The notes: generated by a model from the sequence alone, not told the origin. A stretch of 64,000 nucleotides of DNA from an uncultured Nitrososphaerota archaeon (GCA_963799845.1 CAWCYI010000006.1:544001-608000), one strand, 5' to 3'; positions 1 through 64,000 are shown, numbered from the stretch's first letter. A program made the numbers and translations.

Positions 1-728
1 CTCAATCTGATGGAGGAGAACGAAGTGCAGCTCGGGCTGCTCCTCAGCCCTCCAATTAGCGGCGGAATTCCCGCGCCGAACTCCAGGATCATCGAGCTCT
101 GTCAGAAGAGCAACGACAAATTATTCCCTGTTCTTACAGTTGAACCGCAGGAAGATGAAGTCTTTCTTTCGATAAAGATGGCAAAGGAGAACAAGGGTAC
201 GTCAAGGGGTTCAAGATCCGGTTGGGCTATGTTGAGGTGTTCCCCGACGATGCGGTCTATGATTCTCTCTACGATTTTGCCGAAGCTGAAAATCTTCCAG
301 TCATGTTCCACACGGGAGACACTGCTACATCGACCGGGAGCTTGAAGCACTCTCAACCCCTGACACTTGATGCGGTTGCTAACCTGAGGCCCGAACTCAA
401 AATCGTAATATGCCATTTCGGGAACCCATGGATATCAGACGTGGCGGAATTGATCTACAAGCATCCGAATGTATACGCCGATATTTCGGGACTAGTTGCC
501 GGCGAGGGAGGACCATACTCCGAGAAGTACAGCGATTCTCTCGCAACCAAACTGAGTGATGCAATCTACTTCGCTGGGGGAGCCGAGAAGGTGATCTTCG
601 GAACGGACTATCCGGTCGAGACATATTCCGCGGGGTTGAATCTCGTGCGCAAATTAAAGATTGATCCGGAAGACGTAGAGAAAATTTCCTGGAGAAATGC
701 AATGAGGGTGTTTTTCCCTGACTCTTGA
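1..728 (+). CDS. Amidohydrolase_2 family protein (5'-truncated by window; single-base frameshift near 195)
   Basis: ORF 10..345 N-part joins ORF 222..728 if one G is added in aagggtac (~195). Motifs FHTG, ICHFGNPW, NVYADISG and FGTDYP are typical of the family. Confidence 0.85.
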
Positions 729-1227
729 TCAAAATATAGAAATTTACGAGGCCGCGGATCTCGCGGACCGAGAATCTCTTTACCCGATCCTGGAGACCAG
801 TTTCGACGGATGGTACCTGAGCCACTCGAAGCGAACGCTCCGGGACATTGAGAAAGTTTTTGCAGCGAAGCTCGACGGGAAAAATGTCGGAGTAGTGATG
901 CTCAAACAGATTGATCCCAAGATTGGCTATGTGTATTACATCGCGGTCTCTTCAGAATTCAGGGGGAAGAAAATTGGCAGTCAGTTGCTCGAGTACTCGC
1001 TCACTTATTTTTCTGATCTGGGAGTTGACGTTGTCTTCGCGAGCCTCACGGTTGAACACGGGGGCGAATCTAGAGCTCTCTTTGAGTCCCACGGATTTAT
1101 CGAGACTAGCTTTGGTCAGGTCTCGAAGAAATACGGGAAACTGCACGCGATCAACATGTACAGAAAAATGCTCGTGGTGTCGGGCGAGCTCGTGGTCTAC
1201 AAAGACCTAACAAAGCGGCTCGGATGA
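718..1227 (+). CDS. GNAT family N-acetyltransferase, probable CTG start
   Basis: Frame is open from 706 with no ATG/GTG/TTG until 895, but the upstream part encodes a GNAT N-terminus. CTG at 718 lies 7 nt after SD-like GAGGGTG. Motif A is IAVSSEFRGKKIG. Confidence 0.8.
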   Translation: MTLDQNIEIYEAADLADRESLYPILETSFDGWYLSHSKRTLRDIEKVFAAKLDGKNVGVVMLKQIDPKIGYVYYIAVSSEFRGKKIGSQLLEYSLTYFSDLGVDVVFASLTVEHGGESRALFESHGFIETSFGQVSKKYGKLHAINMYRKMLVVSGELVVYKDLTKRLG

Positions 1228-1237
1228 ATTTAGGGCG

Positions 1238-1783
1238 TTACTGGAAACCAGATGTACCTGGCGTTGGATGGCATCGCATCGAGTTTGCAAGAGAGCGAAA
1301 TATCGTCGAAAGGTCATCGAATTCATCCGCATCTCGCTGCATGCTGTATATCACGTAGTACCTTGATGACTCTGGACAGTGGAAATGGATAGACCATATG
1401 TCCCTCTGGGATACTCCGCGAGACATCATCCCCCTCTGAATCTTGGCGTTTACGTGGGAGAGCAACGCTTTGTGCCCACCGATTTGAAGCTCGTTAAGAT
1501 CTGAGACCTCTATTGAACGAACGTCCGGTCCCTTCTTTACACGCTGTATACCATAGTCGCGATGAGCTTCCAGAGTCTTGAATCTCTTCAGTGCCTCGTC
1601 CAGAGGTCCCCACGATACGAAGAAACGGTTTCCTTGAGGGCTCTGGAAGACGACGTCTGCCTTTTTTCTGGTTCCCTTCGGGTTGAACTCGAATCTCCAG
1701 TCGCCTGGAATCTCCAACTCGATTCCGTACAAGGCAAACTTTTCTTTTCCTACCTTCACGATTTCCTCTTCGGGTGATTCCAA
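1238..1783 (-). CDS. Hypothetical protein, possibly PsbP/DcrB-like fold
   Basis: 181-aa ORF with an ELEIPGDW motif and alternating beta pattern; the fold call is inference. Confidence 0.6.
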   Translation of the reverse strand: MESPEEEIVKVGKEKFALYGIELEIPGDWRFEFNPKGTRKKADVVFQSPQGNRFFVSWGPLDEALKRFKTLEAHRDYGIQRVKKGPDVRSIEVSDLNELQIGGHKALLSHVNAKIQRGMMSRGVSQRDIWSIHFHCPESSRYYVIYSMQRDADEFDDLSTIFRSLANSMRCHPTPGTSGFQ

Positions 1784-1995
1784 AAAGATCTCTTCGAACG
1801 GCTGGCATTCTTCTCTAGTTTGTATAAAGCGTTACCTTTTGCCGGCCTGATAGATTCACCAATTCCCGCAAATACTTAGGGATCAGCCAGTTTCTCTCGC
1901 GCGGACTTGTCCCCATAAGTATTTTCAGATTTCAAACTTGTCAGACTCTTGAAAGAGACTGATTAAAGTAATTGCGTTGGGGGACTTGAAATTGA

Positions 1996-2820
1996 TTAAG
2001 CGCTCGCGGGTTTGTCCTTGTCCGATGGGGGTGTTCTCTCGGTCATCGACCTGGAATCGACAACCTCGATGTCCTGCTCAGGCAGCTCGTACCACTTTAC
2101 CTTGTCTCCAACCCTCGCCCGCATCTTCCATCCGAAAGACTTTGGCTCGGCGTCAAGTTTCTTGCGAAGTTCGGCGATCTTCCCCTTGACGATAGCCTGC
2201 TGGTTAGGATCCAACGAATAAGTTGGGAGAGATGACTCGATCCTGTCGAGGTTGAGAGTTAGGGTTCTCTGGAGTCCCCAATCCTGAGAAGCAAGTTTAG
2301 CGATGTGCTTAGCATTGATTTTGTCTGGTTCATCCTTGTCCGCCAAGTCGTGGTCCATGAATAAGGCTATGACATCGCGATATTCTCTCTCCGTAATCTC
2401 GTAGACCTGCAGTTTCGTCAAGAGAAGGTCTGAGAGAGGAAGCGTTAATTTGTCAACCAGCAGGCGGTCGGTAAAATCGAGCTTGTGACTCATCTCGAAC
2501 GTATTGAGAAATATATCGACTCTCCGGTCATTTGCAATGTCGTTGAAAATCAGCCTGCTGTAACCGTTCAGTTTGTTGAAGCGATCCCTCGGGGTGTATC
2601 CCAGTTCTTCGAAGAGCTTTTCAATTTCCTTTCGCTGCTTTCTGAAACCGACAAAATCGATGTCAACGTACCTCCTGCTCAAGTTTGCTTTAACGCTGCT
2701 TGGATTTCGAAGGCGGAACGCCAAACCGCCGAGCAGCCTAAGAGTTACTTTCCGGGACTCTGCTTCTCCGACGATTCTGTTCGCTTCGACAACAACGTCT
2801 TTTTCAGGCAGAATGATCAC
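1996..2820 (-). CDS. Nucleotidyltransferase-superfamily protein
   Basis: LLGGLA...YVDIDF plus a downstream VDIF motif (pol-beta-type NTase signature). Confidence 0.75.
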   Translation of the reverse strand: MIILPEKDVVVEANRIVGEAESRKVTLRLLGGLAFRLRNPSSVKANLSRRYVDIDFVGFRKQRKEIEKLFEELGYTPRDRFNKLNGYSRLIFNDIANDRRVDIFLNTFEMSHKLDFTDRLLVDKLTLPLSDLLLTKLQVYEITEREYRDVIALFMDHDLADKDEPDKINAKHIAKLASQDWGLQRTLTLNLDRIESSLPTYSLDPNQQAIVKGKIAELRKKLDAEPKSFGWKMRARVGDKVKWYELPEQDIEVVDSRSMTERTPPSDKDKPASA

Positions 2821-3111
2821 ACTGACCGTTGGTTGCGCATTCAGGAGAAAGAAGCATATTCAACGTTTTGCCTAGTTTCGAACTTGAACACTGGGTTTAC
2901 CGGAAACTCAATGATTTGGGGACCGAATCGCAGAAGTGATTATAAAAATCGGGTCATCCGTGTCGTTAGTTTTTTCAACTAACATGAAAAAATTTGCCTC
3001 CTTTCGAGAAACCGTACATGCCATTGTCAATGCATGTACCGAATCACGAATTCTCCAAAAATTTCGGCATATCTTGATAAGGGCCGTTAGAACGAAACAG
3101 AAATAGAAGAA

Positions 3112-4167
3112 TTGAGAGAGAATACGCTTCATCGCCTACTCGAAGGAATCAGGCGATACGGGCTAGAGAATGTAAGTACTCTTTCGAAGTGGATAGACAT
3201 TCCCATTGAAACTGCCAGGTACATGATCTGGGAAGAACTTCCGAAGTACTGCATCTCCGTCGGCATCACGGTGAACCTGCCACGCATAGGGCTCGGGAGA
3301 TGGATGCTGCACTTCAGGCCAGTCGAAAGATCCTATACTCCCACGATCGAACAGTTTCTGAAGGAAGGAGCAGGCCTCATGTACCTCGGCCGAGTGATGC
3401 CAAACAACTCCAGTTTCGCAACCCTTGGTATACCGTTCGGTGAACACTACAAGCTCCGAGATCAACTTGAACACTTGAGGAACGCGAATATTATCGAGAG
3501 TTATACCCTTAACGAGATAGAATTCTTGCGAAATGTTTCCTTCAATCCCAGTTTCTACAATTTTAGAGCGCGAAAGTGGAATTTCAAATGGGAGGATGTA
3601 GAAAAGTCGAAGGAGTCGCTGCTCGCTCCAGAACCCGCGGAGGAGCAGGCACCAATAGTTGATTACAAGGATATTCTGATTCTGAAGGAACTTCAACAAA
3701 ACGTGCCCAGGACTCTATCGAAGCTCTCCAAGATCATCGATCTCGATCAGCACAATCTACGGTACCACTACAAAACGCACGTCCGTCGCGCCATCAGCGG
3801 ATACTACCTCAAACTAAATCCAAAAGAGTCGCTGGTGACCCATTCAACAATGGTTTTCATGCACGAATTTGGAAACGACAAGGCGTTCAACGAAGGGCGC
3901 TCGGTCGCGTTGAGCATCCCGTTCTCCCAGAGAGTCTGGAAAACTGAGCGATATTATTGCTGGCATGCTTCCTGTCCAGGAGAGTTTTCCAACAGTCTCC
4001 TGAAGTATGTCACGGAAAGATTTTCGAAAGTTTCGGGGAAATTGTTTGTCTTCAGCATTGACTCCGAAACGGAAAACGAAGGCATCATCCCGTACGCATT
4101 ATTCAACGACCGGAACGGTGTCTGGGATTACGAGCCGAAAGTCGCGCTGTCGGTTCTGAAGAAATGA
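3112..4167 (+). CDS. Large winged-helix/Lrp-like transcriptional regulator (two-module)
   Basis: N-terminal HTH-like segment, plus an internal AsnC-like HTH (DYKDILILKELQQNVPRTLSKLSKII). Confidence 0.65.
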   Translation: MRENTLHRLLEGIRRYGLENVSTLSKWIDIPIETARYMIWEELPKYCISVGITVNLPRIGLGRWMLHFRPVERSYTPTIEQFLKEGAGLMYLGRVMPNNSSFATLGIPFGEHYKLRDQLEHLRNANIIESYTLNEIEFLRNVSFNPSFYNFRARKWNFKWEDVEKSKESLLAPEPAEEQAPIVDYKDILILKELQQNVPRTLSKLSKIIDLDQHNLRYHYKTHVRRAISGYYLKLNPKESLVTHSTMVFMHEFGNDKAFNEGRSVALSIPFSQRVWKTERYYCWHASCPGEFSNSLLKYVTERFSKVSGKLFVFSIDSETENEGIIPYALFNDRNGVWDYEPKVALSVLKK

Positions 4168-4266
4168 GAGCCTCGTGAGTCGGCCTATAGTGCGCTATTT
4201 ATCGATTGAAAATATAGAGGCCAAGTTTAAGGTCAACGGCAAAAGGCCCCAAACTGTCCTTCGGAT

Positions 4267-4719
4267 TTGAAACAGCGTTTTCGATCAAATAATCAAAGTC
4301 GAATCGAAAGCTTCAGCCATCGATCTTCGAGACTTCCAAGCTCCGGAATATTGATTGTTGAAGAAAATCCGATTTTCTTGAAATGGTACTATGAGTGCCT
4401 ATCCCGTCTAGGTCTTCGGATCTTCGCGACCGAAAATTATCACGAAGCTGCCAATTTTTTCATCGCTTTCCGGCCGGAAATAGTCGTACTTGGGACCTGT
4501 CCGAGCGAGACTCGTCGGTTGAATTTTGCCAGCGAGATAATTCAGTTGGAGCCAGCGTGCAAACTGGTTCTCCTTTCTCCAAGAGCCGAAGATTCATGGA
4601 GAACGGAAAGAATCGGGTTCGACCTAATCCTCTCGACGAGAATTTCTCAAGAAAAATTCGTTGACGGTGTGAGAGCACTTACACACACGAAAAATTTCGT
4701 CGAGATCGTTGCTCGATAG
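4267..4719 (+). CDS. Receiver (REC)-like domain protein, degenerate pseudo-receiver
   Basis: ILIVEEN...RPEIVVLG...CKLVLLS follows CheY topology, but the phospho-Asp position is Gly. Confidence 0.6.
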   Translation: MKQRFRSNNQSRIESFSHRSSRLPSSGILIVEENPIFLKWYYECLSRLGLRIFATENYHEAANFFIAFRPEIVVLGTCPSETRRLNFASEIIQLEPACKLVLLSPRAEDSWRTERIGFDLILSTRISQEKFVDGVRALTHTKNFVEIVAR

Positions 4720-4866
4720 ATTTTTTCGTCAACTTTATCCCGATCGCGATTTCTTTTCTGTTTTTGGCAATTTTTTCTTTTTGAAATTACCAATTAATTT
4801 TTAACGACAGACGCCGGCCTTCATGGGAATCAATCGCGTTTTAGTCGAATTTTGAGATCGAGTCAC

Positions 4867-6103
4867 ATGGCCAGAGGAGATATTGTAGTGTTGGGGTCTG
4901 GGTTGATGGGGTCGTCCATTGCCATTGATCTCCTCGAAAGCAGCGCGGTCTCCAAAGTAGCTGTTGTGGATTCTAGCGGTGACCGATTGCGAGCTCTGGA
5001 GATGAGAGCGTCCAAGCTGTCGGGTCTGGACCAGACGACCGGTAGAAACCTGAAGCTCGGGGAGAAACTTCAGACAATTGAGCTGGACATCGTGAAGAAG
5101 AGGGAGGAGCTTCAGAGCCTTCTCTCAAAGTTCGAGTTGGGCGTCGGGGCTCTCCCCCACGGGATTGCGGAGGAAGCTGTGAAGACAGCGCTTGAATCTG
5201 GAATTAGTTTCGTAGATCTCATCTATTCCTGGCGACACGACAAATCATCTTCCGTGGACGCCAAAGCAAAACAGAAGGGTGTGACAATCGTCCCTGCGTG
5301 CGGCCTCGCTCCGGGTCTGACCAGCATTCTTGCAAAGTACGCGGCAGATCAGATGGAGGAGGTTGATTCCGTCAAGATCAAGGTGGGTGGAATTCCAGAG
5401 GTACCGAAACAGCCTCTCAATTACAAAGTCGTGTTTTCGATCGAGAGTGTACTTGAAGAGTATGTCAGAGACGCCCTAATCGTGAGGGATGGGAAAAAGA
5501 TAACTGTTCCGGCCCTTTCGGAAGTCGAGGAACTGACTTTCAACGAGTTTCCTGATCAGAAATTTGAAGCATTCATCACTGACGGCCTCTCGACCCTACC
5601 GGAGACGTTGAGGCGAGTAAAGACGATGGAGGAAAAGACGATTCGCTGGAAGGGACACGCAGAGCAGATTCAGACTTTTGATGGACCTCGGATTATTCTC
5701 GGAGAGGCCGGTAAATTTGAAGACCACCGGCAATAGGGTTTCTCCCCGGGCTTTGCTCTCGACGCTTCTCGACAAGAAACTCGCAATGCACCAGGGCGAC
5801 AAGGACATGACTCTGCTCCGGGTGGATGTTCAGGGCAGGAAGAAAAAGGGCGACAAATCGACCCGAATACACCGGTATGGAATGATCGACAAGTTCGATG
5901 TCACAACTCAAAGTACCTCCATGGCTAGAACTACCGCCCACCCCTGTTCGACAGTCGCTCTTATGCTCCTAGAAGGAAAGATTACCGAACGTGGCTTTAT
6001 CCCTCCCGAACTGGCGATCAAAGACGACAGGTTTGACGAATTCATCTCTAGGTTGGAGAGAAAGGGCCTCAACATCAAGGAACAGGAGTTCCTCGCTGAC
6101 TGA
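4867..6103 (+). CDS. Saccharopine dehydrogenase / lysine 6-dehydrogenase family (frameshift near 5678)
   Basis: Motifs VLGSGLMG, CGLAPG, EKTIRWKGH and SMARTT. Removing one T from acttttg joins ORFs 4852..5736 and 5678..6103. Confidence 0.85.
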
Positions 6104-6111
6104 ATTAAGGG

Positions 6112-6429
6112 ATGATTGATACGCTTCAACCTGCGGAATCCTTCAACGCGGATTGGAAACCGGGAGAGATACTTACCATAGTTCGCAAGCTTTCCTTGGG
6201 AGATAAGCGAGAGAAGATTCCGACGACTTTCGTACCCATGGCACCTGAAAAACTGGTCGTCGAGAAAAACATCGATGTGCTCGCGGGCGTGTTTCACATC
6301 ATGTGGGAAGATATGCCTCGCCGGAGGACCTATCGTCTCACAATGGAAGATTTAGTGTCGCCGGATGGGCACTACCTTGGCGCAGATCTGAGGTGTGGCA
6401 GCAGCAGAACCAGTCTGACTGAATCTTGA
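6112..6429 (+). CDS. Hypothetical protein
   Basis: 105-aa ORF 8 nt downstream of the previous gene, same strand. Confidence 0.5.
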   Translation: MIDTLQPAESFNADWKPGEILTIVRKLSLGDKREKIPTTFVPMAPEKLVVEKNIDVLAGVFHIMWEDMPRRRTYRLTMEDLVSPDGHYLGADLRCGSSRTSLTES

Positions 6430-6527
6430 TCAGATCTGTGGCTCATTTTTCATCATTCGTTTTCACTTTTCAGAATCAAAATAATTATATCGTGTGAAAA
6501 GACCGAAGTCCGCATCTTCTTCTGATT

Positions 6528-6636
6528 GCCTCGGTAGCTCAGCCTGGCCAGAGCGAAAAACTTCTGATAACCTTCAGTTGATTTGCTCAGTTGCCTTGTA
6601 AGCAATAGGTCGCGGGATCAAATCCCGCCCGAGGCT
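6528..6636 (+). tRNA. tRNA-Thr(TGT) with 34-nt non-canonical intron at position 27/28 (6557..6590)
   Basis: Acceptor GCCTCGG/CCGAGGC, D-arm GCTC/GAGC, T-arm GCGGG-ATCAAAT-CCCGC. Removing 6557..6590 gives a perfect ATTGC-CTTGTAA-GCAAT anticodon arm. GAGC/GCTC central helix with 3-nt bulges (GAA, AGT) forms a BHB-type motif. Confidence 0.93.
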
Positions 6637-6796
6637 CCTAAACCTACAGTGTACGATTCCTCATGCAAGGAAAATCATCTTTTTGGTAAACGAGACATGA
6701 TATACGCATCGAAGAAAAAATCAAGTCGACATCCGTTTTGAAACCACCTTGAGTATTCGCCAATAATGAAAGAGACCAAGTTTTAGGGGGATGAGA

Positions 6797-7009
6797 TTAC
6801 TTTCTCTTTTCCTTAAGATAAGATTTTCCATAGAATGAAATGGTAAATTTGTCTCCGACTCTGAAGACATATCCCTTTGTTATTAGTTGACTGAGTGTTG
6901 AGCTACACTCTAGTTCAGAGAATTTTGTTAATTCGCTAATTCTTGGAAGCGTAGCACTACCATAAAGATCCAAGACTTTCAAGATTTCAAGCTCGGATTC
7001 AACGTCCAA
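6797..7009 (-). CDS. Small winged-helix DNA-binding protein
   Basis: 70 aa with ELEILKVL..ATLPRISELT..LSQLITKGYV..FTISFYG wHTH pattern; divergent from KaiC. Confidence 0.75.
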   Translation of the reverse strand: MDVESELEILKVLDLYGSATLPRISELTKFSELECSSTLSQLITKGYVFRVGDKFTISFYGKSYLKEKRK

Positions 7010-7060
7010 TTTTCATTCTGTTACGAATTATCCAGTCAGAAGATAACTCGTTGGATTACA

Positions 7061-7110
7061 AAGTTTCCGAAGTGGTAGGAAGTTTACGAATCATAACAAA
7101 GTTTACGAAG
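7061..7110. promoter_or_regulatory. Three direct repeats AAGTTTMCGAA at exact 19-bp period
   Basis: Copies start at 7061, 7080 and 7099, in the divergent wHTH/KaiC intergenic region just upstream of TTAATA. Confidence 0.7.
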
Positions 7111-7137
7111 TAAGCCAATCTCTTAATACTCCAGATC

Positions 7138-8721
7138 TTGGTTCATTCATCTGAATTGCTTCATGGTTCACAGGCGGAATTAACTAAATCTCGTGAACAA
7201 GTTCCAACCGGCGTCGCTGGATTAGATGATTTGATCGAAGGAGGTCTGCCTGCTCGTAGCATGGTTGTTCTGGGAGGACGACCGGGCACGGGAAAGACCT
7301 TGTTAGCAGCGCGGTTCTTGTATGAAGGAGCAACCCATGATGAACCATCGGTTTATGTTTCATTTGCCGAGAGCAAAGCACAATTCCTGTCAAACATGGC
7401 AAAGTTTGGTTTTGATTTTCAAAAGTTAATTAATACTGGAAAGTTCGAATTTATAGATCTCACAACTGTAGCTGGAGAAGCTGTCTCTGAAGCTCTGGAC
7501 TTGATTCTAAGTCAGCTGACTGAGATGAGGGCAAAGAGGCTTGTCGTCGATTCGTTCACAGCTCTTGCTCAGGGGTTTGAAAAGGTGATAGACGCAAGGA
7601 TTGCGCTTCATGTCATTCTAGGAAGGCTTGTAAGGGAAGAAGGTTGTACCACATTGCTTCTGGTAGAGATGCCATTTGGAACAGACAAAATTGGTCTTGG
7701 TATTGAAGAGTTTGTCGCAGATGGTATTATCATGCTGGATTTCGTGAACCACAAAGGAGGACCCCAACGAACGATCAACATCAAGAAGATGCGCGGCACT
7801 CAAATCAGGCTGGATACCAGCACTTATTCGATTTCTTCGAAAGATAGTTTTCTAGTGTTCCCAGCTATCGAGCTGTCCATGAAGCAAGGTTTGGGAGACA
7901 GCAGAATTCCGACACACATTCCAGGATTTGATGAACTGATAGAGGGCGGTTTTCTCGAAAGGAGTGTCTCGGCGTTGACGGGCGTCGCGGGAACTGGAAA
8001 GACAACATTTGCACTGGAGTACATTTACAATGGAGCAAAAGACGAGGACGAGAAGGGGCTTTTCATCTCTTACGGAGAGTCGAAGGATCAGCTTGAAGTG
8101 ATCGCGCGGAAATTGAGCATGAATAAATTAGACGAGATGACTAAAGAGGGTCTCGTCACAATCGCCGGCATTATTCCGGAGAAAGCTTCAATCGAAGCGC
8201 ATGTGGTCGAAGTGCAAAGATTAATCTCCGAAACAAATGCAAAGAGAGTTGTTCTCGATGACGTAACTGGACTGCAGGCAATTTGCACAGACGACGAGTT
8301 TTACTTTTTGATGAAAAATCTAACACAGCTAGCAAAATCGAAGGGAGCGACTGTGTTGTTAACTCTCACGACGAATGAACTTGCAGGATTTTCAATTACG
8401 GGAAAGGGTCTTTCGACTGTTATGGATAACATCATTTTGATGCGATATGTTGAGGTCGAGGGTCGTATGGATAGATCGATGATTTTGCTAAAGATGCGCG
8501 GGACAATGCATGATAACACTATCAAGAAATTCAGCATACGCACGGGAGGAATTGTAATGGAAGGAAGCTTTGTAGGATACATTGGGATACTTTCCAGTTC
8601 TGCAAGAAAAAGCATCGAAAAGTTTGAAGAATCGGAAAGAGAAATAGCAAAACAAGAAAGTGATGCTAGATCAAAAAGAAGGCAAGCCTTCGACCAGAAA
8701 ATGAAAGACGAAGCCCATTAG
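7138..8721 (+). CDS. Double-domain KaiC-like (RAD55/KaiC) ATPase
   Basis: Two Walker A motifs (GRPGTGKT, GVAGTGKT) and two KMRG arginine fingers. CI has EEFVADG and CII has LSTVMDNII. Confidence 0.92.
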   Translation: MVHSSELLHGSQAELTKSREQVPTGVAGLDDLIEGGLPARSMVVLGGRPGTGKTLLAARFLYEGATHDEPSVYVSFAESKAQFLSNMAKFGFDFQKLINTGKFEFIDLTTVAGEAVSEALDLILSQLTEMRAKRLVVDSFTALAQGFEKVIDARIALHVILGRLVREEGCTTLLLVEMPFGTDKIGLGIEEFVADGIIMLDFVNHKGGPQRTINIKKMRGTQIRLDTSTYSISSKDSFLVFPAIELSMKQGLGDSRIPTHIPGFDELIEGGFLERSVSALTGVAGTGKTTFALEYIYNGAKDEDEKGLFISYGESKDQLEVIARKLSMNKLDEMTKEGLVTIAGIIPEKASIEAHVVEVQRLISETNAKRVVLDDVTGLQAICTDDEFYFLMKNLTQLAKSKGATVLLTLTTNELAGFSITGKGLSTVMDNIILMRYVEVEGRMDRSMILLKMRGTMHDNTIKKFSIRTGGIVMEGSFVGYIGILSSSARKSIEKFEESEREIAKQESDARSKRRQAFDQKMKDEAH

Positions 8722-8860
8722 TTACCAAACCGCAGGAACTCGAAAGCCTGTCAGCATAACGCCACTCTCGGGGGCAAAAATTATAGAGAGCGATGCTTGT
8801 ACGGCAATCTAAGTGCGAGTCTAGACCGTTGGTGATTTAGCCGTTCAGGAATTTAGGGTA

Positions 8861-9172
8861 ATGTATTCCGAGGCGTTAACGTATGGATTTTTGGCTTTGG
8901 GTAGACAACTTGCAAATGTGGTGAGTGATTATCTGGCAAGAAAATACGATCTGACTCCGGTTGAAACATACAAGAATCCAAAACTGATCTATGAAGCCCT
9001 CGAGAAAAGCTTAGGATATGGCTCCATTATTATTGAGACGAGGATAATAAAATCCCTATATTCACAACTTTCTTTGCCTATGGAAGGCCAGCCAAGGATA
9101 CGAATGGGTCATCCTGAAGATTTCGAGAAATACGTCTTTGAGCTTCAAGCAAAAGTTCAAGGAAGCTCTTGA
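8861..9172 (+). CDS. Small KaiC-associated protein (DUF3227-like)
   Basis: ALEKSLGYGSIIIETRIIKSLY resembles small helical proteins often encoded next to archaeal KaiC; the family call is from recall. Confidence 0.6.
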   Translation: MYSEALTYGFLALGRQLANVVSDYLARKYDLTPVETYKNPKLIYEALEKSLGYGSIIIETRIIKSLYSQLSLPMEGQPRIRMGHPEDFEKYVFELQAKVQGSS

Positions 9173-9239
9173 GATCTTGGCGAAGTCGCATTTCTACTCA
9201 ATGAGTATCAATAGGGCGTTTCTACGATGATGTAGCGTA

Positions 9240-9812
9240 TCAATTCCGTTTCGATCTTATAGCTATTATGGTGCAACCCAGCTGCGACACCTGCGTATCA
9301 GTCTGCATCTCCAGGAATGAAGATAGAATACCAGAGAGGTATTCTGACAAGAATATCGACCACTTCATTCCAAAAGAATGCCTAACGTTGATTTCAAGAT
9401 GGCCGTCATCTTCATCGATCAGTATGTTCGTCTCGCCGATGTTGGAATTAGATGATAGAGTTTCAAGAAAATCCATAACTGTCTCGAAGTTGATTTTTTG
9501 ATACCGAAATTTGAGAAAGTTATGTGCCGATACCAAAGATGAGCTTCTGGCAATTTCGATTAATCTATCTTCGCTCATCTCATCCAAAAAAGATGTGAAT
9601 ATTTCCCTATCAATTGTAAGAAATGATGTTCCTATGCCTATGTACTGGCCCCATTCAATGTGTCTACGAAGTATTTGGCTTACGAGGCTGCTCGGAGTAA
9701 TGCCGATCTTCTTAGCTTTGGTCGCTATCGCAGCATCCAAATTCTCCTCGATCTTGTACGCTCTGGTGACCTTCTTTCGTCCTTGTTTCAGACTTCCCTC
9801 GCGAAGTACCAA
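9240..9812 (-). CDS. Ribbon-helix-helix protein with V4R-like C-terminal domain
   Basis: N-terminal KVTRAYKIEENLDAAI..SLVSQILRRHIEW RHH pattern; C-terminal HSFGMKWSIFL. Confidence 0.7.
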   Translation of the reverse strand: MVLREGSLKQGRKKVTRAYKIEENLDAAIATKAKKIGITPSSLVSQILRRHIEWGQYIGIGTSFLTIDREIFTSFLDEMSEDRLIEIARSSSLVSAHNFLKFRYQKINFETVMDFLETLSSNSNIGETNILIDEDDGHLEINVRHSFGMKWSIFLSEYLSGILSSFLEMQTDTQVSQLGCTIIAIRSKRN

Positions 9813-10536
9813 ATGTCCCTGGGGACATGCGAAATAATTGATATAATTTATGGCTTGCCTTTTCTTCCCTTATCATGTGTTTAGTTCGCTCTACTCCGCA
9901 TTACTTTTGCATCGTCGGATGATTTCGAAATCAATTTGTTCCAGTTGCAGCCATTTTCTTGGAAAATAGTTGAAAACTTGACGGCTATGACTGAATATCT
10001 CACACGACTGCAAGTATCCAGCCAGCCGTGTTATAACTAAGGAGTGCTTTACTCTATACGATTGATGACAAATGGCGACAACAAAAACGATTTTGGCAAC
10101 GTATTCCAAGAAGAGGGTTTCATGTGTGGTAATCACGTGCTACCTGCCCCGACTTGAAGAAAGCGGATTATGCGAGATCATTTTACTTGTATTGCCCGAC
10201 CCATCAACTGATGTATCAAATAGATCTCTCGACTCAGGGTGCGGAATTCATAGCAGAGTTTCCAAGTGGTTGCCGCGCTACAACGTAAGTGACCCACTCT
10301 ATCAGACGTGACGAGCAGGGAAGTTGATCATTCTCTAGATGATTGAATTAAACTTCCATTGCGGGCTTGACAAAATGGCCTAAAGATCACGGAAATAAGT
10401 TCAAAGAGTGTCGTAGAATTGATTCGAAATGCACTTTCGAGCATAGGCGGGAGTTCCTTCAAGAAGTTTCTCAACCAGGCCATATGCATCGACACTCGAA
10501 AATAGCGCGGAATCGACTACGTGAAGAATAAAGTAT

Positions 10537-10566
10537 AGGGAGTGTGGAGAGATGCCACACAACCCT
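10537..10566. terminator. Stem-loop downstream of fasciclin 1
   Basis: AGGG.GTGTGG...CCACAC..CCCT imperfect inverted repeat. Confidence 0.4.
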
Positions 10567-10589
10567 TTTGCCAATCATGTTAGATTGTA

Positions 10590-11066
10590 TTACGCAACCG
10601 GCATTAGTACTCTGTCTATTGGGTAAATTACACCATTGCTGGCTTCGATGTTAGACTTTGTTACTTTTGCATCGTTTACAAACATGCTTTTCTGGATAGT
10701 TCCTTGCGTCTTGAGCGTGACTGAAGATCCTTGCATAGTCTGTACGCTTGGGGTCCTCTTGTCGCCTGTCAAATCGTGGAATTCATTCTCAGTGATCTTG
10801 TGGTCGATTATGTGGTAGGTGACGACGTTCCTCAATTTTGAGGGGTCCTTCATCCATCCGTCCACTGTTCCAGTCGGAAGACTTCTGAATGCATCATCTG
10901 TTGGAGCGAAGACTGTAAATGGTCCCTGACTGTTTAGTGTGTCTGCGAGTGCTGAAACCTCGATCGCCTGAACCAGTGTCTTAAAATCTTCATTTGATTT
11001 TGCTTGGTTTAGGATAGATCGCGACATCTGTTGCTCATTCATTGTGGTTGCTGTTGTGCTTGTCAT
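10590..11066 (-). CDS. Fasciclin (FAS1) domain protein 1
   Basis: Motifs GPFTVFAPTDDAF, YHII and ASNGVIYPIDRVL. Start is placed at the ATG at 11066, downstream of the TATA element. Confidence 0.92.
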   Translation of the reverse strand: MTSTTATTMNEQQMSRSILNQAKSNEDFKTLVQAIEVSALADTLNSQGPFTVFAPTDDAFRSLPTGTVDGWMKDPSKLRNVVTYHIIDHKITENEFHDLTGDKRTPSVQTMQGSSVTLKTQGTIQKSMFVNDAKVTKSNIEASNGVIYPIDRVLMPVA

Positions 11067-11081
11067 TCGAATTTCACAGTA

Positions 11082-11107
11082 TGTAATAGGCATTACGTAC
11101 TATATAC
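11082..11107 (-). promoter_or_regulatory. Promoter block GTATATAGTACGTAATGCCTATTACA
   Basis: Identical 26-bp copy at 24699..24724 (+); 17/20 match at 15549..15568 (+). Confidence 0.75.
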
Positions 11108-11340
11108 GTCTATGTAATCGATGTATCAAAAGAAGTGCAAAGGAACCAGTGGCTTACCTAATTCGGAAAAATGAACTCCTGAATTAAGGTCTGTCAAGTT
11201 CCAATTTTGGGCTTTCTTCGAACTCAAGTTAGGAAAAGACATTGAACAAGGCGGGATCGATCCAGAGATTACTTCTGTTCGTGGATTACTCCCTCAAATT
11301 TATCAATAATCGGCACAGCAAAACTTTCTAGGCAGCTAGC

Positions 11341-12267
11341 ATGAATTTCACAACGCACGTTATGTTCGGAGTACTGTTGGCGGCCGTATTCTTTGGCAAG
11401 CCTGAGATAATCCTCCTAGTAGCGATTGGTTCGGCGATTCCAGACTTGGACAGAGAATACGGTTTTCTAAGCAAGGAAACCTTTCGCAACGCAGAGGTCC
11501 ATCGAGCTCTATTCCATAACTTCTTGTTTCTCGGATTGCTCTGTCTGATCAATCCATTCCTCGCTCTTGGCGCTTTTCTGCACACATTTCTTGATGCTCT
11601 GACGACGGCCAGAGATAGAGGCGTCGAATGGCTTTTTCCGTTTTCGAGGTTTGTCAAAAGAGCTGCATATGATAACGATGGGAATCGCTTGGATCTCGAT
11701 CCCAATGAGAAAATATACTTCCTTCAAAATGAGATACATATCTTGACAAAGAAGACCACAAAGGACTTGAAACCAAGTGGGCCTTTATTGCCGTGGCGCA
11801 GAACTTACGGTCCGGCATTGTCCGGACGGCTGCTTGATCTGGGTATCTTTGTGGGTTCTCTCGGACTTACGCTTTTGCTTCTTCTCTTTTCTGTTCTTGG
11901 TTTTCACCAGTTCATAGATTTGGCAATCCTTCCTTCTGGACCAGCCTTTTACCTTCCACTCTTGCTCGGCGCCGCCGGGATCATAGTGAACTTTGTCGGG
12001 GGAGAGATTGACAGAAAGAAGCTTGCTAAAAACTTCAAACCTGATCATCTTTACAAGTTCTTTTTTTACCTTTCAACCGGAGACATGATACTCGCAGTAG
12101 CCCTCGGGGCAATAATGAATCCCGAAATCGTGATCTCAACGATGAGAATGATCCCATATATTGCAGCTGGTGTTGCCCTTGTCTTTCTCGTCTCTTTCGT
12201 CATATTGAAAATTTATTCCGCAAAGCCTCTGCCACTGGACGAGACGAAGGAACCGACAATAATTTGA
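11341..12267 (+). CDS. Membrane-bound metal-dependent hydrolase (YdjM/DUF457-like)
   Basis: Motifs TH, IPDLD, HRALFH and HTFLD..T..GVEWLFPF; multiple TM segments. Confidence 0.85.
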   Translation: MNFTTHVMFGVLLAAVFFGKPEIILLVAIGSAIPDLDREYGFLSKETFRNAEVHRALFHNFLFLGLLCLINPFLALGAFLHTFLDALTTARDRGVEWLFPFSRFVKRAAYDNDGNRLDLDPNEKIYFLQNEIHILTKKTTKDLKPSGPLLPWRRTYGPALSGRLLDLGIFVGSLGLTLLLLLFSVLGFHQFIDLAILPSGPAFYLPLLLGAAGIIVNFVGGEIDRKKLAKNFKPDHLYKFFFYLSTGDMILAVALGAIMNPEIVISTMRMIPYIAAGVALVFLVSFVILKIYSAKPLPLDETKEPTII

Positions 12268-12556
12268 TGTAATAAGCAAATTGAACGTCAACAAGAAGCC
12301 TCGTCCCAGATAGTGTCAAAACCAAAACTGAAAGCACATTGTATTCAAACACGGTGATACCCGGTTCACTTTAGACATGAATGGTCAAAATTGCCAGCTA
12401 GAATGAACATCATAGTTTTATGAAGAATTAGCTGGAAGTGGGGTAATTCTTTTTGAATATGCGGATCGGATGGCTGGAGCCAATGTTGAGAACGTCGACC
12501 TTCTGTCTCGCTGCCGTTGACAGGAGAGCAAGACCAAGGATAAGCGGGGCCTCCCA

Positions 12557-12934
12557 ATGTTTCTAGAAGTCGTTAAACTGGTAGTGAATACCATCCTTAA
12601 TGGTGGAGTAAAAGACTCTAATGTTTCAGACCTATCCCTAGAAGTCAAAGAAAAAATGGGTACATATACCCTCGGCATTGGCTCAACGATAGTCCTAGAA
12701 TCCAAAAAGGTGCTAACGCCAAAAGAAAAAAGAAGAAAAAACCTGATCATATCGTTAATAATATCATTGATTTTCATGATTGGGCTCTCTACCATTGGTG
12801 CTTGGCTCCCGGACGCTCAGGCTGGTCTAGGGAGAACATTGATTTTACTGAGTGAAATACCAGCGTTTGCGTACAGTCTTATAAGCACGAGATTCTTGAT
12901 GAAAAAAGCATCGCGCCGTAAAGCTACCAACTGA
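12557..12934 (+). CDS. Hypothetical membrane protein A1 (beta-hairpin module + 2 TM)
   Basis: Clear paralog of 14863..15216 (LSLE.KE, NLII, LPDA, GRTL..LSE.P, ISTR). Confidence 0.75.
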   Translation: MFLEVVKLVVNTILNGGVKDSNVSDLSLEVKEKMGTYTLGIGSTIVLESKKVLTPKEKRRKNLIISLIISLIFMIGLSTIGAWLPDAQAGLGRTLILLSEIPAFAYSLISTRFLMKKASRRKATN

Positions 12935-13044
12935 CGCTATCCAAACTTCACCTCAAAGAAAATCCTTTGCAGTAAGCGTAGAGAGATTGGACTGATGCGA
13001 GGATCGATATCGGGCACGGAAATTGTTCCCTTGATTCGATCGGT

Positions 13045-13527
13045 CTATTTGCCCGTTGCCGGAAAAGATGCAAAGTAATTTGAAGAGCTTTTCCGTCCGA
13101 TTGTCTCTATCACTTCGGTCCAGACCACGTCTCTCACGCCTCTCATGGCCTTCACATCTTCAAGCAGATTGAGCAAAACGCCGTTATCCTTTACGAAGAC
13201 TTCGACACGCAAATCGATTGTGTGTTCTCCGATTGTTCTTGCCGCGTACACTACCTCGTCACGCTTCAAAAGCTCCTTTCCGAGCTCAATTGTAGCGCCC
13301 CCTGTGGTATATATGAGAAGATCCACTCTCCTATATCCGAACTTCATCGGATCAAGCGCGTAAGTTTTTATGAGATAGTCAGACTCAAGTCTTTTCCGCG
13401 CTCTCTGAACAGTGCTCAAGGGGACTCCGAGTTCCAGAGAGATTTCATGCGTTGGCATTTTTCCTTCAGAGCCAAGCAGGAGCCGTAGAATCTTGCCATC
13501 TGTTTCTGAGAATTGCGAAATCATCAT
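13045..13527 (-). CDS. Lrp/AsnC family transcriptional regulator 1
   Basis: HTH EISLELGVPLSTVQRARKRLE plus RAM domain; paralog of the ORFs at 16446 and 23784. Confidence 0.9.
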   Translation of the reverse strand: MMISQFSETDGKILRLLLGSEGKMPTHEISLELGVPLSTVQRARKRLESDYLIKTYALDPMKFGYRRVDLLIYTTGGATIELGKELLKRDEVVYAARTIGEHTIDLRVEVFVKDNGVLLNLLEDVKAMRGVRDVVWTEVIETIGRKSSSNYFASFPATGK

Positions 13528-14048
13528 GAATTCTTACCTCTTTCAAACATCTAATGCCAACGGCTCAAAATTGTCATTGAAAGTGCGTTGCATCTATTGC
13601 ACTGCACAGTAAATTGAATTCCAGCGCCCATCTCCTTGAGTTCCTTAACGTTCCACTCGTGTGAGAGATAGTGATCAGCCAAGGCTTTAGGATTCTGTTG
13701 CACTTCCATCTGGACCTCTGAAAGCTTTGGAATCGAACATTGCGTTATTTTTCCGGAATTGTGATACTCTGGCGTTATCAATTTTTAGACTATCTTGATA
13801 GCAGCACGGCTTGAATGAAAGCTAGGAGTTCAATAATCGTCCGAAAAAAGAGATAATCCGCATAAATTGAATCCTAGATGAATAGAAATAGGATTAAGTC
13901 TCGGTCTATTTGGGCAATTTGTTCATTTCAATGATTCGTTTTGGCAATAGACTAATCTTCCTCTCTCGAACGGAGTTTTCCCCTGCTCCTGGTAGGGACT
14001 TACTAAACTTGCCAGAACCTAAGATAAGAAATGGATGCCATTCATATG

Positions 14049-14354
14049 TTACTGGTTTGCTTGAACTTGTGAAGAAGTTTCTAGAGTTCCAACAAGCGTC
14101 ATCAAGTCCTCTTTGCTAGTCTTTAACGCGACTTTGTCTCCTATTCCCTGCACGTGCGTCACATCAATTGGAATATGCGTACTGCGGAAGACTTTCCTCA
14201 TCTCGAACTCTTTAGCCACGTCTCCATCAAGCTGGACATCCAAAGATCCAATCTTCCAAGTCTTTTCATCGAACATTACGTTCTTTACTGTCCCTATCAC
14301 CCAGCCATTTAGTCCAATCACTTCTTTGTCCATCAAGTCAAGTATGTTCATCAT
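14049..14354 (-). CDS. PRC-barrel domain protein 2
   Basis: DLMDKEVIGLNG..IGTVKNVMFDEKTWKI..L..IP...VQGIGD.V pattern. Confidence 0.88.
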   Translation of the reverse strand: MMNILDLMDKEVIGLNGWVIGTVKNVMFDEKTWKIGSLDVQLDGDVAKEFEMRKVFRSTHIPIDVTHVQGIGDKVALKTSKEDLMTLVGTLETSSQVQANQ

Positions 14355-14486
14355 TTACCAAGCTCAGCCCTCAGTTGATCCTCGCTATCGGATAAGGCTT
14401 ACTCTCTTCCAATTTGTTCAGGACAAGTCTAGAACTGCTAACAAGCTAAAACGGATCTCCGGATGTCTTCTTGTCGGAGTGATCTG

Positions 14487-14771
14487 TCAAGAGACTTCCG
14501 AGGCTGCGAGCAGACCCATTAATTCTTCCTTGCTAACCTTCAGCGTAACCTTGTCTCCGATTCCTTGCACAATATTCACGTCTAATGGAATACGATAATT
14601 TCGAAAGACCTTCTTCATTTCAAATTCCCTTGCCACATTTTCATCAAGCTGGACATCAAGTGATCCAACTTCCCATGCTTTTTCATCAAACATTACATTC
14701 TTGATGGTCCCGATCAACGAACCATTCAATTCAACAATTTCTTTGCCCAACAAATCCATCATGTCCATCAT
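14487..14771 (-). CDS. PRC-barrel domain protein 1
   Basis: Tandem paralog of 14049..14354; both are preceded by AAGCCTTATC. Confidence 0.88.
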   Translation of the reverse strand: MMDMMDLLGKEIVELNGSLIGTIKNVMFDEKAWEVGSLDVQLDENVAREFEMKKVFRNYRIPLDVNIVQGIGDKVTLKVSKEELMGLLAASEVS

Positions 14772-14862
14772 TTAGGAACTCACTTTGCGTTGAAACTTGC
14801 CGTCCGATAAGGCTTTGGAATGGGAGTCATTCGAGTGATGCGACGTCATCCAAATTAAGGGA

Positions 14863-15216
14863 TCAAGAAATGTTTCTAATTATGTACCGCGTGCTGATGA
14901 TGTTGACTAAAATCGCTGGGAATTCGCTCAAATAGACAAGCGTTCGACCAAAAACTGCATCTGGAAGTAAGGTTCCAACCACGGCCAGCGCAACCCAAAT
15001 GGACAGAGAGATGAAAAATACTATAATCAAATTCCTACTTCCCGTATATCTACGTACTAGTTCCCCTTTTGTTGCAACAAGCACTGTCGAGTTAATATCG
15101 AGAACGTACTTTCCATCGGTCTCCTTGAGTTCGAGAGACAAATTTGTAATCTCAGAGTCTGTAATTATGAGATGAAGCCAGAAGTTCAAAACCATTTTTG
15201 AGAGCCTTGCGAACAA
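14863..15216 (-). CDS. Hypothetical membrane protein A2 (beta-hairpin module + 2 TM)
   Basis: Paralog of 12557..12934. Confidence 0.75.
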   Translation of the reverse strand: MFARLSKMVLNFWLHLIITDSEITNLSLELKETDGKYVLDINSTVLVATKGELVRRYTGSRNLIIVFFISLSIWVALAVVGTLLPDAVFGRTLVYLSEFPAILVNIISTRYIIRNIS

Positions 15217-15586
15217 ATGACCATTACCTAGATGTTCATTGCATTTTCCTTATGTCACAGATTACTAAAACTAGGCTGGTGGACGTTTTTCAAATCCTCG
15301 AGGGCCTCATGATTGACGGTCGATTCTGGCAATGCTGAAATCATTCTCCCAACTAATTCTTGATTCACGGTAGAACTACTTAATGCCATCGGCGAATACG
15401 TGCGCATGTAGCAGTTTTGAGTGGCAAGACACTGCTTAATGTGAACGATCTAGTCAAATATTATACCCCCAATGAGCCGTGATCTCACAAATCATTAGAG
15501 AGTCTTCGCAATTGAGCATTCTTGGGCTTCTCGAATGATACTACGCCAATATAGTACCTAGTGCCCATAAGAGGTGGTCTTATTTT

Positions 15587-15838
15587 ATGACAACAACAAC
15601 GCAAAAAGCAACGGAAACTATGGAGAACGTCGGCAAAAGTGTTCACCATCAGACGGAGAAACTAAACGATTCTTTGGACACTGTGAGAAAACAATTAGTT
15701 ACTTATGGGGACGAGATTCAAGAGTACCTAGGGAAAGTCGACGCTAAAGTCGATGCGTGGAAGTTTTCCATCGAGAAGCAAAATGAAGGACTTATCGTGG
15801 ACATCGCGTTCCGTGCGACGATACATCCGAAAAGGTAG
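15587..15838 (+). CDS. Hypothetical small protein B1 (amphipathic helix + beta-hairpin)
   Basis: SD GAGGTGG upstream; paralog of 20429..20710 (Q.YL.KVDAK.D..KF..EK..EGL.VD..FRAT.HPK). Confidence 0.8.
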   Translation: MTTTTQKATETMENVGKSVHHQTEKLNDSLDTVRKQLVTYGDEIQEYLGKVDAKVDAWKFSIEKQNEGLIVDIAFRATIHPKR

Positions 15839-15888
15839 ACTGAATCATTTGCTGGGATTAACGGATAAACAAGAGAAGATAGAGTAGC

Positions 15889-16011
15889 ATGATATTCTCA
15901 TTAAGAAAGAAAAATAACAAGAGCGGGATCGGAACTCTAGGCGTCATAGTAGTTGTGGTGCTTGTAATAATCGTTCTCGCATGGTTCGGGTTCGGCGGAC
16001 TGCATCTCTAA
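15889..16011 (+). CDS. 40-aa pilin-like/class III signal-like membrane micropeptide 1 (not in ORF track)
   Basis: MIFSLRKKNNKSGIGTLGVIVVVVLVIIVLAWFGFGGLHL. Same length and pattern as the paralog at 21417..21539; followed by a T-tract and a C(UUCG)G hairpin. Confidence 0.8.
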   Translation: MIFSLRKKNNKSGIGTLGVIVVVVLVIIVLAWFGFGGLHL

Positions 16012-16445
16012 ACCTTAGAGACGCTCTCTTTTTTTGCACCACCTTCGGTGGGCCTTGTGCGCGCTGACGCAAGGCGTATGTGATCCTAACGAGATTTAGA
16101 AGCTACCTCTAGTGACAACTTTTTTTCTTGGAGAATAATAATCAGAAAGACGTCAATCTAAAATCCGTTCAACTTTGACCTAACAAGTAGCGGAAAGCAC
16201 TGAATCTCAAATTTTCTCGAATAAACCTGAGAATCCTCCAATTTCATATTCTTGTCTACCAGGCGAAATCTGCGAATTTACTTCCAACGGGAGAATATCG
16301 AGATTTCATAATCTTCCGATGTCTGGTGGTTAGCTGGTTCTCATTAGTCCGAATTCCTTTCGCTCGGATCACGCTCTCAAATTTGATAATCGTATCTTGG
16401 CTTTAAGAGAGGCCTTGGTCCATAGTTCTCGTTGAGTGATTAAGC

Positions 16446-17114
16446 ATGATATTCAACGGGCTTGAACAAATGACTAAGCATTTGCAGCTTTCCGAAGAAG
16501 ACAGGAAAATGTTAAAGCTTCTAGTTGATTCCGGGGGAAAAATATCATCGTTCGAAATATCTCAACAATTTGGAGTCTCATTGAGCACTGTTCAGCGGAG
16601 GCGGAAGAAACTCGAAGATACTTATTTCATAAGAACTTACTCGCTGGACCCCGTGAAGCTCGGATATCGAAGGATCGAGCTTCTGATATACACAGTAGGT
16701 GGCACTACGATCGATATCGGAATGGAACTTCTGAAGCGTGAAGAGGTGACTTCCGTATTCAGAACTTTGGGAGAGCATGCGATTGACCTACGCGTTGAAG
16801 TCTTCGTGAAGGATAATGCAGCTTTGCTCGATCTTCTTGACCAGGTAAGAGCTATGAAAGGAGTCAAGGATGTAATCTGGACTGAAATTTTCGAGCCCAT
16901 GGATATGACGAGTGCTACAAATCGTGTCTCCAGGGGGAATGAGGTAGAACCACGGCCTGCCAACCTAGCTAAGAGCGAATTGAAAACGTATGAGAGATAT
17001 GCGTCTATCGCCCTTCCTGAAATCCCTGCCCACTCGAACTTTGCACTAGATCTTCCTGAACGATCCACTGAGGAATTGAAAATTCTGGAAAGAATTAATG
17101 TAATCGGGCAATGA
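16446..17114 (+). CDS. Lrp/AsnC family transcriptional regulator 2 with C-terminal extension
   Basis: Paralog of 13045 and 23784 (LSTVQRRRKKLE, GEHAIDLRVEVFVKDN) with an extra tail of about 55 aa. Confidence 0.88.
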   Translation: MIFNGLEQMTKHLQLSEEDRKMLKLLVDSGGKISSFEISQQFGVSLSTVQRRRKKLEDTYFIRTYSLDPVKLGYRRIELLIYTVGGTTIDIGMELLKREEVTSVFRTLGEHAIDLRVEVFVKDNAALLDLLDQVRAMKGVKDVIWTEIFEPMDMTSATNRVSRGNEVEPRPANLAKSELKTYERYASIALPEIPAHSNFALDLPERSTEELKILERINVIGQ

Positions 17115-17352
17115 ATTTTTTTGAATAGATATCTGAGAAAATAAAAGTTGGCCGGAGGGCATCAAAAACAACGGACGGGAAGAGGATTTCTCATTTCATG
17201 GATTTTCAGAAGAAAGTGATCTGGGAACTAGCGCTGGAAATGCCTCGGTTCGACTCAGGTCAGTCAAGTTGATCGCAAAAGGAATCTTACTGTCACTTTC
17301 TAGTCATATCAAACGATGGTCGGTGATTGTTTCGTCAGTTTTTAGCCATTAT

Positions 17353-17372
17353 TTGAACAGTTCATTATTATA
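17353..17372 (+). promoter_or_regulatory. TTGAAC-N7-TATA promoter motif (fasciclin 2)
   Basis: TTGAAC agttcat TATTATA; same spacing at 20375, 21581-21600 (-) and 23548-23567 (-). Confidence 0.6.
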
Positions 17373-17413
17373 GATCCTACGCGGTCTGATCAACACAGGT
17401 AATGTGAAAATTT

Positions 17414-18025
17414 ATGGCAACAATAAATCAGCAGATGTCAGATATACTAGATACAGCAAAGTCAATTGGTGACTTCAAAATGCTTATGCGAGTAGTAGAG
17501 GGAGCAGGTCTTGCAGACACTCTAAAGAGTCAGGGCCCTTTCACAGTGTTCGCTCCTACAGACGAAGCATTCAGGAATCTTCCAACTGGAGAATTGGATG
17601 AATGGTTGAGAGATCCTTCAAAGTTGAGGAGCATAGTCACCTATCACATCGTTGATCGCAAGATCGATGAGAATGAATTTCACAGGTTGACTGCAGATAG
17701 GAGAACCCCAAGTGTAATGACGATGCAAGGATCATCAGTCGTGATCAAGACCCATGGGACCCTATCAAAAACAATGTTCGTAAACGATGCGAAAGTAATC
17801 AAGTCTGACATTCTAACCACTAATGGTGTAATTTACATCATTGACAGAGTACTCGAGCCTGCGCCTGCAGCTCAAGCGCCTATGACCGCAGCTCCACAAA
17901 CAAAGAGTGAAGCCACGGCTCCGACTCCAGAAACCGCCACTCCGGCTCCTCAAACCACAACTCGAAACGAGTCGACGACAACTACTACGACTACAACAAC
18001 GAATCCTCCAAATCCGACCTCCTGA
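17414..18025 (+). CDS. Fasciclin (FAS1) domain protein 2 with Thr/Pro-rich tail
   Basis: Motifs GPFTVFAPTDEAF and TTNGVIYIIDRVL; paralog of 10590..11066. Confidence 0.92.
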   Translation: MATINQQMSDILDTAKSIGDFKMLMRVVEGAGLADTLKSQGPFTVFAPTDEAFRNLPTGELDEWLRDPSKLRSIVTYHIVDRKIDENEFHRLTADRRTPSVMTMQGSSVVIKTHGTLSKTMFVNDAKVIKSDILTTNGVIYIIDRVLEPAPAAQAPMTAAPQTKSEATAPTPETATPAPQTTTRNESTTTTTTTTTNPPNPTS

Positions 18026-18041
18026 TTTAACTCATGAGCGC

Positions 18042-18083
18042 GGCCTCAAAGGAGTGTATTTGCACTCCTTTGGACTAGAGGCC
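18042..18083. terminator. Strong stem-loop between convergent fasciclin 2 and csbD-like genes
   Basis: CAAAGGAGTG (18047-56) pairs with CACTCCTTTG (18063-72); outer GGCCT/AGGCC pair. Confidence 0.55.
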
Positions 18084-18395
18084 CAACATCACTTCACTCC
18101 TGAGATACAACTTCTGTCTGCTGGGACCCAGAATTGACGCCTGAAAAACCAAGTTCACTTTTGCAATCGTGGAAATATCAGAAAAAAGAGGGGAGGTACT
18201 TCAAACAAATACCTCCGATGGAAATCAAGTACTTTAGCCTTAGATTCTCTTTCTAGCCTTCCCGACCTCTTTCTGCACCCTACCCCTGACTTGCTCCATC
18301 TTTCCTTTTACTTGTTGGCTCTTGTTATTCGTAATTTTTCCAACCGCTTCGCGGGCCTTTCCCTTAGTATTCTCTCTTTCGCCTTCTCTGATTTG

Positions 18396-19433
18396 TCTCT
18401 TTTCCGACAATTATTTCGCAAGCTGGTAAACAGGAGTAGACTGGGAGAGTTTTGGAAGAGCGTAACAAAGCGTTACGAGAAACATGTGCCCGCGAAGTCT
18501 TGATAGCGACAAGATCAGTTACCTCTTCAGAGCTAGAGAAAGGGGCGAGACCTGCGCAAACATTGCTCTCCAGCTCGGGGTGTCAAAGAGGAGGGTTGAG
18601 CAGATACTTGCCCAGCATAGGAAAGGTGGGGGTGTGCCTCTCCTCCTCAAGAAACCAGGAAGGAAAAGCATTCCAATTACCGACGAGGAAACTTCACTCG
18701 TCATTGATGCTTATCAGAGATATAGGGCAAACGCCCTCTACCTTGAACGAAAGATCGAGTGCGATAGCAAGATTCACATCAACCACAACAGGATACACAG
18801 GGTGCTCCTGATGAACTCCTTTGCGTCAAACTCTAGGAAGAAGTGGATAAGGAGGAAGTGGGTCAGATACGAGAGGGAGCACTCGAATTCATTATGGCAT
18901 ACGGACTGGCACGAGGTAAAGGATCCGAGGTGGAAGGGCAAGTGGCTCACCTGCTATGAGGATGATGCTTCTCGTCTCATTACCGGATTTGGGGTCCATG
19001 AAACGCTGACCTCGGAGTACTCTGTTTCCTGTCTTGAGAGCGCCATGAAGGAACACGGCAAACCTGCATCGATCCTATCCGACCACGGAACCACATTTTA
19101 CACGATGGAATCTGAGAGGAGGGAGAAGGGGATGACAGAATTCGAGAGGTGTCTCTTGAAGCACAAGATAAGATTCATCCTCGGAAGAGTCAACCACCCC
19201 CAGACGAACGGCAAGATCGAGAAGTTCTTCGACATATTCGAGAGTAAGATCAAGTGGTTCTCCTCGATAGATGAGTTCATGAAGTGGTACAATGAAGTGA
19301 GGCCTCATGGAGCCCTTGACCTCAAGACGCCAACCCAGGCTTACTACGAGAAGATGCCGCAGTTAGATGCTCTTGAATATCCTTTGTCTATGGAGGTCTC
19401 CTGACAGATGCGAAATGATTTCTGGAAAAAACA
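18396..19433 (+). mobile_element. IS481-family insertion sequence, copy 1 (1038 bp, 14-bp TSD CCTTCTCTGATTTG)
   Basis: Imperfect IRs TCTCTTTTCCGACAATTATTTCGCA / TGCGAAATGATTTCTGGAAAAAACA; TSD at 18382-18395 and 19434-19447. Confidence 0.93.
18484..19404 (+). CDS. IS481-family DDE transposase
   Basis: Motifs WHTD, DDASR, SDHG, HPQTNGKIE and YNEVRPH. Confidence 0.93.
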   Translation: MCPRSLDSDKISYLFRARERGETCANIALQLGVSKRRVEQILAQHRKGGGVPLLLKKPGRKSIPITDEETSLVIDAYQRYRANALYLERKIECDSKIHINHNRIHRVLLMNSFASNSRKKWIRRKWVRYEREHSNSLWHTDWHEVKDPRWKGKWLTCYEDDASRLITGFGVHETLTSEYSVSCLESAMKEHGKPASILSDHGTTFYTMESERREKGMTEFERCLLKHKIRFILGRVNHPQTNGKIEKFFDIFESKIKWFSSIDEFMKWYNEVRPHGALDLKTPTQAYYEKMPQLDALEYPLSMEVS

Positions 19434-19655
19434 CCTTCTCTGATTTGTTTAGACATTATGGAATCATTGAGAGTTCAGCGCAAGTGAGTATTAATGGGAT
19501 TTCGCCAGCATTGTGATTCAAATGCGCTTTCTTAGTCATTCTGGAGACGCTTAATGACCTTTGCTTCAAGCTTTAGGGCATTTGCTGGGCGATTCGTTAT
19601 CATAGCACGAGAGCAGTTTACACACCAAGGAAATGAAAGAGAAAGGTAAATTGAC

Positions 19656-20072
19656 ATGAGCACAGCCCCAGAAGATCTAAAGAACATACTTGGACCAAAC
19701 GAGCAGGTACAGATCTATATCAAGCAGAAATTTTATCATCCAAAGATCAATATCGACTCGGTCGTCATAACAAACGAAAGAATAATTCTGAGACATCCCC
19801 ATGCCCTCACACTGAAAAAAGATTATACTGATTTCAATTATCAAGATATTTCAAACGTCGTGTTGAACAAGGGAATCATTAGATCAACTGTAAATTGCAC
19901 ACTTCGATTCGGCGGAGATGCGTTATCGCTAGCTTCCTTGCGCAATTCGGAGGCAGAGAAGGCCTATGGTTTAATCAGAGAGAATCTCGTCCGATACCAG
20001 TCGCCACTCACTGCACGATCAGAGGGAGTCCCTTCTCTCCAGGCCGTGCCAGGAACAACTCCCCGAACGTGA
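19656..20072 (+). CDS. Bacterial-type PH domain protein
   Basis: ILGPNEQV...VVITNERII...DFNYQDISNV pattern. Confidence 0.8.
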   Translation: MSTAPEDLKNILGPNEQVQIYIKQKFYHPKINIDSVVITNERIILRHPHALTLKKDYTDFNYQDISNVVLNKGIIRSTVNCTLRFGGDALSLASLRNSEAEKAYGLIRENLVRYQSPLTARSEGVPSLQAVPGTTPRT

Positions 20073-20428
20073 AGCAACGATAGGTTCCGAAATGAGCGGT
20101 AATCCGACGATTCGCGTCATGCAGCATTTCACTGCGATTTCATTAGCACATGATTTGACGGCGAAAGAGTTCGAGACGGTGTAGAAAGATGGTCCAGATT
20201 GTAAAAGAAAAAGCAGAAGGCAATTCGAAACTAAAACCAAAAAACTTCCTGAGTTAGCCTTTGAGAGCGGTGAGAAGGGGCACGAAAACGAGGGCGGACA
20301 TGAAATGCCTAGAGAAGGAAAGCCCTTTCGACAACAGGGCATATTGATTATCCTGTTCACAAAATCACTTCAATTTGAACTTCTGACCTTTATAGAAAGA
20401 AGTACTTCTACTAAATGTTGAGAAATTT

Positions 20429-20710
20429 ATGACAACCTTGGTTACAGACAATGAAGTAGAGCCGGAAAGAAGTTCCGGCGATTCGGCGGGTCAATCAGAG
20501 GACTCTGAACCTAAGGTCGGTCTGAAGCAGCACCTCTCAAACTACAGTAATCAGGTTCAAGATTACCTAGACAAGGTTGACGCGAAAATTGACGGATTCA
20601 AGTTCACGTTAGAGAAACACGGCGAAGGACTCACGGTAGATCTTTCATTCAGGGCAACATTACACCCAAAAAATGCAAAGACCGCTGAGAAAACTGAGAA
20701 AGAAGTCTGA
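20429..20710 (+). CDS. Hypothetical small protein B2 (amphipathic helix + beta-hairpin)
   Basis: Paralog of 15587..15838; preceded by TTGAAC-N7-CTTTATA. Confidence 0.8.
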   Translation: MTTLVTDNEVEPERSSGDSAGQSEDSEPKVGLKQHLSNYSNQVQDYLDKVDAKIDGFKFTLEKHGEGLTVDLSFRATLHPKNAKTAEKTEKEV

Positions 20711-20943
20711 GTCCGACTCTAGCACAACAAAGAAACTTGCCCGGCGCAGTCCGTTACTAAGCCACGTCCACTCAATCAAATAGGAGAATCTATTCACGTA
20801 CAAATTCCTGTTTCGAAAACATTGGACGTCAGTGAAAAATATTGGCCTTTTGAGTAGATCTCTCGATCTCGTTCAAGCATTCGAGAAAGAGACTACTTTC
20901 CTATCCGTCAAGTAATCTCGAACTCAGATGCGCCGTGAGTCTG

Positions 20944-21273
20944 TCAGACGATGAAGCCAATGATTATGCCTATTACAAGGCCGATACTAAGAGGTATGAT
21001 CCCAAGGAAGATGGCCACGTAGGTCGCCGCAACCGGTCCATAAGTGGTTATTAGATTTTTTACTCCTGATTCGAGGCTGGCGAGGCTGACAAAGCCGAAG
21101 TAAGACGCCACGAGTGCGACGACGATCAGTATTATCGCGATCATTAGTGCTTTCCTGATAAAGTACCCTATGATTATTCCAATGATTAGAGGGATTGCCA
21201 TCACAACAAGTGAAGGAATTCCCCCGCCAAAGGTTCCACCTATTAAGTGAAAAATGTCATTGATTAGTGTCAA
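20944..21273 (-). CDS. Small hydrophobic membrane protein, FUN14-like
   Basis: GIIIGYFIRKAL.IAII..., 3 hydrophobic segments and a C-terminal GLVIGIIIG; the family call is from recall. Confidence 0.7.
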   Translation of the reverse strand: MTLINDIFHLIGGTFGGGIPSLVVMAIPLIIGIIIGYFIRKALMIAIILIVVALVASYFGFVSLASLESGVKNLITTYGPVAATYVAIFLGIIPLSIGLVIGIIIGFIV

Positions 21274-21416
21274 AGCTATCTACTTCCACTCGATTCCCGT
21301 TGATTGCTAGTCTGCCTTCTCATCGTATAACGTTTTCTCGCGGGTCTAATCAGTGATTTCCCTAGTTGGGTTTTTGTTAATTGTTTCCTTACCATGTTAC
21401 ATTCACTCTTCAAGGA

Positions 21417-21539
21417 TCAAAGGTGCAGGCCAGCGAAGCCGAAGTACGCAAGAACGATGATTACAACGACGGCAATTATTATGACTTCGAGAGACCCCAT
21501 CCCAGACTTGCTATTATTTTTCTTCAATAAGAATCTCAT
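21417..21539 (-). CDS. 40-aa pilin-like/class III signal-like membrane micropeptide 2 (not in ORF track)
   Basis: MRFLLKKNNSKSGMGSLEVIIIAVVVIIVLAYFGFAGLHL; Gly-1 and Glu+5 arrangement. Confidence 0.8.
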   Translation of the reverse strand: MRFLLKKNNSKSGMGSLEVIIIAVVVIIVLAYFGFAGLHL

Positions 21540-22057
21540 TTGAGATCAGAATCTAACATTGTAACGGAGAGCTCAGTTGCTATGAAAACAAGCCGTTCAA
21601 TTTTTGCTCAATTAGCGAAGAAATCTGAGGTCGAATCTTTCAAAGATGACCAAAACGATACATGGCCTTGTCTCAAGTGGATGAAGCAGTCTACAATTAT
21701 CGATCCAATTTGAAATTGCACGAATCTGTTGTTTCGAAATGATAGAATTGCAGGCCAGATTTTAGAATTGAATCCTATCCAGATTTCAGCCTAGGAAAAT
21801 TGCCGGAAAACAAATCTTAACATGAATCTCACAAGTTTAGGGCACTTTTGCTTTTCCGGAACTTTGAAGCACGAGTACCCAAGTTTGTTGTAGTATCAAG
21901 AAGGAATATGATCCATCCGAACTGCTCAAATGGTTTTTTCAGTCATTCAAAAGCGATGGACGAGTATTTTTCATCAAATGTCTGGTTTCAACTGAAATGT
22001 TACTTTTCATACTAGCTCGCTTTACTCACAAGGTAACTATTCAAGAGGAGATCATAA

Positions 22058-22285
22058 ATGAAATCATCACGAAAAGACGCAATAACTCAAATCTTCGAGA
22101 TGGAAATGCCAACTGAAGCGCGGACCAGTAAATTTGTCGAAACTGGATCTCTCGGATTACTTCTTTCAACTGATACTGTGTACCGCACATGCTTCAATTG
22201 TCAGGGTCATCCTAGCTATCCAGAGATACCTCCTTCGACGTTACACCGTGGTCAAGAATGTCTGATATGTGGAATCAGACAATAA
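22058..22285 (+). CDS. Small putative zinc-binding protein
   Basis: SD GAGGAG upstream; CFNC and CLIC pairs. Confidence 0.5.
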   Translation: MKSSRKDAITQIFEMEMPTEARTSKFVETGSLGLLLSTDTVYRTCFNCQGHPSYPEIPPSTLHRGQECLICGIRQ

Positions 22286-22659
22286 ATCTGACTCTCATTT
22301 TCGAACTAATGTGAACGAATAGGCAGTATGTTACGTTTCTAAATACGAAATCGTTATCGCTACAGTGGATGATGGTTTGTTGAATGGCCAACACACCCTG
22401 TTTTTTCATGCTATCGAACATCCTCCATGATCTCCTGACTGAGCATTTCGTCTACACGATAACTACCCGTAGACATATCAACTAGAATTACATGGTTGCG
22501 TCGGGGAAATTCTTTCCCAAATACCCGAATCAGTATTTCGATGGCATTCTTTTTTTCTGTATCCATTTTCACCTACCTTCCAACTATTTCGTCAACCCGT
22601 TTCAAATGCGCGGAATTTACGCGGACAATTCTCAACAGACTCATCGTCGTCTCCATAAT

Positions 22660-23497
22660 TTACGGAATAATTGGCGAAACGGCTTGTTCCTCTTGTTCTT
22701 GCTTGTCTTTCGGGGGAGCAATTAACGGCGCTACATTTGGTTGGAGCGATCCGGCACCTGCGGTTGGCATATTGGTAGGGACCAACATCAAAGTTCCGCG
22801 GCCCTGCAGGCCTCAGCTCGTATAAGATATTCATCCATCGGAGCTCCATAGCTCTTGGATTCGCAGAATACAAGTTTGCAGCGTCGACCATCTTTTGCGC
22901 TGCCTGAAATTCCGCCTCAGCTAAAGTAATCCTCGCTCTTCGCTCTCTTTCTGCTTGAGCCTGTCTTGACATCGCTTCTTGAAGGGCCGCAGGAGTGGTA
23001 ATGTCCCTGATTTCGACAGCAGTAACCTTAACCCCCCAGTTTTCCGTTTTCAAGTCAATAATCTCTCGAGCTGATGCGCCTATCTTTTCCCTTTCATAGA
23101 GCAGATTATTGAAGCTAACCCCACCGATTGTCTCTCGAAGTGTGGTTTGGGCTGCAAGTTGAGTTGCCATACTGTAATTTTCCACATTCAGCGTTGCCTT
23201 CTCGACATCAACAGGCTGGTAGTACATCACGGCATCTACGTTTACCGGAACGTTGTCACGGGTAAATGTTTGCTCGGTCTTGAAAGTCAACACCTGCAAC
23301 CGGGTTGAAATGATGTAGGGAACCTTGCTAATGAATGGTGGAACGTAGATTATCCCAGGGCCTTTCAGACCCCTATAGCGGCCCAGAGTTAATAGCGGTG
23401 CTCTTTCCCACTCACGGAGAATCTTGATGCCTGAAAGAAAAATGCCCAAAACCAAGATGGCGATGACCCCCACTAATGCAAGACTGATAATGCTCAA
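22660..23497 (-). CDS. SPFH/stomatin (slipin) family protein (frameshift near 22814)
   Basis: Motifs TRDNVPVNVDAV, WGVKVTAVEIRD and AMSRQAQAERERRA. Removing one base restores the C-terminus GLQGRGTLMLVP...SPIIP. Confidence 0.9.
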
Positions 23498-23690
23498 GAT
23501 GGATCTATTGCTATCGTTACTAGCCTGGCGTTTTAGGTCAATATCAATATGAAAGCGAATCGTTCAATTTGTTAGGCAATATTGGAGAAAGCCTTCACAT
23601 GGCATGACGCATTGACCAGAATGACCTCATTTGCACAATAATTTGCCTTATTTGCTCACAAATTACTCGTTGAAGCATGATTGAGGCAAA

Positions 23691-23711
23691 GTTCCAATGT
23701 CACTTTGGAAC
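23691..23711. promoter_or_regulatory. Perfect inverted repeat GTTCCAA-N7-TTGGAAC between divergent SPFH and Lrp genes
   Basis: Seen directly; candidate operator. Confidence 0.5.
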
Positions 23712-23783
23712 ACTATGAGAGACATGACAGTAATAAGATAGAATTAGAAAAGCACATATCTAATAAAACCCTTTCTGCAATCC

Positions 23784-24266
23784 ATGCCACTTTCTCAGCT
23801 CTCGGACCTTGATAGGCAAATTTTGAGACTCCTTGTAGAATCCGAGGGAAATATTCCGACTCACGAGATCTCGCAAGAGCTACGCATTCCACTGAGTACT
23901 GTACAAAGAAGACGAAAGAGACTTGAAGAAAACTATCTGATTCGGTATTATTCGCTTAATCTCCAAATGTTTGGATGGAGACGGATCGATCTCCTCATCG
24001 CCACAGAAGGCGGCGCTACCATTACTGTCGGAAAGGAACTATTAAAGCGAGATGAGGTAATTTTCGCGGCGAGAACAATTGGAGAGCATACAATAGACCT
24101 AAGAGTCGAGACACTCGTAAAAGACAACGGGGAATTACTCGATCTCTTAGAAGAAGTGAAGGCGATGAATGGAGTAAAAGACGTTGTTTGGACGGAGATA
24201 GTGGAGACGATAGGCCGAAAGAATCCGCCAAATGATTTTTCACGCTATTGGAAGAATCCGGAATAG
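23784..24266 (+). CDS. Lrp/AsnC family transcriptional regulator 3
   Basis: Close paralog of 13045..13527. Confidence 0.9.
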   Translation: MPLSQLSDLDRQILRLLVESEGNIPTHEISQELRIPLSTVQRRRKRLEENYLIRYYSLNLQMFGWRRIDLLIATEGGATITVGKELLKRDEVIFAARTIGEHTIDLRVETLVKDNGELLDLLEEVKAMNGVKDVVWTEIVETIGRKNPPNDFSRYWKNPE

Positions 24267-24324
24267 TAGCTTCCTAAGTTTCGAATCGATCAAAATTCAG
24301 CTTAAAGAGCAGGGTTTATTCTTC

Positions 24325-24543
24325 GTGTCAACAATTACCCAGAAGAAAATTTCCAACTGTCACTTCTTTCGAATTTCCTACTCAAATGGAAAGGAAAGAT
24401 GGGTTGCCTTCGACCCGCTCAAGGGACCGAAGTTGGCTGTTTCAGAGATGAAAAGGCTTGTACAAAAATCAGATTCCGAAGCAGGAACAAAACAACCAGG
24501 CGTTGTTTGGTATATGGGGAAATTAGCTTTGTGGAAGGTGTAA
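24325..24543 (+). CDS. Hypothetical small protein
   Basis: GTG-started 72-aa part of ORF 24232..24543; no recognisable family. Confidence 0.35.
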   Translation: MSTITQKKISNCHFFRISYSNGKERWVAFDPLKGPKLAVSEMKRLVQKSDSEAGTKQPGVVWYMGKLALWKV

Positions 24544-24698
24544 TTGCTCTCAAACAGTCTTGGTCATTGTAAAGGCGAATCCGAATTAAACCTAAGACTC
24601 CTCTAGATTTACTGATTCCAACACAGATAGTACTCAGCTAAAATTAGGTCAGAAAATGATCTTAAACTGGTAACAGGCAGTGCTAGTTCAACATAGGT

Positions 24699-24724
24699 GT
24701 ATATAGTACGTAATGCCTATTACA
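24699..24724 (+). promoter_or_regulatory. Duplicate of the fasciclin-1 promoter block
   Basis: 26-bp identity with 11082..11107 (reverse complement), continuing into GTGAAAATT..ATGACAA. Confidence 0.75.
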
Positions 24725-24867
24725 ACTAGTGAAAATTGCATGACAAAACAGCAACGGAATAAGCCTTCAGCAAGGCAGAATAATTTTGATAACTTTCCTA
24801 GTCGCAAACCGATTACCTATCGTGTAAAGCAGGTAGTTTGAATGATTTAGATGGATTGTGAAAGTGC

Positions 24868-25305
24868 ATGAATCTATTTCATAGGTCTAGACAGGAGACT
24901 GCAAAAGTACAGACAAGTAATGCTGTCCAGATGGGCATCTCGCCTTTGAAGAATCTCGTCATAAGCGATCCAAAGATGTTCGCTGCATTGCAGAATTTTC
25001 TGATCGTTGATCCGGAAAGACAAATACCGCTGCTCGACAGTGTCAGCACACTCCTAGCGAAGGGGGACGCAGCCAAAGCACAAGGAAACAGAATGACTGC
25101 TCGCGCAGATTACGAGATTGCCGCAAAGATTGAGATCTACAGACAAAACAAGGACAGCGCAAGGACATTTCTGGTATTAGCTGAAGGAGTCTCTGACAAA
25201 GGACAGCCTCACCACGAATATCAAGAAACAATGCTAGCTAATATGGACAAAGTCATGCGGATTTCGAATGAGTTCCAAGATTTTGTGCCCCATCAATTAA
25301 AGTGA
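24868..25305 (+). CDS. Hypothetical helical protein
   Basis: 145-aa ORF with a TPR-like Ala-rich helix pair. Confidence 0.65.
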   Translation: MNLFHRSRQETAKVQTSNAVQMGISPLKNLVISDPKMFAALQNFLIVDPERQIPLLDSVSTLLAKGDAAKAQGNRMTARADYEIAAKIEIYRQNKDSARTFLVLAEGVSDKGQPHHEYQETMLANMDKVMRISNEFQDFVPHQLK

Positions 25306-25559
25306 AAAAGCACTGACGGAATCAGCACTCGACAACATGCCCGATCCAAAGAAGAGTCGGGAACAAAAGGAAACGAAACGCGAAGAAATGAATGAAGAGG
25401 TTCACGATATTGAGGACACTGAGGAAGAGAAATTGTATGAAGAAGACTGGAACTCGGATGAGTCTGATTGAAAATAGTCCGGTCTACCCACTTGTTACGA
25501 GATCTTTGCACCTTTGACGCATAGAAACTATATTCAGTAGGGTGCAGAGATTTCATGAG

Positions 25560-26549
25560 ATGGCAGCCGAAGTAGAAGGCAAGTCAGGTCTAATAGACAG
25601 GGTAGTAATTCGCTATCTTCGTCGCAACGAAATCGAAAAAGCTGAAACACTCGGGCGTCTGGCGTTTGGGACTTTCCTTCGCATTCCCGACCCTCTTCAG
25701 AATCCCGAAAGCAAGAAGATGATTTCTCATCGGTTTTATGAGGATCCAAAAAACATCCTGGCCGCGGAACTGGACGGCGAACTCGTCGGAACAAATATCC
25801 TCACAGAGTGGGGAAGCTTTGCCTTCTTTGGTCCTCTGGCGGTGAGACCCGATCTCTGGGATTCGGGAGTTGGCTCGGAACTTGTCGAATCGGCACTCGA
25901 AGTATTTGCAGAACATGGAATAAGCCACATGGGATTATTCACATTCGCGGATAGTCCGAAACATCTCGGTCTCTATCATAAGTTCGGTTTCTGCGCGAGA
26001 TTCTTGACTCCATTAATGGAAAAGGAAATCGAAGACGCTTCCCATCAAGAAACTGTCGGCAAAAAGTTCGAGGTGTTTTCAGATTATGACGGAGCGAAAA
26101 AAGAAGAAGCCTTGCGATCTATGATAGAGCTCACAAACGAACTCTATCACGGCCTAGATCTTTCTGATGAGATCCGAATGGTTGACTCGCAGAAACTGGG
26201 CGATACCCTGCTCTTGTTCGAGAATTTTTCCCTTTCGGCTTTTGCGGTGTGTCAGAGTGGTCCGAACACGGAAGCTGGGAGAGGTAGACTTTACATCAAG
26301 TTTGGAGCGGCGAAAACCGCTCATGAGGCAGACCGAAAATTCGACGAATTGCTCTCCGCTTGTGAAGCGTTTGCCGTTCAGAAAGGTTTGAACGTCGTCG
26401 AGGCCGGGATGAATCTGTCCCACGAAAGGGCCTATGATATCATGCTAAAAAATGGATTCCGAACTTCATTCGTCGGCGTTGCAATGCAAAAACCTAACGA
26501 GCCTGCCTTCCTCCGAAAAGAGACTTTTGTAATAGAAGATTGGCGTTAG
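25560..26549 (+). CDS. Tandem GNAT family acetyltransferase
   Basis: GPLAVRPDLWDSGVG and LYHKFGF, followed by a second GNAT-like domain. Confidence 0.85.
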   Translation: MAAEVEGKSGLIDRVVIRYLRRNEIEKAETLGRLAFGTFLRIPDPLQNPESKKMISHRFYEDPKNILAAELDGELVGTNILTEWGSFAFFGPLAVRPDLWDSGVGSELVESALEVFAEHGISHMGLFTFADSPKHLGLYHKFGFCARFLTPLMEKEIEDASHQETVGKKFEVFSDYDGAKKEEALRSMIELTNELYHGLDLSDEIRMVDSQKLGDTLLLFENFSLSAFAVCQSGPNTEAGRGRLYIKFGAAKTAHEADRKFDELLSACEAFAVQKGLNVVEAGMNLSHERAYDIMLKNGFRTSFVGVAMQKPNEPAFLRKETFVIEDWR

Positions 26550-26570
26550 CCTGGGAAATTCTCTGCGGAC

Positions 26571-27186
26571 CTAAAGGGCCGTCAGATACGCCCCGAAGGC
26601 GATTCCCCAGATGGTGTAAGGGTAGATCACGAGGCGCTCCATACCACCGAATCCTAAAAGAGAGTCTGTCTCCCAGAAGGGGGATTGCGAAAAGTGATAT
26701 TACGCCGAGCAAGACCGAGAAATATCTGAAAGGAGATTTCGTGAATCTGTACGCATAGATCGCCGAGATAGCCCCGAAAACAAATACGATAAACGCCCCA
26801 AGGGTATGTATGGCAAGAATCGAGTTTTCCGGGAAAATCGACGCGATGATGGTTCCGACAGGCGGAAGAAAGTAAAGCAGCTTAATCGGTTTGCTTTCGA
26901 GGAATTCGGACAGGGAGCTTCTGAAAACAAGTAATACCACTGCGACCAGAGCGAGTACGCCGGAAGCGAAAAGCTGCCCGTCCCAGAGCAACGTCGTGGA
27001 ATGTCCCAGCGCGCCAAGATCGCTTAGGGCATTCGTTCTGACGCTATAGTTAGGATAAACCGATTCAGCAACAGTGTTCAAGATCGTGAAAATAATTCCG
27101 CTTGAAATCAAAAGAGCTCCGGCACGTCGCGAGTCCCTTATTCTTATTAATCTCAGATCAGCCCTTGATTTCTCGGATTGACTCAT
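26571..27186 (-). CDS. DUF998 family membrane protein (frameshift near 26665)
   Basis: Motifs YPNYSVRTNALSDLG and FPE..H; the restored C-terminus is LGFGGMERLVIYP. Confidence 0.8.
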
Positions 27187-27484
27187 CTAGGCCATTGAAA
27201 TATAATCACTCAGACTATTTCAGATTTGTCAAGAAATTCGTGGTTTGTGAGCTACAGGTCATTGAGGTAGTCGCGCGGATAGAACGTGAGGTATTATGAT
27301 AGATCGTGGTGCCAGTCTGTCAGCAAAAGTCCAGGAGTTGTCAATGCATACTCACGACCGAAGCAGTCTTCGAAAGGCTGAGCAAAGATGATTTTGGTCG
27401 CTTGTGATGAGGAAAAAGCTTCACTAAGCAAGAATTTCGTGCTGATCTCTTAGAAGGACAGAAAAATGAAGATTCGAGTTGCTC

Positions 27485-27781
27485 TCAAGATGCCTGAACT
27501 ACTCTTGTCCAGTTTACCCCAGCACAGTCAACCCTGAGGTGCCTGCCGACTCCCCCACAAGTGATGCACTTTGGAGAGTAGAGTTCAGCTTGAGATTCAA
27601 GCCGTCTTCCAATTGATCTAGTTTCCCGGTCAATAAATTCGTCTAGTTCCGTCTTGACGATCTTCGCACCCTCCAGCTTTTGCCACTCGAGAAGCAGTTT
27701 TCGCTTTCTTCTCTCCTTTTCCTCCTCTGTGATAGCAGATTGAGTGGAAAGCTTGGACTCTTTGGAATGCGACTCGGTCAT
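27485..27781 (-). CDS. Hypothetical protein with C-terminal zinc-knuckle-like motif
   Basis: CITCGGVGRHLRVDC after a charged helix. Confidence 0.55.
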   Translation of the reverse strand: MTESHSKESKLSTQSAITEEEKERRKRKLLLEWQKLEGAKIVKTELDEFIDRETRSIGRRLESQAELYSPKCITCGGVGRHLRVDCAGVNWTRVVQAS

Positions 27782-27881
27782 TCTGAAGCTAATCTAGAAC
27801 TGTAGTCAAAATCGAATATTTATCTTATGGAGTGTCTATTCGATCTAATCTTTAGGTGTGTTTCGTTTTAAGTGGAGTCAC

Positions 27882-29339
27882 TTACGCCTGAGACTCTTTC
27901 ACAGGGGCACCCTCGGAAATCACGACAGACTTTTTCCGGCTTGTCATGAGTGTAAACGCTAGAGCTACTATCAGCAATCCGGCGGAAATCTCGAACGCGA
28001 AACTCTCTCCCGAAAGGTAGGAATTTGCCAGAGAAGGCGAAAGCTTTCCCGACAAGTTTCCGATGAACAGCTGGTAGACGATACTTGCAGGGATGACCGA
28101 AGTTGCTGCCGTTAGCGAAAGCGCAAAGCTCAGAATCATTCCAGTGTTTCTGAAAGTGTTCATGATACCTGATCCAACGCCGTACTTTGCCGGAGGAGTC
28201 GCCGACATTATGGCGCTCGTGTTCGAGGGCCAGAAGAGGGCGAGCCCGATTCCCGAAATTGTTTCGATGATCGCAATTTCTAGCAGAGTTGTATTGGCTG
28301 TCAACCTGCTGAAAAGTACTAGGGCAATCGTCGTCAATGCGAGACCACTGGCCGATATCCTTCTTGAGCCGAATTTGTCGGAGAGGATCCCTCCAATTGG
28401 ACCAACCGTTGCCGACGCGACTGCAAATGGAATAATCAGATAAGATGCATGTAGCGCAGACAATCCGCTGATCCCCTCCAGATAGAAAATCAACAGGAAG
28501 TTTACGCTGAAGACCGAGAGGAATTGCAACAGTGCGGCGATTATCGAGAAAGTAAAATCCCTGTTTTTGAAAAACTCGAAATTCAGGATTGGATCTTTGC
28601 TGAATCGAGTTTCCCAAATTGCAAATAGAGCGAAAAACACGGGAGACAGTGCCAAGGCACCAATTGTGAACAAATCGCTCCATGAATATAGCAAACCCCA
28701 GGATATCCCGAGCAGCAGACTAAGCAGGCCAAGAGTGAACAAGACAGCGGCCGGAAGATCGAACGAACCACGCCTGCCCTGCGGTTTGCTCGCCCTCAAC
28801 GTTTTGTAAGCCCAAGCTGTTGCAAAAATTCCTATCGGGACATTGATCAGGAAAATTAATCGCCAGCTAGTGTAAGTTATTATTATACCGCCGAGTATTA
28901 TCCCTACAACGGATCCGATCCCCCAAACTATCGACATGAGACCGAAAGCTCTACCATTTTCGTTGCGCGGAAAAGCCTCGGAAAGAATAGCGAAGGAGTT
29001 TGCGATCAAAAGTGCGGCTCCCATACCCTGGATCACTCGAAACGCAACGAGGGAAAAGCCGTTGGGAGCGAGACCGCACAGAGCCGATCCGATCGTGAAG
29101 ACAACAAATCCGATGTTGTACATGAGTTTCCTACCATACATGTCCGAAAGTCTTCCGAAGCTCAGTACGAAAGCGGTGTTTACCAGGAGATAAGCCACGA
29201 TCACCCATATCATGGTTACAAAATCTGAATGGAGATCCTCCGCCATAGGGAATAGCGCGAGGAGGACAACGGTACTATCGACCGCAGACATCAGAGCTCC
29301 GATCGATGTGACGGATAGGGCCTTCCACTTGTATTCCAT
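27882..29339 (-). CDS. MFS transporter, DHA2/EmrB-QacA type
   Basis: 14-TM pattern; motifs FGRLSDMYGRK and WRLIFLINVPIG. Confidence 0.93.
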   Translation of the reverse strand: MEYKWKALSVTSIGALMSAVDSTVVLLALFPMAEDLHSDFVTMIWVIVAYLLVNTAFVLSFGRLSDMYGRKLMYNIGFVVFTIGSALCGLAPNGFSLVAFRVIQGMGAALLIANSFAILSEAFPRNENGRAFGLMSIVWGIGSVVGIILGGIIITYTSWRLIFLINVPIGIFATAWAYKTLRASKPQGRRGSFDLPAAVLFTLGLLSLLLGISWGLLYSWSDLFTIGALALSPVFFALFAIWETRFSKDPILNFEFFKNRDFTFSIIAALLQFLSVFSVNFLLIFYLEGISGLSALHASYLIIPFAVASATVGPIGGILSDKFGSRRISASGLALTTIALVLFSRLTANTTLLEIAIIETISGIGLALFWPSNTSAIMSATPPAKYGVGSGIMNTFRNTGMILSFALSLTAATSVIPASIVYQLFIGNLSGKLSPSLANSYLSGESFAFEISAGLLIVALAFTLMTSRKKSVVISEGAPVKESQA

Positions 29340-29392
29340 GCGCTGTCAGAGTCCCAGATTTTTTCTTCCCTTTGGAATTCTGTAATAGAGCC

Positions 29393-30319
29393 TTAGGAGA
29401 GTCTCATTTGTGATTCGTCAGAGAGCTTTTCGTCGGCTTGTTCACCTGATTTTTTTCTCTCCATCTCGCCTAATACTTCTTCCTGCTTTGCATTTGAGAG
29501 ACCCAGCTTCATCAACATTTCGAGGGAATTCAATACCGCCGACCCGTGAAAATGATTGTTGAAGTATCCGTAGACTTTTTTCACTTTTTCGGAAACTTTC
29601 TCGACCCGGTCAATCCATGGATCAAGTTCATCCTCCGAATATTCGTAATTATACCAGACCCTCTTACCCTTTCCGTGCCACCTGATGAATGCGAAATTCG
29701 CGGTCACGGTCAGGTCTACAGGAAGCAAGGGTTCGTCAACAATCGTGTTTGAAACGTTATACTTTCTGAGAAGAGAATGAAGGCCCTCCGCGTCTTCCAA
29801 CCATGACGTGTTCCGGAATTCCGCCGCGAACATGTAATCGTCAGGTAAGATTTCCAGAAAATTTTCAAGAAGCCGAATATCTTTGCGAGCGAAACTCGGA
29901 GGAAGCTGGATCAACAACGGCCCAAGCTTTTTGGAATCTTTGAGCGGGGCAAGGATTTCAAGAAACTTTCCGAGGTCCACCTCGACTCCCTCCGCAAGAT
30001 CGAGCTTCTTATCGTGGGTAATCAATTTTGGAATCTTTGTCGAGAACTGAAAATCAGGCGGAGTGTTTCTGGCCCATCCGTAAGCAAGTCCCTTGTTGGG
30101 ATACGCATAGAAAGTCGAATCGATCTCGGCCGTTGAAAATACTCCCGAGTAGTACGACAATTTTGGCGTCTTGGAATCCGGATAGAAGACCTTCTCCCAC
30201 TCCTTGTAAGACCAGCCCGAAGTCCCAAGAAGTACTTTCTCGGAGTTGGCCTGCTCATCTTTCTTGTTGAAGTATTGGTTATTTTTTGTCAAAGGTCGCA
30301 GTTCTCTTGAAAGCGGCAA
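29393..30319 (-). CDS. DUF72 (UPF0759) protein
   Basis: Motifs GTSGWSY..W, EIDSTFY, QLPPSF and YFNN. The true start is probably downstream of the annotated one. Confidence 0.9.
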   Translation of the reverse strand: MPLSRELRPLTKNNQYFNKKDEQANSEKVLLGTSGWSYKEWEKVFYPDSKTPKLSYYSGVFSTAEIDSTFYAYPNKGLAYGWARNTPPDFQFSTKIPKLITHDKKLDLAEGVEVDLGKFLEILAPLKDSKKLGPLLIQLPPSFARKDIRLLENFLEILPDDYMFAAEFRNTSWLEDAEGLHSLLRKYNVSNTIVDEPLLPVDLTVTANFAFIRWHGKGKRVWYNYEYSEDELDPWIDRVEKVSEKVKKVYGYFNNHFHGSAVLNSLEMLMKLGLSNAKQEEVLGEMERKKSGEQADEKLSDESQMRLS

Positions 30320-30470
30320 AGGGCAATCTCAAACTACAGAAGGGTTTTCTATAACCAAAGTTGTAATATTTGCTATAAATTAGTACTAGCTAGAGCACTA
30401 TATAGAATCTGGAATATCGATAGTAAAGATATTAATCGGATTTAGACATTTTAACATCGGCCATAAGAAT

Positions 30471-30626
30471 ATGGCCGTTGTCCTAAACAGTTGCGCACGG
30501 TGCGGGAGGGAAATTTCCCAGCATGAGGTCGGGTATTTTAATTTGAACGAGAGGACCGATCGATTCGACCTCGAATGCAGAGTGTGCTATAAATTTGAAA
30601 AACTGGGACAGAACGAAATCGTCTAG
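30471..30626 (+). CDS. 51-aa zinc-finger microprotein (not in ORF track)
   Basis: MAVVLNSCARCGREISQHEVGYFNLNERTDRFDLECRVCYKFEKLGQNEIV; TATA-like ATATTAAT upstream. Confidence 0.7.
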   Translation: MAVVLNSCARCGREISQHEVGYFNLNERTDRFDLECRVCYKFEKLGQNEIV

Positions 30627-30678
30627 CTTTCTCTTTACTAGCTAGCGATAGTCTCTTTTGTTTGGAGAAACTATTGCT

Positions 30679-32988
30679 CTAGTAGAGGGCCGCGTAGTAT
30701 TCTGGCATTCCGCCGCCAGTAGTGTAGATAGCCGGGTTGAAGTAGAACCCATGGATATTCGATGTTATCACCGTGACAATCGCCGGATAGAACGTCCAGA
30801 TGTCCATTACTTCCTGATTTGCAAGTATTGACATCGCGTTAGCGGCCTGAGCTACTTCGGTTGAGTTACCGGTCGCGGTCCCCGCTTCTGCCTGATTCCA
30901 GTAGGTCTGCATCTGAGTCAAGTTCCATCCGCCCGGTGCGGTGTAGATACCTCCCGGTGAAAGGATCGGGCCCAGAAAGTCGGTAGCCCACGGATAGTCG
31001 TCATACCATCCGAACGGCGCTTCAGCCCAAGAATAAACCTGTCCTGAGAAGGCTTCCGTAGTCATCTGACCTAAAGGAACCGGAAGGACGGTGACCGTGA
31101 GGCCCATATTGTAGGTAGAACTCACATTGTTTATCGCAGAGGCAAGAGAAGTGTAAATCGCCGAATCGACTGTATCTCCGGTTGCGTAGACCAGACTTAC
31201 TGTTTGTCCAACCGGGTTCTTGCAGGTCCCTCCATTTGACTGGAGAGCGGCCGCCGAGCAACCGAAAGTGTTGTTGAAGACTCCTGAAGGCGCAACAGTC
31301 CCGTTATAGAATGTAAAGTGGGTCAGTGGCGTCTCCATCGCACTCAGTAGGAGGTCCTGAACCGCGGTAAGGTTGAAGCTGTATCTCGTAGAAACGGAGG
31401 CATTGTAAGATCCGCTCGGAGGGAATCCTGGTGGTATCAACTCGTTTGCAACCTGGCCCAGCTTGTTGTTCGTGTTGACATTGACATCTGAGATATTGAC
31501 GGCATCAGCAAAAGCAAGCCGCATCCTGATGTCCGCGAAGGGCTGGAAAGAGTAGTAGGTCCCCGTCAGAGGGTTCGAGACGTTGGTTCCGAAAGGATCA
31601 AACCAAGTGGCGTACTGAGTGAAGGTTCCGTAGATCGTCACTCCGGAAACGTCAGAGACAAGTTTTCCATTATCTAGCCACTGAGTCCTGTCCGCAATAT
31701 CGTATAGGTGATCGTTCGTGATGTCGATTGACATGGCCTGCCCCGACCTGGCCGCGTTTTCTATGTCAAGATCTCTGGTCGTCTGCGAAGGCACGTAATT
31801 GATGTTAATTGTTGGAATTTGCGCCTTGATGTGATTTGGCCCGCCCCAGTAGGTCGGGTTAATCTTCAAGATGATGTTGTTGGTGGATTGCCCCACGCTC
31901 TGGATCACATAAGGACCGGTCCCGGCGAGAGAACCTTCGTACGAACCGTCGAGATAAGTCTGCGCGCACCCTTTCGGCGTTATCCCGGCGTTGCAGGTCG
32001 CGACAAAATCGTCCAAGTATTGGTTAATCATCTGGGTGGCGTTTCCGCTTGGGTTTGAATATGGCAGGGTGTAGCCGTTGCTCGCCTGGCTCCAGAGGGC
32101 GAGATCTTTCTGCATCGTATAGTCGGGAGCGATGATGTTCGCCCAGAGGTTTGCAATGAGGTATGGCAGCGCCGCGTTTGGATTTTGAATGTGCAAAGTG
32201 AGCGTATAGGGGCCGGTTATCTGTACAAAATCCTGCCCTAGGACTTCGCCCGCCCAAGCCTGAGTGTAATTCTGTGGCCCGCTGAAGACCGTGCTGAGAC
32301 TCTTGTTTTCAAGCTGTTGCAGGATCCAGGACGCCTGCGTCCCATGCGATGGCGGGGCGCTACCATCAAAAATCAGCAGTCTGTTGAATGCGAAATATAC
32401 GGAAGTGGAATTCATCTGCTCCCCGTCGGCAAAGTTGATTCCGGTTCTTAGAGTAAAGTTGGCAGTTAGTCCGTTGGCAGCAATAGAGTAATTCTGCGCA
32501 AGCCAGGGGACTACTGCTGCTCCGTTCGTCCCGTTGAACCAGAGAAGCGGCTCGTAGACATTCTGTTGAATCGCGGCACCGTAAATGTCGTAAGAGACCT
32601 GAGGATCGATGTACTGGATTGTCGAATAAGTCTCGAACGTAAGTACCTGCGGAATTGCCGCGCTTGACGAAGAACTGGAGCTTGTCGAGGAGCTCGAAGT
32701 GGAGGAAGACGATGAACTTGTGGAGGATTGGCTAACTAGAGAAGATGTTGATGATGACGATGAAACTGAGGAGGACTGGCTGGTCGAGGACGAAGAACTC
32801 GAAGAAGCGGGCAAGGTTGTCGAAGTGGTGGAAGAAGAGCTGGCTCTGCTTAATGTCAAAGCCAGTCCACCTGCAACAATAATGATAATGATAACTACAA
32901 CTATTCCAATCGTCACCGTTCGGGAAATAGCATTCAAGAACCTAGATTTACGAGATGAGAGCATTGAAGCAATCGTGAAATGATCCAT
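30679..32988 (-). CDS. ABC transporter substrate-binding protein (family 5, peptide/oligosaccharide)
   Basis: Class III-like N-terminus (RKSRFLNA/ISRT + TM) and Ser/Thr linker; motifs IDPQ, VYEPL and GTGPY. Confidence 0.9.
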   Translation of the reverse strand: MDHFTIASMLSSRKSRFLNAISRTVTIGIVVVIIIIIVAGGLALTLSRASSSSTTSTTLPASSSSSSSTSQSSSVSSSSSTSSLVSQSSTSSSSSSTSSSSTSSSSSSSAAIPQVLTFETYSTIQYIDPQVSYDIYGAAIQQNVYEPLLWFNGTNGAAVVPWLAQNYSIAANGLTANFTLRTGINFADGEQMNSTSVYFAFNRLLIFDGSAPPSHGTQASWILQQLENKSLSTVFSGPQNYTQAWAGEVLGQDFVQITGPYTLTLHIQNPNAALPYLIANLWANIIAPDYTMQKDLALWSQASNGYTLPYSNPSGNATQMINQYLDDFVATCNAGITPKGCAQTYLDGSYEGSLAGTGPYVIQSVGQSTNNIILKINPTYWGGPNHIKAQIPTININYVPSQTTRDLDIENAARSGQAMSIDITNDHLYDIADRTQWLDNGKLVSDVSGVTIYGTFTQYATWFDPFGTNVSNPLTGTYYSFQPFADIRMRLAFADAVNISDVNVNTNNKLGQVANELIPPGFPPSGSYNASVSTRYSFNLTAVQDLLLSAMETPLTHFTFYNGTVAPSGVFNNTFGCSAAALQSNGGTCKNPVGQTVSLVYATGDTVDSAIYTSLASAINNVSSTYNMGLTVTVLPVPLGQMTTEAFSGQVYSWAEAPFGWYDDYPWATDFLGPILSPGGIYTAPGGWNLTQMQTYWNQAEAGTATGNSTEVAQAANAMSILANQEVMDIWTFYPAIVTVITSNIHGFYFNPAIYTTGGGMPEYYAALY

Positions 32989-33247
32989 TATATTAAGAAT
33001 TTTCGGGATTCCCGCGCAGGAAATGAATATTTCAAGATAAGAAAAACGACCTAGGTACCTGCTTAGACAGGGCAGGCGCCCTAACTTATCATGGTTGACG
33101 CAAATACTAAGTCCGTTTCAAGTCAGGCAGAATCAACTTGCATTATTGGCTAGAGATAGCACTCAAGATATCGGTAGTTTTCAGCATTGTCGAGGAGCTG
33201 CGATCCGCACTTTGGACAGTAGAAGTACGTTGATTCCTTTGTACTCA

Positions 33248-34468
33248 CTAGAACTGGTTACCGCAATTCGGGCAGAACTTTGCCGAAGCCTTTATACTCG
33301 CTCCGCATTTAGGACATATTTTTTGATCCTGAGCCTGCGCAACAGCTGCCCCGCAATTGGGACAGAACTTTTGTCCCGGAGATAAGGGGGTGCCGCACTG
33401 GGCGCAGAATATCTGTTTTCCATCGCCCTGAGTTTGAGCCGCAGGTGCAGCCTGCTGTTTCGGGACTGCCGCTTGGTTCTGATTTGCGCCGCAGTTGGGA
33501 CAGAAAGTGTTCCCGGCGGGAATAATCGATCCGCAGTTGATGCACGCCTTTGTAGGCTGTTGCGCGCCCATCATTCCCTGAGCAAACTGGCCGCCCACCG
33601 CTCCCCCGAGACCTATTCCCGCTCCCAGGCCAACTCCTGCTGCCGCGACACCACCGCTTGGATTGCTCGCAGCTTCTGTCATCGCCTGACCCGCCTGGTA
33701 CTGCATGTAGTTGACGCCGAGAACCGACATCTGCGATCTCGTGTCTATCGCCTTCTGGACTTCCTCCGGGAGGCTGATAGTCAGACCGGAGATTTTGTTG
33801 ATTTCGACACCGTACTGACCAAAGTTGTCGGGAGAAGTGGCAAGGATCACCTGCTCCAGGTTAGTCAGATTTCCCGCGAGATCGGTCACCTTCATTCCCT
33901 GCGCCTTCATCTTTCCGAGGGCGTTGTAGACGAGGATGAGCATCTGCTCGCGAAGTCTCGACTCGACGTCTGCTGAAGTTTCCGCGCTGAACGTTCCGAC
34001 GAACTGATTAATGAAATTCTCCGGCCCAGAGACCCGCCACCTGTACTCGCCGAAAACCCGGAGGTTTATTATACCGAAGGTTGGATCGGTGAACTGGTAA
34101 GGCTGGGTTGATCCAAACTTACCGTCCATGAACCTTTTCTGGAGATAGTATACCTCTGCCTGCTGCTGTACGCCTGTGAAAAATTTCAAGAGGCTGCCGA
34201 CTATCGGGGCGTTGAAATCCGTCAGAGCGTACCTGTTGGGCTGATCGAAATAGGTGAGCACCTTGCCGTCCCTGTAGAAGACGGCGATTTCATCTTCCCT
34301 AACGACAATGTTGTCGTTCAACCTAATCAAACGCGGGACCTTCCACATCACGTTGTCCTGCTTTTGGGCATCGTCCCATGCGATCGTAGTAGAACCCATT
34401 ACGCTGCCACCCGAACCTGGGTTGGCAGTGTTTGTCGTATCCGTATTCGATTTCTTTCCGAACACCAA
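33248..34468 (-). CDS. SPFH-like (YdjI / virion-core-like) protein with three C-terminal zinc ribbons
   Basis: Band-7-like N-domain, Gly/Ala-rich linker and repeated CxxCG...FCPNCG motifs. Confidence 0.85.
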   Translation of the reverse strand: MVFGKKSNTDTTNTANPGSGGSVMGSTTIAWDDAQKQDNVMWKVPRLIRLNDNIVVREDEIAVFYRDGKVLTYFDQPNRYALTDFNAPIVGSLLKFFTGVQQQAEVYYLQKRFMDGKFGSTQPYQFTDPTFGIINLRVFGEYRWRVSGPENFINQFVGTFSAETSADVESRLREQMLILVYNALGKMKAQGMKVTDLAGNLTNLEQVILATSPDNFGQYGVEINKISGLTISLPEEVQKAIDTRSQMSVLGVNYMQYQAGQAMTEAASNPSGGVAAAGVGLGAGIGLGGAVGGQFAQGMMGAQQPTKACINCGSIIPAGNTFCPNCGANQNQAAVPKQQAAPAAQTQGDGKQIFCAQCGTPLSPGQKFCPNCGAAVAQAQDQKICPKCGASIKASAKFCPNCGNQF

Positions 34469-34478
34469 TTATTTCACT

Positions 34479-35078
34479 CTAACCAGAACTTTTTGCCTGC
34501 GCGCCTTGGAGAATGTTCTCGACGGCTTCGATCCTCTGTGCCCATTTCTGCTTGAAATCCAAGAGCACGCCCTGAAGCCTCTGAAGCTGGGGCTGAATCG
34601 AGGCGGCATTTGCCGGATCGTAGGAAAGATTAGGGGCAGATGTATTGTTGACGAGTGCAATTGCCGCATTTACAAACGCGTAATCGTACTCATATAGCTG
34701 ATTCAACCGTGCGTCATCAAATGAGAATGTTGCGGCGAAGCCCGAGTACCCCTGCTGCGAGTGCCTGATCTCACCGCTGAACTGCTGTAACTGGGAAATC
34801 AGAGACCCAACGGTCGATAGGTTTGTAAAATCGCCCGCAAGTACCATCTGCTTTCTCAGAGATTCCATGTTTCCTTTTGCCAGATCAATCTTGTCCGCGA
34901 CTTGGTTTCTCAAGAGATCGTCCGAAACACGGATGTCTTCTTTGGACCGGTATCCACGGAGGCCTGGGATTATCAACTGTAATTTCTTAAGCGTCCCTCT
35001 CCCCTGATCCACCTGCTGGCGAATATCAGGATCTGACTGATCGGACGGCGGCGAACCTGCCGATTGCGGTGAAGACAT
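34479..35078 (-). CDS. Conserved helical hypothetical protein, co-transcribed with the SPFH-zinc ribbon gene
   Basis: IPGLRGYRSKEDIR.SD.LLR motif; 10-bp gap to the downstream gene. Confidence 0.8.
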   Translation of the reverse strand: MSSPQSAGSPPSDQSDPDIRQQVDQGRGTLKKLQLIIPGLRGYRSKEDIRVSDDLLRNQVADKIDLAKGNMESLRKQMVLAGDFTNLSTVGSLISQLQQFSGEIRHSQQGYSGFAATFSFDDARLNQLYEYDYAFVNAAIALVNNTSAPNLSYDPANAASIQPQLQRLQGVLLDFKQKWAQRIEAVENILQGAQAKSSG

Positions 35079-35620
35079 TCTAATTCAGCTCCCTAATTTT
35101 ATTTCGACATCGTATATACTTATTCAACATTATACGGCAGATCGATTTCGGCCAAACGAACGATCTGTCGCAGCCTCCCAATAAACGTATTCCAAGCTAG
35201 AGACTCTGTTTCGATCGCTCGAATTTCGAGCGGATACCAAAGAGACGTTTATTCGAGTACTCAGATTCTAGATAAACGAAGGATGTTGTTCGCAAACCTC
35301 GTCAGGATTAGGGAAAGGATCGAAAATCCAAGCACGACCAGAAATGCAAACTGAAGTGCGGCAAAGTGAATCGAAAGCGGAACAAGAAATAAGATCAGAG
35401 CTAATGCAAACGAATTCTTTGGATCGCGAAATCTCAGGGCACAGGTGCTCGTTGCGGTAATCCAAAACACTCCCCTCTGAAATCGTGTATTGCGCTTTTG
35501 AATAGAATCCTTGAGATTATCAATATACTTCAGTACTCGGACGGTTCTGATTCTCAAACCGGAATTCAGAACTGTCAAATTATTCTGGCTTTTATGACGT
35601 TTTCGGAGGTACAAATTAAT

Positions 35621-36657
35621 TCTCTTTTCCGACAATTATTTCGCAAGCTGGTAAACAGGAGTAGACTGGGAGAGTTTTGGAAGAGCGTAACAAAGCGTTA
35701 CGAGAAACATGTGCCCGCGAAGCTTGATAGCGACAAGATCAGTTACCTCTTCAGAGCTAGAGAAAGGGGCGAGACCTGCGCAAACATTGCTCTCCAGCTC
35801 GGGGTGTCAAAGAGGAGGGTTGAGCAGATACTTGCCCAGCATAGGAAAGGTGGGGGTGTGCCTCTCCTCCTCAAGAAACCAGGAAGGAAAAGCATTCCAA
35901 TTACCGACGAGGAAACTTCACTCGTCATTGATGCTTATCAGAGATATAGGGCAAACGCCCTCTACCTTGAACGAAAGATCGAGAGCGATAGCAAGATTCA
36001 CATCAACCACAACAGGATACACAGGGTGCTCCTGATGAACTCCTTTGCGTCAAACTCTAGGAAGAAGTGGATAAGGAGGAAGTGGGTCAGATACGAGAGG
36101 GAACACTCGAATTCATTATGGCATACGGACTGGCACGAGGTAAAGGATCCGAGGTGGAAGGGCAAGTGGCTCACCTGCTATGAAGATGATGCTTCTCGTC
36201 TCATTACCGGATTTGGGGTCCATGAAACGCTGACCTCGGAGTACTCTGTTTCCTGTCTTGAGAGCGCCATGAAGGAACACGGCAAACCTGCATCGATCCT
36301 ATCCGACCACGGAACCACATTTTACACGATGGAATCTGAGAGGAGGGAGAAGGGGATGACAGAATTCGAGAGGTGTCTCTTGAAGCACAAGATAAGATTC
36401 ATCCTCGGAAGAGTCAACCACCCCCAGACGAACGGCAAGATCGAGAAGTTCTTCGACATATTCGAGAGTAAGATCAAGTGGTTCTCCTCGATAGATGAGT
36501 TCATGAAGTGGTACAATGAAGTGAGGCCTCATGGAGCCCTTGACCTCAAGACGCCAACCCAGGCTTACTACGAGAAGATGCCGCAGTTAGATGCTCTTGA
36601 ATATCCTTTGTCTATGGAGGTCTCCTGACAGATGCGAAATGATTTCTGGAAAAAACA
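35621..36657 (+). mobile_element. IS481-family insertion sequence, copy 2 (1037 bp, 15-bp TSD GAGGTACAAATTAAT)
   Basis: Near-identical to copy 1; TSD at 35606-35620 and 36658-36672. Confidence 0.93.
35711..36628 (+). CDS. IS481-family DDE transposase (GTG start)
   Basis: Same protein as copy 1, but the in-frame start inside the element is GTG at 35711. Confidence 0.9.
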   Translation: MPAKLDSDKISYLFRARERGETCANIALQLGVSKRRVEQILAQHRKGGGVPLLLKKPGRKSIPITDEETSLVIDAYQRYRANALYLERKIESDSKIHINHNRIHRVLLMNSFASNSRKKWIRRKWVRYEREHSNSLWHTDWHEVKDPRWKGKWLTCYEDDASRLITGFGVHETLTSEYSVSCLESAMKEHGKPASILSDHGTTFYTMESERREKGMTEFERCLLKHKIRFILGRVNHPQTNGKIEKFFDIFESKIKWFSSIDEFMKWYNEVRPHGALDLKTPTQAYYEKMPQLDALEYPLSMEVS

Positions 36658-36696
36658 GAGGTACAAATTAATCCTGAAAATCCTGTCAGATCATTT

Positions 36697-37935
36697 TCAG
36701 AATCCATAGCTGGACTTTAGGACAGCTGGGATTTTTTCGGAGCTTTCCGCGAGTGGAACAAGCGAAATATCCTTGAAGGGCGGAGAGTAATCCTTGAACC
36801 CGCCGCCTGTCAATATTGCGAGCACCTTTTCGTCTTGCTGAACTCTCCCCTCCTTGATCGATTTCTCGACGCCAGCGAGTGCGGTCGCGGAGGAGACTTC
36901 AGTAAAGATTCCTTCTGTAGCGGCGATCTTTCTCTGCGCGGAAATAATTTCCTCATCAGATAGTGCAATGCCGAAGCCATTTGATCGTCTTACAGCAACG
37001 AGAGCATGTTCTGTTCCAAAGTTCACGCGGAGGGCCCCCGCAACAGTGTCCGCTCTTTCTGTATCCGGTACTTTGTCAGCTCCGCTATCAATCGCTGCAA
37101 CGGTCGGACTGGAGTTCAGACCCTGCGCAACGACCATCCTCGGAATCTTGTCAACGGCTCCCCTCTCCTTAAGCTCCTGAAACCCCTTGAAAATCCCGTA
37201 GAGGAGGTCTCCCCCGGCTGTGGGGACAAGGACGTAATCTGGAAGCTCCGAATTCAAACAATCGGAAGCGATTTCGTATGCGATTGTCTTCAGCCCGTCG
37301 ATGAGAAGAGGATTGTAAGGTGCCCATACAAAATGATTCAGCCAGTCGGGGAGCGCCTTTTGTGTAAGATCAAGTGCTCGAGCAAGCGTTTGCTGGTTAC
37401 GAAAGATCTCCCTGACCCTGAGCAAGTCAGCCCCGTACATCGCTATCTGGCCGAGTTTGGAGGGAGTAGAGTCTTCCCTTATCAAAACGAGGCACCTGAG
37501 CCCTGCTCTTGCCGAATAAGCAGAAATCGCGGCGGCGGCATTTCCGGAGGAAGCAGTAAAGACCCCAGGCTTGTGCCACTCCATGGCGAGTGAAAGCCCC
37601 AGTGAAGCTGCACGGTCCTTGAAAGATCCGCTCGGATTTTGACCTTCGACCTTGCACCAGAGACTCGAACTACCGATCAAATTTCCATACCTTCTTGCTT
37701 CGATTAAAGGAGTCCACCCCTCACGCATCGAGATGATGTTTGCATCATAAACCGGCGGCATCATATCCCTGAACTGCCAGATGGATTTTCTCGGCGCATT
37801 GAGATCGAATTCCTTTCCGTCGAGGTCGTATCTCCCGCTTAAAATGCCGGAACATTTCGCGCATCGCGAATGAGTGTCAACCGGATATTCAGCTTCGCAT
37901 GAAATGCACCGGAGGGATTGGAAGCGGTTTTTCAC
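36697..37935 (-). CDS. Threonine synthase-like PLP enzyme
   Basis: N-terminal Zn ribbon; motifs EGWTPL, NPSGSFKDR and ASSGNA. Confidence 0.88.
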   Translation of the reverse strand: MKNRFQSLRCISCEAEYPVDTHSRCAKCSGILSGRYDLDGKEFDLNAPRKSIWQFRDMMPPVYDANIISMREGWTPLIEARRYGNLIGSSSLWCKVEGQNPSGSFKDRAASLGLSLAMEWHKPGVFTASSGNAAAAISAYSARAGLRCLVLIREDSTPSKLGQIAMYGADLLRVREIFRNQQTLARALDLTQKALPDWLNHFVWAPYNPLLIDGLKTIAYEIASDCLNSELPDYVLVPTAGGDLLYGIFKGFQELKERGAVDKIPRMVVAQGLNSSPTVAAIDSGADKVPDTERADTVAGALRVNFGTEHALVAVRRSNGFGIALSDEEIISAQRKIAATEGIFTEVSSATALAGVEKSIKEGRVQQDEKVLAILTGGGFKDYSPPFKDISLVPLAESSEKIPAVLKSSYGF

Positions 37936-37977
37936 AAATTACACTTTCCTTGTGCCCTAATGATATTGTTTGCTGGG

Positions 37978-39120
37978 TTAGATGATCAGCTTTTCTTTCT
38001 CCAGCGAACGATTCTTGAATCGGTTAATGTCAAGCGTCGATACGTCGATGTGTGGCTTTTTTCCAACTAGAATTTCTGCCATGATTTTGCCTATGGCAGG
38101 CGAGTGCATAAAGCCGTGGCCGGCAAATCCCGCACAGCAGTAAAGTCCCTCGATTTCCGGAATTGCCGAGACTATTGGATTGGCGTCGGGCGCCATCTCG
38201 TAGAGGCCCTGATTTGCGTAGGAGATTGAAGCTTCCGCAAGGGCTGGCACTCGCTCAATAGCTCGTGACATCAACCGCTCGTCGTGGTCTGGAGGAAATT
38301 CTAACTCAAACCCGGGACGCGTATTCTGGTTGTCTCCGATCAGGATACCGTTGCCTTCTCTACCAAGAGCGAGCGTCGAGTCCACGTCGATTACCAGGGG
38401 GATACTCAAAGGAATTCCGTTCGTCAAGCTTCTAGTTACCAGAACCCGTCGAGGAACTGGAACGATCGGAATATCGATTCCTGCGAGCTTACCGACCAGT
38501 CCCGAGTAAGCGCCAGCGGCAATAACTATCTTATCGCACTGAACCAAGTTGTCAGAAGCTATCAATCCTTTGACATGACTTTCGACTCTGATTTCGGTGA
38601 CATCACAGTTTTCGTTGAACTCGACACCCATCTCCTTCGCTTTTGAAACAAAACCCTGGTGTATCGCGAGAGTGGAGGCATGTCCATCCTCTCCGCAAAA
38701 AGTCCCACCGAGGATCCCCGTAAAGTCGTAGAATGGAAGACGGCTTTCCAGCTCTTCCCGGGAAACAAATTCAATAGGTACACCCAAGCTTCTCTGTAGG
38801 TCCATGTTCTTCTGAAGTTGGTGGATCGACGATTCCCGAGATGCTATGAATGTGTAGCCGTCGTGTCGAACGAGCGGATCATAACCGGCAAGTTCTTTGA
38901 AGTTGTCGATGATCCCGATGCTTTCTTGGCTCAGGCGAACGCTGAGTTCGTTTGAGAACTGGTAACGAAAACCACCGAGTGAGGCCGAGGTGCTGCCGCT
39001 TCCTGCCTTTCCCTTGTCAAATACTGCGACATCATTCGCCCCGTACAGAGCCAAGTTGTAGGCGATACTGGCGCCAATAATTCCAGCGCCTATTATCGCG
39101 ATCGAAACTCTTGACTTCAA
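37978..39120 (-). CDS. FAD-dependent oxidoreductase (DAO / sarcosine oxidase beta / proline dehydrogenase-like)
   Basis: Motifs IIGAGIIG, PDANPI and GFAGHGFMHSPAIG. Confidence 0.9.
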   Translation of the reverse strand: MKSRVSIAIIGAGIIGASIAYNLALYGANDVAVFDKGKAGSGSTSASLGGFRYQFSNELSVRLSQESIGIIDNFKELAGYDPLVRHDGYTFIASRESSIHQLQKNMDLQRSLGVPIEFVSREELESRLPFYDFTGILGGTFCGEDGHASTLAIHQGFVSKAKEMGVEFNENCDVTEIRVESHVKGLIASDNLVQCDKIVIAAGAYSGLVGKLAGIDIPIVPVPRRVLVTRSLTNGIPLSIPLVIDVDSTLALGREGNGILIGDNQNTRPGFELEFPPDHDERLMSRAIERVPALAEASISYANQGLYEMAPDANPIVSAIPEIEGLYCCAGFAGHGFMHSPAIGKIMAEILVGKKPHIDVSTLDINRFKNRSLEKEKLII

Positions 39121-39271
39121 AGTGAGATACCCTGCTTATGATGTACGAGAAACTGAAACCAAAATTGGACAAGAAATACCTTGCCGTAAAAAACTATCAA
39201 GGCATTGATCGAAAGCAAGTGTCCGGTGTCCGTTCTGCCTTCCAAAACCAAAGACCAGTCATGTCAGAGAA

Positions 39272-39994
39272 CTAAACCGCAAGTTCTCCAAGAAATAGCC
39301 GAATTATTTCGGTATCATTAAGAATCTGATCCGGGGTTCCTACGAACGCGGCCTTTCCTTGGACCAAAACCAGGCCCTTATTTGCTAGACTCAAAGCCTT
39401 TCGAGCATTTTGTTCGACCAAAATAATGGTAAGGCCCAAGTTCTCTCTAATTCCCGCAAGCTTTTGGAAAAGCTGCTCCGCGATTATTGGAGCCAGTCCC
39501 GCTGTTGGTTCATCCAGAATGAGGAGTTTTGGTTCTGCCATGAGTGCCCGGCCAACCGCAACCATCTGTCTTTCACCACCGCTTAGAAGGCCAGCCTTTT
39601 GCTTCCCTCGAGACTCAAGAATAGGAAAGAGATTGACAACGCGATCAAAAAGTTCCTTTTTCTTTGAAGAGTCTGTTATCATCGTGCCACCCATTTCGAG
39701 ATTTTCGGTCACTGTCATATCGGTAAAAACGTTCGAAATTTGAGGAACGTACCCCAATGTCATTCTAGCAATCTTTTCTGGTTTTTCCTTAGTGATATCT
39801 TTGCCCTCAAAATTCACTTTTCCTTCAAAGATAGTAGTAAGACCAACGATCGATTTTACAAGGGTACTCTTGCCAGATCCGTTAGGCCCGACCAACGCCA
39901 AAAAATCTCCCGACTGAACTGATATCGAGATACCCTGGATTATCGCCATTTTCCCGTAGCCTGAGACGATATCCTGAACTTCCAGTTGAGCCAG
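39272..39994 (-). CDS. livF: Branched-chain amino acid ABC ATPase (LivF-like), probable CTG start
   Basis: Motifs GPNGSGKS, LSGGERQ and EQN. The conserved N-terminus LEVQDIVSGYG lies upstream of the ATG at 39949, an in-frame stop sits at 40001-40003, and the CTG at 39994 follows a GTGA SD-like site. Confidence 0.9.
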   Translation of the reverse strand: MAQLEVQDIVSGYGKMAIIQGISISVQSGDFLALVGPNGSGKSTLVKSIVGLTTIFEGKVNFEGKDITKEKPEKIARMTLGYVPQISNVFTDMTVTENLEMGGTMITDSSKKKELFDRVVNLFPILESRGKQKAGLLSGGERQMVAVGRALMAEPKLLILDEPTAGLAPIIAEQLFQKLAGIRENLGLTIILVEQNARKALSLANKGLVLVQGKAAFVGTPDQILNDTEIIRLFLGELAV

Positions 39995-40010
39995 GGCAGC
40001 TCACTTTTCC

Positions 40011-40778
40011 TCAAGCGCCAAGGTATGCGTCAATTACTCCCTGATCCTTGATAATGTCTGACGGTTTTCCTTCGGCGATTACTCGCCCCTCATGCATCAC
40101 GAAAACCTGTTCTACATGTTTGAAGAGTACCTGAAGCCTATGCTCGATAATGAAAAAAGTAGTGCCAGTATCCTTGCATTGTTTTTCAATACTCGCAAAG
40201 ATATCTTGTGCAAGTCGGGGAGCGACTCCCGCGGTTGGCTCATCAAGCAGGAGCATCTTAGGGTCCCCCGAAAGGGCGTTGGCAAGCTGCAGCAGTTTCA
40301 TTTGTCCCCCTGATATTTCAGAGGAGAGCTTGTCGTAGAGATAACTGATTTCAAGAGCATCGAGTTGGCTTCGAGTTCTTTTTGCAAGCTCCATTTCTCC
40401 AGATTCCCACTTGTTGGAAACCAGAACAAACTCTGGATTTTCACCCTTCTGGTTCTTCGCCCCAAGCATCGCGTTTTCAAGCACGGTCATACCCGAAAAT
40501 AGCCGTGGAGTCTGGAAAGTTCGTCCCAGACCGAGTTCAAAGATCTTGTGGGCTGGCAAGCCGTTGAGCCGCGTTCTATTGAATAATACCGAGCCTTTGA
40601 ACGATCCTTGTGTTCCTGAAATTACATTAAAGAGTGTAGACTTTCCGCTACCATTGGGCCCGATCAGACCTGTTATGCTTCCTCTTCTCACTGAAAGAGT
40701 TACACCATTAACCGCCATGATGGGACCAAAAGACTTTGTGACGTCCTGAACTTCTAGGATAATTTCGTCTTGATCCAC
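40011..40778 (-). CDS. livG: Branched-chain amino acid ABC ATPase (LivG-like)
   Basis: Motifs GPNGSGKS, RTFQ and IEH. Confidence 0.9.
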   Translation of the reverse strand: MDQDEIILEVQDVTKSFGPIMAVNGVTLSVRRGSITGLIGPNGSGKSTLFNVISGTQGSFKGSVLFNRTRLNGLPAHKIFELGLGRTFQTPRLFSGMTVLENAMLGAKNQKGENPEFVLVSNKWESGEMELAKRTRSQLDALEISYLYDKLSSEISGGQMKLLQLANALSGDPKMLLLDEPTAGVAPRLAQDIFASIEKQCKDTGTTFFIIEHRLQVLFKHVEQVFVMHEGRVIAEGKPSDIIKDQGVIDAYLGA

Positions 40779-40784
40779 AAAATT

Positions 40785-41969
40785 CTACCTCGATTGATTT
40801 TCGTCTATGGGTGAAGAATCCTTCGGCATCTCCGAAGGAGTCGATGGCAAAACTCCGTTTGGACTAGTAGCAGTTTTGGAAGGAACTGCCCCCGCGAAAT
40901 TGAACAGCTCGTAGGCCCTGGTTTTGACCCGAGTTTCAGGTATCAATCCCTTTGGTCTAAACATAAGCAGGAGGATGAGTATGATAGCTTCGACTGCGTA
41001 CTCGACATAAATCAACACCGCTGTATTGAGATTCGGAATCAAGGGTTGGAGAATTAGGCTTAGCAAGACTGAACCTCTTTCAAGGACAGTCAACACGAGA
41101 GCACCGGCTAGAACTCCGCGATTATTCGCATATCCACCGAGGATCATCATTACCCAGATAGCGAACGTGACTGCTGGAACGTAGTCGTCAGTCGACGCGG
41201 TGCCAAGATAGTAGACGTATAATCCGCCCGCTAATCCTGCCATCACTGAACCGATGATCATGATTCGTCTTCTAACTTTCGCGACATCCTTTCCTAGAGA
41301 CTCCGCCGCAATCTTGTCATCTCGTATGGACTTCAGTAATCTGCCGTAAGGAGAATTTGCGAGTTTTTGCGCCACGAGGTAGCAGATCCATACAAACGCC
41401 ATAATTATGATCGCGTAAACTACGCCAGGAAGGTCTATACCCAATTGAGAAGATCCAAACGGTGAATTCGCGTATGATTGAAAGATCCAGTAAAATGGGT
41501 TCTGTATTCCATCCACTCCATTGAAACCGCAACCGATTTGCTGGGTATTTTCTACAATTATGACAAAAGCCTCCCCTGCCACAAGCAAAATCATTGAGAG
41601 GTACCATTCTTCTTTGACTCGAATCGCAGGGTAGGAGACAAGAAGTCCTATAATTCCTCCGGCTATCATCGCAAGTATTAGGGCGATTATCCAAGTCGAT
41701 ATTGAGATCCCCGGATCCGTGCTTCCAATAGAATACCTTACGACATAAGCGCCGGCATCACAAATATTTCCGATTGGGACTCGAGCGAAGAAAGGAAGCA
41801 AGTTTGCCGCAACAATGGCGGCAACAAATGCGCCCACACCATAGAATAAAACCTGACCAAAATTCGGTTGCCCAGCATATCCATATTCTAGGTTTAGACT
41901 GATCGCTAAAATTGCATAAATGCCATAAAACGATGCGAAGCTTGCAATCAAACTTATTGCGTCTACCAT
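40785..41969 (-). CDS. livM: Branched-chain amino acid ABC permease (LivM-like)
   Basis: Motifs LNLEYGYAGQPNFG and SPYGRLLKSIRDD. Confidence 0.88.
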   Translation of the reverse strand: MVDAISLIASFASFYGIYAILAISLNLEYGYAGQPNFGQVLFYGVGAFVAAIVAANLLPFFARVPIGNICDAGAYVVRYSIGSTDPGISISTWIIALILAMIAGGIIGLLVSYPAIRVKEEWYLSMILLVAGEAFVIIVENTQQIGCGFNGVDGIQNPFYWIFQSYANSPFGSSQLGIDLPGVVYAIIIMAFVWICYLVAQKLANSPYGRLLKSIRDDKIAAESLGKDVAKVRRRIMIIGSVMAGLAGGLYVYYLGTASTDDYVPAVTFAIWVMMILGGYANNRGVLAGALVLTVLERGSVLLSLILQPLIPNLNTAVLIYVEYAVEAIILILLLMFRPKGLIPETRVKTRAYELFNFAGAVPSKTATSPNGVLPSTPSEMPKDSSPIDENQSR

Positions 41970-42045
41970 AGCATTCTCGCCCTAATTACTCAATTCTCAA
42001 GTAGAAGTTTATCGAAGTTTGTTGTCATCTTCAGTTAGGCATTTC

Positions 42046-42990
42046 CTATTTTTTTCCTAATATTTTCCTGAAAAACGCGATCCCCGTCTGCGAATTCGGC
42101 GCGAGACCGGTCGGCTTGACTAGCAGAACAATAACAATCATTGCAAACGGTAGTAGAGGCTGGTATCCAAAGGGTACTCCAAAGTAGTAATTTAGGGCTT
42201 CAATAATCGTGTTAGTCGAAAATCCAACGAGATAGCCACCAATGATGGTCCCAACAAAACTGGTTAGACCAGCTATAATGACAACTGCAAAAATATCAAG
42301 CAAGGTGCTGAAACCGAGAACAGGGGTGATCGAAGTATAGGTTCCCAGTACTACTCCTCCGAGCCCTCCTAGACCACCGGCGATTATCCACATTATGTTG
42401 ACTGCTAACGAAACGTTGATTCCAGAAATTCTGGCAAGGTCAAAGTTATTGGCAATCGCCCTCATTGACTTGCCAAGATGCGTCAGGTTAAAGAAAAGCG
42501 CAAGAAGAACTGAAATTACAATAGCGAGAATAATTGCGAGGAGATAGATATTCGAGACTTGTGCTTGGAAAATGCTTCCAACTGTGTAGATCCTAATATC
42601 TTCCTGCGCATCAAGAAGATTTGGGGTTACAGAAGCGGCCCACGCGAAAACAACGTACCGAACAAACTGCGCCACAGCAAATGAGGCTAAAACAAGAAAA
42701 TATATCGAAACCTTTCGATCCATAAGCGGCTTGTATACTACGTAATGGATTGCAACAGCCATAAGACTGCATACAAGAAAAGCGGAGACAGATACGATCA
42801 GCAAGTTGTTTGGGTAAAGTCGTGAAACTATGACTCCAACGTATGCTCCAACTGTAAGGAATTCTGCATGAGCAAAATTCGGTAATTTTACAACAGCTAG
42901 GGTCAAGGTCAGACCGATTGATGCAACAACGTAAATGCTGCCCTCAGCCACGGATTGGATGATTGAAGGGAACAGCCAGTAGGGTATCAA
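42046..42990 (-). CDS. livH: Branched-chain amino acid ABC permease (LivH-like)
   Basis: Motifs NFAHAEF and GKSMRAIA.N..LA..SGI. Confidence 0.88.
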   Translation of the reverse strand: MIPYWLFPSIIQSVAEGSIYVVASIGLTLTLAVVKLPNFAHAEFLTVGAYVGVIVSRLYPNNLLIVSVSAFLVCSLMAVAIHYVVYKPLMDRKVSIYFLVLASFAVAQFVRYVVFAWAASVTPNLLDAQEDIRIYTVGSIFQAQVSNIYLLAIILAIVISVLLALFFNLTHLGKSMRAIANNFDLARISGINVSLAVNIMWIIAGGLGGLGGVVLGTYTSITPVLGFSTLLDIFAVVIIAGLTSFVGTIIGGYLVGFSTNTIIEALNYYFGVPFGYQPLLPFAMIVIVLLVKPTGLAPNSQTGIAFFRKILGKK

Positions 42991-43356
42991 ATTCTTGAAG
43001 ACAGTTGGCGTTTTCGATCGAGGCTTTTACTTTTTCTAGAACCTTCACAAGAAGAGGTCGTAGTAGGTCGGGAGTTTTCCTTTCGCCCAGATTAAGTCTA
43101 TAGCAAAAGCAAGTTCTAAATAACTTCGCTAAAGGCGCTCGTGCGAATCAACTTCAGATGACATCTATTCGAATTAAACTCGGAATTTGCAACATTGTGC
43201 ACATGATGCAGCTTTGAGAAAATCTACTGCATTCAGAGATAGGTGAAACAGCAGAGATGAGAAACTCCTTTTCTTAACAAACGACGACGTTACACGAAAA
43301 CCAAGAAGGAATCATACAAGATAAACCAAAATCCTGCTAAAACCGCAAACGCTTAA

Positions 43357-44659
43357 ATGAACCGAGAAAGCGGCAAGCATTCCATGGTATCTACTCAAGC
43401 TATTGCACTTTTAGTTGTTGGTCTAGTGATAGGCGGCGCGATCGGTTACAGTGCCACCCTTTTAGCAGCTCCTTCGACATCCACTTCTTCCGCGAAAACT
43501 TACACCATAGGGTCTATTGAACCGCTGAGCGGGGCGTACGCCGTTTACGGTCAATCATTTCTACAGGCTTCGCAATTGGCTGTCAATCAAATGAATGCAA
43601 ACCTTTCCGCGGCTGGAAGTAATATTCAATTCAAAGTTGTGTCGGCGGATGATGCTGGAACTCCCGCGACTGCCGAATCAGCATTGACTTCAATGTACTC
43701 CACTTATGGAATACACGCTCTGATCGGGCCATTAACTTCTGCAGAAGTTCAGGGACTCCTCCAGACTGCTGATACTGATCACATAGTTGTACTTCCACCA
43801 GCTGCAACTGCGACTTCCTTAGAGTATCCAAAGTCTTCGACGAACTACCTAGTGAGACCGGGACAGCCTGGAGATCAGTACCGAAGGTTCAGCCCTTGCT
43901 CAAACTGTGATTCAGTTAGGCGCAAAGAATGTAGTTTTCCTTTACCGCGATGATACATCAGAATACGGAACCTTCAACATCTCAAGCGCCATTATGAAGA
44001 CGGCCGGACTTAATGTGATGGGCATTTCATTTCAACCTAGTCAAACTGACTATTCGGCTCAAGTAGCCACGGCCGAGTCAGATGCGCAGACATTCCTTAC
44101 ATCTGGTGGAACTACTGCAAACACTGTTGTAGTGCTCGCGGGAAGCGGAGTAACTGAGAATCAGAACATATTCACTCACGCCGCGTCAGACCAATACTTG
44201 AGCAGTATCAGGTGGTTCGGTGTCGAAGCGATAGATACACCAACGTTGCTTACTTCTTCTACTGGTCCGTGGATGGCGACTGTCAATTTCACAATCACCT
44301 CCCCGGCCGCGTTCGCCAGTCCTCAGCTCACTTTCTTCAATACAACATTCATCGCAGCGTACGGTTCCCCTCCTCAACCATACTCAAACTACGCATACGA
44401 TAATACTTGGATAGCAATGCTCGCAATTCTTATCGCCGGAAGTAACAACGGCCCGTCTATTCTCAGCGCTACACCATTGGCCGCTGACCACTACTTTGGA
44501 GCGACGGGCACAGGAGTATGGCTCGATAACAACAACGCGCAGACCTTTGCCATATACAATATCCTGAAAGTGATACCTCAATCGTCTACGGCTTCAACGA
44601 CGACGCAAATCGGATCTTACAACGGCGCGACTAACCTAGTTACCTTGACTTCGAGTTAG
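43357..44659 (+). CDS. Branched-chain amino acid ABC substrate-binding protein (frameshift near 43881)
   Basis: PLSGAYAVYG, DDAGTP, IGPLTS. Removing one C in taccgaa joins the two ORFs. Confidence 0.85.
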
Positions 44660-44687
44660 CATCAAAAACTAACTTTAGGACAGGATA

Positions 44688-44709
44688 GGGAGGGCTTCCG
44701 GGCCCTTCC
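44688..44709 (+). terminator. Stem-loop downstream of SBP gene
   Basis: GGAGGGC..GCCCTTCC inverted repeat. Confidence 0.45.
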
Positions 44710-45035
44710 ATCGTCGCGCTCTAAACCGATAAACACGGCTAATTTTCCTCCGACTATTATCGATGCGTTTGAATCACCTCGACAATGTGCTTACTCCGAT
44801 GACGATTCGAGTCGAAGGAAATTGCTGACAATAGATTCAGCTTGACCGGGTCCGGACAATACAGCTTGGCTAACCTGTTTGTTGGGGGGCTTAGTCAAGA
44901 GACTTGGAAACGTTAGACGATCAAGACATCGCTCACCCATTGAAAGATCACTAGAACTTCAAAAGGTAATTGTTTGAAAACAGTCTTCCCTAAAATCAAG
45001 GGAAATTGCGAACTTCGGAACTCTAACTAATTTCG

Positions 45036-45494
45036 TCAAATAATGACTTTGACGACAAAAGTCAGTATATACGCCGGAACTATGGAATAGATCCATTCAT
45101 GGTGCCAGATCACATCGGTCCTGATCTTCGGCCAATACTTGTCGCCAATGAAATCAATCGCCAGCGTGGCGGCGACTAGAACTCCCGTGAATGCAAACTT
45201 GAGCCACAGAGAGGACCATATTGGTTGAACATAACCAAGAAAATAAAGGCCTAGGAACAAGCCGTATCCAGTAGGGACGATAAAGTAGATGCAGTTATGA
45301 TGTATCCTGTGCCCTTTGATGTAGAAGGGCTTTGCAAAACCTCTCTTGAACATGGCTGTTCCAAGTTTGTCGACAACGAGGGTAGAGAACATGATAAGCC
45401 CCAGACCGGCCAAAATCCCGATGGCAAACAGCGTCGGATCGTGAATCCTCGGTGGAATTGGAGTTCCAAACGTCAGACTCATGGCCGCAATCAT
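45036..45494 (-). CDS. Hypothetical membrane protein with paired His motifs
   Basis: 4 hydrophobic segments; HRIHH and WHHEW motifs. Confidence 0.7.
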   Translation of the reverse strand: MIAAMSLTFGTPIPPRIHDPTLFAIGILAGLGLIMFSTLVVDKLGTAMFKRGFAKPFYIKGHRIHHNCIYFIVPTGYGLFLGLYFLGYVQPIWSSLWLKFAFTGVLVAATLAIDFIGDKYWPKIRTDVIWHHEWIYSIVPAYILTFVVKVII

Positions 45495-45645
45495 TCACTC
45501 CATTGCTATTTTTGTTTACTGGTCGCCTGTCTCATAAAATAGGTTGAGGCTATTCTCCTGAGAAATCTCCAATAATTCCGCCTGTTTTTCGCGGCTTTTC
45601 CTTAAAGAAATCAACCATGTGCATAAGAGCATTACAGGCGGGGAA

Positions 45646-46179
45646 TCAGGACTCCGCCTTCGCATACACGTTGGTCAGAGATCTGAACCCCAGCTTCGTA
45701 TAGAATCTCTTCGCAATTTCGTTCTGACTGGGAAATTCCGCGGTAATCAGTTCTGCCCCCTTTTTCTTCAGTCTCTCGGTCATGGCTGACAATAGATCCC
45801 TCCCAAGGCTGCCCCTTCTGAACTCAGGGAGGATGTAGAATTCGACTATCGCCCCCTCTATTCGCGGCTCATAAAATGTCCGGTCTTTGATATCTGCCTT
45901 CACCACCCCGACAAATTTCGTTCCAGAAACGGCAACTAAGACGACCGAATCGCTGTTCGAAACGGCTTTCTCCACGCTCTTTAGGGCATCCTTCTCGAGA
46001 CTCTCGGTGGTCTTGAGAAGTGGATCAAACTCGCCGTTTAATCGTTTCAATCTAGCAATCAACTGAGCCGCTCTTTCTGTTTCCTCCTTCCTGAGCTCTC
46101 GAATCGCAAGCCGGACCACGGAATCGGAGTCGCGATTAGAACCATTGCTTCCAGACATCTGTACGTTTTTCTTCGCCAT
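45646..46179 (-). CDS. GNAT family N-acetyltransferase
   Basis: YILPEFRRGSLG and AKRFYTKLGF. Confidence 0.88.
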   Translation of the reverse strand: MAKKNVQMSGSNGSNRDSDSVVRLAIRELRKEETERAAQLIARLKRLNGEFDPLLKTTESLEKDALKSVEKAVSNSDSVVLVAVSGTKFVGVVKADIKDRTFYEPRIEGAIVEFYILPEFRRGSLGRDLLSAMTERLKKKGAELITAEFPSQNEIAKRFYTKLGFRSLTNVYAKAES

Positions 46180-46186
46180 TTTTTTC

Positions 46187-47566
46187 TTAACCTTCTCCTA
46201 CTTTTCTCTTTAGCAGAACTCCTTGGGGGATGGGCTTTATCAAATTAGACCTTTGCAACTGATTGATCATTTTCTTGCTATTTTCTATTATTTCCTGTGC
46301 TCGGCTGCGAATCTGTCGTTTCGAAAGTTTGATTCTAGAAATTCCTAGCTTAACGCATGATTCACCCACCGCTGATGCGACAAGAGGATAAATCTCCCAG
46401 TCCATCATCGTGGGCAGAATGTGTTCATCCGAAAGCGATCCCTGATTTTTCGCGTAATCCGACAATTCCTTCGCTGCGGCGACTATAACCTCATCTGGGA
46501 TAGATCTAGATCTCACGTCCAACACTCCTCTGATTATTGAAGGGAAGATTAAGCTATTATTAACTTGGTTTGGAAAATCGGACCTCCCGGTCGCAACGAT
46601 TCTAATCCCTGCCTCTCTCGCTTCCTTCGGCCATATCTCGGGTACTGGGTTAGATAACGCGAAAAGTATCGCATCCTTATTCATTTTCTTCAGAGTATTC
46701 TTGTTTAGGATGTGCGGCCCTGGCTTGGAAGCAGCTATCAATGCATCGGCGCCGCGAACCGCTTCATCAATATCTCCCTCCCTTCTTTCTGAGTTAGTCC
46801 TCAGAGCAAGCTCATACTTCCACTTGTTTTGAAGCATCATGCGGTCCATGTCTTCGCGCTCCGAATGCAAAATTCCTTTAGAGTCAACCAGAATGAGATT
46901 ACCTGGAGTCGCACCTGCCGAAATCATCAGTCTGGCGGCAGCGATATTTGCAGCCCCTGCTCCCATCAAAACGATCCTGGAGTCTTTCAGATTCCTGTTC
47001 GTCAGGGCGAGTGAATTATAGAGGCCTGCCAAAATTACTCCTGCTGTTCCCTGTTGGTCATCGTGCCAAACTGGAATCGTGAGCTTCGTTTTCAGTTCGT
47101 CCAGGATCTGGAAACACTTGGGCGAAGAGATATCCTCCATGTGTATTGCGCCAAATGCTGGTTCTATCTGAACTGCAAACTCGATAATCTTCTCCGGTTC
47201 GTGCGCGCTTATCGGGATCGGAACTGCATCCACTCCACCGAGATATTTGTAAATCAGAGCCTTGCCCTCCATGACTGGAAGACTTCCCTCAGGGCCGATA
47301 TCCCCTAAACCCAGGACTCGAGATCCGTCGGTCAAAATGCATAGCATATTCCATCTATTCGTATATTCGAAAGATAGATCGGGATCTTTTGCGACCGCAA
47401 GACTGACCGCAGCAACACCCGGAGTGTACCAAATCGAAAAGTCGTCCAGACTCGTCACTGGAACTTTAGGAACCACCTGCATTTTTCCATGATAATAACG
47501 CGAATACACGAGCGCTAGCTTGGAAGTATCGACAACCTTCTTTGAATTGATCTTGGTGTTCCGCAT
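46187..47566 (-). CDS. NAD(P)-dependent malic enzyme
   Basis: Motifs YTPGVA, PVMEGKA, HDDQQGTA, GAGAA, NPVPEI and TGRSDFPNQVNN. Confidence 0.95.
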   Translation of the reverse strand: MRNTKINSKKVVDTSKLALVYSRYYHGKMQVVPKVPVTSLDDFSIWYTPGVAAVSLAVAKDPDLSFEYTNRWNMLCILTDGSRVLGLGDIGPEGSLPVMEGKALIYKYLGGVDAVPIPISAHEPEKIIEFAVQIEPAFGAIHMEDISSPKCFQILDELKTKLTIPVWHDDQQGTAGVILAGLYNSLALTNRNLKDSRIVLMGAGAANIAAARLMISAGATPGNLILVDSKGILHSEREDMDRMMLQNKWKYELALRTNSERREGDIDEAVRGADALIAASKPGPHILNKNTLKKMNKDAILFALSNPVPEIWPKEAREAGIRIVATGRSDFPNQVNNSLIFPSIIRGVLDVRSRSIPDEVIVAAAKELSDYAKNQGSLSDEHILPTMMDWEIYPLVASAVGESCVKLGISRIKLSKRQIRSRAQEIIENSKKMINQLQRSNLIKPIPQGVLLKRKVGEG

Positions 47567-47907
47567 TGTGTTAACTGGCTCTTGATAAAAGAAGGTCTAT
47601 CGATTTTCTTTGGTTTAGTATTCCAGGAATTGTTATAGGCGAAATATTTTTGCTATTTAACAGATATTGTTGTTCAGTCAATCGTCGAATATCAAGGAGT
47701 AAACTGCAACTTTGCGGCGACTTGGTATATCGCTCCAAATTCTGCCGAGAGTTGGGTAGATACTGCAAATCTTCATCCCGGTGAGGGATCATTTTTCAAT
47801 CACGACCCCGATGTCTAGTCCAACAAATTGAATTCTCATATTTCCCGAAATTTTCTAAATATCATTATAAGCACGGACATCTATATTGAGATAAGAAGTG
47901 AAGTTGT

Positions 47908-48150
47908 TTGGGCTCATTTAAATTCAAAAAGGGTGATTTTGTGATAATTGACGATGGCGGGACGCCTATTGAGTTTGAGATTGTCTCACCTTTGCAGCCA
48001 GGAAGAGGGAGTCGTTTAGCCGGGGAGCTGTGTTACGACGCTAGGGAAGTTAATTCCGGAGATAGAAGGACTATTTCAGAGGATGAGATATTGAGGCTTG
48101 CTACTCCCGTTGACAATTCGGCTCAGTTATTCAGGAAAAAAGACAAATAA
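47908..48150 (+). CDS. Small hypothetical protein (SH3-like beta pattern)
   Basis: KFKKGDFV start; TATA-like ATTATAA upstream. Confidence 0.6.
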   Translation: MGSFKFKKGDFVIIDDGGTPIEFEIVSPLQPGRGSRLAGELCYDAREVNSGDRRTISEDEILRLATPVDNSAQLFRKKDK

Positions 48151-48166
48151 AGAATAGGCCTAGTCG

Positions 48167-48583
48167 ATGCCTGAATCGTTCTTGGAACGCAAAACTCGAT
48201 TTCAGACTTTTCTTTTGTACGATTCTAAATGCGGCCCCTGTACATCATTTATGAAAATAGTGACAGGACTTGACTTTCGGAAAAAGATTACTCCAATTTC
48301 AATCCATGGAATTCAAGCTGAGGATATGGTTCGAGGATTACTATCTACTTCTCGGTTGAAGAGTTCTTTCCACATTGTAGAGGTTTCAGCGGGTGCAACT
48401 CAAATCTACAGTGCTGGAGATGCTCTCGTTCGCTTAGCACGATACGCGCCGGCTGGATCATTGAATTACGCGATTATTTCGCGAGTAAAACCACTTCGAC
48501 AACTTGTACGATGGTCTTATTTTCAGGTCGCTCGTTTGCGGGAGGCCTCGAAGTCCTGCTCCGTTGTAGATATTTCAAGCTAA
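48167..48583 (+). CDS. DCC1-like thiol-disulfide oxidoreductase (DUF393)
   Basis: LLYDSKCGPC (DxxCxxC), ..YSAGDA, and the Y..VA..R tail. Confidence 0.8.
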   Translation: MPESFLERKTRFQTFLLYDSKCGPCTSFMKIVTGLDFRKKITPISIHGIQAEDMVRGLLSTSRLKSSFHIVEVSAGATQIYSAGDALVRLARYAPAGSLNYAIISRVKPLRQLVRWSYFQVARLREASKSCSVVDISS

Positions 48584-48594
48584 ATCGAAAAAAG

Positions 48595-49044
48595 CTATCC
48601 GTACGGGGATTGCATCTGTTTCTCGGGGGTATCCGATAGAGTTCTCCTCAGAACTATTTCCAGCCGAAACTGCTCATTGGCTGTAGAAGCTTCTGTCGAC
48701 GCATCCGAATTTGCCACCTCTTCCACCGTGTCCTTTTCCGGTTGAGCTTTGGCTTTAACGACACCCTTTTGCCGGGCATCATCTCTTGAAAGATCTTTTG
48801 GCGCAAATACTTGTTTGCTCTCTAGTTCCGTTTTTGCAGCTATGAAAGCACTTGGGACTTTCAGGTCGATGAACTTCGGTGCGCCATCCAAAAACCTCTG
48901 TAGTTCGGTTGCGAGTCGCTTGTCGCCGGTACTAACCCTGATCCAATAAATCATTTCCTTGCCTTTCATATTAGGAGTGGGCATTGTTCGTGTTTCGAAC
49001 TTCTCGGCTTCGAACTGAAAGTTATTCAACAGAACCAATACCAT
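48595..49044 (-). CDS. Hypothetical protein
   Basis: 149-aa ORF with ATG start and a GATGTGA SD-like site. Confidence 0.6.
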   Translation of the reverse strand: MVLVLLNNFQFEAEKFETRTMPTPNMKGKEMIYWIRVSTGDKRLATELQRFLDGAPKFIDLKVPSAFIAAKTELESKQVFAPKDLSRDDARQKGVVKAKAQPEKDTVEEVANSDASTEASTANEQFRLEIVLRRTLSDTPEKQMQSPYG

Positions 49045-49151
49045 TCTTATTTCACATCCCTATCCGGTTATCGAGCTCATGCATTTGCTAAACGATTTTC
49101 AATGGAATTCGACGTAAAATATCTTTTCCACGATTTCTCCAATTGCCAGCG

Positions 49152-50624
49152 CTATCGGAAGTCCGCCGGGTGAATTGGAAAGAACAGGATAAAGAATAGG
49201 ATAGCTGCCCCTAGCCAGAGTCCAGCGAGCAACCTTTGCAATTTTATCGAATCGGGAGAAATGAAGGTGATGACCATTGGTATACCCAGCGCGAGCGCCG
49301 GATCAGTATTTACGAAATAAAAAGCGTACACGACCCTATGGTACACTCCAGATAGGATGAGGTTCGGCCCGTAAGTGCCTACAATCAAGGCTAGAATAAG
49401 AGCGTCAAGCTGGGTCGCCATGCGCCTGATTGCTTTGAAAATAATTACAGGCACAATAATCCAGATGGAGTACCAAATCACAAGGTTCCCAATACCCTGC
49501 CAGTCAATTGGATGAAGCTGGATCGTGCTCAAGACAGTTCCGTTCGCAGCAGTGGTTGTCACAGTAACCGTTGTCACGTAATACTGCGAGGGGTTGACAT
49601 CCAGCGGAAGGATCCAGTACCAAGCAAGATGATCCCACGGATCCTGCAGATCGCTCTGAGATATGACAAGCGAAGTATGGTAGCTGTAGTAGTATTCAAA
49701 GTTCTGCCAGAAGTAGTTAACGTAATCACTGTGTGAATTTGAGGTCGTTGTAGTCGTAACTGTTTGTCCGCTCGTCTGGTTTACGATGAGCACTGTCCCC
49801 ACAGTCGAAATTGTACTTTCATAGGGATGATACACGGCGTCGTAGATTTGAAGCGGTATACCGACAACTGCAATGAGTATTATGATGAACACGATTAGCG
49901 CCTTTAGCGAGCTTGATGAAAGCAGTTTTTCCTTGGGGATACGTCTTGTTGCCCAAGCATGATAGAAGAACAACGCGGCTACGAAATAAATGCCCCATTC
50001 CTTGCTGAGTATTGAAAGCCCGAACGCGAACGCAGCAACGTAGTAGTGTTTCTTGAAGTAAGCCAAAAACCCAATCATAGCGAACAGAATCGGTGGGCCC
50101 TCGAGCAAAAGTAGTGACGTATGGATGAAAAACAGCGTCTCAAACCCGAGCATCGAGGCTGCGAGAAGAGCTTTCTCTTTCGAGAAGAAGACGAGCGCCA
50201 GCTCGTAGAGAGCCCAGACTGCCGCCACGCCGATCAGGACATAGAATATCCGCCATCCAAAGAAATCATTACCGAAGAGATAGATTCCCAAAGCGCCCCA
50301 AATTTTTCCAAAGAACGGGTGTTCCAAATTGCTTGGGACTAGGTGTAGTAGATCATTTGCTGCAGGTACATAGTATGCCTCGTCGAAAACATACTGATCG
50401 TTTCCGTTCGGGAACGACATTGCAAAGAGATGCAGACCTAGCAAGATTAGCAGCAGGTGCCCGATATTGAATGCGGAAAGAACTCTACTGAAGAACGCAG
50501 CAATTTGAATTCGAATTTGCTCGTACCAAGGGAGAGGGGACTTTTCGGGAACATGTTCAACAACATTCTCAGTATGATCGTTTTGCCCGCTGGCGGGAGC
50601 TTCTACTTTTTCAGATTCGCTCAT
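49152..50624 (-). CDS. GT-C glycosyltransferase (PMT/GT39-like)
   Basis: Motifs YVFDEAYY, NLEHP and FGWRI; polytopic. Confidence 0.85.
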   Translation of the reverse strand: MSESEKVEAPASGQNDHTENVVEHVPEKSPLPWYEQIRIQIAAFFSRVLSAFNIGHLLLILLGLHLFAMSFPNGNDQYVFDEAYYVPAANDLLHLVPSNLEHPFFGKIWGALGIYLFGNDFFGWRIFYVLIGVAAVWALYELALVFFSKEKALLAASMLGFETLFFIHTSLLLLEGPPILFAMIGFLAYFKKHYYVAAFAFGLSILSKEWGIYFVAALFFYHAWATRRIPKEKLLSSSSLKALIVFIIILIAVVGIPLQIYDAVYHPYESTISTVGTVLIVNQTSGQTVTTTTTSNSHSDYVNYFWQNFEYYYSYHTSLVISQSDLQDPWDHLAWYWILPLDVNPSQYYVTTVTVTTTAANGTVLSTIQLHPIDWQGIGNLVIWYSIWIIVPVIIFKAIRRMATQLDALILALIVGTYGPNLILSGVYHRVVYAFYFVNTDPALALGIPMVITFISPDSIKLQRLLAGLWLGAAILFFILFFPIHPADFR

Positions 50625-50636
50625 TGTAATCCGTTC

Positions 50637-51807
50637 TCAATCGTTCGGGTTTTTTTTCGAAAAACCGAGTATGCCTATTATTACGGCCAAGTAAATCTGT
50701 CGCAACAGAGCAAAAGCTTGAGGTACACTGGGCAATGTATTGCTGTTCGAAAACGCGAACCAGAACAATATTATTCCTGCATTAGAGAGCTCGAAGAGAT
50801 AGAAGAGCGAGAGAGGAATCATTGGGACCAGCGCGAAGAGCGGGAGCAAATCGAGGTTCATTTGTGGCGTGGCAATGTACGAGAAAAGAATGAAAACGCC
50901 GAGAACCATGAAAGCTCTAACTAAGAGTGGTTTGCCCCGGAAGAATACGTAGACGGCGAGAGCAGCGCCTCCCAGCAATACGTAGCTCGATATCCTTTGC
51001 AAACCCCCAATCGTTCTGGTTGTTGAAGATCCACACAAGAAAACTATCCTCCAGCCCCCAGTTTTTCAAGAAAGTATAACCCTGAAGCCATGTACTAAAA
51101 TTCAGTATCATGAATGGTACGTTCAGAGCACCGACCACCGCTCCCATTACAGCGGAATAAGTTATCCTCCCTTTTCGCGTCGGAATTTCCTGCCAGAACA
51201 ACGGGAGAAGGAGGGCGGGCGAGAGTTTGGTTGCAACGGCCAGTCCAAGCGAGAGCGCACTCAAGTTCGGCTTGGATCTCGCGATGAAGAAATATAGCGA
51301 GGCAACCACGAAAAAGGTTTGAACGATATCAAAGTTGTAAGCGCCGTACAAAAGAAGTGAGGGCGTGAAAACAGAGAATAACAGCTGCTTGTTTCTGCTT
51401 TGGCCGAGGTATCCAATGAATTGGTAAACAAAGTGAGAAATGAGAACCGTGAACAGTAGTAAAATTCCGAACTCCACTATCGCGAAAATGTCAATGTTCC
51501 CACCGCTTGCCCATCCTCCCAGCCACAAGATCAATCCGCAAACGGGCGGATATTCGAACATGTAGGTCACATACGGTATTCCAACGACAACTTCCCTGAG
51601 CCCCGTCGATGTGGTCCTGCCCCAGAATGAGCCCAGAAAATCGCTATAATATTGGGGCGAATTGTTGATCGGAAAATGTATCAGAATGCTCATCAAGAAA
51701 AATACACCAGTGGCGAGCATCACAGTAGTGTATTGGGAATCGTTCAAGAGATCTTTGAGCTTGGCCGGAACCCAATCCTTCTTCGAACTGTCGAATTCGC
51801 TTCTCAT
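50637..51807 (-). CDS. GT-C glycosyltransferase (GT87-like; frameshift near 50988)
   Basis: Motifs YYSD, PY..FEYPP, NFD, ATKLSP and PQ. Removing one base joins the two ORFs. Confidence 0.8.
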
Positions 51808-52059
51808 GAAAGTTAATCTCTCAGCCCGGGCAACCTCAATTGGGGAAACCTGGTACTTTTTCAGAACAGCGATTCTCGGGATATATTAAATTCTAAAGCA
51901 AAGAACAGGTCAAAAACACAGTTACATTTTTCATAATGTCGTTAGAATTATTCTGCGGTCTTTTCTTTGTGGTTTCCACAATGAACTTGTGAAATATTAG
52001 TTGATAACACAAAGCTAATTTAGTCGCTGGAAGCGTTGTGAAACTTCTAGACTCACATT

Positions 52060-52623
52060 TTGCAGACCCGAGTAACTATCTCTTCATCGCGGTCTATCGC
52101 GATAATCGGCCTCTTCTCAGCGCTTTACATTGTAACTTCTGGTCTGACTTCTTTCGTTACTCAGGTCGGATACCCGGAGCATTTTCTCCGCGGCATACTG
52201 ATGACCGCGGTAATTTTACGAACAGGCAGAAAATGGAGCGCGACCATGATGGGAGTGGTATGTGGCCTGGTTTTCGCCTTGGTGGTACCCGCGCCCGCTC
52301 CCTATCTTCTTCCATCCACGATATTTTCTGGTCTCGTTTTCGATCTAGCGTTGATCATTGGTTCAAAGTACGCCGAAGCATCAAAGTCGCAGACTCGATT
52401 GCTGGTAGGAGCCGGTCTAAGCGGCCTTGGAGAATCAGTCGTAGCATTAACCATACTAACTGTCTACGCGCCCGGCTACCTCGGTAAATCTTTCAACGCG
52501 CTGACAATCGCATGGTCGGCCGATGTTGTGCTAAACATTGTTTTGAGTGTTATTGGGGCTTTTCTTGCTTTCAGATACCTCTCGGGAAGGCCTTTGCCAA
52601 AGCAAAATGAACTGACTAACTAG
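52060..52623 (+). CDS. Membrane protein, ECF S-component-like
   Basis: IAIIGLFSAL start and 6 TM segments. Confidence 0.65.
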   Translation: MQTRVTISSSRSIAIIGLFSALYIVTSGLTSFVTQVGYPEHFLRGILMTAVILRTGRKWSATMMGVVCGLVFALVVPAPAPYLLPSTIFSGLVFDLALIIGSKYAEASKSQTRLLVGAGLSGLGESVVALTILTVYAPGYLGKSFNALTIAWSADVVLNIVLSVIGAFLAFRYLSGRPLPKQNELTN

Positions 52624-52655
52624 TTTACGGCCTGAATTTGAGTGGAAGACTTCTC

Positions 52656-53360
52656 CTAGATAACGAAAAATGCAAACTGAATAATCGAGAATACTGTCAA
52701 TCCAACTAATACGACGAGCGTGAAAAATTCCGTCATCTGACTAGATTTGCTGGTCTCGGAATAATCTGCAATTTTCAGTTTCAGGCTTTGATAAAGCATG
52801 GGACCAGCAGCGAAACCACCGATCGCCCCACCCAAGTGCGCTACATAATTCACATCCGAAATCAGGAAGCTGCTTCCAACGAAAATCAAGAGAAAAAATG
52901 CCAGGGTCGAAATTTCTATCTTCCGGTCTTTTGCCCAGGAGTACGAGAATGCTGCGGCAATTAGCCCGAAAATCCCTCCGGAAGCGCCTGCGCTCGCGTA
53001 ATTCGGTCCCTGTAATAATGTAAGTAAATTCCCCAAAAATGCCGTTGAAAAAAATATCAGAAAATATCTTGACTTGTTAAGAGCGTCGTCCGTCAAACGA
53101 TCAAAGATCAGAACGGCAATTATGTTAAAGCCGGCATCAAGTGGGGAATCAGTCACCAGTATGGAAGTAAGAAGTTGGTAATACTGATGAAGGTATACGA
53201 CGATGCTGTTGTTTTGAGCGAGAAAATACGTGGCATTATCGCAAATCGAAGGAAGTGATCGCGGACAAACCGTAAACAGATCTCCCAAGAGCCCGATCAA
53301 GAAACCGAGAAGTATCAGTCCAGCCAGCAGCCAAGCGGGTCGAATACTTTGCCCGCGCAA
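52656..53360 (-). CDS. Rhomboid family intramembrane serine protease
   Basis: Motifs YQLLTS, GASGG and AHLGG. Confidence 0.9.
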   Translation of the reverse strand: MRGQSIRPAWLLAGLILLGFLIGLLGDLFTVCPRSLPSICDNATYFLAQNNSIVVYLHQYYQLLTSILVTDSPLDAGFNIIAVLIFDRLTDDALNKSRYFLIFFSTAFLGNLLTLLQGPNYASAGASGGIFGLIAAAFSYSWAKDRKIEISTLAFFLLIFVGSSFLISDVNYVAHLGGAIGGFAAGPMLYQSLKLKIADYSETSKSSQMTEFFTLVVLVGLTVFSIIQFAFFVI

Positions 53361-53425
53361 TTTGATCCAGTCCCCCGTAGCAAAGGAGTATGCCCTAAAG
53401 GGCGACTCGGGACGGTAGCAAAAAT

Positions 53426-53794
53426 CTATTTTCTTGCCTTTTTCGTCGGGGGTTGTTCAGCGAGCAGTTCCAAAATAGAATCGCCGAGGCTAGATGTTCC
53501 CTCAGGATCGGTTGAGACAAGTAGCACGTGTTCGTCATCGAGGTTGAACGTGTAGATATGGACGAGTTCTCTCTTGTCCAAAATGTATCTTCTTCGTCCG
53601 AGGTATTTGTTCCAGTCATTCCCTGACCTGTGCATCGTCGTCCATTGAAGATACAACTGCTCTCCCTTGGATGCCGGCTCCAAAGACTTTGTTTCTGACC
53701 TCATGCCGCCCTTGATCATCTTTCCGTCAGGGCCGATGATGGCAGCGAATCTGACGGAAGGATTCTGACGGAGAACGTCTTCGATATTCGGCAT
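53426..53794 (-). CDS. Roadblock/profilin-like protein (DUF6659-like)
   Basis: VRFAAIIGPDGKMIKGGMR pattern; start placed at the ATG at 53794. Confidence 0.7.
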   Translation of the reverse strand: MPNIEDVLRQNPSVRFAAIIGPDGKMIKGGMRSETKSLEPASKGEQLYLQWTTMHRSGNDWNKYLGRRRYILDKRELVHIYTFNLDDEHVLLVSTDPEGTSSLGDSILELLAEQPPTKKARK

Positions 53795-53875
53795 CCAGTG
53801 ACAAAAGTAATTTTTCGGGTATAAAAAATAGTCCCGGCTAGTATTTATTGTCCCGTTCTTCAAATAGTAGTCCCT

Positions 53876-54964
53876 TAGGAGTTACGCGGTTGACCCAAGA
53901 AGATAGATTGGGTGTGCAATGTCACTCCTTATCGCATCTCTGACGATTCTCGCCTTCGCTTCGTACCAGCTTATCCCGGTCATCAATCTGCACAATTCTA
54001 GACGTATGAACGCCCTTATTGACATGTGGATGTGATTCAGAATGGATGTCGCCTTCCTGACCTGAGCCCTCTCAATGCCACAACACTGCTTGACTCCTCT
54101 GTGGTACTCCTCGATTCCCCATCCTTGGTCAGAGAGTTCATCTCTCTTTTCCTCATTCATCCCAACGTCATCGGTAGCCCAGTGTTCAATGTCTCCTTTC
54201 TTGGAGGCTGTCCTGAACACCCTGACCATTCCGAATCCCATGAGATGAACCGTGGTTCCCTCAGGCGGGATCTCCACGTCCTTGATTGGTTTGTTTCCTT
54301 TTTTTCTGCCCGTTGGATTGACGAGCCTGTTCTCCTTGAGGCGGCAGAAGAAATGCCACCCGAGCTCCCTTGCGATGAGCTTCAGATTTTCCATGCTCGA
54401 GTACCAGCTGTCAAAGAGGACGTATTTTGGTTCCATCCCTCTCTGCTTTGCAACCAACAACATGTCCTGGAAGTGATCGTTCTTGGTGAGACCGTCTTTT
54501 GACGCATTGTAGAGTCTAAAGTCACATGGAATGAGGGCGTTACCATCGCTCCATAGTGTTGTGATGAGATTTATCCCCTTCACCACACTGTGGTGTTTTC
54601 CGCTCCAGTGGTACGTGACGTAATCCATCTTCTCCGCGTACGGTTTGTCCAGAGTTGAATCATCGACTATCAGTACTCCTCCCGCAGTAACGGCGATGAT
54701 CCTCTTCGCCTCATCCCAGAGCGCTTCTGTATCCGCAGGCAGTCTCTCCAGAAGGCGGGTGAAGCTATCGTGTGCTGGCGGCGTGACTCCTGCATCATCA
54801 TCAGGCTGACATCTAGCAGCTTCGGTGCAAGCGAATGATTTCTGGGATGCTATCAGGAAGTCTATGTAGTCATTGTCATCGCATTTTGGAGGGTTCATGC
54901 AGCGTCTGATGAACCAGAGAAACAATCCTGGCCAAATTCTTTTCGGCCAAATGCGTAACTCCTA
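53876..54964 (-). mobile_element. IS701-family insertion sequence (1089 bp, 12-bp IR TAGGAGTTACGC, 5-bp TSD TCCCT)
   Basis: IRs at 53876-87 and 54953-64; TCCCT at 53871-75 and 54965-69. Confidence 0.92.
53882..54898 (-). CDS. IS701-family transposase
   Basis: Motifs IVDDSTLDKPY, FDSWY and WGIEEYHRGVKQ. Confidence 0.92.
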   Translation of the reverse strand: MNPPKCDDNDYIDFLIASQKSFACTEAARCQPDDDAGVTPPAHDSFTRLLERLPADTEALWDEAKRIIAVTAGGVLIVDDSTLDKPYAEKMDYVTYHWSGKHHSVVKGINLITTLWSDGNALIPCDFRLYNASKDGLTKNDHFQDMLLVAKQRGMEPKYVLFDSWYSSMENLKLIARELGWHFFCRLKENRLVNPTGRKKGNKPIKDVEIPPEGTTVHLMGFGMVRVFRTASKKGDIEHWATDDVGMNEEKRDELSDQGWGIEEYHRGVKQCCGIERAQVRKATSILNHIHMSIRAFIRLELCRLMTGISWYEAKARIVRDAIRSDIAHPIYLLGSTA

Positions 54965-55337
54965 TCCCTATTGATTCTTATATAGAATTTTTTTTCTGCG
55001 TTTCACGTGCGGGCGTAGCTTTTGACTCGTTTGAAAGCTATCATGTACAGAGGGCAATACTGAGCTTGGAAATAGCTGAACCGGTTTCGGGAGGAAGTCT
55101 GAAAACAGTACTTTGGAACTGCAAAAACAGGTCTAGAAAACGAGTTCAATAATCGGAAGGATGATAGCAGTGATAGCAAACTGCTTTTCCATCCACTAGT
55201 GTAAAACTGGGACACGTGTAGCGGGGCCCTTTTTTGAAAACATAAGGAATCACCAGTTTGCATATACCGCAAACAAGTTTATCTTGCTGGATCTTTTCTG
55301 AGAGTTCTTCTTCCATTTTTTCATCTCATGCATATTG

Positions 55338-55826
55338 TTACTCGAGTTGGAGCGTGACAGAATCAGATTCGACAATCGCACCGGTTTTCTTTTTTGATTG
55401 TCGATTTTCCTCGATGGACATTATTCTTGATGGCGACTTGATAACAATCTTGCCTGAGTTATCTATAGAGACTGACACACTGCGCTTGAGAAATATCGAG
55501 AAAGACGCATGGTCGAGAGTAGTTGTAAAATACGTGACTGAGCCGTCTTTATCGACCTCAATCCTACCCCCGTTGTATTTTGCCTCAAAGATCTCTCCCG
55601 ACATCGGGTGGTAAATCTCAATTGTTAACCGCTGGTTATCTGTATTTGACGAATCAATCTTTCCAGATTTGATATCAAAATTCAAAACAGGCATCGTCCC
55701 GTCCGCCACGAACTGATATTTTTTCGATTCGAGATATTGCCGGCCATCCTTCTCACGGGGATCAACTTTATTCATGGTTCGGGGTGTTCTCGCACTGTCA
55801 GTATAAATCGATTCACGCGCTTCCAA
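55338..55826 (-). CDS. Hypothetical protein
   Basis: 162-aa beta-rich ORF; no recognised family. Confidence 0.5.
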   Translation of the reverse strand: MEARESIYTDSARTPRTMNKVDPREKDGRQYLESKKYQFVADGTMPVLNFDIKSGKIDSSNTDNQRLTIEIYHPMSGEIFEAKYNGGRIEVDKDGSVTYFTTTLDHASFSIFLKRSVSVSIDNSGKIVIKSPSRIMSIEENRQSKKKTGAIVESDSVTLQLE

Positions 55827-56047
55827 GATAAATTTCCTGCTCGGACTGAACTACTTCAGAGTAAATTCTCAGTTTGAACCGAGCGTCTTCTGTTTTTGCC
55901 TCGAAGAAAGATGAACGAAACTATAAGGCCACCACGGAGACAATCGAATTTGAAAAAAACAGAAATTGGGGTGTGTTGAAAACATACTTTTGAGACCGCG
56001 TTCTTACAACAACTCTTATTATTTTTTGAGAAATAAACGTAAACAAA

Positions 56048-57040
56048 ATGAGACTTGTCACATTTGAGGAACCACATTACAATAGAGATCGCTTAGGTCT
56101 CTGGATAGGATCGGATGATGTAGTCGATCTTAACTTCGCTTATGCAAGAATGCTCCAAGACGAGGGGGAGGATTATCCACAACCTTTTGCTGACGCCTTC
56201 ACGCCTCCGAATCTTACCCGTCTTCTCGAAGGCGGAAAAAAATCAATGGACGGGGCGAGGTCGACCCTCAAATTTGTTGAAGACTTGGGAGTCTCAACGA
56301 TTTCTGGTCCAAAAGGAGAGGAAGCCCAGTTCAAATTCTCCGCGATAAGAATTCTGGCTCCAATTCCGCATCCCGGAAAAATCATTCACACGGCAGGTAA
56401 TTTCCGGGAACATGCCAGAGAAGGATCTGATTCTGGTTGGGAGTTTCCAATGCCACACTGGATTTCTTTCCTCAAAAGTCCCTCCACCGTGATCGGACAC
56501 GAAGGAAAAGTGATTCATCCAAAATACACGAAGATGCTGGATCATGAGATCGAGCTCGCAATAATCATCGGGAAGAAATCGAAGCACCTGACGAAGGAAT
56601 CCGCTTGGGATGCTATCGCCGGTTTTACGGTTTTCAACGACATTACGGCAAGGGACATTCAAAGAGAGGAAATGAAGTCCGGTCTATTGAATTTCGGGAA
56701 GAACCTGGATACCTTCGGACTCTTTGGCCCATGTTTTGTGCCAAAAGAGGACATTGGCGATGTCCACAAGCTCAAGATCGAGTGCAGAGTCAACGGCGAT
56801 CCCCGTCAGGTCAGCAATACCGACCATCTATCGGTTACGGTTCCAGAGATAGTCGAGCATTATTCGTGGGTGACACTTTACCCCGGAGACATCATTACGA
56901 CCGGGACTGTTTCAGGTGTCGCTGCATTTCGGAAAGACCCTGAGAAGTTCTTCCTAAAACCGGGAGATGTTCTCGAATCTGAAATTGAGAACATTGGGAT
57001 ACTGAGAAATTACATTGTTGAAGAAGATGGGACCTTCTAG
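56048..57040 (+). CDS. Fumarylacetoacetate hydrolase family protein
   Basis: Motifs GNFREH, DHEIEL, NDITARD and PGDIITTGT. Confidence 0.92.
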   Translation: MRLVTFEEPHYNRDRLGLWIGSDDVVDLNFAYARMLQDEGEDYPQPFADAFTPPNLTRLLEGGKKSMDGARSTLKFVEDLGVSTISGPKGEEAQFKFSAIRILAPIPHPGKIIHTAGNFREHAREGSDSGWEFPMPHWISFLKSPSTVIGHEGKVIHPKYTKMLDHEIELAIIIGKKSKHLTKESAWDAIAGFTVFNDITARDIQREEMKSGLLNFGKNLDTFGLFGPCFVPKEDIGDVHKLKIECRVNGDPRQVSNTDHLSVTVPEIVEHYSWVTLYPGDIITTGTVSGVAAFRKDPEKFFLKPGDVLESEIENIGILRNYIVEEDGTF

Positions 57041-57176
57041 TGCCAAACTCTCACAAGTAATTTCACTTAGACATCTCTACTTTTCAGTTTTGAAACTAGC
57101 CATCAGCCATTGCAGAATGACTTGATCTTTAAAGATCTAACACTAAAGTAGCCATTCCACTTCGAGACACCAAATC

Positions 57177-58766
57177 ATGAAATCCAAAAAACCACTGAAG
57201 AGGGCGAGAACGTCCAAGAGCCCGGTCATTCTCGTCATTCTTGATGGCTGGGGCATTGCTCCTCCTGGCCGATTCAACGCGGTAAGTTTGGCAAAGAAGC
57301 CGAATTTCGATTTAATTTCCAGAGAATACGGGGTGGCTGAGATCTGCGCATCAGGAAAGTGCGTCGGGTTAACTGAGGGTCAAATGGGAAACTCCGAGGT
57401 CGGACATCTGACCATCGGCGCGGGCAGGATAATTTTCCAGGATCTCATGAGGGTATTCGACGAGATTAATTCTGGCCGACTGGCAAAAAATCGTAAACTA
57501 GTGGGTGCCCTGGCGAGTTTGAAGAGACGAAAAGGTACTTTGCATTTTCTCGGCCTTCTTTCTAATGGAGGGGTACACAGTCACATCGATCATCTTTTCG
57601 CTCTCCTCAAAATTGCCCGAGAAAAGGGTATCGAGAAAATTGTGGTTCATGCTTTCCTCGATGGAAGAGACACTCCTCCAAGAAGTGGAATTGACCAATT
57701 GGCTGCGTTGTCTAGTTATCTCTCCGATTTCAAGGATGCATACGTCGGATCAATCAGCGGGAGATACTACGCCATGGATCGAGATAACCGCTGGGAGAGA
57801 ACGAAGCTCGCTTACGACGCCATAGTCTATGGAGATGGAGAAAAGTTTGAAGACCCAACTGATTCAGTCAGGCAGTCGTATCAAAGAGGCGAGAATGACG
57901 AATTCGTCATTCCGAAAGTGAACTCTCGCTACAAAGGCGTAAGCGATGGAGACCTGATAATTTTCTTTAACTTCAGGCCCGATCGAGCCAGGCAGCTTAC
58001 CAAAGCTCTGTCGATGACCAAAACGGAGTTTGGAAATCTGTTTGAGCGAAGCGAGGCAAAACGTCCTAAAGTTGAGCTTGTCACGATGACTGTCTACGAC
58101 GAGAAGCTAAAGGGACCAAAGGCGTTGCTCGGGCGCGAACTAGTTCGACATACTCTGAGCGATGTGCTCGAAAAAGAAAACTTGCGCCAACTGAGAATTG
58201 CCGAGACGGAGAAATACGCGCACGTGACTTATTTCTTCAACGGGCTGGTCGAAAAACCTAGACGTTTTGAGGAGAGAATCATGATACCATCACAGAAAGT
58301 CGAGACCTATGACAAGAGCCCCGCTATGAGCGCCAGGGAGATAGCGGATCGCGCTGTAGATGAGATCAAAACTTCGAGATATGGTTTCACTCTGGTCAAT
58401 TTTGCGAATGCCGACATGGTTGGGCATTCCGGAATGGTCGAGCCGACAGTAAAGGGAGTCGAAATTGTGGACGAGTGTCTCGGCAGGTTATTGCAAGCGT
58501 GGAAGACACAGAACGATGCTTCGACGCTTTTGATAACTGCCGATCATGGCAACGCAGAAAAAATGTTTGATGAGCGAACAGGTCAGCCCCACACAGCCCA
58601 CACTTCAAATCCAGTGCCATTGATAGTTGTCTCAAAAAAGTGGAAGCTACTTCCCAAAAATGATTACCAGGCGGGGTTGCGAGACATAGCGCCGTCAATT
58701 TTGAAAATCATGGGAATTCTTAGCCCCCGGGTAATGACAGGGGTCCCATTGGTGCGATATGACTAG
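57177..58766 (+). CDS. gpmI: 2,3-bisphosphoglycerate-independent phosphoglycerate mutase
   Basis: Motifs ILDGWG, MGNSEVGH, GRYYAMDRD, AETEKYAHVT and TADHGN. Confidence 0.96.
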   Translation: MKSKKPLKRARTSKSPVILVILDGWGIAPPGRFNAVSLAKKPNFDLISREYGVAEICASGKCVGLTEGQMGNSEVGHLTIGAGRIIFQDLMRVFDEINSGRLAKNRKLVGALASLKRRKGTLHFLGLLSNGGVHSHIDHLFALLKIAREKGIEKIVVHAFLDGRDTPPRSGIDQLAALSSYLSDFKDAYVGSISGRYYAMDRDNRWERTKLAYDAIVYGDGEKFEDPTDSVRQSYQRGENDEFVIPKVNSRYKGVSDGDLIIFFNFRPDRARQLTKALSMTKTEFGNLFERSEAKRPKVELVTMTVYDEKLKGPKALLGRELVRHTLSDVLEKENLRQLRIAETEKYAHVTYFFNGLVEKPRRFEERIMIPSQKVETYDKSPAMSAREIADRAVDEIKTSRYGFTLVNFANADMVGHSGMVEPTVKGVEIVDECLGRLLQAWKTQNDASTLLITADHGNAEKMFDERTGQPHTAHTSNPVPLIVVSKKWKLLPKNDYQAGLRDIAPSILKIMGILSPRVMTGVPLVRYD

Positions 58767-58847
58767 TTTCGAAATTATCCGCGATGTATCTCAGAATTCA
58801 GCCAAAAAAAGAAGTAAGAGGTTGGTCCGAGACCAACGCTCTCATTT

Positions 58848-59909
58848 CTAGTTCTTAGATCTGAGTAGTCTTCCGACTTTTCCTGGTTGCTCCGCAAGGA
58901 AGGTGCTCTCAACGCCGGTCAAAACGACCATGACGCGGACTTTTCCCTGCAGGCTTGGATCAACTCTTGCCCCCCAAACCACTCGTGCTTTCGGAGGCAG
59001 TGATCTCGTTATCATTTCCCCTGCTTGTGTGACTTCGTCCAAAGTGATGTCGTCTCCTCCCGATACGTGGATCAGAACACCGAATGCCTTGGTAGAGTCT
59101 TTGATGTCCAAGAGCTGAGCGTCGAGGGCTGACTGGACTGCGCGCTCAATTCTGTCGTCTCCAGATGATTCGCCCACTCCCATGGCCGCGATTCCTCTCT
59201 TTTCCATTATAGCCCTCAAGTCTGCAAAATCGATGTTGATCAAACTTGCTGTGGTGATGGTCTCAGTAATTCCTTTGACAAACTCGCCGACGAGCTCGTT
59301 TGCAACTCCGAGTGCTTCTTTCAACGGAAGGTCTCCGGCTACCTTTGCAAGCTTGTTGTTGTCAATCACAACGACGGTGTCGCATTGGGCTTTTAATTTC
59401 TCAAGACCGGTCTTTGCGCTGTTGTAACGGAATCTTTCAACGGCGAACGGAAGTGTTACTACGCCGATCATCAACGCGCCTGATGGTCTGATTGCGTTTG
59501 CGATGACCCACGAGGCTCCAGTTCCGGTGCCCCCTCCGAGTCCAGTCGCGACATAAACGATGTTAGAACCGGTGGTGTCCTTCTTTATCTGTTCGATGGA
59601 TTCCCTGGCAGCTTGCTCTCCGCGCTCTGGATAACCTCCGGCACCCATTCCTCTGGTGCTTTTTTCGCCGAGTAGGATTCTTCGATCGGCCTTCACGATG
59701 CTGAGGTGCGTCGCGTCAGTGTTCGCAGCTATTAGTTTAGCTCCCGACACTCCGCCCTTTTTCTCCTTGACCCAGGAAACAATGTTGCAGCCGGCTCCTC
59801 CAACTCCGATTACGGAGACCTGAGGCCTCGCGGCGCGCATTATTGCTTCGATTTTCTCTGATTCTAGCATTTCATCCATTTTGGACTGCGTATCATTATC
59901 GTACGACAA
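58848..59909 (-). CDS. ftsZ: Cell division protein FtsZ
   Basis: Motifs GVGGAG, NTD, GLGGGTGTG and LINIDFAD. Confidence 0.95.
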   Translation of the reverse strand: MSYDNDTQSKMDEMLESEKIEAIMRAARPQVSVIGVGGAGCNIVSWVKEKKGGVSGAKLIAANTDATHLSIVKADRRILLGEKSTRGMGAGGYPERGEQAARESIEQIKKDTTGSNIVYVATGLGGGTGTGASWVIANAIRPSGALMIGVVTLPFAVERFRYNSAKTGLEKLKAQCDTVVVIDNNKLAKVAGDLPLKEALGVANELVGEFVKGITETITTASLINIDFADLRAIMEKRGIAAMGVGESSGDDRIERAVQSALDAQLLDIKDSTKAFGVLIHVSGGDDITLDEVTQAGEMITRSLPPKARVVWGARVDPSLQGKVRVMVVLTGVESTFLAEQPGKVGRLLRSKN

Positions 59910-60054
59910 TATGATCGAGAAGGAAACGTGTCTCCGGCATTATACCCTTTGTGAAGCTGAAAAGAAGAAGGAACAAACGAATTTTTGTGGGTGTCATCTC
60001 CATAGTGATTATGAATCCGTACTGGTGATGTATTTTCCTGGGAGTTCCGGACGG

Positions 60055-61008
60055 TCAACCCGATGTCAGAAGATACGATTTCAATTTTCCATCTTCGAGC
60101 TGACCGACAACGCCGCGGAGAATTCCTTCGCCGTACTCGCTACCCGGATTAAAGCAGACTGTCCTGCCGATTCGCACCAACGCCTTTGACTCATGGATAT
60201 GCCCGTGCAGTCCAACGAGAGGCTGATACTTATCTATCATCCTTCGAGTTGCTACGCTGCCGGCAGAAGTCATGACGACGTGGCCCGCCGCCACTACCGG
60301 CTTCAGATCTTCGCTAACTTTGGGGGCCTGGTCTATCGGAGTGTCCCTCGGAGGAACGTGAATGTTGAAAATCGAATTTTCCGGTTTCTTCAGCTGACCT
60401 GCCATCTCTTCAATCCACGATTCCAAGACCCCCTCGTCTACTTCTCTTGGGCTATGCCACGGGGTGTGATTTGCGTAGCCGAGAGTAATCATTTCGTATT
60501 CGCCGTCAAGACTAACGATTCGCCGCTCGGGATTTATCACATATTTTGACGAATTCAAAACTTGATCGATTTCAAAGATATCGTCATTTCCAGGAGAGAT
60601 GAAGCAACCTACATCCGTCCCCTTCAATCGCTCCTCGGCAAGCTCGAGCCATCTTCTCACTCCTTCGACCATGAGCTGATTGAAAACTTCCCGAAGCTTT
60701 TCTGGGTTTGAGTTAAGCTCGTCATATTCCTTCTTCCCCATAACTTTTGGATAGACCCCAGAGTCCCTCATATCTTTGACGATGGAATCGAGCTTCTCCT
60801 CCGATTTTATTACAAAGAATTCTCCGGCAAAAGAGCACTCATAAGTTTCCGTTCCAGTTTGAATTATCGGAACCATTGATTTACCAGTGATATCACCTCC
60901 GAGAATTAGTACGTTAGCCTTGTAGAATTTGGCAGCGTTCAGGAATTTGCGGAAACAGACATCTGATCCGTGAACATCTGTCACGAAGAAAAACTTTGTC
61001 TTGCTCAA
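60055..61008 (-). CDS. Calcineurin-like metallophosphoesterase
   Basis: Motifs DVHG, GGD, PGNDD, HVPP and HGHIHE. Confidence 0.88.
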   Translation of the reverse strand: MSKTKFFFVTDVHGSDVCFRKFLNAAKFYKANVLILGGDITGKSMVPIIQTGTETYECSFAGEFFVIKSEEKLDSIVKDMRDSGVYPKVMGKKEYDELNSNPEKLREVFNQLMVEGVRRWLELAEERLKGTDVGCFISPGNDDIFEIDQVLNSSKYVINPERRIVSLDGEYEMITLGYANHTPWHSPREVDEGVLESWIEEMAGQLKKPENSIFNIHVPPRDTPIDQAPKVSEDLKPVVAAGHVVMTSAGSVATRRMIDKYQPLVGLHGHIHESKALVRIGRTVCFNPGSEYGEGILRGVVGQLEDGKLKSYLLTSG

Positions 61009-61098
61009 AACTCGAAAAATCCCTATTTCATAATTTGAAGGTATTCTTGCCTGAGGAGAATTGAGCTCCAGTAACTTTGCAGCAATTTCAGAAAGAAC

Positions 61099-62475
61099 TT
61101 AAGAGGGCCTGACGAATTCGCCGATCCCGGGAGAGGCAAAACCAGAACCATCTTCGAAAGCCAGGTTGCCGTTAACGATCGTGAATTTTACTTTCCCTTT
61201 GACGGCCAGACCGTCGTAAAGTACAGTCTCCCAAGCTTTGGTCATAAGATTTGCCGCTCTAATGACCCACGGCTGATTGAAATCTATGATAGCAATGTCG
61301 GCGTCCGAACCAACTTGCAGGGTCCCCTTTTTCGGGTAGAGGCCGAAGCGTTTCGCCGCTGACGAAGAAGTTATCCGAGGAATATCACTCAATATGAGCC
61401 TGTCTTGATGCACCAGATTCAGCAATAATGGAAGTCTTGTTTCAACTCCAGGTGTCCCAGACGGCGCCCTGAAGATGTCATCCCACCCTCGTTGTTTCTC
61501 GACATTTGTGTGAGGCGCATGATCAGTCGAGACCATCTCTATTTCACCTGTTCCAAGCGCATTTGTCATCCGATTCTTATCCTCCAGATTTCTCGGCGGC
61601 GGATTGAATTTTGCGTAAGGTCCCCTCTGAGGAAGGATTTCTTTCGAAAAATACATGTACTGCGGACAAGTTTCTGAAGTGGCATCCACCCCTCTGGATT
61701 TTGCCGCCGAAAGAAGCTCAACGGCTTCAGAAGTACTGACATGAACGATGTGTGTTTTTGCGCCAATTACTTCAGCAAGCAACAAGGCGTCAAACACGGC
61801 TTCAGCTTCAGTGAAATTCGGCCTAGAATCATAGTGGGCCATCGGATCTTTGCGTTTCTCCAATCTCATCTCCTCAGTCAGGCAAGACACGGTTGAATCG
61901 CACTCAGCATGAATGCAGTGCACGAGACCGCTCCTCTCCACTTCCTTCATGGTCTGGTAGAGCTGTCCCGAATTTGTGACATAAGATCCCGCGTATTCCT
62001 TCTCTCTCTCCTTCGGAGGCGAAACCATGAATGTTTTGAATGCAATCGCTCCCGTTCTTTTGAGATCCTGAATTGAAGGCAGGTTATCATGACTTGCCGC
62101 CGCCACGAGGCCAAAGTTAGAGACCGCCTTACTTTGAACGATCCGTATTTTTTCGAGAAAGATTTCCGCAGTGGTAACCACTGGCTCCGTGGTCGGCATA
62201 TCAAATATGGTCGTCGTCCCGCCGGCAACCGCTCCTTTTGTTCCAGTCGCGAAATCTTCCTTGTGTGTTAGTCCCGGATCGCGAAAGTGCACGTGCGGGT
62301 CTATTAATCCAGGCAGGAGAATCATTCCCTCTGCATTGATCGTGTGACCTGACTGAATTGTCGAGCTTTTTTGGATTGAAGTGATTGTTTTCCCCGTTAT
62401 GCAAATATCGGCCTCTACGAGTTCGCCATCGCGAAGTATTTTTCCGTTTTTGATAAACAGGTCACAAGTAGCCAT
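61099..62475 (-). CDS. Cyclic amidohydrolase (allantoinase/dihydroorotase family)
   Basis: Motifs PGLIDPHVH, HAE, HVS and TDHAPH. Confidence 0.9.
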   Translation of the reverse strand: MATCDLFIKNGKILRDGELVEADICITGKTITSIQKSSTIQSGHTINAEGMILLPGLIDPHVHFRDPGLTHKEDFATGTKGAVAGGTTTIFDMPTTEPVVTTAEIFLEKIRIVQSKAVSNFGLVAAASHDNLPSIQDLKRTGAIAFKTFMVSPPKEREKEYAGSYVTNSGQLYQTMKEVERSGLVHCIHAECDSTVSCLTEEMRLEKRKDPMAHYDSRPNFTEAEAVFDALLLAEVIGAKTHIVHVSTSEAVELLSAAKSRGVDATSETCPQYMYFSKEILPQRGPYAKFNPPPRNLEDKNRMTNALGTGEIEMVSTDHAPHTNVEKQRGWDDIFRAPSGTPGVETRLPLLLNLVHQDRLILSDIPRITSSSAAKRFGLYPKKGTLQVGSDADIAIIDFNQPWVIRAANLMTKAWETVLYDGLAVKGKVKFTIVNGNLAFEDGSGFASPGIGEFVRPS

Positions 62476-62562
62476 CTGAACTTTCGGTCTCGCGAATATT
62501 CTGAGTTGAGTTTGATCGCTTTGACTAAATAATATTGCTCGATGAACTATTAGGGCGAGAAC

Positions 62563-64000
62563 CTAGTTTCCATCTCTCGCAATGGGATTTAGAAACTTTC
62601 TGCCATCCACATCGTATAATCCTTTGTCCGTAACTCGCGCATGAGGAATCACCGAGAGGGTCAACAAGAACGGGATCGGCATGTAAAGGTGATCTATCAT
62701 TCCCATCGTTTTGAAAGCCCGGCGCAATCGTTTCATCTTTCGCGCCGTTGCATCTAATCCATCTTCCGACATCAATCCCGCAATAGGAAGGTCGATCTTT
62801 GCAAGGATTTTTCCATTCATTACGGCCGCGATGCCGCCGCTTGATTTTATGACTGAATTGGCAGCCCTCAACATGTCCCCTCGGCCCTTTCCAACGACAA
62901 CGAGATTGTGAGAATCGTGAGCGATTGTTGTTGCGAGTGCTCCGGAATTCAGGAGTCTTTTTGCGAACGCGACCGAGCGATTTCCATTCTTGCCGTGGCG
63001 TTCAAACACAAAAATTTCGCAGATATTCTGATCAGAAATGGCTCCATCTTCGAATTGCACTTCCACTACCGAGCGATCTGTGAGCACCATTTCCAGAAAT
63101 CCCTGCGGTTGCGCTGGTGCGGAAAATTTCGAGAAATCGAGGCAGTTCAGAATAATCTTTTGCTTTCCTTTCGGTAAAGTGTAATCGAAATCTCCATCGT
63201 TGAGTGTTGGAATTTTCACGGTGTGCAGGGCTGCTCTGTCGAATCTTCGGTTTTTCACGGGTTTCAACAGTTTACCATTTTTTGCTATGATTTCGCCGTT
63301 TGAGATAACAAATACAGGATAGAATGATTGTATACTTTTCAAAAGCAGAATATCAGCGATCTTTCCTGGAGCGACAGCCCCAAGATTGAATTTTCGCATG
63401 TGGATCGCTGCCCTGATCGTCGCACTCCTGATAACTTCTACCGGGTCCATGCCTTCCTTGATAGCGGATCTGCAGACATTGTTCAAGTGCCCGTTATCGA
63501 CAAGTCTATCGGGCATTACATCGTCAGTCACGAAGAGAATATTCCATGGACTCGGAATCTTCTTGATTGCACGCACAAAGGCGTTCATGTCAATTGCGTC
63601 AGGCCCCCGGAGTTTAAGATACAAGCCGGCTCTGAGTTTTTCAATGGCGGTTGCAACTTCGAAATTCTCATGATCTGCCTCGGGACCCGCAGCGACGTAT
63701 GAAGCAAGCCTTGCACCAGTCAAGAGCGGACAGTGACCATCGATGACTACTTGTTTTTTTCTTCCAATTTCCAGGATTCTGATTATCTTCGGATCAGAAG
63801 AGAGTACCGCTTCAAAATCCATTACTTCACCGAGTCCGCACACCCCAGGCCAGGAGAGGGATTCCTCCACGTCATCGGGACTCATTTCTGCACCGGAGGT
63901 AACTGCATTTGATTCCGGGACGCAAGTCGGCACAAAGAAATCTATTTTCATGGGAAGATTCCTCGAGTTCTCAAGCATCATTCTCAATCCATCTTTTCCG
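62563..64000 (-). CDS. ade: Adenine deaminase (5' part outside window)
   Basis: Motifs LGEVM, IDGH, DHE, VTDD, HDSHN and LPIAGLMS. Confidence 0.9.
   Translation of the reverse strand, partial: GKDGLRMMLENSRNLPMKIDFFVPTCVPESNAVTSGAEMSPDDVEESLSWPGVCGLGEVMDFEAVLSSDPKIIRILEIGRKKQVVIDGHCPLLTGARLASYVAAGPEADHENFEVATAIEKLRAGLYLKLRGPDAIDMNAFVRAIKKIPSPWNILFVTDDVMPDRLVDNGHLNNVCRSAIKEGMDPVEVIRSATIRAAIHMRKFNLGAVAPGKIADILLLKSIQSFYPVFVISNGEIIAKNGKLLKPVKNRRFDRAALHTVKIPTLNDGDFDYTLPKGKQKIILNCLDFSKFSAPAQPQGFLEMVLTDRSVVEVQFEDGAISDQNICEIFVFERHGKNGNRSVAFAKRLLNSGALATTIAHDSHNLVVVGKGRGDMLRAANSVIKSSGGIAAVMNGKILAKIDLPIAGLMSEDGLDATARKMKRLRRAFKTMGMIDHLYMPIPFLLTLSVIPHARVTDKGLYDVDGRKFLNPIARDGN

What the first reader, a model, noticed from the sequence alone, without database searches (positions are those of the whole stretch)
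6640..25500. Candidate undescribed archaeal general-stress/envelope regulon island behind tRNA-Thr
Seen: a ~19 kb, more AT-rich block with many paralogous sets (3 Lrp/AsnC, 2 fasciclins, 2 PRC-barrels, 2+2 beta-hairpin proteins, 2 micropeptides). It also has CsbD, SPFH, PH-domain, FUN14-like and YdjM-like genes, a KaiC module at the front, and shared promoter motifs. Known: CsbD, PRC-barrel, fasciclin and tiny membrane proteins are typical members of bacterial general-stress regulons (SigB/RpoS/EcfG), and archaea have no sigma factors. Inference: this is a sigma-independent stress/dormancy or desiccation programme run by the Lrp paralogs and the KaiC switch, building a membrane-associated structure.
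Basis: partly seen in the sequence, partly recalled or inferred. Interest (0 to 1): 0.85.

Follow-up and report, generated by a model that had tools for sequence, protein, structure and literature searches.

The report
Patchwork stress-gene region beside tRNA-Thr
A low-GC stretch of a soil archaeon's genome collects many small stress-type genes next to local regulators, and two of its genes carry the same promoter that drives the cell's chaperone genes, but it is a patchwork of separate modules and not one switchable programme.

Summary
The gene content is real. The block follows an intron-bearing tRNA-Thr(UGU) and holds a KaiC module, 3 Lrp/AsnC genes, 2 fasciclins, 2 PRC-barrels, CsbD, bPH, SPFH, YdjM, two paralogous pairs of unknown small proteins and two 40-aa peptides. 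GC is 43.4% against 47.4% for the genome.

It is not one unit. It lies at a synteny break and has no integrase or att repeat. An IS splits csbD, and SPFH changes frame. Its modules occur separately in relatives. No motif is shared across the 24 upstream regions tested.

Part of the stress reading holds. A discrete 34-nt promoter cassette has exactly 10 copies in the genome, 2 of them in the block (fasciclin-1; a 33-aa sORF plus a 145-aa helical protein). Elsewhere it precedes thermosome, Hsp20, a hemerythrin protein and a wHTH gene. Its core is the thermosome promoter in other Nitrososphaerales families. It co-occurs with a divergently encoded ACT-domain protein.

The block's small-protein families recur beside paralogs of an expanded Lrp subfamily (12 copies). 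The Lrps look like local, autoregulated regulators. Nothing supports KaiC as master switch or a membrane structure. Inducibility was not tested.

Verdict: a mosaic accessory region, partly wired into a chaperone-type regulon.

The parts
6528..6636 (+). tRNA-Thr(UGU) with a 34-nt intron (6556-6589); left edge of the variable region
   Evidence: Rfam tRNA 29.3 bits at 6571-6636, anticodon loop CUUGUAA. Exon and intron limits were read by eye. ARAGORN misses it. Metagenome contigs match only 6528-6636 and diverge on both sides.
6797..9812 (.). KaiC module: 70-aa wHTH (6797-7009 -), two-domain KaiC-like ATPase (7138-8721 +), 103-aa protein (8861-9172 +), 190-aa protein (9240-9812 -)
   Evidence: Pfam KaiC 334 bits and weak TrmB wHTH. 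NCBIfam circadian KaiC 329 bits, under the 408 cut-off. The same KaiC-103aa-190aa order, with an Lrp in place of the wHTH, is on G005:C58. The tRNA-wHTH-KaiC junction is kept on G003:C141.
10590..11066 (-). fasciclin-1; start most likely Met10 of the long ORF, 15 nt after the cassette
   Evidence: Pfam Fasciclin 128.8 bits. Start placed from the cassette layout. No hydrophobic N-terminus in a hydropathy scan.
11082..11115 (-). promoter cassette copy 1 (ACATAG-N3-TATATA-GTACGTAATGCCTATTACA)
   Evidence: PWM 56.8 bits. Only 10 sites in the genome score 38 bits or more; the next best scores 9.
11341..12267 (+). YdjM-family membrane protein
   Evidence: Pfam YdjM 49.3 bits. A 79% identical copy sits beside an Lrp and a PRC-barrel on G010:C200.
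12557..15216 (.). 125-aa 2-TM protein (12557-12934 +), Lrp-1 (13045-13527 -), PRC-barrel x2 (14049-14354 -, 14487-14771 -), 117-aa 2-TM paralog (14863-15216 -)
   Evidence: In G005, G006 and G010 the 125-aa and 117-aa homologs are an adjacent tandem pair. In G006 and G010 an 83-aa-family gene sits next to them.
15587..16011 (+). 83-aa helix plus beta-hairpin protein (15587-15838) and 40-aa TM peptide (15889-16011)
   Evidence: Paralogs of 20429-20710 and 21417-21539. AF2 model. A contig of an RNA library covers 15601-15854 with 1 mismatch.
16446..18025 (+). Lrp-2 (222 aa, 16446-17114) and fasciclin-2 (17414-18025, Thr/Pro-rich tail)
   Evidence: Pfam. Lrp-2 groups with G000 C8:67388 and G003:C44, support 100/99. 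An RNA-library contig covers 16464-16695 with 0 mismatches.
18240..19456 (-). csbD split by an IS: body 18240-18396, native start codon and first codons at 19434-19456
   Evidence: Pfam CsbD 49.5 bits. A 15-bp target duplication lies at 18382-18396 and 19434-19448, and MSKQIREG is readable to the right of the IS. G003's uninterrupted CsbD reads ..MSKQIRAGERER...
18397..19433 (+). IS element (rve-type transposase 18484-19404), about 11 near-identical copies in the genome
   Evidence: Pfam rve. Copies at 96-100% identity. Depth about 11-fold in metagenome contigs. Absent at this site on G003:C336.
19656..21539 (.). bPH_3 protein (19656-20072 +), 93-aa paralog of the 83-aa protein (20429-20710 +), 109-aa multi-TM protein (20944-21273 -), second 40-aa TM peptide (21417-21539 -)
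   Evidence: Same order on G003:C336.
22684..23497 (-). SPFH/Band 7 gene with a frame change near 22812
   Evidence: Pfam Band_7 119.6 bits. A paralog aligns in two frames. A metagenome contig lacks 1 nt at 22814. The gene is absent from this site on G003:C336.
23745..24266 (+). Lrp-3 (23784-24266), preceded at 23745-23762 by a degenerate TAGAAAA-N4-TTTTCTA palindrome
   Evidence: Pfam. The palindrome is shared with five out-of-block Lrp paralogs, 30-40 nt before their starts. 97% identical ortholog on G003:C336.
24691..25305 (+). promoter cassette copy 2 (24691-24724), 33-aa basic sORF (24740-24841), 145-aa all-helical protein (24868-25305)
   Evidence: PWM 54.6 bits. The same cassette-sORF-145aa layout is seen in G003 and in 3 of 14 metagenome contigs (L078, L080, L084). 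In G012 the 145-aa gene follows the cassette directly, with no sORF. AF2 pLDDT 85.4, 8 helices. No Pfam. No PDB fold match at E<=0.001.
25337..26549 (+). 44-aa acidic ORF and GNAT acetyltransferase; present in this genome, missing at this place in G003
   Evidence: Pfam Acetyltransf_1. G003:C336 passes from window ~25336 straight to ~26578.

Best explanation
The block is a real, lower-GC accessory region. It begins directly after an intron-bearing tRNA-Thr(UGU), at a place where gene order breaks down among relatives.

It is a mosaic of at least five small modules, not one unit:
1. wHTH-KaiC-103aa-190aa.
2. Fasciclin-1 and YdjM.
3. 125aa / Lrp-1 / PRC x2 / 117aa.
4. 83aa-peptide-Lrp-2-fasciclin-2-csbD.
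5. bPH-93aa-TM protein-peptide-(SPFH)-Lrp-3-sORF-145aa.

These modules occur separately in related genomes and at other places in this genome, usually beside a member of a lineage-specific Lrp/AsnC subfamily with 12 copies.

Most likely mechanism (inferred):
- Each Lrp paralog regulates itself and its immediate neighbours.
- The KaiC module is an independent signalling cassette.
- Two units, fasciclin-1 and the sORF plus 145-aa gene, are transcribed from copies of the lineage's thermosome-type promoter. They would therefore be expressed together with thermosome, Hsp20 and the other cassette genes.
- The best candidate factor for that promoter is a 236-aa ACT-domain protein encoded divergently from the thermosome promoter, outside the window. 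It is not the Lrps.

What is shown: gene content, composition, mosaic structure, the discreteness and spread of the cassette, and the co-location statistics. What is inferred: stress inducibility, who binds what, and any joint function.
For: Gene content: Pfam.

Composition: lowest 2.3% of 2,222 windows, in both coding and intergenic DNA.

Synteny break:
- The left flank up to the gene before the tRNA (window 6112-6429) is collinear in 6 of the 8 relatives' left-flank contigs examined (G003, G004, G006, G009, G010, G011). G001 and G007 match only as far as the 4852-5736 gene.
- One search finds the tRNA itself on those contigs in 6 of the 8; G004's and G011's are not listed.
- Downstream DNA differs in the four of these contigs that run past the tRNA (G009, G010, G011, and G001). 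G003 keeps tRNA-wHTH-KaiC. The G001 statement rests on an unpublished genome.

Mosaic structure:
- G003:C336 keeps csbD to the 145-aa gene without the IS, SPFH or GNAT.
- G005:C58 has Lrp-KaiC-103aa-190aa.
- G005:C165 has bPH plus the tandem 125aa/117aa pair plus a PRC-barrel.
- G010:C200 has Lrp-YdjM-PRC.
- The 83aa-117aa-125aa trio is on G006:C129 and G010:C119.

Lrp subfamily:
- 12 copies in G000. Found in 6 of 13 family genomes.
- The three block copies are not a clade.
- A palindrome stands before the starts of five out-of-block paralogs and, with 2 mismatches, before Lrp-3.
- 9 of 24 out-of-block paralogs of block proteins lie within 6 kb of an out-of-block Lrp; 0 of 20,000 random draws reach that.

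Cassette:
- Exactly 10 sites in 9.2 million positions, with nothing between 9 and 38 bits.
- 2 of the 10 lie in the block, which is 0.41% of the genome (binomial P=7e-4).
- Downstream genes are Hsp20, thermosome, hemerythrin, an HTH_45 wHTH, fasciclin and the 145-aa family.
- 26 sites in 7 of 13 family genomes; 0 in the reversed control.
- The core lies directly before the thermosome gene in four genomes of three other families.

ACT-domain protein: present in 5 of 5 other-family genomes with the core, and within 58-69 nt of it in 4 of them. Absent in 5 of 5 cassette-less family genomes. 50% identical between families.

No mobility signature: no integrase family in 25 of 25 block ORFs scanned, no repeat of the tRNA 3' end, no flanking direct repeats, and no meaningful PADLOC match.
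Against: - Only 2 of 24 upstream regions in the block carry the cassette. The other 22 share nothing detectable, so most of the block has no demonstrated regulatory link to stress.
- No call tests expression. Thermosome and Hsp20 promoters can also be strong constitutive promoters, so 'stress-induced' is inferred from gene identity.
- The only RNA evidence is two near-identical contigs from one RNA library. Such contigs can stem from DNA.
- Lrp-neighbour regulation rests on adjacency and on self-palindromes. No Lrp site was found in front of any non-Lrp gene of the block.
- The co-location statistics involve only three or four loci, and relatives are not independent.
- The genome is a metagenome assembly, 86.7% complete with 4.9% contamination. 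It differs from metagenome contigs by 1 nt at several places, so some 'broken' genes may be assembly errors.
- The relatives are fragmented, so the full extent of the block in G003 is not visible.
Confidence: 0.6

Rival explanations
1. One reading: the whole block is one sigma-independent stress, dormancy or desiccation programme. It would be run jointly by the three Lrp paralogs and the KaiC switch, and would build a membrane-associated structure.
For: - Several stress-type families lie together.
- The Lrp subfamily recurs beside the same families.
- Several products are small membrane proteins.
- Two units share a chaperone-type promoter.
Against: - No motif is shared across the 24 upstream regions. 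The cassette is on 2 units only.
- The modules are separable in relatives.
- The three Lrps belong to different subclades.
- csbD is split by an IS and SPFH changes frame.
- KaiC travels with its own partners elsewhere.
- Nothing indicates a common structure.
Confidence: 0.08
2. A horizontally acquired genomic island or degraded integrative element that inserted at tRNA-Thr and carries cargo of mixed origin.
For: - It lies directly 3' of a tRNA.
- GC is 4 points below the genome in coding and in intergenic DNA.
- Synteny breaks exactly there.
- The Lrp subfamily and the modules are patchily distributed among 13 family genomes.
- Contigs of G004 end at both borders.
Against: - No tyrosine or serine recombinase in 25 of 25 block ORFs scanned. 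The only DDE enzyme belongs to a multicopy IS.
- No copy of the tRNA 3' end and no flanking direct repeats.
- No phage or defence signature.
- The region predates the split of G000 and G003, and its paralogs are native to the genome.
Confidence: 0.12
3. A functionally incoherent 'junkyard' of lineage-specific small genes, duplicates and decaying copies. The stress-type names would be coincidental.
For: - Coding fraction is 62% and median gene length 125 aa, the 8th percentile.
- An IS lies in csbD and SPFH is frame-shifted.
- Several ORFs have low coding scores.
- Seven families have no annotation: no Pfam match for the 103-, 125-, 117-, 93-, 109- and 145-aa proteins, and only sub-threshold hits for the 190- and 83-aa proteins. 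None of the eight matches NCBIfam.
Against: - The modules are conserved in order and sequence across two genera.
- The unknown families are under selection: 48 homologs of the 145-aa protein and 19 of the 83-aa protein, and both give ordered AF2 models.
- Co-location with Lrp paralogs is far above chance.
- Two units carry a highly conserved promoter.
Confidence: 0.2

Closest known systems
Bacterial general stress regulons (SigB of Bacillus, EcfG/PhyR of Alphaproteobacteria); membership of CsbD- and PRC-barrel-type proteins is recalled, not taken from any call
   Same: The same kinds of small proteins lie together (CsbD, PRC-barrel, small membrane proteins). A subset of genes shares one promoter type.
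   Different: There is no sigma factor. Only 2 of 24 units share the promoter. That promoter is the thermosome or chaperone promoter, so the link is to a heat-shock-type set and not to a broad general-stress set. Members are dispersed over the genome and not confined to this block.
Phr/HSR1 heat-shock regulons of Euryarchaeota (as described in passages of PMC10653856)
   Same: A small set of genes including an sHsp shares a conserved element at the core promoter. An AAA+ (Cdc48) gene lies near cassette genes. A candidate regulator is encoded next to a target promoter.
   Different: According to that paper, the Phr and HSR1 regulons do not include the thermosome. Here the thermosome promoter is the prototype. 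The candidate regulator is an ACT-domain protein of unknown family. Homology to Phr was not tested. The same paper reports no conserved motif for Sulfolobus.
Archaeal Lrp/AsnC local and global regulators (general family knowledge, recalled)
   Same: wHTH plus a RAM-like domain. A palindrome lies close to the gene's own start in six paralogs. The genes sit next to candidate targets.
   Different: This is a lineage-specific expansion to 12 close paralogs at 57-78% identity. They sit beside stress-type small proteins and not beside amino-acid metabolism genes. Ligands and targets are unknown.
tRNA-linked genomic islands
   Same: It lies directly 3' of a tRNA, has atypical GC, and its content varies among relatives.
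   Different: There is no integrase, no att repeat and no mobility genes apart from an unrelated multicopy IS.

Membership tests
General stress regulon (shared-promoter definition) | A common promoter or operator upstream of the member genes | tested here: not met
   For the block as a whole, the cassette is on 2 of 24 upstream regions and no other enriched k-mer or dyad was found. The feature is met only for fasciclin-1 and the sORF plus 145-aa unit.
General stress regulon (shared-promoter definition) | Co-induction of members by stress | not testable with these tools
   Only contigs of one RNA library touch the block, at the 83-aa gene and Lrp-2. No condition series was available.
tRNA-integrated genomic island | Site-specific recombinase inside the element | tested here: not met
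   Pfam on 25 block ORFs gives no recombinase. The only related hit is an rve transposase of a multicopy IS.
tRNA-integrated genomic island | Direct repeat of the tRNA 3' end at the far border | tested here: not met
   The 30-nt tRNA 3' end has 1 match in the window, which is itself, at up to 3 mismatches. There are no flanking repeats.
tRNA-integrated genomic island | Atypical composition and variable presence among relatives | tested here: met
   GC is in the lowest 2.3% of windows. DNA after the tRNA differs in the G009, G010 and G011 contigs, and in unpublished G001.
Lrp/AsnC | N-terminal AsnC-type wHTH | tested here: met
   HTH_24 scores 26.7, 28.4 and 32.6 bits against a cut-off of 21.9.
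Lrp/AsnC | C-terminal RAM/AsnC_trans_reg domain | tested here: inconclusive
   Scores of 19.4, 24.3 and 21.4 bits are all under the cut-off of 25, but at the right position.
Circadian KaiC | Score above the equivalog cut-off | tested here: not met
   NF006799 scores 329 bits against a cut-off of 408. TIGR02655 scores 251 against 546. The two KaiC/RecA-type domains are present (Pfam 334 bits), so it is KaiC-like only.
CsbD | CsbD domain in an intact gene | tested here: inconclusive
   The domain scores 49.5 bits against a cut-off of 40. The native start is separated from the body by the IS.
FUN14 | Match to the family profile | tested here: not met
   No Pfam or NCBIfam match at E<=0.01 for 20944-21273. 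It is a multi-TM glycine-rich protein only.
Fasciclin (secreted adhesion type) | FAS1 domain | tested here: met
   128.8 and 121.8 bits.
Fasciclin (secreted adhesion type) | Signal peptide or membrane anchor | tested here: not met
   A hydropathy scan finds no hydrophobic N-terminal stretch in either protein. No dedicated signal-peptide predictor was available.
Phr/HSR1-type heat-shock regulon | Phr-family regulator and its binding motif | not tested
   No Phr sequence or profile was searched. The candidate regulator here matches only ACT_7 and no NCBIfam or PDB sequence.

The most novel reading that the evidence does not exclude
Nitrososphaerales would have a cis-element-defined chaperone or stress regulon. 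An order-wide thermosome promoter/operator (TATATAGTACGTAAT-N3-TATTAC) would be read by a divergently encoded ACT-domain protein. In one soil family it would have been copied, as a 34-55-nt cassette often with a basic leader sORF, in front of new genes: Hsp20, hemerythrin, a wHTH, fasciclin and a 145-aa helical protein. Together with an expanded Lrp subfamily that controls local small-protein modules, this would form a sigma-independent general stress network. The block would be its densest outpost. It would also be the first archaeal heat-shock-type regulon that includes the thermosome and grows by promoter copying.
Probability: 0.25. Interest if true: 0.8.

Novelty: new variant of a known kind. 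Interest (0 to 1): 0.55.

Why it matters
How archaea outside the Euryarchaeota regulate heat-shock and general stress genes is open. Passages of PMC10653856 say that only Phr and HSR1 are known, that their regulons lack the thermosome, and that Sulfolobus shows no conserved motif.

This work yields three things that can be taken straight to experiment:
- A discrete, strongly conserved promoter element shared by thermosome, Hsp20 and several unknown genes.
- A candidate regulator with a matching phyletic pattern.
- A list of new candidate regulon members: a cytoplasmic-looking fasciclin, a 145-aa helical protein and basic sORFs.

For the block itself the lesson is a caution. A dense cluster of stress-type names beside a tRNA is not by itself a regulon or an island.

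Tried and rejected
- the order-wide pattern scan used a mis-spaced pattern. The window's own genome gave 0 hits and the matches equalled the control. It was discarded and redone correctly. One search was an out-of-range parameter.
- amoA family search in the own genome: the control rang nowhere, so it says nothing.
- ESM Atlas on the 83-aa and 125-aa proteins: low recognition and no family.
- Complex prediction of the 125-aa protein with the 83-aa protein: no verdict, so no evidence either way.
- Foldseek against PDB: the 145-aa model has a best E of 0.18 (weak TPR-like and designed helical hits). The 83-aa model has a best E of 0.24. Neither gives an assignment.
- PADLOC on 10 block proteins: only weak P-loop or wHTH matches, so the defence-island idea was dropped.
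- NCBIfam on 10 block proteins: KaiC-like only.
- HTH_45 wHTH as the cassette factor: its family is in 13 of 13 family genomes, cassette-less ones included, so there is no phyletic signal.
- Lrp subfamily as the cassette factor: within the family it co-occurs (6 of 7 cassette genomes against 0 of 6 without). It is not found in 5 of 5 other-family genomes that keep the core promoter. Downgraded.
- Genome-contig scan with the 125/117-aa alignment: 1 locus only.
- The search of earlier findings: nothing held.
- Literature searches: no paper on such a cluster or on a thermosome promoter element in Nitrososphaerales. Only listings were seen, except passages of PMC10653856. Supplements were not consulted.
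- Parts of the block without cover in the RNA run X5 are not evidence of silence.

Full report
**Setting.** The window is G000:C6:544001-608000 of a 4.60-Mb, 9-contig assembly with 47.4% GC. The assembly is 86.7% complete with 4.9% contamination. Names that sources give to homologs read Nitrososphaerales or Thaumarchaeota archaeon. Near-identical DNA is held by soil metagenome runs of one study.

**Observation: what is confirmed.** I called genes with a codon-usage score trained on the genome's long ORFs and scanned 25 block ORFs against Pfam.
- Confirmed families: a two-domain KaiC-like ATPase, three Lrp/AsnC-type genes, two fasciclins, two PRC-barrels, CsbD, a bPH_3 protein, an SPFH protein and a YdjM protein.
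- tblastn against the whole genome confirms the paralogous pairs. The 125/117-aa 2-TM proteins are 41% identical. The 83/93-aa proteins are 54% identical over 50 aa. The 40-aa TM peptides are 65% identical.
- The AF2 model of the 83-aa family is one long helix followed by a beta-hairpin (pLDDT 73).
- The tRNA is missed by ARAGORN but reaches the Rfam threshold (29.3 bits). Read by eye, it is tRNA-Thr(UGU) at 6528-6636 with a 34-nt intron.
- The block's GC of 43.4% is in the lowest 2.3% of 2,222 windows of 19 kb. It is lower in coding and in intergenic DNA alike. Median gene length is 125 aa, the 8th percentile.

**Observation: what is not confirmed or was missed.**
- 'FUN14-like' has no profile support.
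- A 1,037-bp IS lies at 18397-19433. It has a 15-bp target duplication and about 11 near-identical copies in the genome. It sits inside the 5' end of csbD. The native start (MSKQIREG...) is readable on the far side of the IS, and G003 has the uninterrupted gene.
- SPFH changes frame near 22812. A metagenome contig differs there by one base, so this may be an assembly indel.

**Is it an island?**
- I examined 8 left-flank contigs from relatives. The flank is collinear up to the gene just before the tRNA (window 6112-6429) in 6 of them: G003, G004, G006, G009, G010 and G011. G001's and G007's match only as far as the 4852-5736 gene.
- The DNA search finds the tRNA itself on those contigs in 6 of the 8; G004's and G011's are not listed.
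- In the four contigs that run on past the tRNA, the downstream DNA matches neither the block nor its right flank. These are G009, G010, G011 and G001. The G001 statement rests on an unpublished genome.
- G003 keeps the tRNA-wHTH-KaiC junction at 81-88% protein identity.
- On the right, G003:C336 runs from the 145-aa gene directly to window ~26578. It lacks the 44-aa ORF and the GNAT gene. G003:C52 and G004:C279 continue with the MFS-side flank.
- So the variable region spans roughly 6637 to 26.6-27.4 kb and predates the split of G000 and G003.
- There is no recombinase, no second copy of the tRNA 3' end, no flanking direct repeats and no defence-system signature.

I read it as a flexible region at a synteny break, not as a recognisable integrative element.

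**Is it one unit?** No.
- G003:C336 carries csbD-bPH-93aa-TM-peptide-Lrp-3-sORF-145aa without the IS and without SPFH. It has unrelated DNA to the left of csbD.
- G005:C58 carries Lrp-KaiC-103aa-190aa. G005:C165 carries bPH, the tandem 125/117-aa pair and a PRC-barrel. G010:C200 carries Lrp-YdjM-PRC.
- The 125/117-aa genes are an adjacent tandem pair in the 3 relatives (of 12 searched) that have them. In G006 and G010 an 83-aa-family gene sits beside them.
- Inside the block, the fasciclin and Lrp pairs are old inverted duplicates at 70-74% nucleotide identity.

**The Lrp paralogs.**
- The genome has 12 close paralogs at 57-78% identity.
- At E<=1e-20 the subfamily is found in 6 of 13 family genomes: G000 12, G005 6, G003 3, G010 3, G012 1, and G001 1 (unpublished).
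- In a maximum-likelihood tree of 21 sequences the three block copies are not a clade. Lrp-3 pairs with its G003 ortholog (98/94). Lrp-2 groups with C8:67388 and G003:C44 (100/99). Lrp-1 sits in an unresolved group.
- Five out-of-block paralogs carry TAGAAAA-N4-TTTTCTA 30-40 nt before their start. Lrp-3 has a 2-mismatch version. Among sites with 0-1 mismatch the motif lies before Lrp genes only, apart from one site with no gene. This fits autoregulation and identifies no other target.
- Out-of-block paralogs of the block's small proteins cluster with out-of-block Lrps. 9 of 24 lie within 6 kb, and 0 of 20,000 random placements reach that. Examples: C4:768.7-771.4 kb holds Lrp, Lrp, PRC, a 145-aa-family gene and CsbD. 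C8:64-72 kb holds an ice-binding-like protein, an SRPBCC protein, Lrp, the 70-aa wHTH and CsbD.
- These involve only a few loci, and housekeeping genes surround them.

**Shared promoters.**
- An inverted repeat found by the repeat finder led to a 34-nt element: ACATAG-N3-TATATA-GTACGTAATGCCTATTACA.
- A weight matrix finds exactly 10 sites in the genome, scoring 38-57 bits. The next best position scores 9 bits.
- Two are in the block: one before fasciclin-1, and one before a 33-aa basic sORF followed by the 145-aa gene. With the block at 0.41% of the genome, P=7e-4.
- The other eight precede Hsp20, a thermosome gene behind a 41-aa sORF, a hemerythrin-domain protein, an HTH_45 wHTH, paralogs of the 145-aa family, and small ORFs.
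- In the family, 26 sites occur in 7 of 13 genomes, with 0 in the reversed control. They include two more thermosome genes and two more fasciclins.
- Of 14 metagenome contigs with an exact match, downstream genes include thermosome (2), the 145-aa family (3) and the wHTH (1).
- The rest of the block shares nothing. No 8-mer occurs in 4 or more of the 24 upstream regions. The best 6-mer (AGGTAA, 6 of 24, P=6e-5) misses the corrected threshold and looks like a ribosome-binding site. No dyad passes.

**Origin and likely reader of the cassette.**
- With up to 3 mismatches the full cassette occurs in 7 of 13 family genomes and in 2 of 138 other genomes of the order.
- Its core, TATATAGTACGTAAT-N3-TATTAC, lies directly before the thermosome gene in G094, G051, G030 and G039, which belong to three other families. 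So the cassette is an old thermosome promoter that one family copied to other genes.
- A 236-aa ACT_7-domain protein is encoded divergently, about 50 nt from the thermosome cassette, in G000, G003, G010 and G012. A 50% identical homolog sits beside a cassette-like site in G029.
- It is found in 5 of 5 other-family genomes with the core, within 58-69 nt of it in 4 of them. It is found in 0 of 5 cassette-less family genomes that are 85-96% complete.
- The Lrp subfamily co-occurs with the cassette inside the family (6 of 7 against 0 of 6). It is absent from those 5 other-family genomes. The HTH_45 family is everywhere.
- The ACT-domain protein is therefore the best candidate factor. It matches no NCBIfam model and no solved structure by sequence.
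- A TFB-paralog-specific core promoter remains an alternative. The conserved positions coincide with the BRE, TATA and initiator regions. That assignment is recalled, not taken from a call.

**Unknown proteins.**
- The 145-aa family has 48 homologs, all unnamed. The only taxon labels shown are Nitrososphaerales or Thaumarchaeota, and none has a Pfam match. Its model is confident and all-helical (pLDDT 85.4) with no significant PDB neighbour.
- The 83-aa family has 19 homologs.
- Atlas look-ups gave nothing.

**Expression.** One RNA library (peat) holds contigs identical or nearly identical to the 83-aa gene and to part of Lrp-2. This is a weak hint of transcription and says nothing about induction.

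**Literature.** Passages of PMC10653856 state three things. Phr and HSR1 of Euryarchaeota are the only known archaeal heat-shock factors. Their regulons lack the thermosome. Sulfolobus heat-shock promoters share no protein-binding motif. My searches (listings only) found no description of this cluster or of a thermosome promoter element in Nitrososphaerales. Supplements were not available.

**Verdict.** The block is a mosaic accessory region enriched in stress-type small proteins and local Lrp regulators. Two of its units belong to a promoter-defined chaperone-type regulon that is dispersed over the genome. A single Lrp/KaiC-run programme, a membrane structure and a mobile island are not supported.

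Noticed in passing
G000 C6:1187215-1189802 (outside the window); L053, L060, L062, L020, L066, L093-L095: The thermosome gene is preceded by the cassette and a short basic sORF. It is flanked by a divergent 236-aa ACT_7-domain gene. The core promoter and this gene co-occur across several families of the order and are both missing from 5 cassette-less family genomes.
   Followed up: partly
window 24740-24841; L028, L029, L031, L034, L036, L043, L072, L081: Conserved basic sORFs of 32-49 aa (types MTKQQRN.., MRI[EQ]QR.., LRNTLQTRTS..) directly follow many cassette copies in several genomes. They could be leader peptides or small proteins.
   Followed up: partly
window 18397-19433 and 35621-36657: There are two copies in the window of a 1,037-bp IS with an rve transposase, and about 11 copies in the genome at 96-100% identity. 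The first has a 15-bp target duplication and splits csbD.
   Followed up: yes
window 22814, 24298, 18498; G000 C8:68943-69937; C6:431341; C8:67388: Metagenome contigs differ from the assembly by single-base indels at three window positions. Elsewhere a PGK gene is split in two ORFs, and two Lrp paralogs carry an in-frame stop. These may be assembly indels or real pseudogenes.
   Followed up: partly
window 6528-6636: tRNA-Thr(UGU) has a 34-nt intron between the D-arm and the anticodon stem. ARAGORN does not find it, and Rfam scores only the 3' part.
   Followed up: partly
L064 523-1589; L065 25-1093: A three-gene module (83-aa family, 117-aa and 125-aa 2-TM proteins) is conserved in two genera. 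The hairpin of the 83-aa family and the N-terminal part of the TM proteins show a similar strand pattern by eye.
   Followed up: partly
G000 C8:66321-67127 (L069 4324-5127): An ice-binding-like protein (Pfam 218.7 bits) lies directly beside an Lrp paralog, with an SRPBCC protein, a 70-aa wHTH paralog and a CsbD paralog nearby.
   Followed up: no
G000 C4:1925000-1940000 (L071): A second dense cassette locus holds three cassette copies, Cdc48, a hemerythrin protein, an SPFH paralog and a 149-aa TFIIB-repeat ORF (possibly a TFB fragment).
   Followed up: partly
window 10590-11066 and 17414-18025: Neither fasciclin has a hydrophobic N-terminus. The second has a long Thr/Pro-rich tail. This is unusual for a domain usually found on secreted or anchored proteins.
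   Followed up: no

What the first reader, a model, noticed from the sequence alone, without database searches (positions are those of the whole stretch)
12557..20710. Four-member helix+beta-hairpin family: two soluble subunits and two membrane-anchored versions
The soluble paralogs (15587..15838, 20429..20710) end in DAKIDGFKFTLEKHGEGLTVDLSFRATL. This aligns without gaps, with the same alternating hydrophobic pattern and conserved D...D, to DSEITNLSLELKETDGKYVLDINSTVLV and DSNVSDLSLEVKEKMGTYTLGIGSTIVL near the N-terminus of the 2-TM paralogs (14863..15216, 12557..12934). Each is preceded by an amphipathic helix. Inference: a beta-hairpin that polymerises into a sheet, ring or filament, tethered by membrane-anchored homologs, analogous to gas-vesicle GvpA ribs or the SigB-controlled Asp23/AmaP pair.
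Basis: inference. Interest (0 to 1): 0.75.

Follow-up and report, generated by a model that had tools for sequence, protein, structure and literature searches.

The report
Two linked small-protein families, not one
The four genes are real, but they form two unrelated small-protein families of an uncultured soil archaeon, one soluble and one membrane-bound, that are repeatedly encoded side by side and probably work together at the membrane.

Summary
All four ORFs exist. The two soluble proteins are paralogues (54% identity over 50 aa), and so are the two membrane proteins (41% over 119 aa). BLASTP finds nothing. hhalign gives probability 0.15-0.6%, and 40 of 200 column shuffles reach its score. 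HMMs in both directions find nothing.

AlphaFold2 gives both families the same layout, a helix followed by a long beta-hairpin. Confidence is high for the soluble protein and low for the membrane protein.

The soluble family has five stand-alone copies in this genome and 138 clusters in metagenomes. The membrane family has 79 proteins and always occurs as an A/B pair. Neither matches Pfam, NCBIfam, PDB, PADLOC or PHROGs.

The two families are genuinely gene-linked. A soluble gene lies next to TM-B in 10 of 15 informative loci, in three different arrangements. A PRC-barrel gene pair is linked to them too.

A real membrane-anchored homologue of the soluble domain does exist, but elsewhere in the genome. 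It is a GtrA-like protein with a C-terminal copy (hhalign 89.8%, 0 of 200 shuffles).

Best reading: a lineage-specific membrane-associated assembly. Binding and polymerisation remain untested.

The parts
12557..12934 (+). TM-A: 125-aa small membrane protein. N-terminal amphipathic helix, predicted beta-hairpin, one clear TM helix, and a conserved moderately hydrophobic C-terminal helix.
   Evidence: ORF. 41% identical to TM-B. A-type orthologues at 48-98% identity. No Pfam or NCBIfam family. Hydropathy. A 195-nt contig from an RNA library covers 12518-12712 with 0 differences.
14863..15216 (-). TM-B: 117-aa paralogue of TM-A with a TTG start. The N-terminal residues upstream of the internal Met are conserved in homologues.
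   Evidence: AlphaFold2: H2-17, E21-33, E36-47, H59-83, H87-96, H98-116; mean pLDDT 59.8; hairpin below 50.
15587..15838 (+). sol1: 83-aa soluble helix + beta-hairpin protein, head-to-head with TM-B across a 370-bp spacer.
   Evidence: The same head-to-head arrangement occurs in 5 metagenomic loci. An RNA-library contig covers 15601-15854 with 1 difference.
20429..20710 (+). sol2: 93-aa soluble paralogue with a disordered acidic N-terminal tail, a helix and a long hairpin.
   Evidence: AlphaFold2: H29-48, E50-64, E67-80; pLDDT 88-96 over residues 30-80. Syntenic CsbD-bPH-sol2-TM109-pep2 block in G203 (L016).
14049..14771 (-). Two stand-alone PRC-barrel genes (14049..14354, 101 aa; 14487..14771, 94 aa) lying between the convergent TM-A and TM-B.
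   Evidence: Pfam PRC at E 1.8e-7 and 3.8e-9. 65% identical to each other. Orthologues lie next to TM genes in 9 of 20 metagenomic loci. They are 2 of only 4 PRC matches in the genome.
15889..16011 (+). pep1: 40-aa single-pass hydrophobic peptide, 50 nt downstream of sol1.
   Evidence: 84-92% identical copies directly downstream of the sol1-type gene in L055, L056, L058 and L059. RNA-library contigs cover 15884-16016.
21417..21539 (-). pep2: 40-aa paralogue of pep1 (65% identity), near sol2.
   Evidence: Weak Flp1_like match, E 2.8e-4, below the cut-off. 80% identical copy in the syntenic locus L016.
15217..15586 (.). Divergent intergenic region between TM-B and sol1, with conserved sequence blocks. 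One is an AT-rich block about 31-41 nt upstream of the sol1 start codon.
   Evidence: Alignment with four metagenomic loci: 69% mean column identity and several invariant runs. Reading it as a promoter is inference.
13045..13527 (-). Lrp/AsnC-type regulator between TM-A and the PRC pair. Its paralogue lies at 16446..17114 (+).
   Evidence: Pfam HTH_24 / AsnC matches. The pair is 61% identical. Orthologues occur in L057, L062, L064 and L074.
11341..12267 (+). YdjM-like membrane protein directly upstream of TM-A.
   Evidence: Pfam YdjM at E 5e-13. Same order in L074 (83% identity). A 66% identical copy lies next to a soluble-family gene in another archaeal family (L038).

Best explanation
The finding covers two separate protein families of unknown function, restricted to one archaeal lineage. 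They are functionally coupled but are not detectably homologous.

Family 1 (sol1, sol2 and three more paralogues) is a cytoplasmic domain of about 55 residues. An amphipathic helix packs on one face of a long two-stranded beta-hairpin, and a variable disordered tail precedes it. A two-stranded sheet with open edges is not a stable monomer. I therefore infer that it is an oligomerising or docking module.

Family 2 (TM-A, TM-B) is an obligate pair of small membrane proteins. Each has an N-terminal amphipathic helix and hairpin, inferred to be cytoplasmic, and a strongly conserved membrane part. I infer that they form a heteromer.

Mechanism I think most likely: the TM-A/TM-B pair forms a membrane platform whose cytoplasmic hairpins recruit the adjacent soluble helix-hairpin protein by edge-to-edge sheet pairing, perhaps together with the PRC-barrel pair encoded between them, under Lrp-type regulation.

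Shown: two families; their gene linkage; the predicted folds; a true membrane-fused copy of family 1 elsewhere in the genome.
Inferred: topology, oligomerisation, physical contact and the physiological role (envelope or stress-related).
For: Separate families.

Both are real, conserved gene families. The soluble family has 138 representatives at E<=1e-3 and 74 at E<=1e-10. The membrane family has 79 proteins, all at E<=1.7e-24.

Obligate A/B pair. Each of the 4 genomes with the family has exactly two copies. 12 of 20 metagenomic loci hold both types, and a 13th (L074) holds a truncated second copy.

Linkage. The soluble-core HMM hits 9 of 20 metagenomic loci and 3 of 4 genomes. I dropped 5 loci with under 500 nt upstream of TM-B, the TM-A-centred L074, and the apparent duplicates L070=L068, L069=G210 and L065~G205. 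After that, a soluble gene lies next to TM-B in 10 of 15 loci, in three arrangements: 6 head-to-head, 3 same-strand operon, 1 downstream convergent. That variety argues for selection rather than inherited synteny alone.

PRC pair next to TM genes in 9 of 20 loci plus the window. PRC-barrel genes also lie next to distant soluble-family genes in 2 of 7 loci from other families, both in one genus.

Fold. The membrane family's hairpin residues are conserved (G35, Y37 and L39 invariant or nearly so).

The domain can be membrane-tethered. The C-terminal tails of GtrA-like proteins match the soluble core (hhalign prob 89.8%, E 1.8e-6, 0 of 200 shuffles). These genes sit beside a soluble paralogue in G000 and G204.

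Weak hint of transcription for sol1, pep1 and the TM-A start.
Against: There is no direct evidence of binding or oligomerisation.

The TM hairpin is a low-confidence prediction (pLDDT below 50).

5 of 15 informative loci have no soluble gene beside the TM pair (L064, L066, L067, L072, G205). Four of the five soluble paralogues in this genome are not next to TM-A/B.

The loci come from related organisms, so the counts overstate independence.

The neighbourhood also holds CsbD, bPH, SPFH, fasciclin and Lrp genes, so co-regulation without contact would explain the linkage equally well.

The RNA evidence consists of contigs from RNA libraries, which the tool says do not prove transcription.
Confidence: 0.45

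Rival explanations
1. All four proteins are one ancient family whose hairpin polymerises into a sheet or filament. TM-A and TM-B are anchored homologues that have diverged beyond sequence detection.
For: Same predicted order and lengths of helix, strand, two-residue turn and strand, with the turns coinciding in the proposed register. hhalign picks that same register each time. The genes are linked. The soluble domain is demonstrably able to occur fused to a membrane protein.
Against: No statistical support in either direction: 40 of 200 shuffles reach the hhalign score, the HMM scores are negative, and the reverse HMM finds nothing. The same method does detect the much shorter two-sequence GtrA-tail alignment at 89.8%, so power is not the whole explanation. 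The conserved columns differ: the soluble family keeps F59, K58, E62 and K63, while the membrane family keeps S27, G35, Y37 and L39. An alternating hydrophobic pattern is generic to amphipathic strands.
Confidence: 0.15
2. Co-regulation only. The genes share a stress or envelope island and its Lrp-type regulators but do not touch. The soluble proteins act alone, for example as protective proteins with disordered tails. TM-A/TM-B have an independent membrane function.
For: The neighbourhood is rich in stress-type families (CsbD, bPH, SPFH, PRC) and is built from paralogue pairs. 7 of 141 soluble-family members have N-terminal tails that match apolipoprotein-like amphipathic repeats. Most soluble paralogues lie away from TM-A/B. 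The most conserved part of TM-A/B is the membrane part, not the hairpin, as expected for an intrinsic membrane function.
Against: Adjacency persists through three different gene orders. The head-to-head pair shares a conserved intergenic region. Soluble paralogues are repeatedly adjacent to other small membrane proteins: the GtrA-like fusion, pep, TM109, and a roughly 100-aa hydrophobic-plus-hairpin protein in 4 distant genomes.
Confidence: 0.3
3. TM-A/TM-B are membrane anchors for the PRC-barrel pair, by analogy with membrane-tethered PRC-barrel division proteins. The soluble helix-hairpin protein is an accessory or is unrelated.
For: The PRC pair lies between or beside the TM genes in 9 of 20 loci plus the window. 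They are 2 of only 4 PRC matches in the genome. PRC-barrel proteins take part in archaeal cell division (passages read of bioRxiv 10.1101/2023.03.28.534520; abstract listing).
Against: 11 of 20 loci show no PRC gene within the fetched DNA, including the operon-type loci. The passages I read in that paper mention no such membrane partner. No interaction test was run.
Confidence: 0.2

Closest known systems
Asp23 / AmaP of Staphylococcus aureus (Asp23 = Pfam PF03780; biology recalled, not read here)
   Same: The concept only: a small abundant cytoplasmic protein encoded beside small membrane proteins that tether it, in a stress-type neighbourhood.
   Different: No sequence relation. PF03780 matches none of the four genes and none of 141 soluble-family members at E<=0.01. 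Its only genome match is below the cut-off and lies elsewhere. Different domain of life. Tethering is not shown here.
Gas-vesicle protein GvpA (Pfam PF00741)
   Same: A small protein with a helix next to a beta-hairpin that assembles by sheet formation (recalled).
   Different: PF00741 has no match in the genome at E<=1 and none at these genes. The hairpin here is amphipathic with a charged face, not hydrophobic. No GvpA chain appears among the fold-search matches, which is inconclusive.
Amphi-Trp domain (Pfam PF20068)
   Same: The only Pfam model that aligns to the helix + hairpin core of sol2 (residues 30-88; E 0.013, 16 bits).
   Different: Below the 27-bit cut-off. Only 4 of 8 close relatives match at E<=1, and 0 of 141 family members at E<=0.01. 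The model does not find the paralogues in a whole-genome search at E<=10.
Stand-alone PRC-barrel division proteins (CdpB, CdvA PRC domain)
   Same: Two adjacent stand-alone PRC-barrel paralogues are part of the conserved cluster. Such proteins act at the membrane in archaeal division (passages).
   Different: The four proteins of the finding are not PRC barrels. Any link is by gene neighbourhood only.
GtrA/DPMS-type membrane proteins (Pfam PF04138)
   Same: A GtrA-like 4-helix membrane protein in this lineage carries the soluble family's helix-hairpin domain at its C-terminus.
   Different: The GtrA match itself is weak (E 0.02-0.04, below the cut-off). The fusion lies outside the window and is frameshifted in this genome.

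Membership tests
   BLASTP: none, or E 0.21. hhalign prob 0.15-0.59%. 40 of 200 shuffles reach the score. HMM scores -1.3 and -1.5 bits. Reverse HMM: 0 of 6 soluble ORFs among 230 hits.
   Predicted in both, but the TM-B hairpin has pLDDT below 50. The models were not superposed.
Soluble helix-hairpin family (unnamed) | Match to the family core profile (helix + YKF..EK...G...D..FKA-type hairpin) | tested here: met
   sol1, sol2 and three other paralogues score E 1e-22 to 3e-28 against 59,485 genome ORFs. The GtrA-like fusion scores E 0.0044 and hhalign 89.8% with 0 of 200 shuffles.
TM-A/TM-B family (unnamed) | Full-length match, including the invariant G35, G81, G92, R93 and P102, and occurrence as an A/B pair | tested here: met
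   Two copies in each of the 4 genomes that have the family.
GvpA (PF00741) | Pfam model match above the cut-off | tested here: not met
   No match at the four genes, in 141 soluble members at E<=0.01, or in the genome at E<=1. The genome is 86.7% complete.
Asp23 (PF03780) | Pfam model match above the cut-off | tested here: not met
   The only genome match is 16.2 bits against a cut-off of 28, on another contig.
Amphi-Trp (PF20068) | Pfam model match above 27 bits | tested here: not met
   16 bits for sol2. 0 of 141 at E<=0.01. Not found at the paralogues genome-wide.
Any solved fold | Structural match to the soluble model | tested here: inconclusive
   Best VIA-align Z 3.3 (rmsd 3.8, 54 aligned), with 0 chains at Z>=5 of 48,161. 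Best Foldseek E 0.75. PDB sequence profile search: best E 0.071.
Asp23/AmaP-like tethering or filament formation | Physical binding of the soluble protein to the membrane proteins; self-assembly | not testable with these tools
   The single complex job gave no verdict. No further multimer jobs were available.

The most novel reading that the evidence does not exclude
TM-A/TM-B, the PRC-barrel pair and the soluble helix-hairpin proteins are parts of one previously unseen membrane-tethered protein scaffold in non-model Nitrososphaerales. Hairpins from membrane anchors, soluble subunits and PRC barrels would join by strand pairing into an extended cytoplasmic sheet or filament under the membrane. 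This would be a lineage-specific counterpart of PRC-barrel-based division or membrane-shaping machinery, with the GtrA-like fusion as a second docking site.
Probability: 0.12. Interest if true: 0.7.

Novelty: categorically new. Interest (0 to 1): 0.42.

Why it matters
Neither family has a relative in Pfam, NCBIfam, PDB (by sequence or fold), PADLOC or PHROGs. Yet both are conserved, diversified and linked to each other and to a PRC-barrel pair, in a group of large-genome soil and peat archaea that has no cultured model.

If the proteins do assemble at the membrane, they would define a new small-protein scaffold. They might also supply a membrane partner for stand-alone PRC-barrel proteins, whose cellular roles outside haloarchaea are open.

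If they do not, the result is still useful for annotation. It gives two clean family definitions and one domain fusion, and it corrects a plausible-looking but unsupported homology. Unassigned small archaeal proteins are common, so 'new' here means unclassified rather than demonstrably unusual.

Tried and rejected
1. Complex prediction of TM-B (full length) with sol1 residues 28-83: score 0.02 and 0.01 against a mark of 0.32, verdict 'no answer'. It is neither for nor against binding.

2. Amphi-Trp lead from a 16-bit Pfam hit: dropped.

3. Fold search of the TM-B model: only generic helical-hairpin matches to residues 52-117 (best Z 8.5). The hairpin part was barely tested.

4. Fold searches of the soluble model: no match. 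PDB profile searches: nothing below E 0.07.

5. ESM Atlas: best scores 0.81-0.83, all unnamed clusters, below the level the tool treats as a lead.

6. The search for related loci on genome contigs. A2 gave 2 loci, one of them a chance match of TM-B residues 1-42 to the winged-helix wing of an ScpB-like protein in a Methanoperedens record.

7. GT2 glycosyltransferase divergent from the sol-TM-B-TM-A operon in G206 and G210: not found in G000 with that query, so it is not a constant partner.

8. Cluster look-up of 10 soluble-family representatives for names or taxa: none carries a name.

9. Literature. 'amphi-Trp' gave 1 unrelated paper. 'PRC barrel' + 'archaeal cell division' gave 13 papers; I read passages of one. 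'PRC barrel' / Nitrososphaer / Thaumarchaeota / CsbD, any two terms: the 12 listed titles mention neither family. I found no description of either family in these searches. bioRxiv supplements, such as the PRC neighbourhood table, could not be seen.

10. Earlier scan notes by sequence: nothing.

11. RNA runs cover only 5-7 of 30 bins. Parts without cover say nothing.

12. amoA model: no match, but no positive control rang either.

Full report
WHAT IS THERE

The window is contig 6, 544001-608000, of a 4.6-Mb, 9-contig, 86.7%-complete genome. Close protein relatives carry the source label 'Nitrososphaerales archaeon'.

All four ORFs of the finding exist:
- TM-A, 12557..12934 (+), 125 aa
- TM-B, 14863..15216 (-), 117 aa, TTG start
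- sol1, 15587..15838 (+), 83 aa
- sol2, 20429..20710 (+), 93 aa

sol1 and sol2 are paralogues (54% identity over 50 aa, E 6e-23). TM-A and TM-B are paralogues (41% over 119 aa, E 3e-28).

They sit in a stretch built from paralogue pairs:
- fasciclin, 70% identity
- Lrp/AsnC, 61%
- PRC-barrel, 65%
- 40-aa peptide, 65%

CsbD, bPH, SPFH, YdjM-like and IS (rve) genes lie around them.

IS IT ONE FAMILY?

No, as far as sequence can tell.
- BLASTP between sol2 and TM-B finds nothing. Between sol2 and TM-A it gives E 0.21 over 17 residues.
- The soluble alignments (8 sequences, then 141) were compared with 26 TM sequences by profile-profile comparison. The results were probability 0.15% (E 0.4) and 0.45% (E 0.13).
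- Cut to the two helix + hairpin domains, the result is 0.59%, score 10.3.
But 40 of 200 column-shuffled TM alignments score as high as the observed 10.4 (mean 9.0, SD 2.3).
- An HMM of the soluble core scores TM-B at -1.3 bits and TM-A at -1.5 bits. With all filters off, it does not list them among genome ORFs at E<=10.
- The reverse HMM (TM N-terminal domain) finds TM-B and TM-A first. None of the six soluble-type ORFs appears among its 230 hits at E<=200. Its best score against 136 soluble representatives is 3.0 bits.

The method has power at this length. A two-sequence alignment of a different membrane protein's tail scores 30.2 against the same soluble core (probability 89.8%, E 1.8e-6), and 0 of 200 shuffles reach it (maximum 16.4).

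The 'conserved D...D' is not conserved, and the invariant turn glycines are one position out of register.

WHAT THE TWO FAMILIES ARE

The soluble family
- It has five stand-alone paralogues in this genome.
- An exhaustive profile search finds 138 cluster representatives at E<=1e-3, 74 at E<=1e-10 and 1 at E<=1e-30. Nearly all are 45-115 aa, and none has the TM-A/B architecture.
- None of 141 aligned members matches a Pfam family that would explain the core at E<=0.01. 7 of 141 match apolipoprotein-type amphipathic repeats in the N-terminal tail.
- AlphaFold2 with that alignment predicts a disordered tail, then helix 29-48 and a long hairpin 50-64/67-80, with pLDDT 88-96.
- Strand 2 is strongly amphipathic.
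- No solved structure resembles it. The best Z is 3.3, with 0 of 48,161 chains at Z>=5. The best Foldseek E is 0.75.

The membrane family
- It has 79 members, all at E<=1.7e-24, with a sharp edge and no informative names.
- AlphaFold2 predicts helix 2-17, hairpin 21-33/36-47 (pLDDT below 50), then helices 59-83, 87-96 and 98-116.
- The first hydrophobic helix is clearly transmembrane. The second is only moderately hydrophobic.
- The loop and second helix are the most conserved parts. G35, G81, G92, R93 and P102 are invariant.
- Basic residues flank the first TM helix on the N-terminal side. I therefore infer that the hairpin domain is cytoplasmic.

DISTRIBUTION

The membrane family
- It was found in 3 of 12 other genomes of the same family-level group. 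Each of those has two copies.
- It was found in 0 of 200 other genomes sampled across the class.

The soluble family
- It was found in 9 of 12 genomes of the same family-level group. This count includes the unpublished G201; without it the count is 8 of 11.
- It was found in 2 of 200 other genomes in the class sample.
- It was found in 8 of 300 other genomes in the phylum sample.

Many of these genomes are incomplete, so these are 'not found', not 'absent'.

LINKAGE

- In G206 and G210 the genes form a same-strand cassette, soluble -> TM-B -> TM-A. In G205, TM-B -> TM-A stand without a soluble gene.
- Of 20 metagenomic loci fetched with the TM-B profile, 9 contain a soluble-core HMM hit and 12 contain both TM types.
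- To count linkage I dropped several loci. Five lack 500 nt upstream of TM-B (L057, L060, L063, L071, L073). L074 is centred on TM-A. L070 matches L068 with identical scores. L069 has a TM-B sequence identical to G210's. L065 has scores nearly identical to G205's.
- I then added the four genomes. A soluble gene lies next to TM-B in 10 of 15 loci.
- Six of the ten are head-to-head, as in the window. Three are same-strand operons. One is downstream and convergent.
- The closest relatives (L055-L059) repeat the window's order exactly: pep <- sol <> TM-B -> PRC -> PRC (-> Lrp). They share conserved blocks in the divergent spacer.
- PRC-barrel orthologues lie next to TM genes in 9 of 20 loci. The genome has only four PRC matches.
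- Two of seven distant soluble-family loci, both from one genus of another family, also have a PRC-barrel neighbour.
- These loci are related by descent, so the counts are not independent trials.

A TRUE MEMBRANE-ANCHORED HOMOLOGUE

On contig 4, next to another soluble paralogue, lies a GtrA-like membrane protein. Its C-terminal roughly 50 residues match the soluble core.
- The core HMM gives E 0.0044 among 59,485 ORFs.
- hhalign gives 89.8%.
- The GtrA match itself is weak (E 0.02-0.04).
- In G204 the gene is an intact 249-aa frame in the same synteny: wHTH gene, soluble gene, fusion, zinc-finger-like gene.
- In this genome the gene is split by a frameshift.

EXPRESSION

Contigs from two peat metatranscriptome libraries of one study cover three places:
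- 12518-12712, with 0 differences
- 15601-15854, with 1 difference
- 15884-16016

They cover little else of the 3.7 kb: 7 and 5 of 30 bins. The tool warns that this does not prove transcription, so I treat it as a weak hint.

HOW IT MOST LIKELY WORKS

Shown: two families, their linkage, the predicted folds and the fusion.

Inferred:
- The soluble domain, a single helix covering a two-stranded sheet with free edges, is an oligomerising or docking module carrying a variable tail.
- TM-A/TM-B form a heteromer presenting cytoplasmic hairpins.
- The adjacent soluble protein, and possibly the PRC pair, dock there by strand pairing.

I put about 0.45 on this assembly reading as a whole. I put about 0.9 on 'two families, linked'.

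The main rival is co-regulation without contact (0.3). An anchor for the PRC pair gets 0.2; this one overlaps with the best reading.

The one complex job returned no verdict and counts neither way.

COMPARISON WITH KNOWN SYSTEMS

- The GvpA, Asp23 and Amphi-Trp models do not match.
- PADLOC gives nothing. PHROGs gives nothing relevant: only one weak match of unknown function to the membrane part of TM-A (E 0.0032).
- Functionally, the nearest analogy is a small cytoplasmic protein held at the membrane by small membrane proteins (Asp23/AmaP, recalled). Membership is not met and tethering is not shown.
- In the searches I found no description of either family.

VERDICT

The finding should be re-filed as two unclassified, gene-linked small-protein families plus one domain fusion. 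It is of moderate interest.

Noticed in passing
window 15889-16011 (+) and 21417-21539 (-): Two 40-aa paralogous peptides (65% identical): a basic N-terminus, then about 27 hydrophobic residues ending in GLHL. They are conserved at 84-92% directly downstream of sol1-type genes in four metagenomic loci, and at 80% in G203. There is a weak Flp1_like match, below the cut-off (E 2.8e-4). They may be a pilin-like or single-pass membrane mini-protein, and a candidate partner of the soluble family.
   Followed up: partly
G000 contig 4, about 1871399-1872149 (L003 668-1421, minus strand); intact copy at L045 1495-2244 (-): A GtrA-like membrane protein carrying the soluble family's helix-hairpin domain at its C-terminus, next to a soluble paralogue. 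It is split by a frameshift near L003 position 1053 in this genome and is intact (249 aa) in G204. It could be a pseudogene or an assembly error.
   Followed up: yes
window 18484-19404 (+): An IS-type transposase (rve integrase core) sits between CsbD and the bPH gene. The syntenic locus in G203 (L016) has CsbD, bPH, sol2, the 109-aa membrane protein and pep2 within 2.2 kb, too little room for such an element. This suggests a recent insertion here.
   Followed up: partly
window 15217-15586: The divergent spacer between TM-B and sol1 keeps several invariant blocks across four metagenomic relatives. One is an AT-rich block about 31-41 nt upstream of the sol1 ATG. They are candidate promoter and regulator sites.
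   Followed up: partly
L038 1716-2030, L077 1741-2046, L078 1720-2031, L081 about 1811-2026: In four genomes of other families, the soluble-family gene is followed on the same strand by a protein of about 100 aa. It has an N-terminal hydrophobic region, a predicted hairpin-like stretch and a helix. In L077 and L078 a protein of about 170 aa follows that. hhalign against the TM-A/B N-domain gives P 0.0099 and probability 4%, which is inconclusive. Against the soluble core there is nothing.
   Followed up: partly
L038 329-1258 (-) and window 11341-12267 (+): The YdjM-like membrane protein upstream of TM-A has a 66% identical copy next to a soluble-family gene in a genome of a different family in the class. 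L074 has an 83% identical copy in the window's gene order.
   Followed up: no
L014 1-288 (-) and L032 1296-2591 (+): A membrane GT2 glycosyltransferase (Glyco_trans_2_3, E 5e-20) lies divergent from the sol-TM-B-TM-A operon in both G206 and G210. It was not found in G000 with that query.
   Followed up: partly
L054 3944-5038 (+): TM-B residues 1-42 gave a short match to the hairpin wing of an ScpB-like winged-helix protein in a Methanoperedens record (shared ..LEIKEIDGKYV.. motif). I judge it a chance or convergent hairpin motif.
   Followed up: partly
whole genome G000: The archaeal AmoA model found nothing in this 4.6-Mb, 86.7%-complete genome, but the control genomes gave no positive either. 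The lineage may be a non-ammonia-oxidising member of its order.
   Followed up: no

Follow-up and report, generated by a model that had tools for sequence, protein, structure and literature searches.

A pair of 40-codon open reading frames (ORFs) in the window, a 64,000-nucleotide stretch of DNA from an uncultured Nitrososphaerota archaeon, are paralogous genes for a single-pass membrane microprotein that is probably an accessory, anchoring or regulatory factor of a partner and not a filament subunit. The microproteins are conserved, evolve under purifying selection and have a small, recurrent set of neighbouring genes (Table 1). The original prediction had proposed them as micro-pilin-like peptides, but their best-conserved part is a C-terminal motif, no pilin model is reached and the genes are not linked to pilus loci.

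Table 1. Microprotein genes and neighbouring features, in window coordinates
Feature	Position	Strand	Remarks
Lrp/AsnC-type paralogue	13045-13527	-	
83-aa partner (P0066)	15587..15838	+	directly upstream of copy 1, same strand, 50-nt spacer
Microprotein copy 1	15889..16011	+	40 aa, ATG start, stop codon; evidence: BLASTP, homologues, dN/dS
T7 run	16029..16035	+	18 nt past copy 1 stop
Lrp/AsnC-type regulator	16446..17114	+	downstream of copy 1
bPH_3 (bacterial PH domain) protein	19656..20072	+	PF14470, E=9.4e-13
93-aa paralogue of P0066	20429..20710	+	near copy 2, convergent; 42% identity to P0066
109-aa multi-pass membrane protein	20944..21273	-	143 nt downstream of copy 2, same strand
Microprotein copy 2	21417..21539	-	40 aa, ATG start, stop codon; minority-clade paralogue, Glu five residues past conserved Gly
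Lrp/AsnC-type paralogue	23784-24266	+	

Both ORFs lie exactly where they had been placed and have the predicted length. Their translations, MIFSLRKKNNKSGIGTLGVIVVVVLVIIVLAWFGFGGLHL (copy 1) and MRFLLKKNNSKSGMGSLEVIIIAVVVIIVLAYFGFAGLHL (copy 2), display the proposed common layout of a basic leader, K-S-G, a hydrophobic helix and an aromatic-FGFxGLHL motif ending at the stop codon. In copy 1, a leader of ~12 residues precedes a single Val/Ile-rich helix of ~25 residues, and the motif runs up to the stop; in each copy, four basic residues fall within positions 1 to 11-12 and are followed by an uncharged stretch of ~25 residues that extends to His39, with glycines grouped at both ends of the helix. 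BLASTP aligns the two copies with 26/40 identities (65%) and 34/40 positives (E=4e-12), a resemblance beyond chance that identifies them as paralogues. A search of the 4.6-Mb, 86.7%-complete genome for a third copy found only these two; the six remaining matches at E<=10 all have E>=0.04 and fall inside frames of 158-796 aa. The description of the pair as unannotated is correct for the ORF track on which it was based but not for the protein collection, where copy 1 is already on record from a contig of 1,751,265 bases, as long as the one that carries the window. Family members, where a source names one, are labelled 'hypothetical protein' (JGI, NCBI).

The claim that the DNA of the two copies is divergent while the protein is conserved is borne out in essence. 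With nucleotide identity of 72%, pS of 0.58 and dS of 1.09 against dN of 0.22, synonymous sites are close to saturation and dN/dS is 0.20. Copy 2 has an orthologue in a related genome (G003) that is 80% identical and has the same neighbours, and comparing each copy with it yields dN/dS of 0.17 (copy 2) and 0.14 (copy 1), although all these values (0.14-0.20) are based on ~29 synonymous sites only. This substitution pattern supports the view that both ORFs are genuine micro-genes that encode proteins and are subject to purifying selection. In a peat metatranscriptome run, contigs cover the copy 1 region at 15601-15854 (1 difference), 15638-15900 and 15884-16016; the last of these spans all of copy 1, derives from a peat relative and extends 38 nt beyond the copy 1 stop into a T-rich stretch of its own. 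RNA-library cover is absent from the IS element, the deepest part in the three DNA runs. The peat metatranscriptome run provides no cover of copy 2, a point against the accessory-subunit reading. These data are unstranded contigs, blind to strand and transcript ends, and the run may contain some DNA. One could still regard the ORFs as fortuitous, or the DNA as conserved but non-coding, given that they are very short and that near-identical RNA cover from the strain itself is confined to 15601-15854, outside the copy 1 ORF, the contig over which comes from the relative. Such an explanation is extremely improbable in view of the dN/dS values, the near-saturated synonymous sites and the preservation of frame, start and stop in 87 distinct sequences from three taxonomic families, and is rejected for practical purposes.

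Homologues, the search for which had been proposed as a check, are numerous: 87 distinct sequences were collected, mostly of 33-44 aa, with 37 proteins recovered at E<=0.01 in a word-index search and 36 representatives at E<=0.001 in an all-against-library HMM search. There is no Pfam or NCBIfam model for the family, and literature searches, which did not extend to the motif itself, found no description of it. Small stand-alone ORFs of this family are present in 16 of the 401 genomes sampled from the order, all of them from just two families, and in one genome (G421) among 400 others sampled from the phylum. The range thus comprises a few Nitrososphaerales lineages and one other Thermoproteota family, from soil and peat, with 1-3 copies per holder genome, including a tandem pair in one of them (G218). 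The most conserved columns are C-terminal, with L30 and G34 invariant and F33, G37, L38, H39 and L40 conserved in at least 90% of the sequences, and in nearly all members the stop codon follows the motif directly. The leader is conserved as well (Phe3 in 31/40 and Asn9 in 28/40 members). In the two window copies, all four basic residues precede the helix and none follows it, a pattern of charge asymmetry kept across the family. In 33/36 representatives, the HMM match extends to the C-terminal end or stops a few residues short of it; apart from one 170-aa outlier, the library-wide HMM search retrieved no longer relative with a domain, such as a head domain, after the helix. The microproteins contain no cysteines. 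With <=~50 aa, one membrane-spanning helix and asymmetric charge, they belong to the small single-pass membrane proteins, and the positive-inside rule predicts a cytoplasmic N-terminus and a C-terminus at the outer face.

Copy 1 and the 83-aa gene upstream of it probably form one operon; in a DNA relative, the spacer between the two is 8 nt instead of 50 nt, and the T7 run past copy 1 is likely an archaeal oligo-T terminator. The 83-aa protein is predicted to consist of a long helix and a beta-hairpin (pLDDT 72.9). Its family includes 19 members, 5 of them on contigs equal in size to contigs that hold a microprotein gene; a partner role of this protein has to contend with its occurrence alongside the window's own microprotein subtype only. 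The 93-aa paralogue, in which the C-terminal half is the conserved part, shows that this partner family has been retained near both copies in the window. Copy 2 and the gene for the 109-aa membrane protein might form another operon: there is no T-run between them, and their arrangement is identical in G003. The 109-aa protein has no Pfam match and 26 relatives, some of which are named 'Fun14 family' by JGI.

Neighbours differ from one microprotein subtype to another. The bPH protein recurs across the widest range, three divergent subtypes in two taxonomic families, with a homologue 246-1345 nt from the microprotein gene at 7 of the 21 places examined; against its significance, it was seen at those 7 places only, and this genome has a second bPH copy that no peptide gene adjoins. 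Homologues of the Lrp/AsnC-type regulator are found within 6 kb at 7/21 places. These counts are lower bounds because many loci are cut by contig ends. At 6/21 places, the peptide gene has a radical SAM gene as a neighbour at a distance of 108-2477 nt, so that the peptide could be viewed as the precursor of a RiPP matured by this enzyme. However, the enzyme belongs to the PTO1314 family (TIGR03961, 524.9 bits vs a cut-off of 306) and contains the DUF3463 domain common to HpnH, whereas peptide-maturase (SPASM) families score far under their own cut-offs. Furthermore, the genome of the window has no orthologue, the sole match being 31% identical over 172 residues and located elsewhere on the contig, and the entire cysteine-free peptide is a membrane helix. 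A RiPP precursor is accordingly disfavoured as very improbable.

The N-terminal layout also fits cleavage by a prepilin peptidase, which counts against the accessory-subunit reading. According to a review (PMC4371748), the -1 residue of archaeal class III signal peptides is G, A or S and directly adjoins the hydrophobic domain, and a charged residue at -2 is called critical for recognition by archaeal prepilin peptidases. Among the microproteins, the hydrophobic domain starts immediately past the proposed site, preceded by a basic cluster and then G or A, and the residue at -1 is G or A in 81/81 parsed members (G in 69, A in 12; Gly13 in both copies). R or K occupies -3 in 61/81 members, and most have a basic residue at -3 or -2. 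The accompanying caveat, that Ser at -2 departs from the strict FlaFind [KR][GA] rule, is true of both copies. In the register originally proposed, -2 is charged in 16/80 members and in neither window copy; moving the cut back by one residue (Lys-Ser|Gly) brings both copies and 43/80 members into line, and therefore no single register is conserved. The dipeptide rule is of low specificity because 111 of 397 (28%) unrelated long ORFs with an N-terminal hydrophobic domain in this genome follow it as well. A FlaFind-type check had also been suggested; a four-residue core of this type matches only 4/87 members, as opposed to 6 of the 9 N-termini of pilin-like proteins of this genome, the latter scored by reading the termini. 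Two of these nine have Arg-Ser-(Gly/Ala) before the conserved mature N-terminus, with Ser at -2 and Arg at -3 as in the microproteins, and three lack a charged -2. The Glu five residues past the Gly is indeed present, in copy 2 alone of the pair, but it is a feature of a minority clade (8/81 parsed members), with Gly at that position in 58.

Profile searches and genome context are less favourable to a pilin. Neither microprotein gene is among the 16 places in the genome that match Pilin_N (PF07790) at E<=10, and the 25 families listed for 46 members at E<=1 do not include this model. Flp1_like (PF16982) matches copy 2 with 20.7 bits (E=2.8e-4 per protein) and 17.8 bits (E=0.012 genome-wide), compared with a gathering threshold of 33.5 bits; it does not match copy 1. 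Weak matches to this model occur in 20/46 members (best E=1.8e-4), all sub-threshold, and at E<=10 it also produces sub-cut-off matches in 10/14 control genomes, including E. coli, and so is non-specific. The genome encodes one A24 prepilin peptidase (C6:26416-26736) and three ATPase/platform loci (C6 ~21-23 kb, C4 ~823-826 kb and C4 ~868-871 kb); the window starts at C6:544001, more than 500 kb from the nearest pilus locus, which has to be balanced against the statement, in PMC4371748, that pilin genes need not adjoin assembly genes. The peptidase is found in 12/16 holders of the order and in G421, and the four holders without it are 61-76% complete; however, 85/109 genomes of the two families encode it too, and therefore it is not enriched in holders.

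Overall, the miniature-pilin idea is weak. That the microprotein is a class III signal-peptide substrate, from which the A24 peptidase would remove the leader to leave a head-less helix of 27 or 28 residues that acts on a type IV filament machine by entering, priming, capping or regulating it, or that simply needs a free N-terminus, appears unlikely: the leader itself is conserved, the C-terminal motif is the most strongly constrained part, and a bare hydrophobic helix would offer no soluble surface for a filament. The narrower version, in which the trimmed helix would dock into or regulate the filament platform, or compete with true pilins for the peptidase, is rather improbable. It retains some standing because a small residue precedes the helix in every parsed member and the pilin-like proteins of this genome tolerate Ser at -2.

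Small size, a single hydrophobic helix with glycines at both ends, the narrow and patchy distribution, the occurrence in 1-3 copies including a tandem pair, and a resemblance to bacterial single-TM toxins such as DinQ (PMC3567139) could instead suggest a membrane-damaging peptide (type I toxin-like, holin-like or archaeocin-like) that oligomerises via its glycine motifs and depolarises the membrane of the cell itself or of a competitor. No immunity gene was identified, nor was an antisense RNA in the unstranded RNA contigs; the charge is N-terminal to the helix, there is neither a double-glycine leader nor Cys, and no feature suggests secretion. A structural or regulatory role agrees better with the conserved protein-coding neighbours and with the strong conservation at both ends of the peptide, and a toxin is an improbable interpretation.

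Thus, the preferred reading is that of an accessory, anchoring or regulatory subunit. The microprotein would stay in the membrane as a helix and work via its invariant C-terminal aromatic/glycine motif and the short conserved cytoplasmic N-tail. Candidate partners are the 83-aa helix-hairpin protein, the FUN14-like membrane protein and the bPH protein, and, judged by these neighbours, the process might be membrane or envelope homeostasis. Knowledge of small membrane proteins in archaea is sparse, and this family provides a clear-cut case, conserved and lineage-specific, in which the C-terminal motif is sharp. It is linked, through a probable two-gene operon, to an equally uncharacterised 83-aa protein and, recurrently, to bacterial-type PH domain proteins that are themselves obscure in function. 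For annotators, it is a family amenable to HMM detection that is missed by some gene callers and ORF-length cut-offs; for experimenters, it is a 4.3 kDa target in soil and peat metaproteomes. Should the class III reading be true, the substrate range of archaeal prepilin peptidases would extend to bare helices, and this would be the smallest 'pilin' known and the first without an extracellular domain.

With archaeal type IV pilins and other class III proteins, the microproteins share a short basic N-terminus, a G or A and a helix that follows at once, and with class III systems an encoded A24 peptidase and a basic-Ser-small triplet found in two pilin-like proteins of the same genome. Unlike archaeal pilins, they end 27 residues past the putative cut and have no extracellular (usually beta-rich) domain, reach no curated model, mostly lack the charged -2, rarely have Glu+5, are constrained at the C-terminal motif and are unlinked to assembly genes; the pilins of this genome have a different mature N-terminus in common. 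Bacterial Flp/Tad pilins, the smallest known pilins, consist mostly of one hydrophobic helix and are about twice as long when mature; they are processed at a G|xxxxEY motif, and their genes lie in tad loci. Neither this length nor the motif nor a tad locus is seen in the microproteins. Bacterial small single-helix membrane proteins, AcrZ, KdpF and MgrB among them, in many cases exert their effect on a larger membrane protein or complex to which they bind. The microproteins resemble members of this group such as the 27-aa YohP (PMC7549839) in having <=50 aa and one TM helix and in being overlooked by annotation, but show no sequence relationship to them and are archaeal and lineage-restricted. 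Homology to KCNE1 (ISK_Channel), suggested by the basic-Ser-Gly-x-Gly stretch, beta-branched helix and FFGF-type motif, or to surfactant protein C, suggested by its poly-Val helix, is rejected as composition-driven resemblance: the comparison with all PDB sequences gives E=0.16, and the Pfam matches are weak (KCNE1 in 7/46 members, surfactant protein C in 2/46). The resemblance has no use beyond that of an analogy for a single-helix accessory subunit.

The two small ORFs of the window were recovered in translation with exactly the positions, strands and 40-aa size given in the original prediction, each running from an ATG to a stop codon; a protein of this size has a mass of about 4.3 kDa. The encoded proteins are paralogous (26/40 identities and 34/40 positives; E=4e-12) whereas the DNA of the two copies is only 72% identical, with dS close to saturation (1.09), dN of 0.22 and dN/dS of 0.20. 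When each copy is compared with the ortholog of copy 2 in the related genome G003, copy 1 has a dN/dS of 0.14 and copy 2 of 0.17; all these ratios are rough because they involve only ~29 synonymous sites. Divergent DNA encoding a conserved protein had been taken to indicate purifying selection, and the dN/dS range of 0.14-0.20 bears this out; that these ORFs are not genes at all is hardly credible. The genome itself (4.6 Mb in 9 contigs, 86.7% complete) contains only these two copies among matches at E<=10, the six further matches at this threshold being weak (E of at least 0.04) and located within long frames.

Coordinates of the microprotein genes and associated features (window positions unless a locus or contig is named)
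Feature	Coordinates	Strand	Remark
Copy 1	15889..16011	+	MIFSLRKKNNKSGIGTLGVIVVVVLVIIVLAWFGFGGLHL
Copy 2	21417..21539	-	MRFLLKKNNSKSGMGSLEVIIIAVVVIIVLAYFGFAGLHL
83-aa partner (P0066)	15587..15838	+	upstream of copy 1
bPH_3 gene	19656..20072	+	
Divergent small ORF (possible)	21540-21713	+	~43 codons
Lrp/AsnC-type regulator	13045-13527	-	
Lrp/AsnC-type regulator	16446-17114	+	
Lrp/AsnC-type regulator	23784-24266	+	
Presumed fasciclin-domain-like gene	10590-11093	-	by eye
Presumed fasciclin-domain-like gene	17414-18025	+	by eye
Membrane protein, 117-125 aa	12557-12934	+	similar to next
Membrane protein, 117-125 aa	14863-15216	-	
IS-like element	18396-19434		
ORF of IS-like element	18484-19404	+	306 aa, transposase/integrase-like
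Pilin-like protein, own genome	C4:793688-793843	-	Arg-Ser-Gly/Ala
Pilin-like protein, own genome	C4:829770-829859	-	Arg-Ser-Gly/Ala
Radical SAM gene	L051 4349-5425		adjoins microprotein gene
Radical SAM gene	L056		adjoins microprotein gene
Radical SAM gene	L059 2946-4109		adjoins microprotein gene
Radical SAM gene	L061		adjoins microprotein gene
Radical SAM gene	L065 756-1928		adjoins microprotein gene
Radical SAM gene	L069 2378-3544		adjoins microprotein gene
Tandem members, G218	L059 4614-4715, 5056-5160		33-34 aa
Remnant, G001	L014 ~1500-1560		3' half only
Locus of G421	L070 435-7235		39-aa member

The HMM search of archaeal genomes, a check proposed originally alongside dN/dS, did yield homologs, and altogether 87 distinct sequences were gathered that fall into four subtypes with one common architecture: a short tail after the initial Met that is conserved in part, then 2-4 basic residues, G/A-x-G, a Val/Ile-rich helix and an aromatic-Phe-Gly motif. 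The subtype found in the window has L-A-[YFW]-F-G-x-x-G-L-H-L directly before its stop codon; in an alignment of 46 sequences, L30 and G34 are invariant, and conservation reaches 90% or more at G15, L17, V26, F33, G37, L38, H39 and L40. A five-sequence profile retrieved 37 proteins of 32-61 aa at E<=0.01 (from 990 candidates in a 5.8-billion-protein collection), few of which are named, all as 'hypothetical protein', and two of which come from records titled 'Nitrososphaerales archaeon'. With no length filter, a library-wide HMM search reached E<=0.001 for 36 representatives and E<=1e-10 for ten; all but three of the 36 match at, or only a few residues short of, their C-terminal end. The longer entries are N-terminal over-calls and three read-through variants, one of 170 aa, and thus this search revealed no larger protein with the microprotein segment as its N-terminus. 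The search for related loci produced one in genome contigs and none in metagenome contigs.

Within the order, 16 of the 401 genomes searched, unpublished G001 included, hold a family member at E<=1e-5: the source genome, 3/12 in its own family and 12/97 in a second one, where a single genus accounts for 11. The remaining 18 families, with 291 genomes, have no holder. Outside the order, a single holder was identified among 400 sampled genomes of the phylum (G421, 98% complete). Given that the holders are mostly metagenome bins of limited completeness, the absences are soft. Some loci show peculiar arrangements. In G218, two different members are encoded in tandem, 340 nt apart, between a radical SAM gene and a bPH gene. 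The locus in G001 retains part of a member in which the stop codon is replaced and the frame continues, probably a decayed copy; this is the only claim drawn solely from an unpublished genome, and its publication needs the depositors' permission. In G421, the member lies between a 506-aa ORF whose translation resembles an amino-acid permease by eye and a 129-aa ORF that resembles an MscL-like channel, with ORFs resembling, again by eye, a polyprenyl synthetase and a geranylgeranyl reductase a few kb away.

Both proteins had been read as miniature type IV pilins with the Gly of KSG (Gly13) at position -1, that is, as class III-type substrates that an A24 peptidase would process to a head-less helix. 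In this register, the -1 position, whose conservation had been named as a check, is G (69) or A (12) in all 81 parsed members; R or K occupies -3 in 61/81, and the hydrophobic domain begins directly after the putative cut site. A single A24 peptidase gene (C6:26416-26736) is present in the genome, along with three ATPase/platform loci. However, Glu is present at +5 in only 8/81 members (Gly in 58/81), and a charged -2 residue in 16/80, compared to 43/80 one residue earlier, so that no register is conserved family-wide. According to a review (PMC4371748), G, A or S is general at -1, the charged -2 residue is critical for archaeal peptidases, and acidic +5 occurs in only some archaeal pilins. 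Moreover, the same dipeptide rule is satisfied by 111/397 (28%) of the long ORFs in this genome that merely start with a hydrophobic domain. A four-residue FlaFind-type core matches 4/87 family members; among the pilin-like proteins of the same genome, it fits by reading six of nine N-termini. Ser at -2, originally given as a caveat because it departs from the strict rule, is not disqualifying in this organism: among the nine pilin-like ORFs, aligned by the conserved mature N-terminus, -2 is K/R in six, Gln in one and Ser in two, the latter with Arg at -3. These two contain Arg-Ser-Gly/Ala before the mature N-terminus, and one of them sits inside a pilus locus; a basic residue at -3 may be acceptable to the prepilin peptidase of this lineage.

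Profile searches also speak against a pilin. The 16 places that Pilin_N matches in the genome at E<=10 comprise the true pilin candidates, yet both microprotein genes are missing from them, and Flp1_like scores copy 2 at 20.7 bits, below its cut-off of 33.5, without any match to copy 1. Weak Flp1_like matches occur in 20/46 family members, and sub-cut-off matches at E<=10 are found in 10/14 control genomes, E. coli included. Furthermore, conservation extends to the supposed leader (Phe3 in 31/40, Asn9 in 28/40), unexpectedly for a segment that would be thrown away; constraint is strongest at the far C-terminus; and over 500 kb separate the window from the pilus loci. A peptidase gene occurs in 12/16 holders and 85/109 genomes of their two families (a tally that takes in G001, G259 and G270), that is, without enrichment in holders. 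Pilin identity is therefore not supported, and the resemblance can mostly be put down to an N-terminus of the basic-Gly-hydrophobic type that makes the proteins look like pilins; cleavage by the A24 peptidase is possible but unlikely.

The genomic neighborhoods are recurrent. Within 6 kb of the gene at 21 places (20 loci from 15 relatives and the window), a bPH_3 protein is encoded at seven, at distances of 246-1345 nt and in three subtypes across two taxonomic families, Lrp/AsnC regulators at seven, a radical SAM enzyme at six and a YdjM-like membrane hydrolase at four. No peptide-like ORF accompanies the second bPH gene of the source genome. The radical SAM genes, which also often adjoin the hydrolase and bPH genes, belong to the PTO1314 family (TIGR03961), with the DUF3463 domain common to HpnH. 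The enzyme is thus no SPASM peptide maturase, and the source genome lacks an ortholog of it; a RiPP precursor role is very improbable given that the peptides contain no Cys. Identity with the GDGT ring synthase was also dropped, that enzyme being a B12-binding radical SAM protein according to 10.1101/2025.10.20.683597. Positions 10590-25305 of the window comprise paralogous sets of regulators, putative fasciclin-domain proteins and membrane proteins, along with PRC-barrel and SPFH/Band 7 proteins, and have the look of an island for membrane or envelope functions that arose by segmental duplication.

Copy 1 follows the partner gene on the same strand after a spacer of 50-52 nt, replaced by 8 nt in one DNA relative, and a run of seven T begins 18 nt past its end. 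The partner has 19 relatives, five of which are encoded on contigs equal in length to contigs with microprotein members. The partner is predicted to form a long helix and a beta-hairpin (pLDDT 72.9), with no Foldseek fold match in the PDB at E<=0.001; its predicted complex with the microprotein (ipSAE 0.00, no controls) counts neither for nor against binding. A 93-aa paralog of the partner is kept near copy 2, and a 109-aa membrane protein is encoded 143 nt downstream of copy 2, in the same arrangement in G003; several relatives of the latter protein carry the JGI name 'Fun14 family'. This protein and the microprotein family have a YFGF stretch in common, but hhalign gave no significant support for a relationship (probability 23%). 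The region upstream of copy 2 is 86% similar to that in G003, too alike for a promoter to stand out. The possible divergent ORF, whose start lies on the opposite strand at a distance of 42 nt upstream from copy 2, retains its start and first residues in G003, the remainder having diverged.

Contigs from X6, a peat RNA library available as contigs only and with strand not given, cover 15601-15854 (1 difference), 15638-15900 and, from a relative with 9 differences, 15884-16016, the last spanning all of copy 1 and extending 38 nt further into a T-rich stretch; two neighboring genes are covered as well. There is no such cover on the IS-like element, the deepest region in three DNA runs. These observations provide weak evidence that copy 1 and its partner are transcribed, and the lack of an X6 contig over copy 2 says nothing on its expression. 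The IS-like element itself, whose ORF resembles by eye a DDE (rve-type) integrase, has a depth of 61x in the DNA runs against ~5x in its flanks. Contigs are interrupted at either end of it and continue in two different ways, indicating that it is multi-copy in the population.

Altogether, these micro-genes are conserved, under selection and recurrent in their neighbors, and encode a helix with a basic N-terminal tail. The protein would probably be a single-helix accessory or anchoring subunit with the N-terminus in and the C-terminus out. Its membrane insertion would be post-translational, given that a chain of 40 residues barely clears the ribosome tunnel. It might act via the C-terminal motif at the outer leaflet and the short cytoplasmic tail, the 83-aa, FUN14-like and bPH proteins being candidate partners; that it instead damages membranes is improbable. 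Among PDB sequences, the sole match to the family profile is KCNE1 (E=0.16). The proteins constitute a real and new family of membrane microproteins in archaea.
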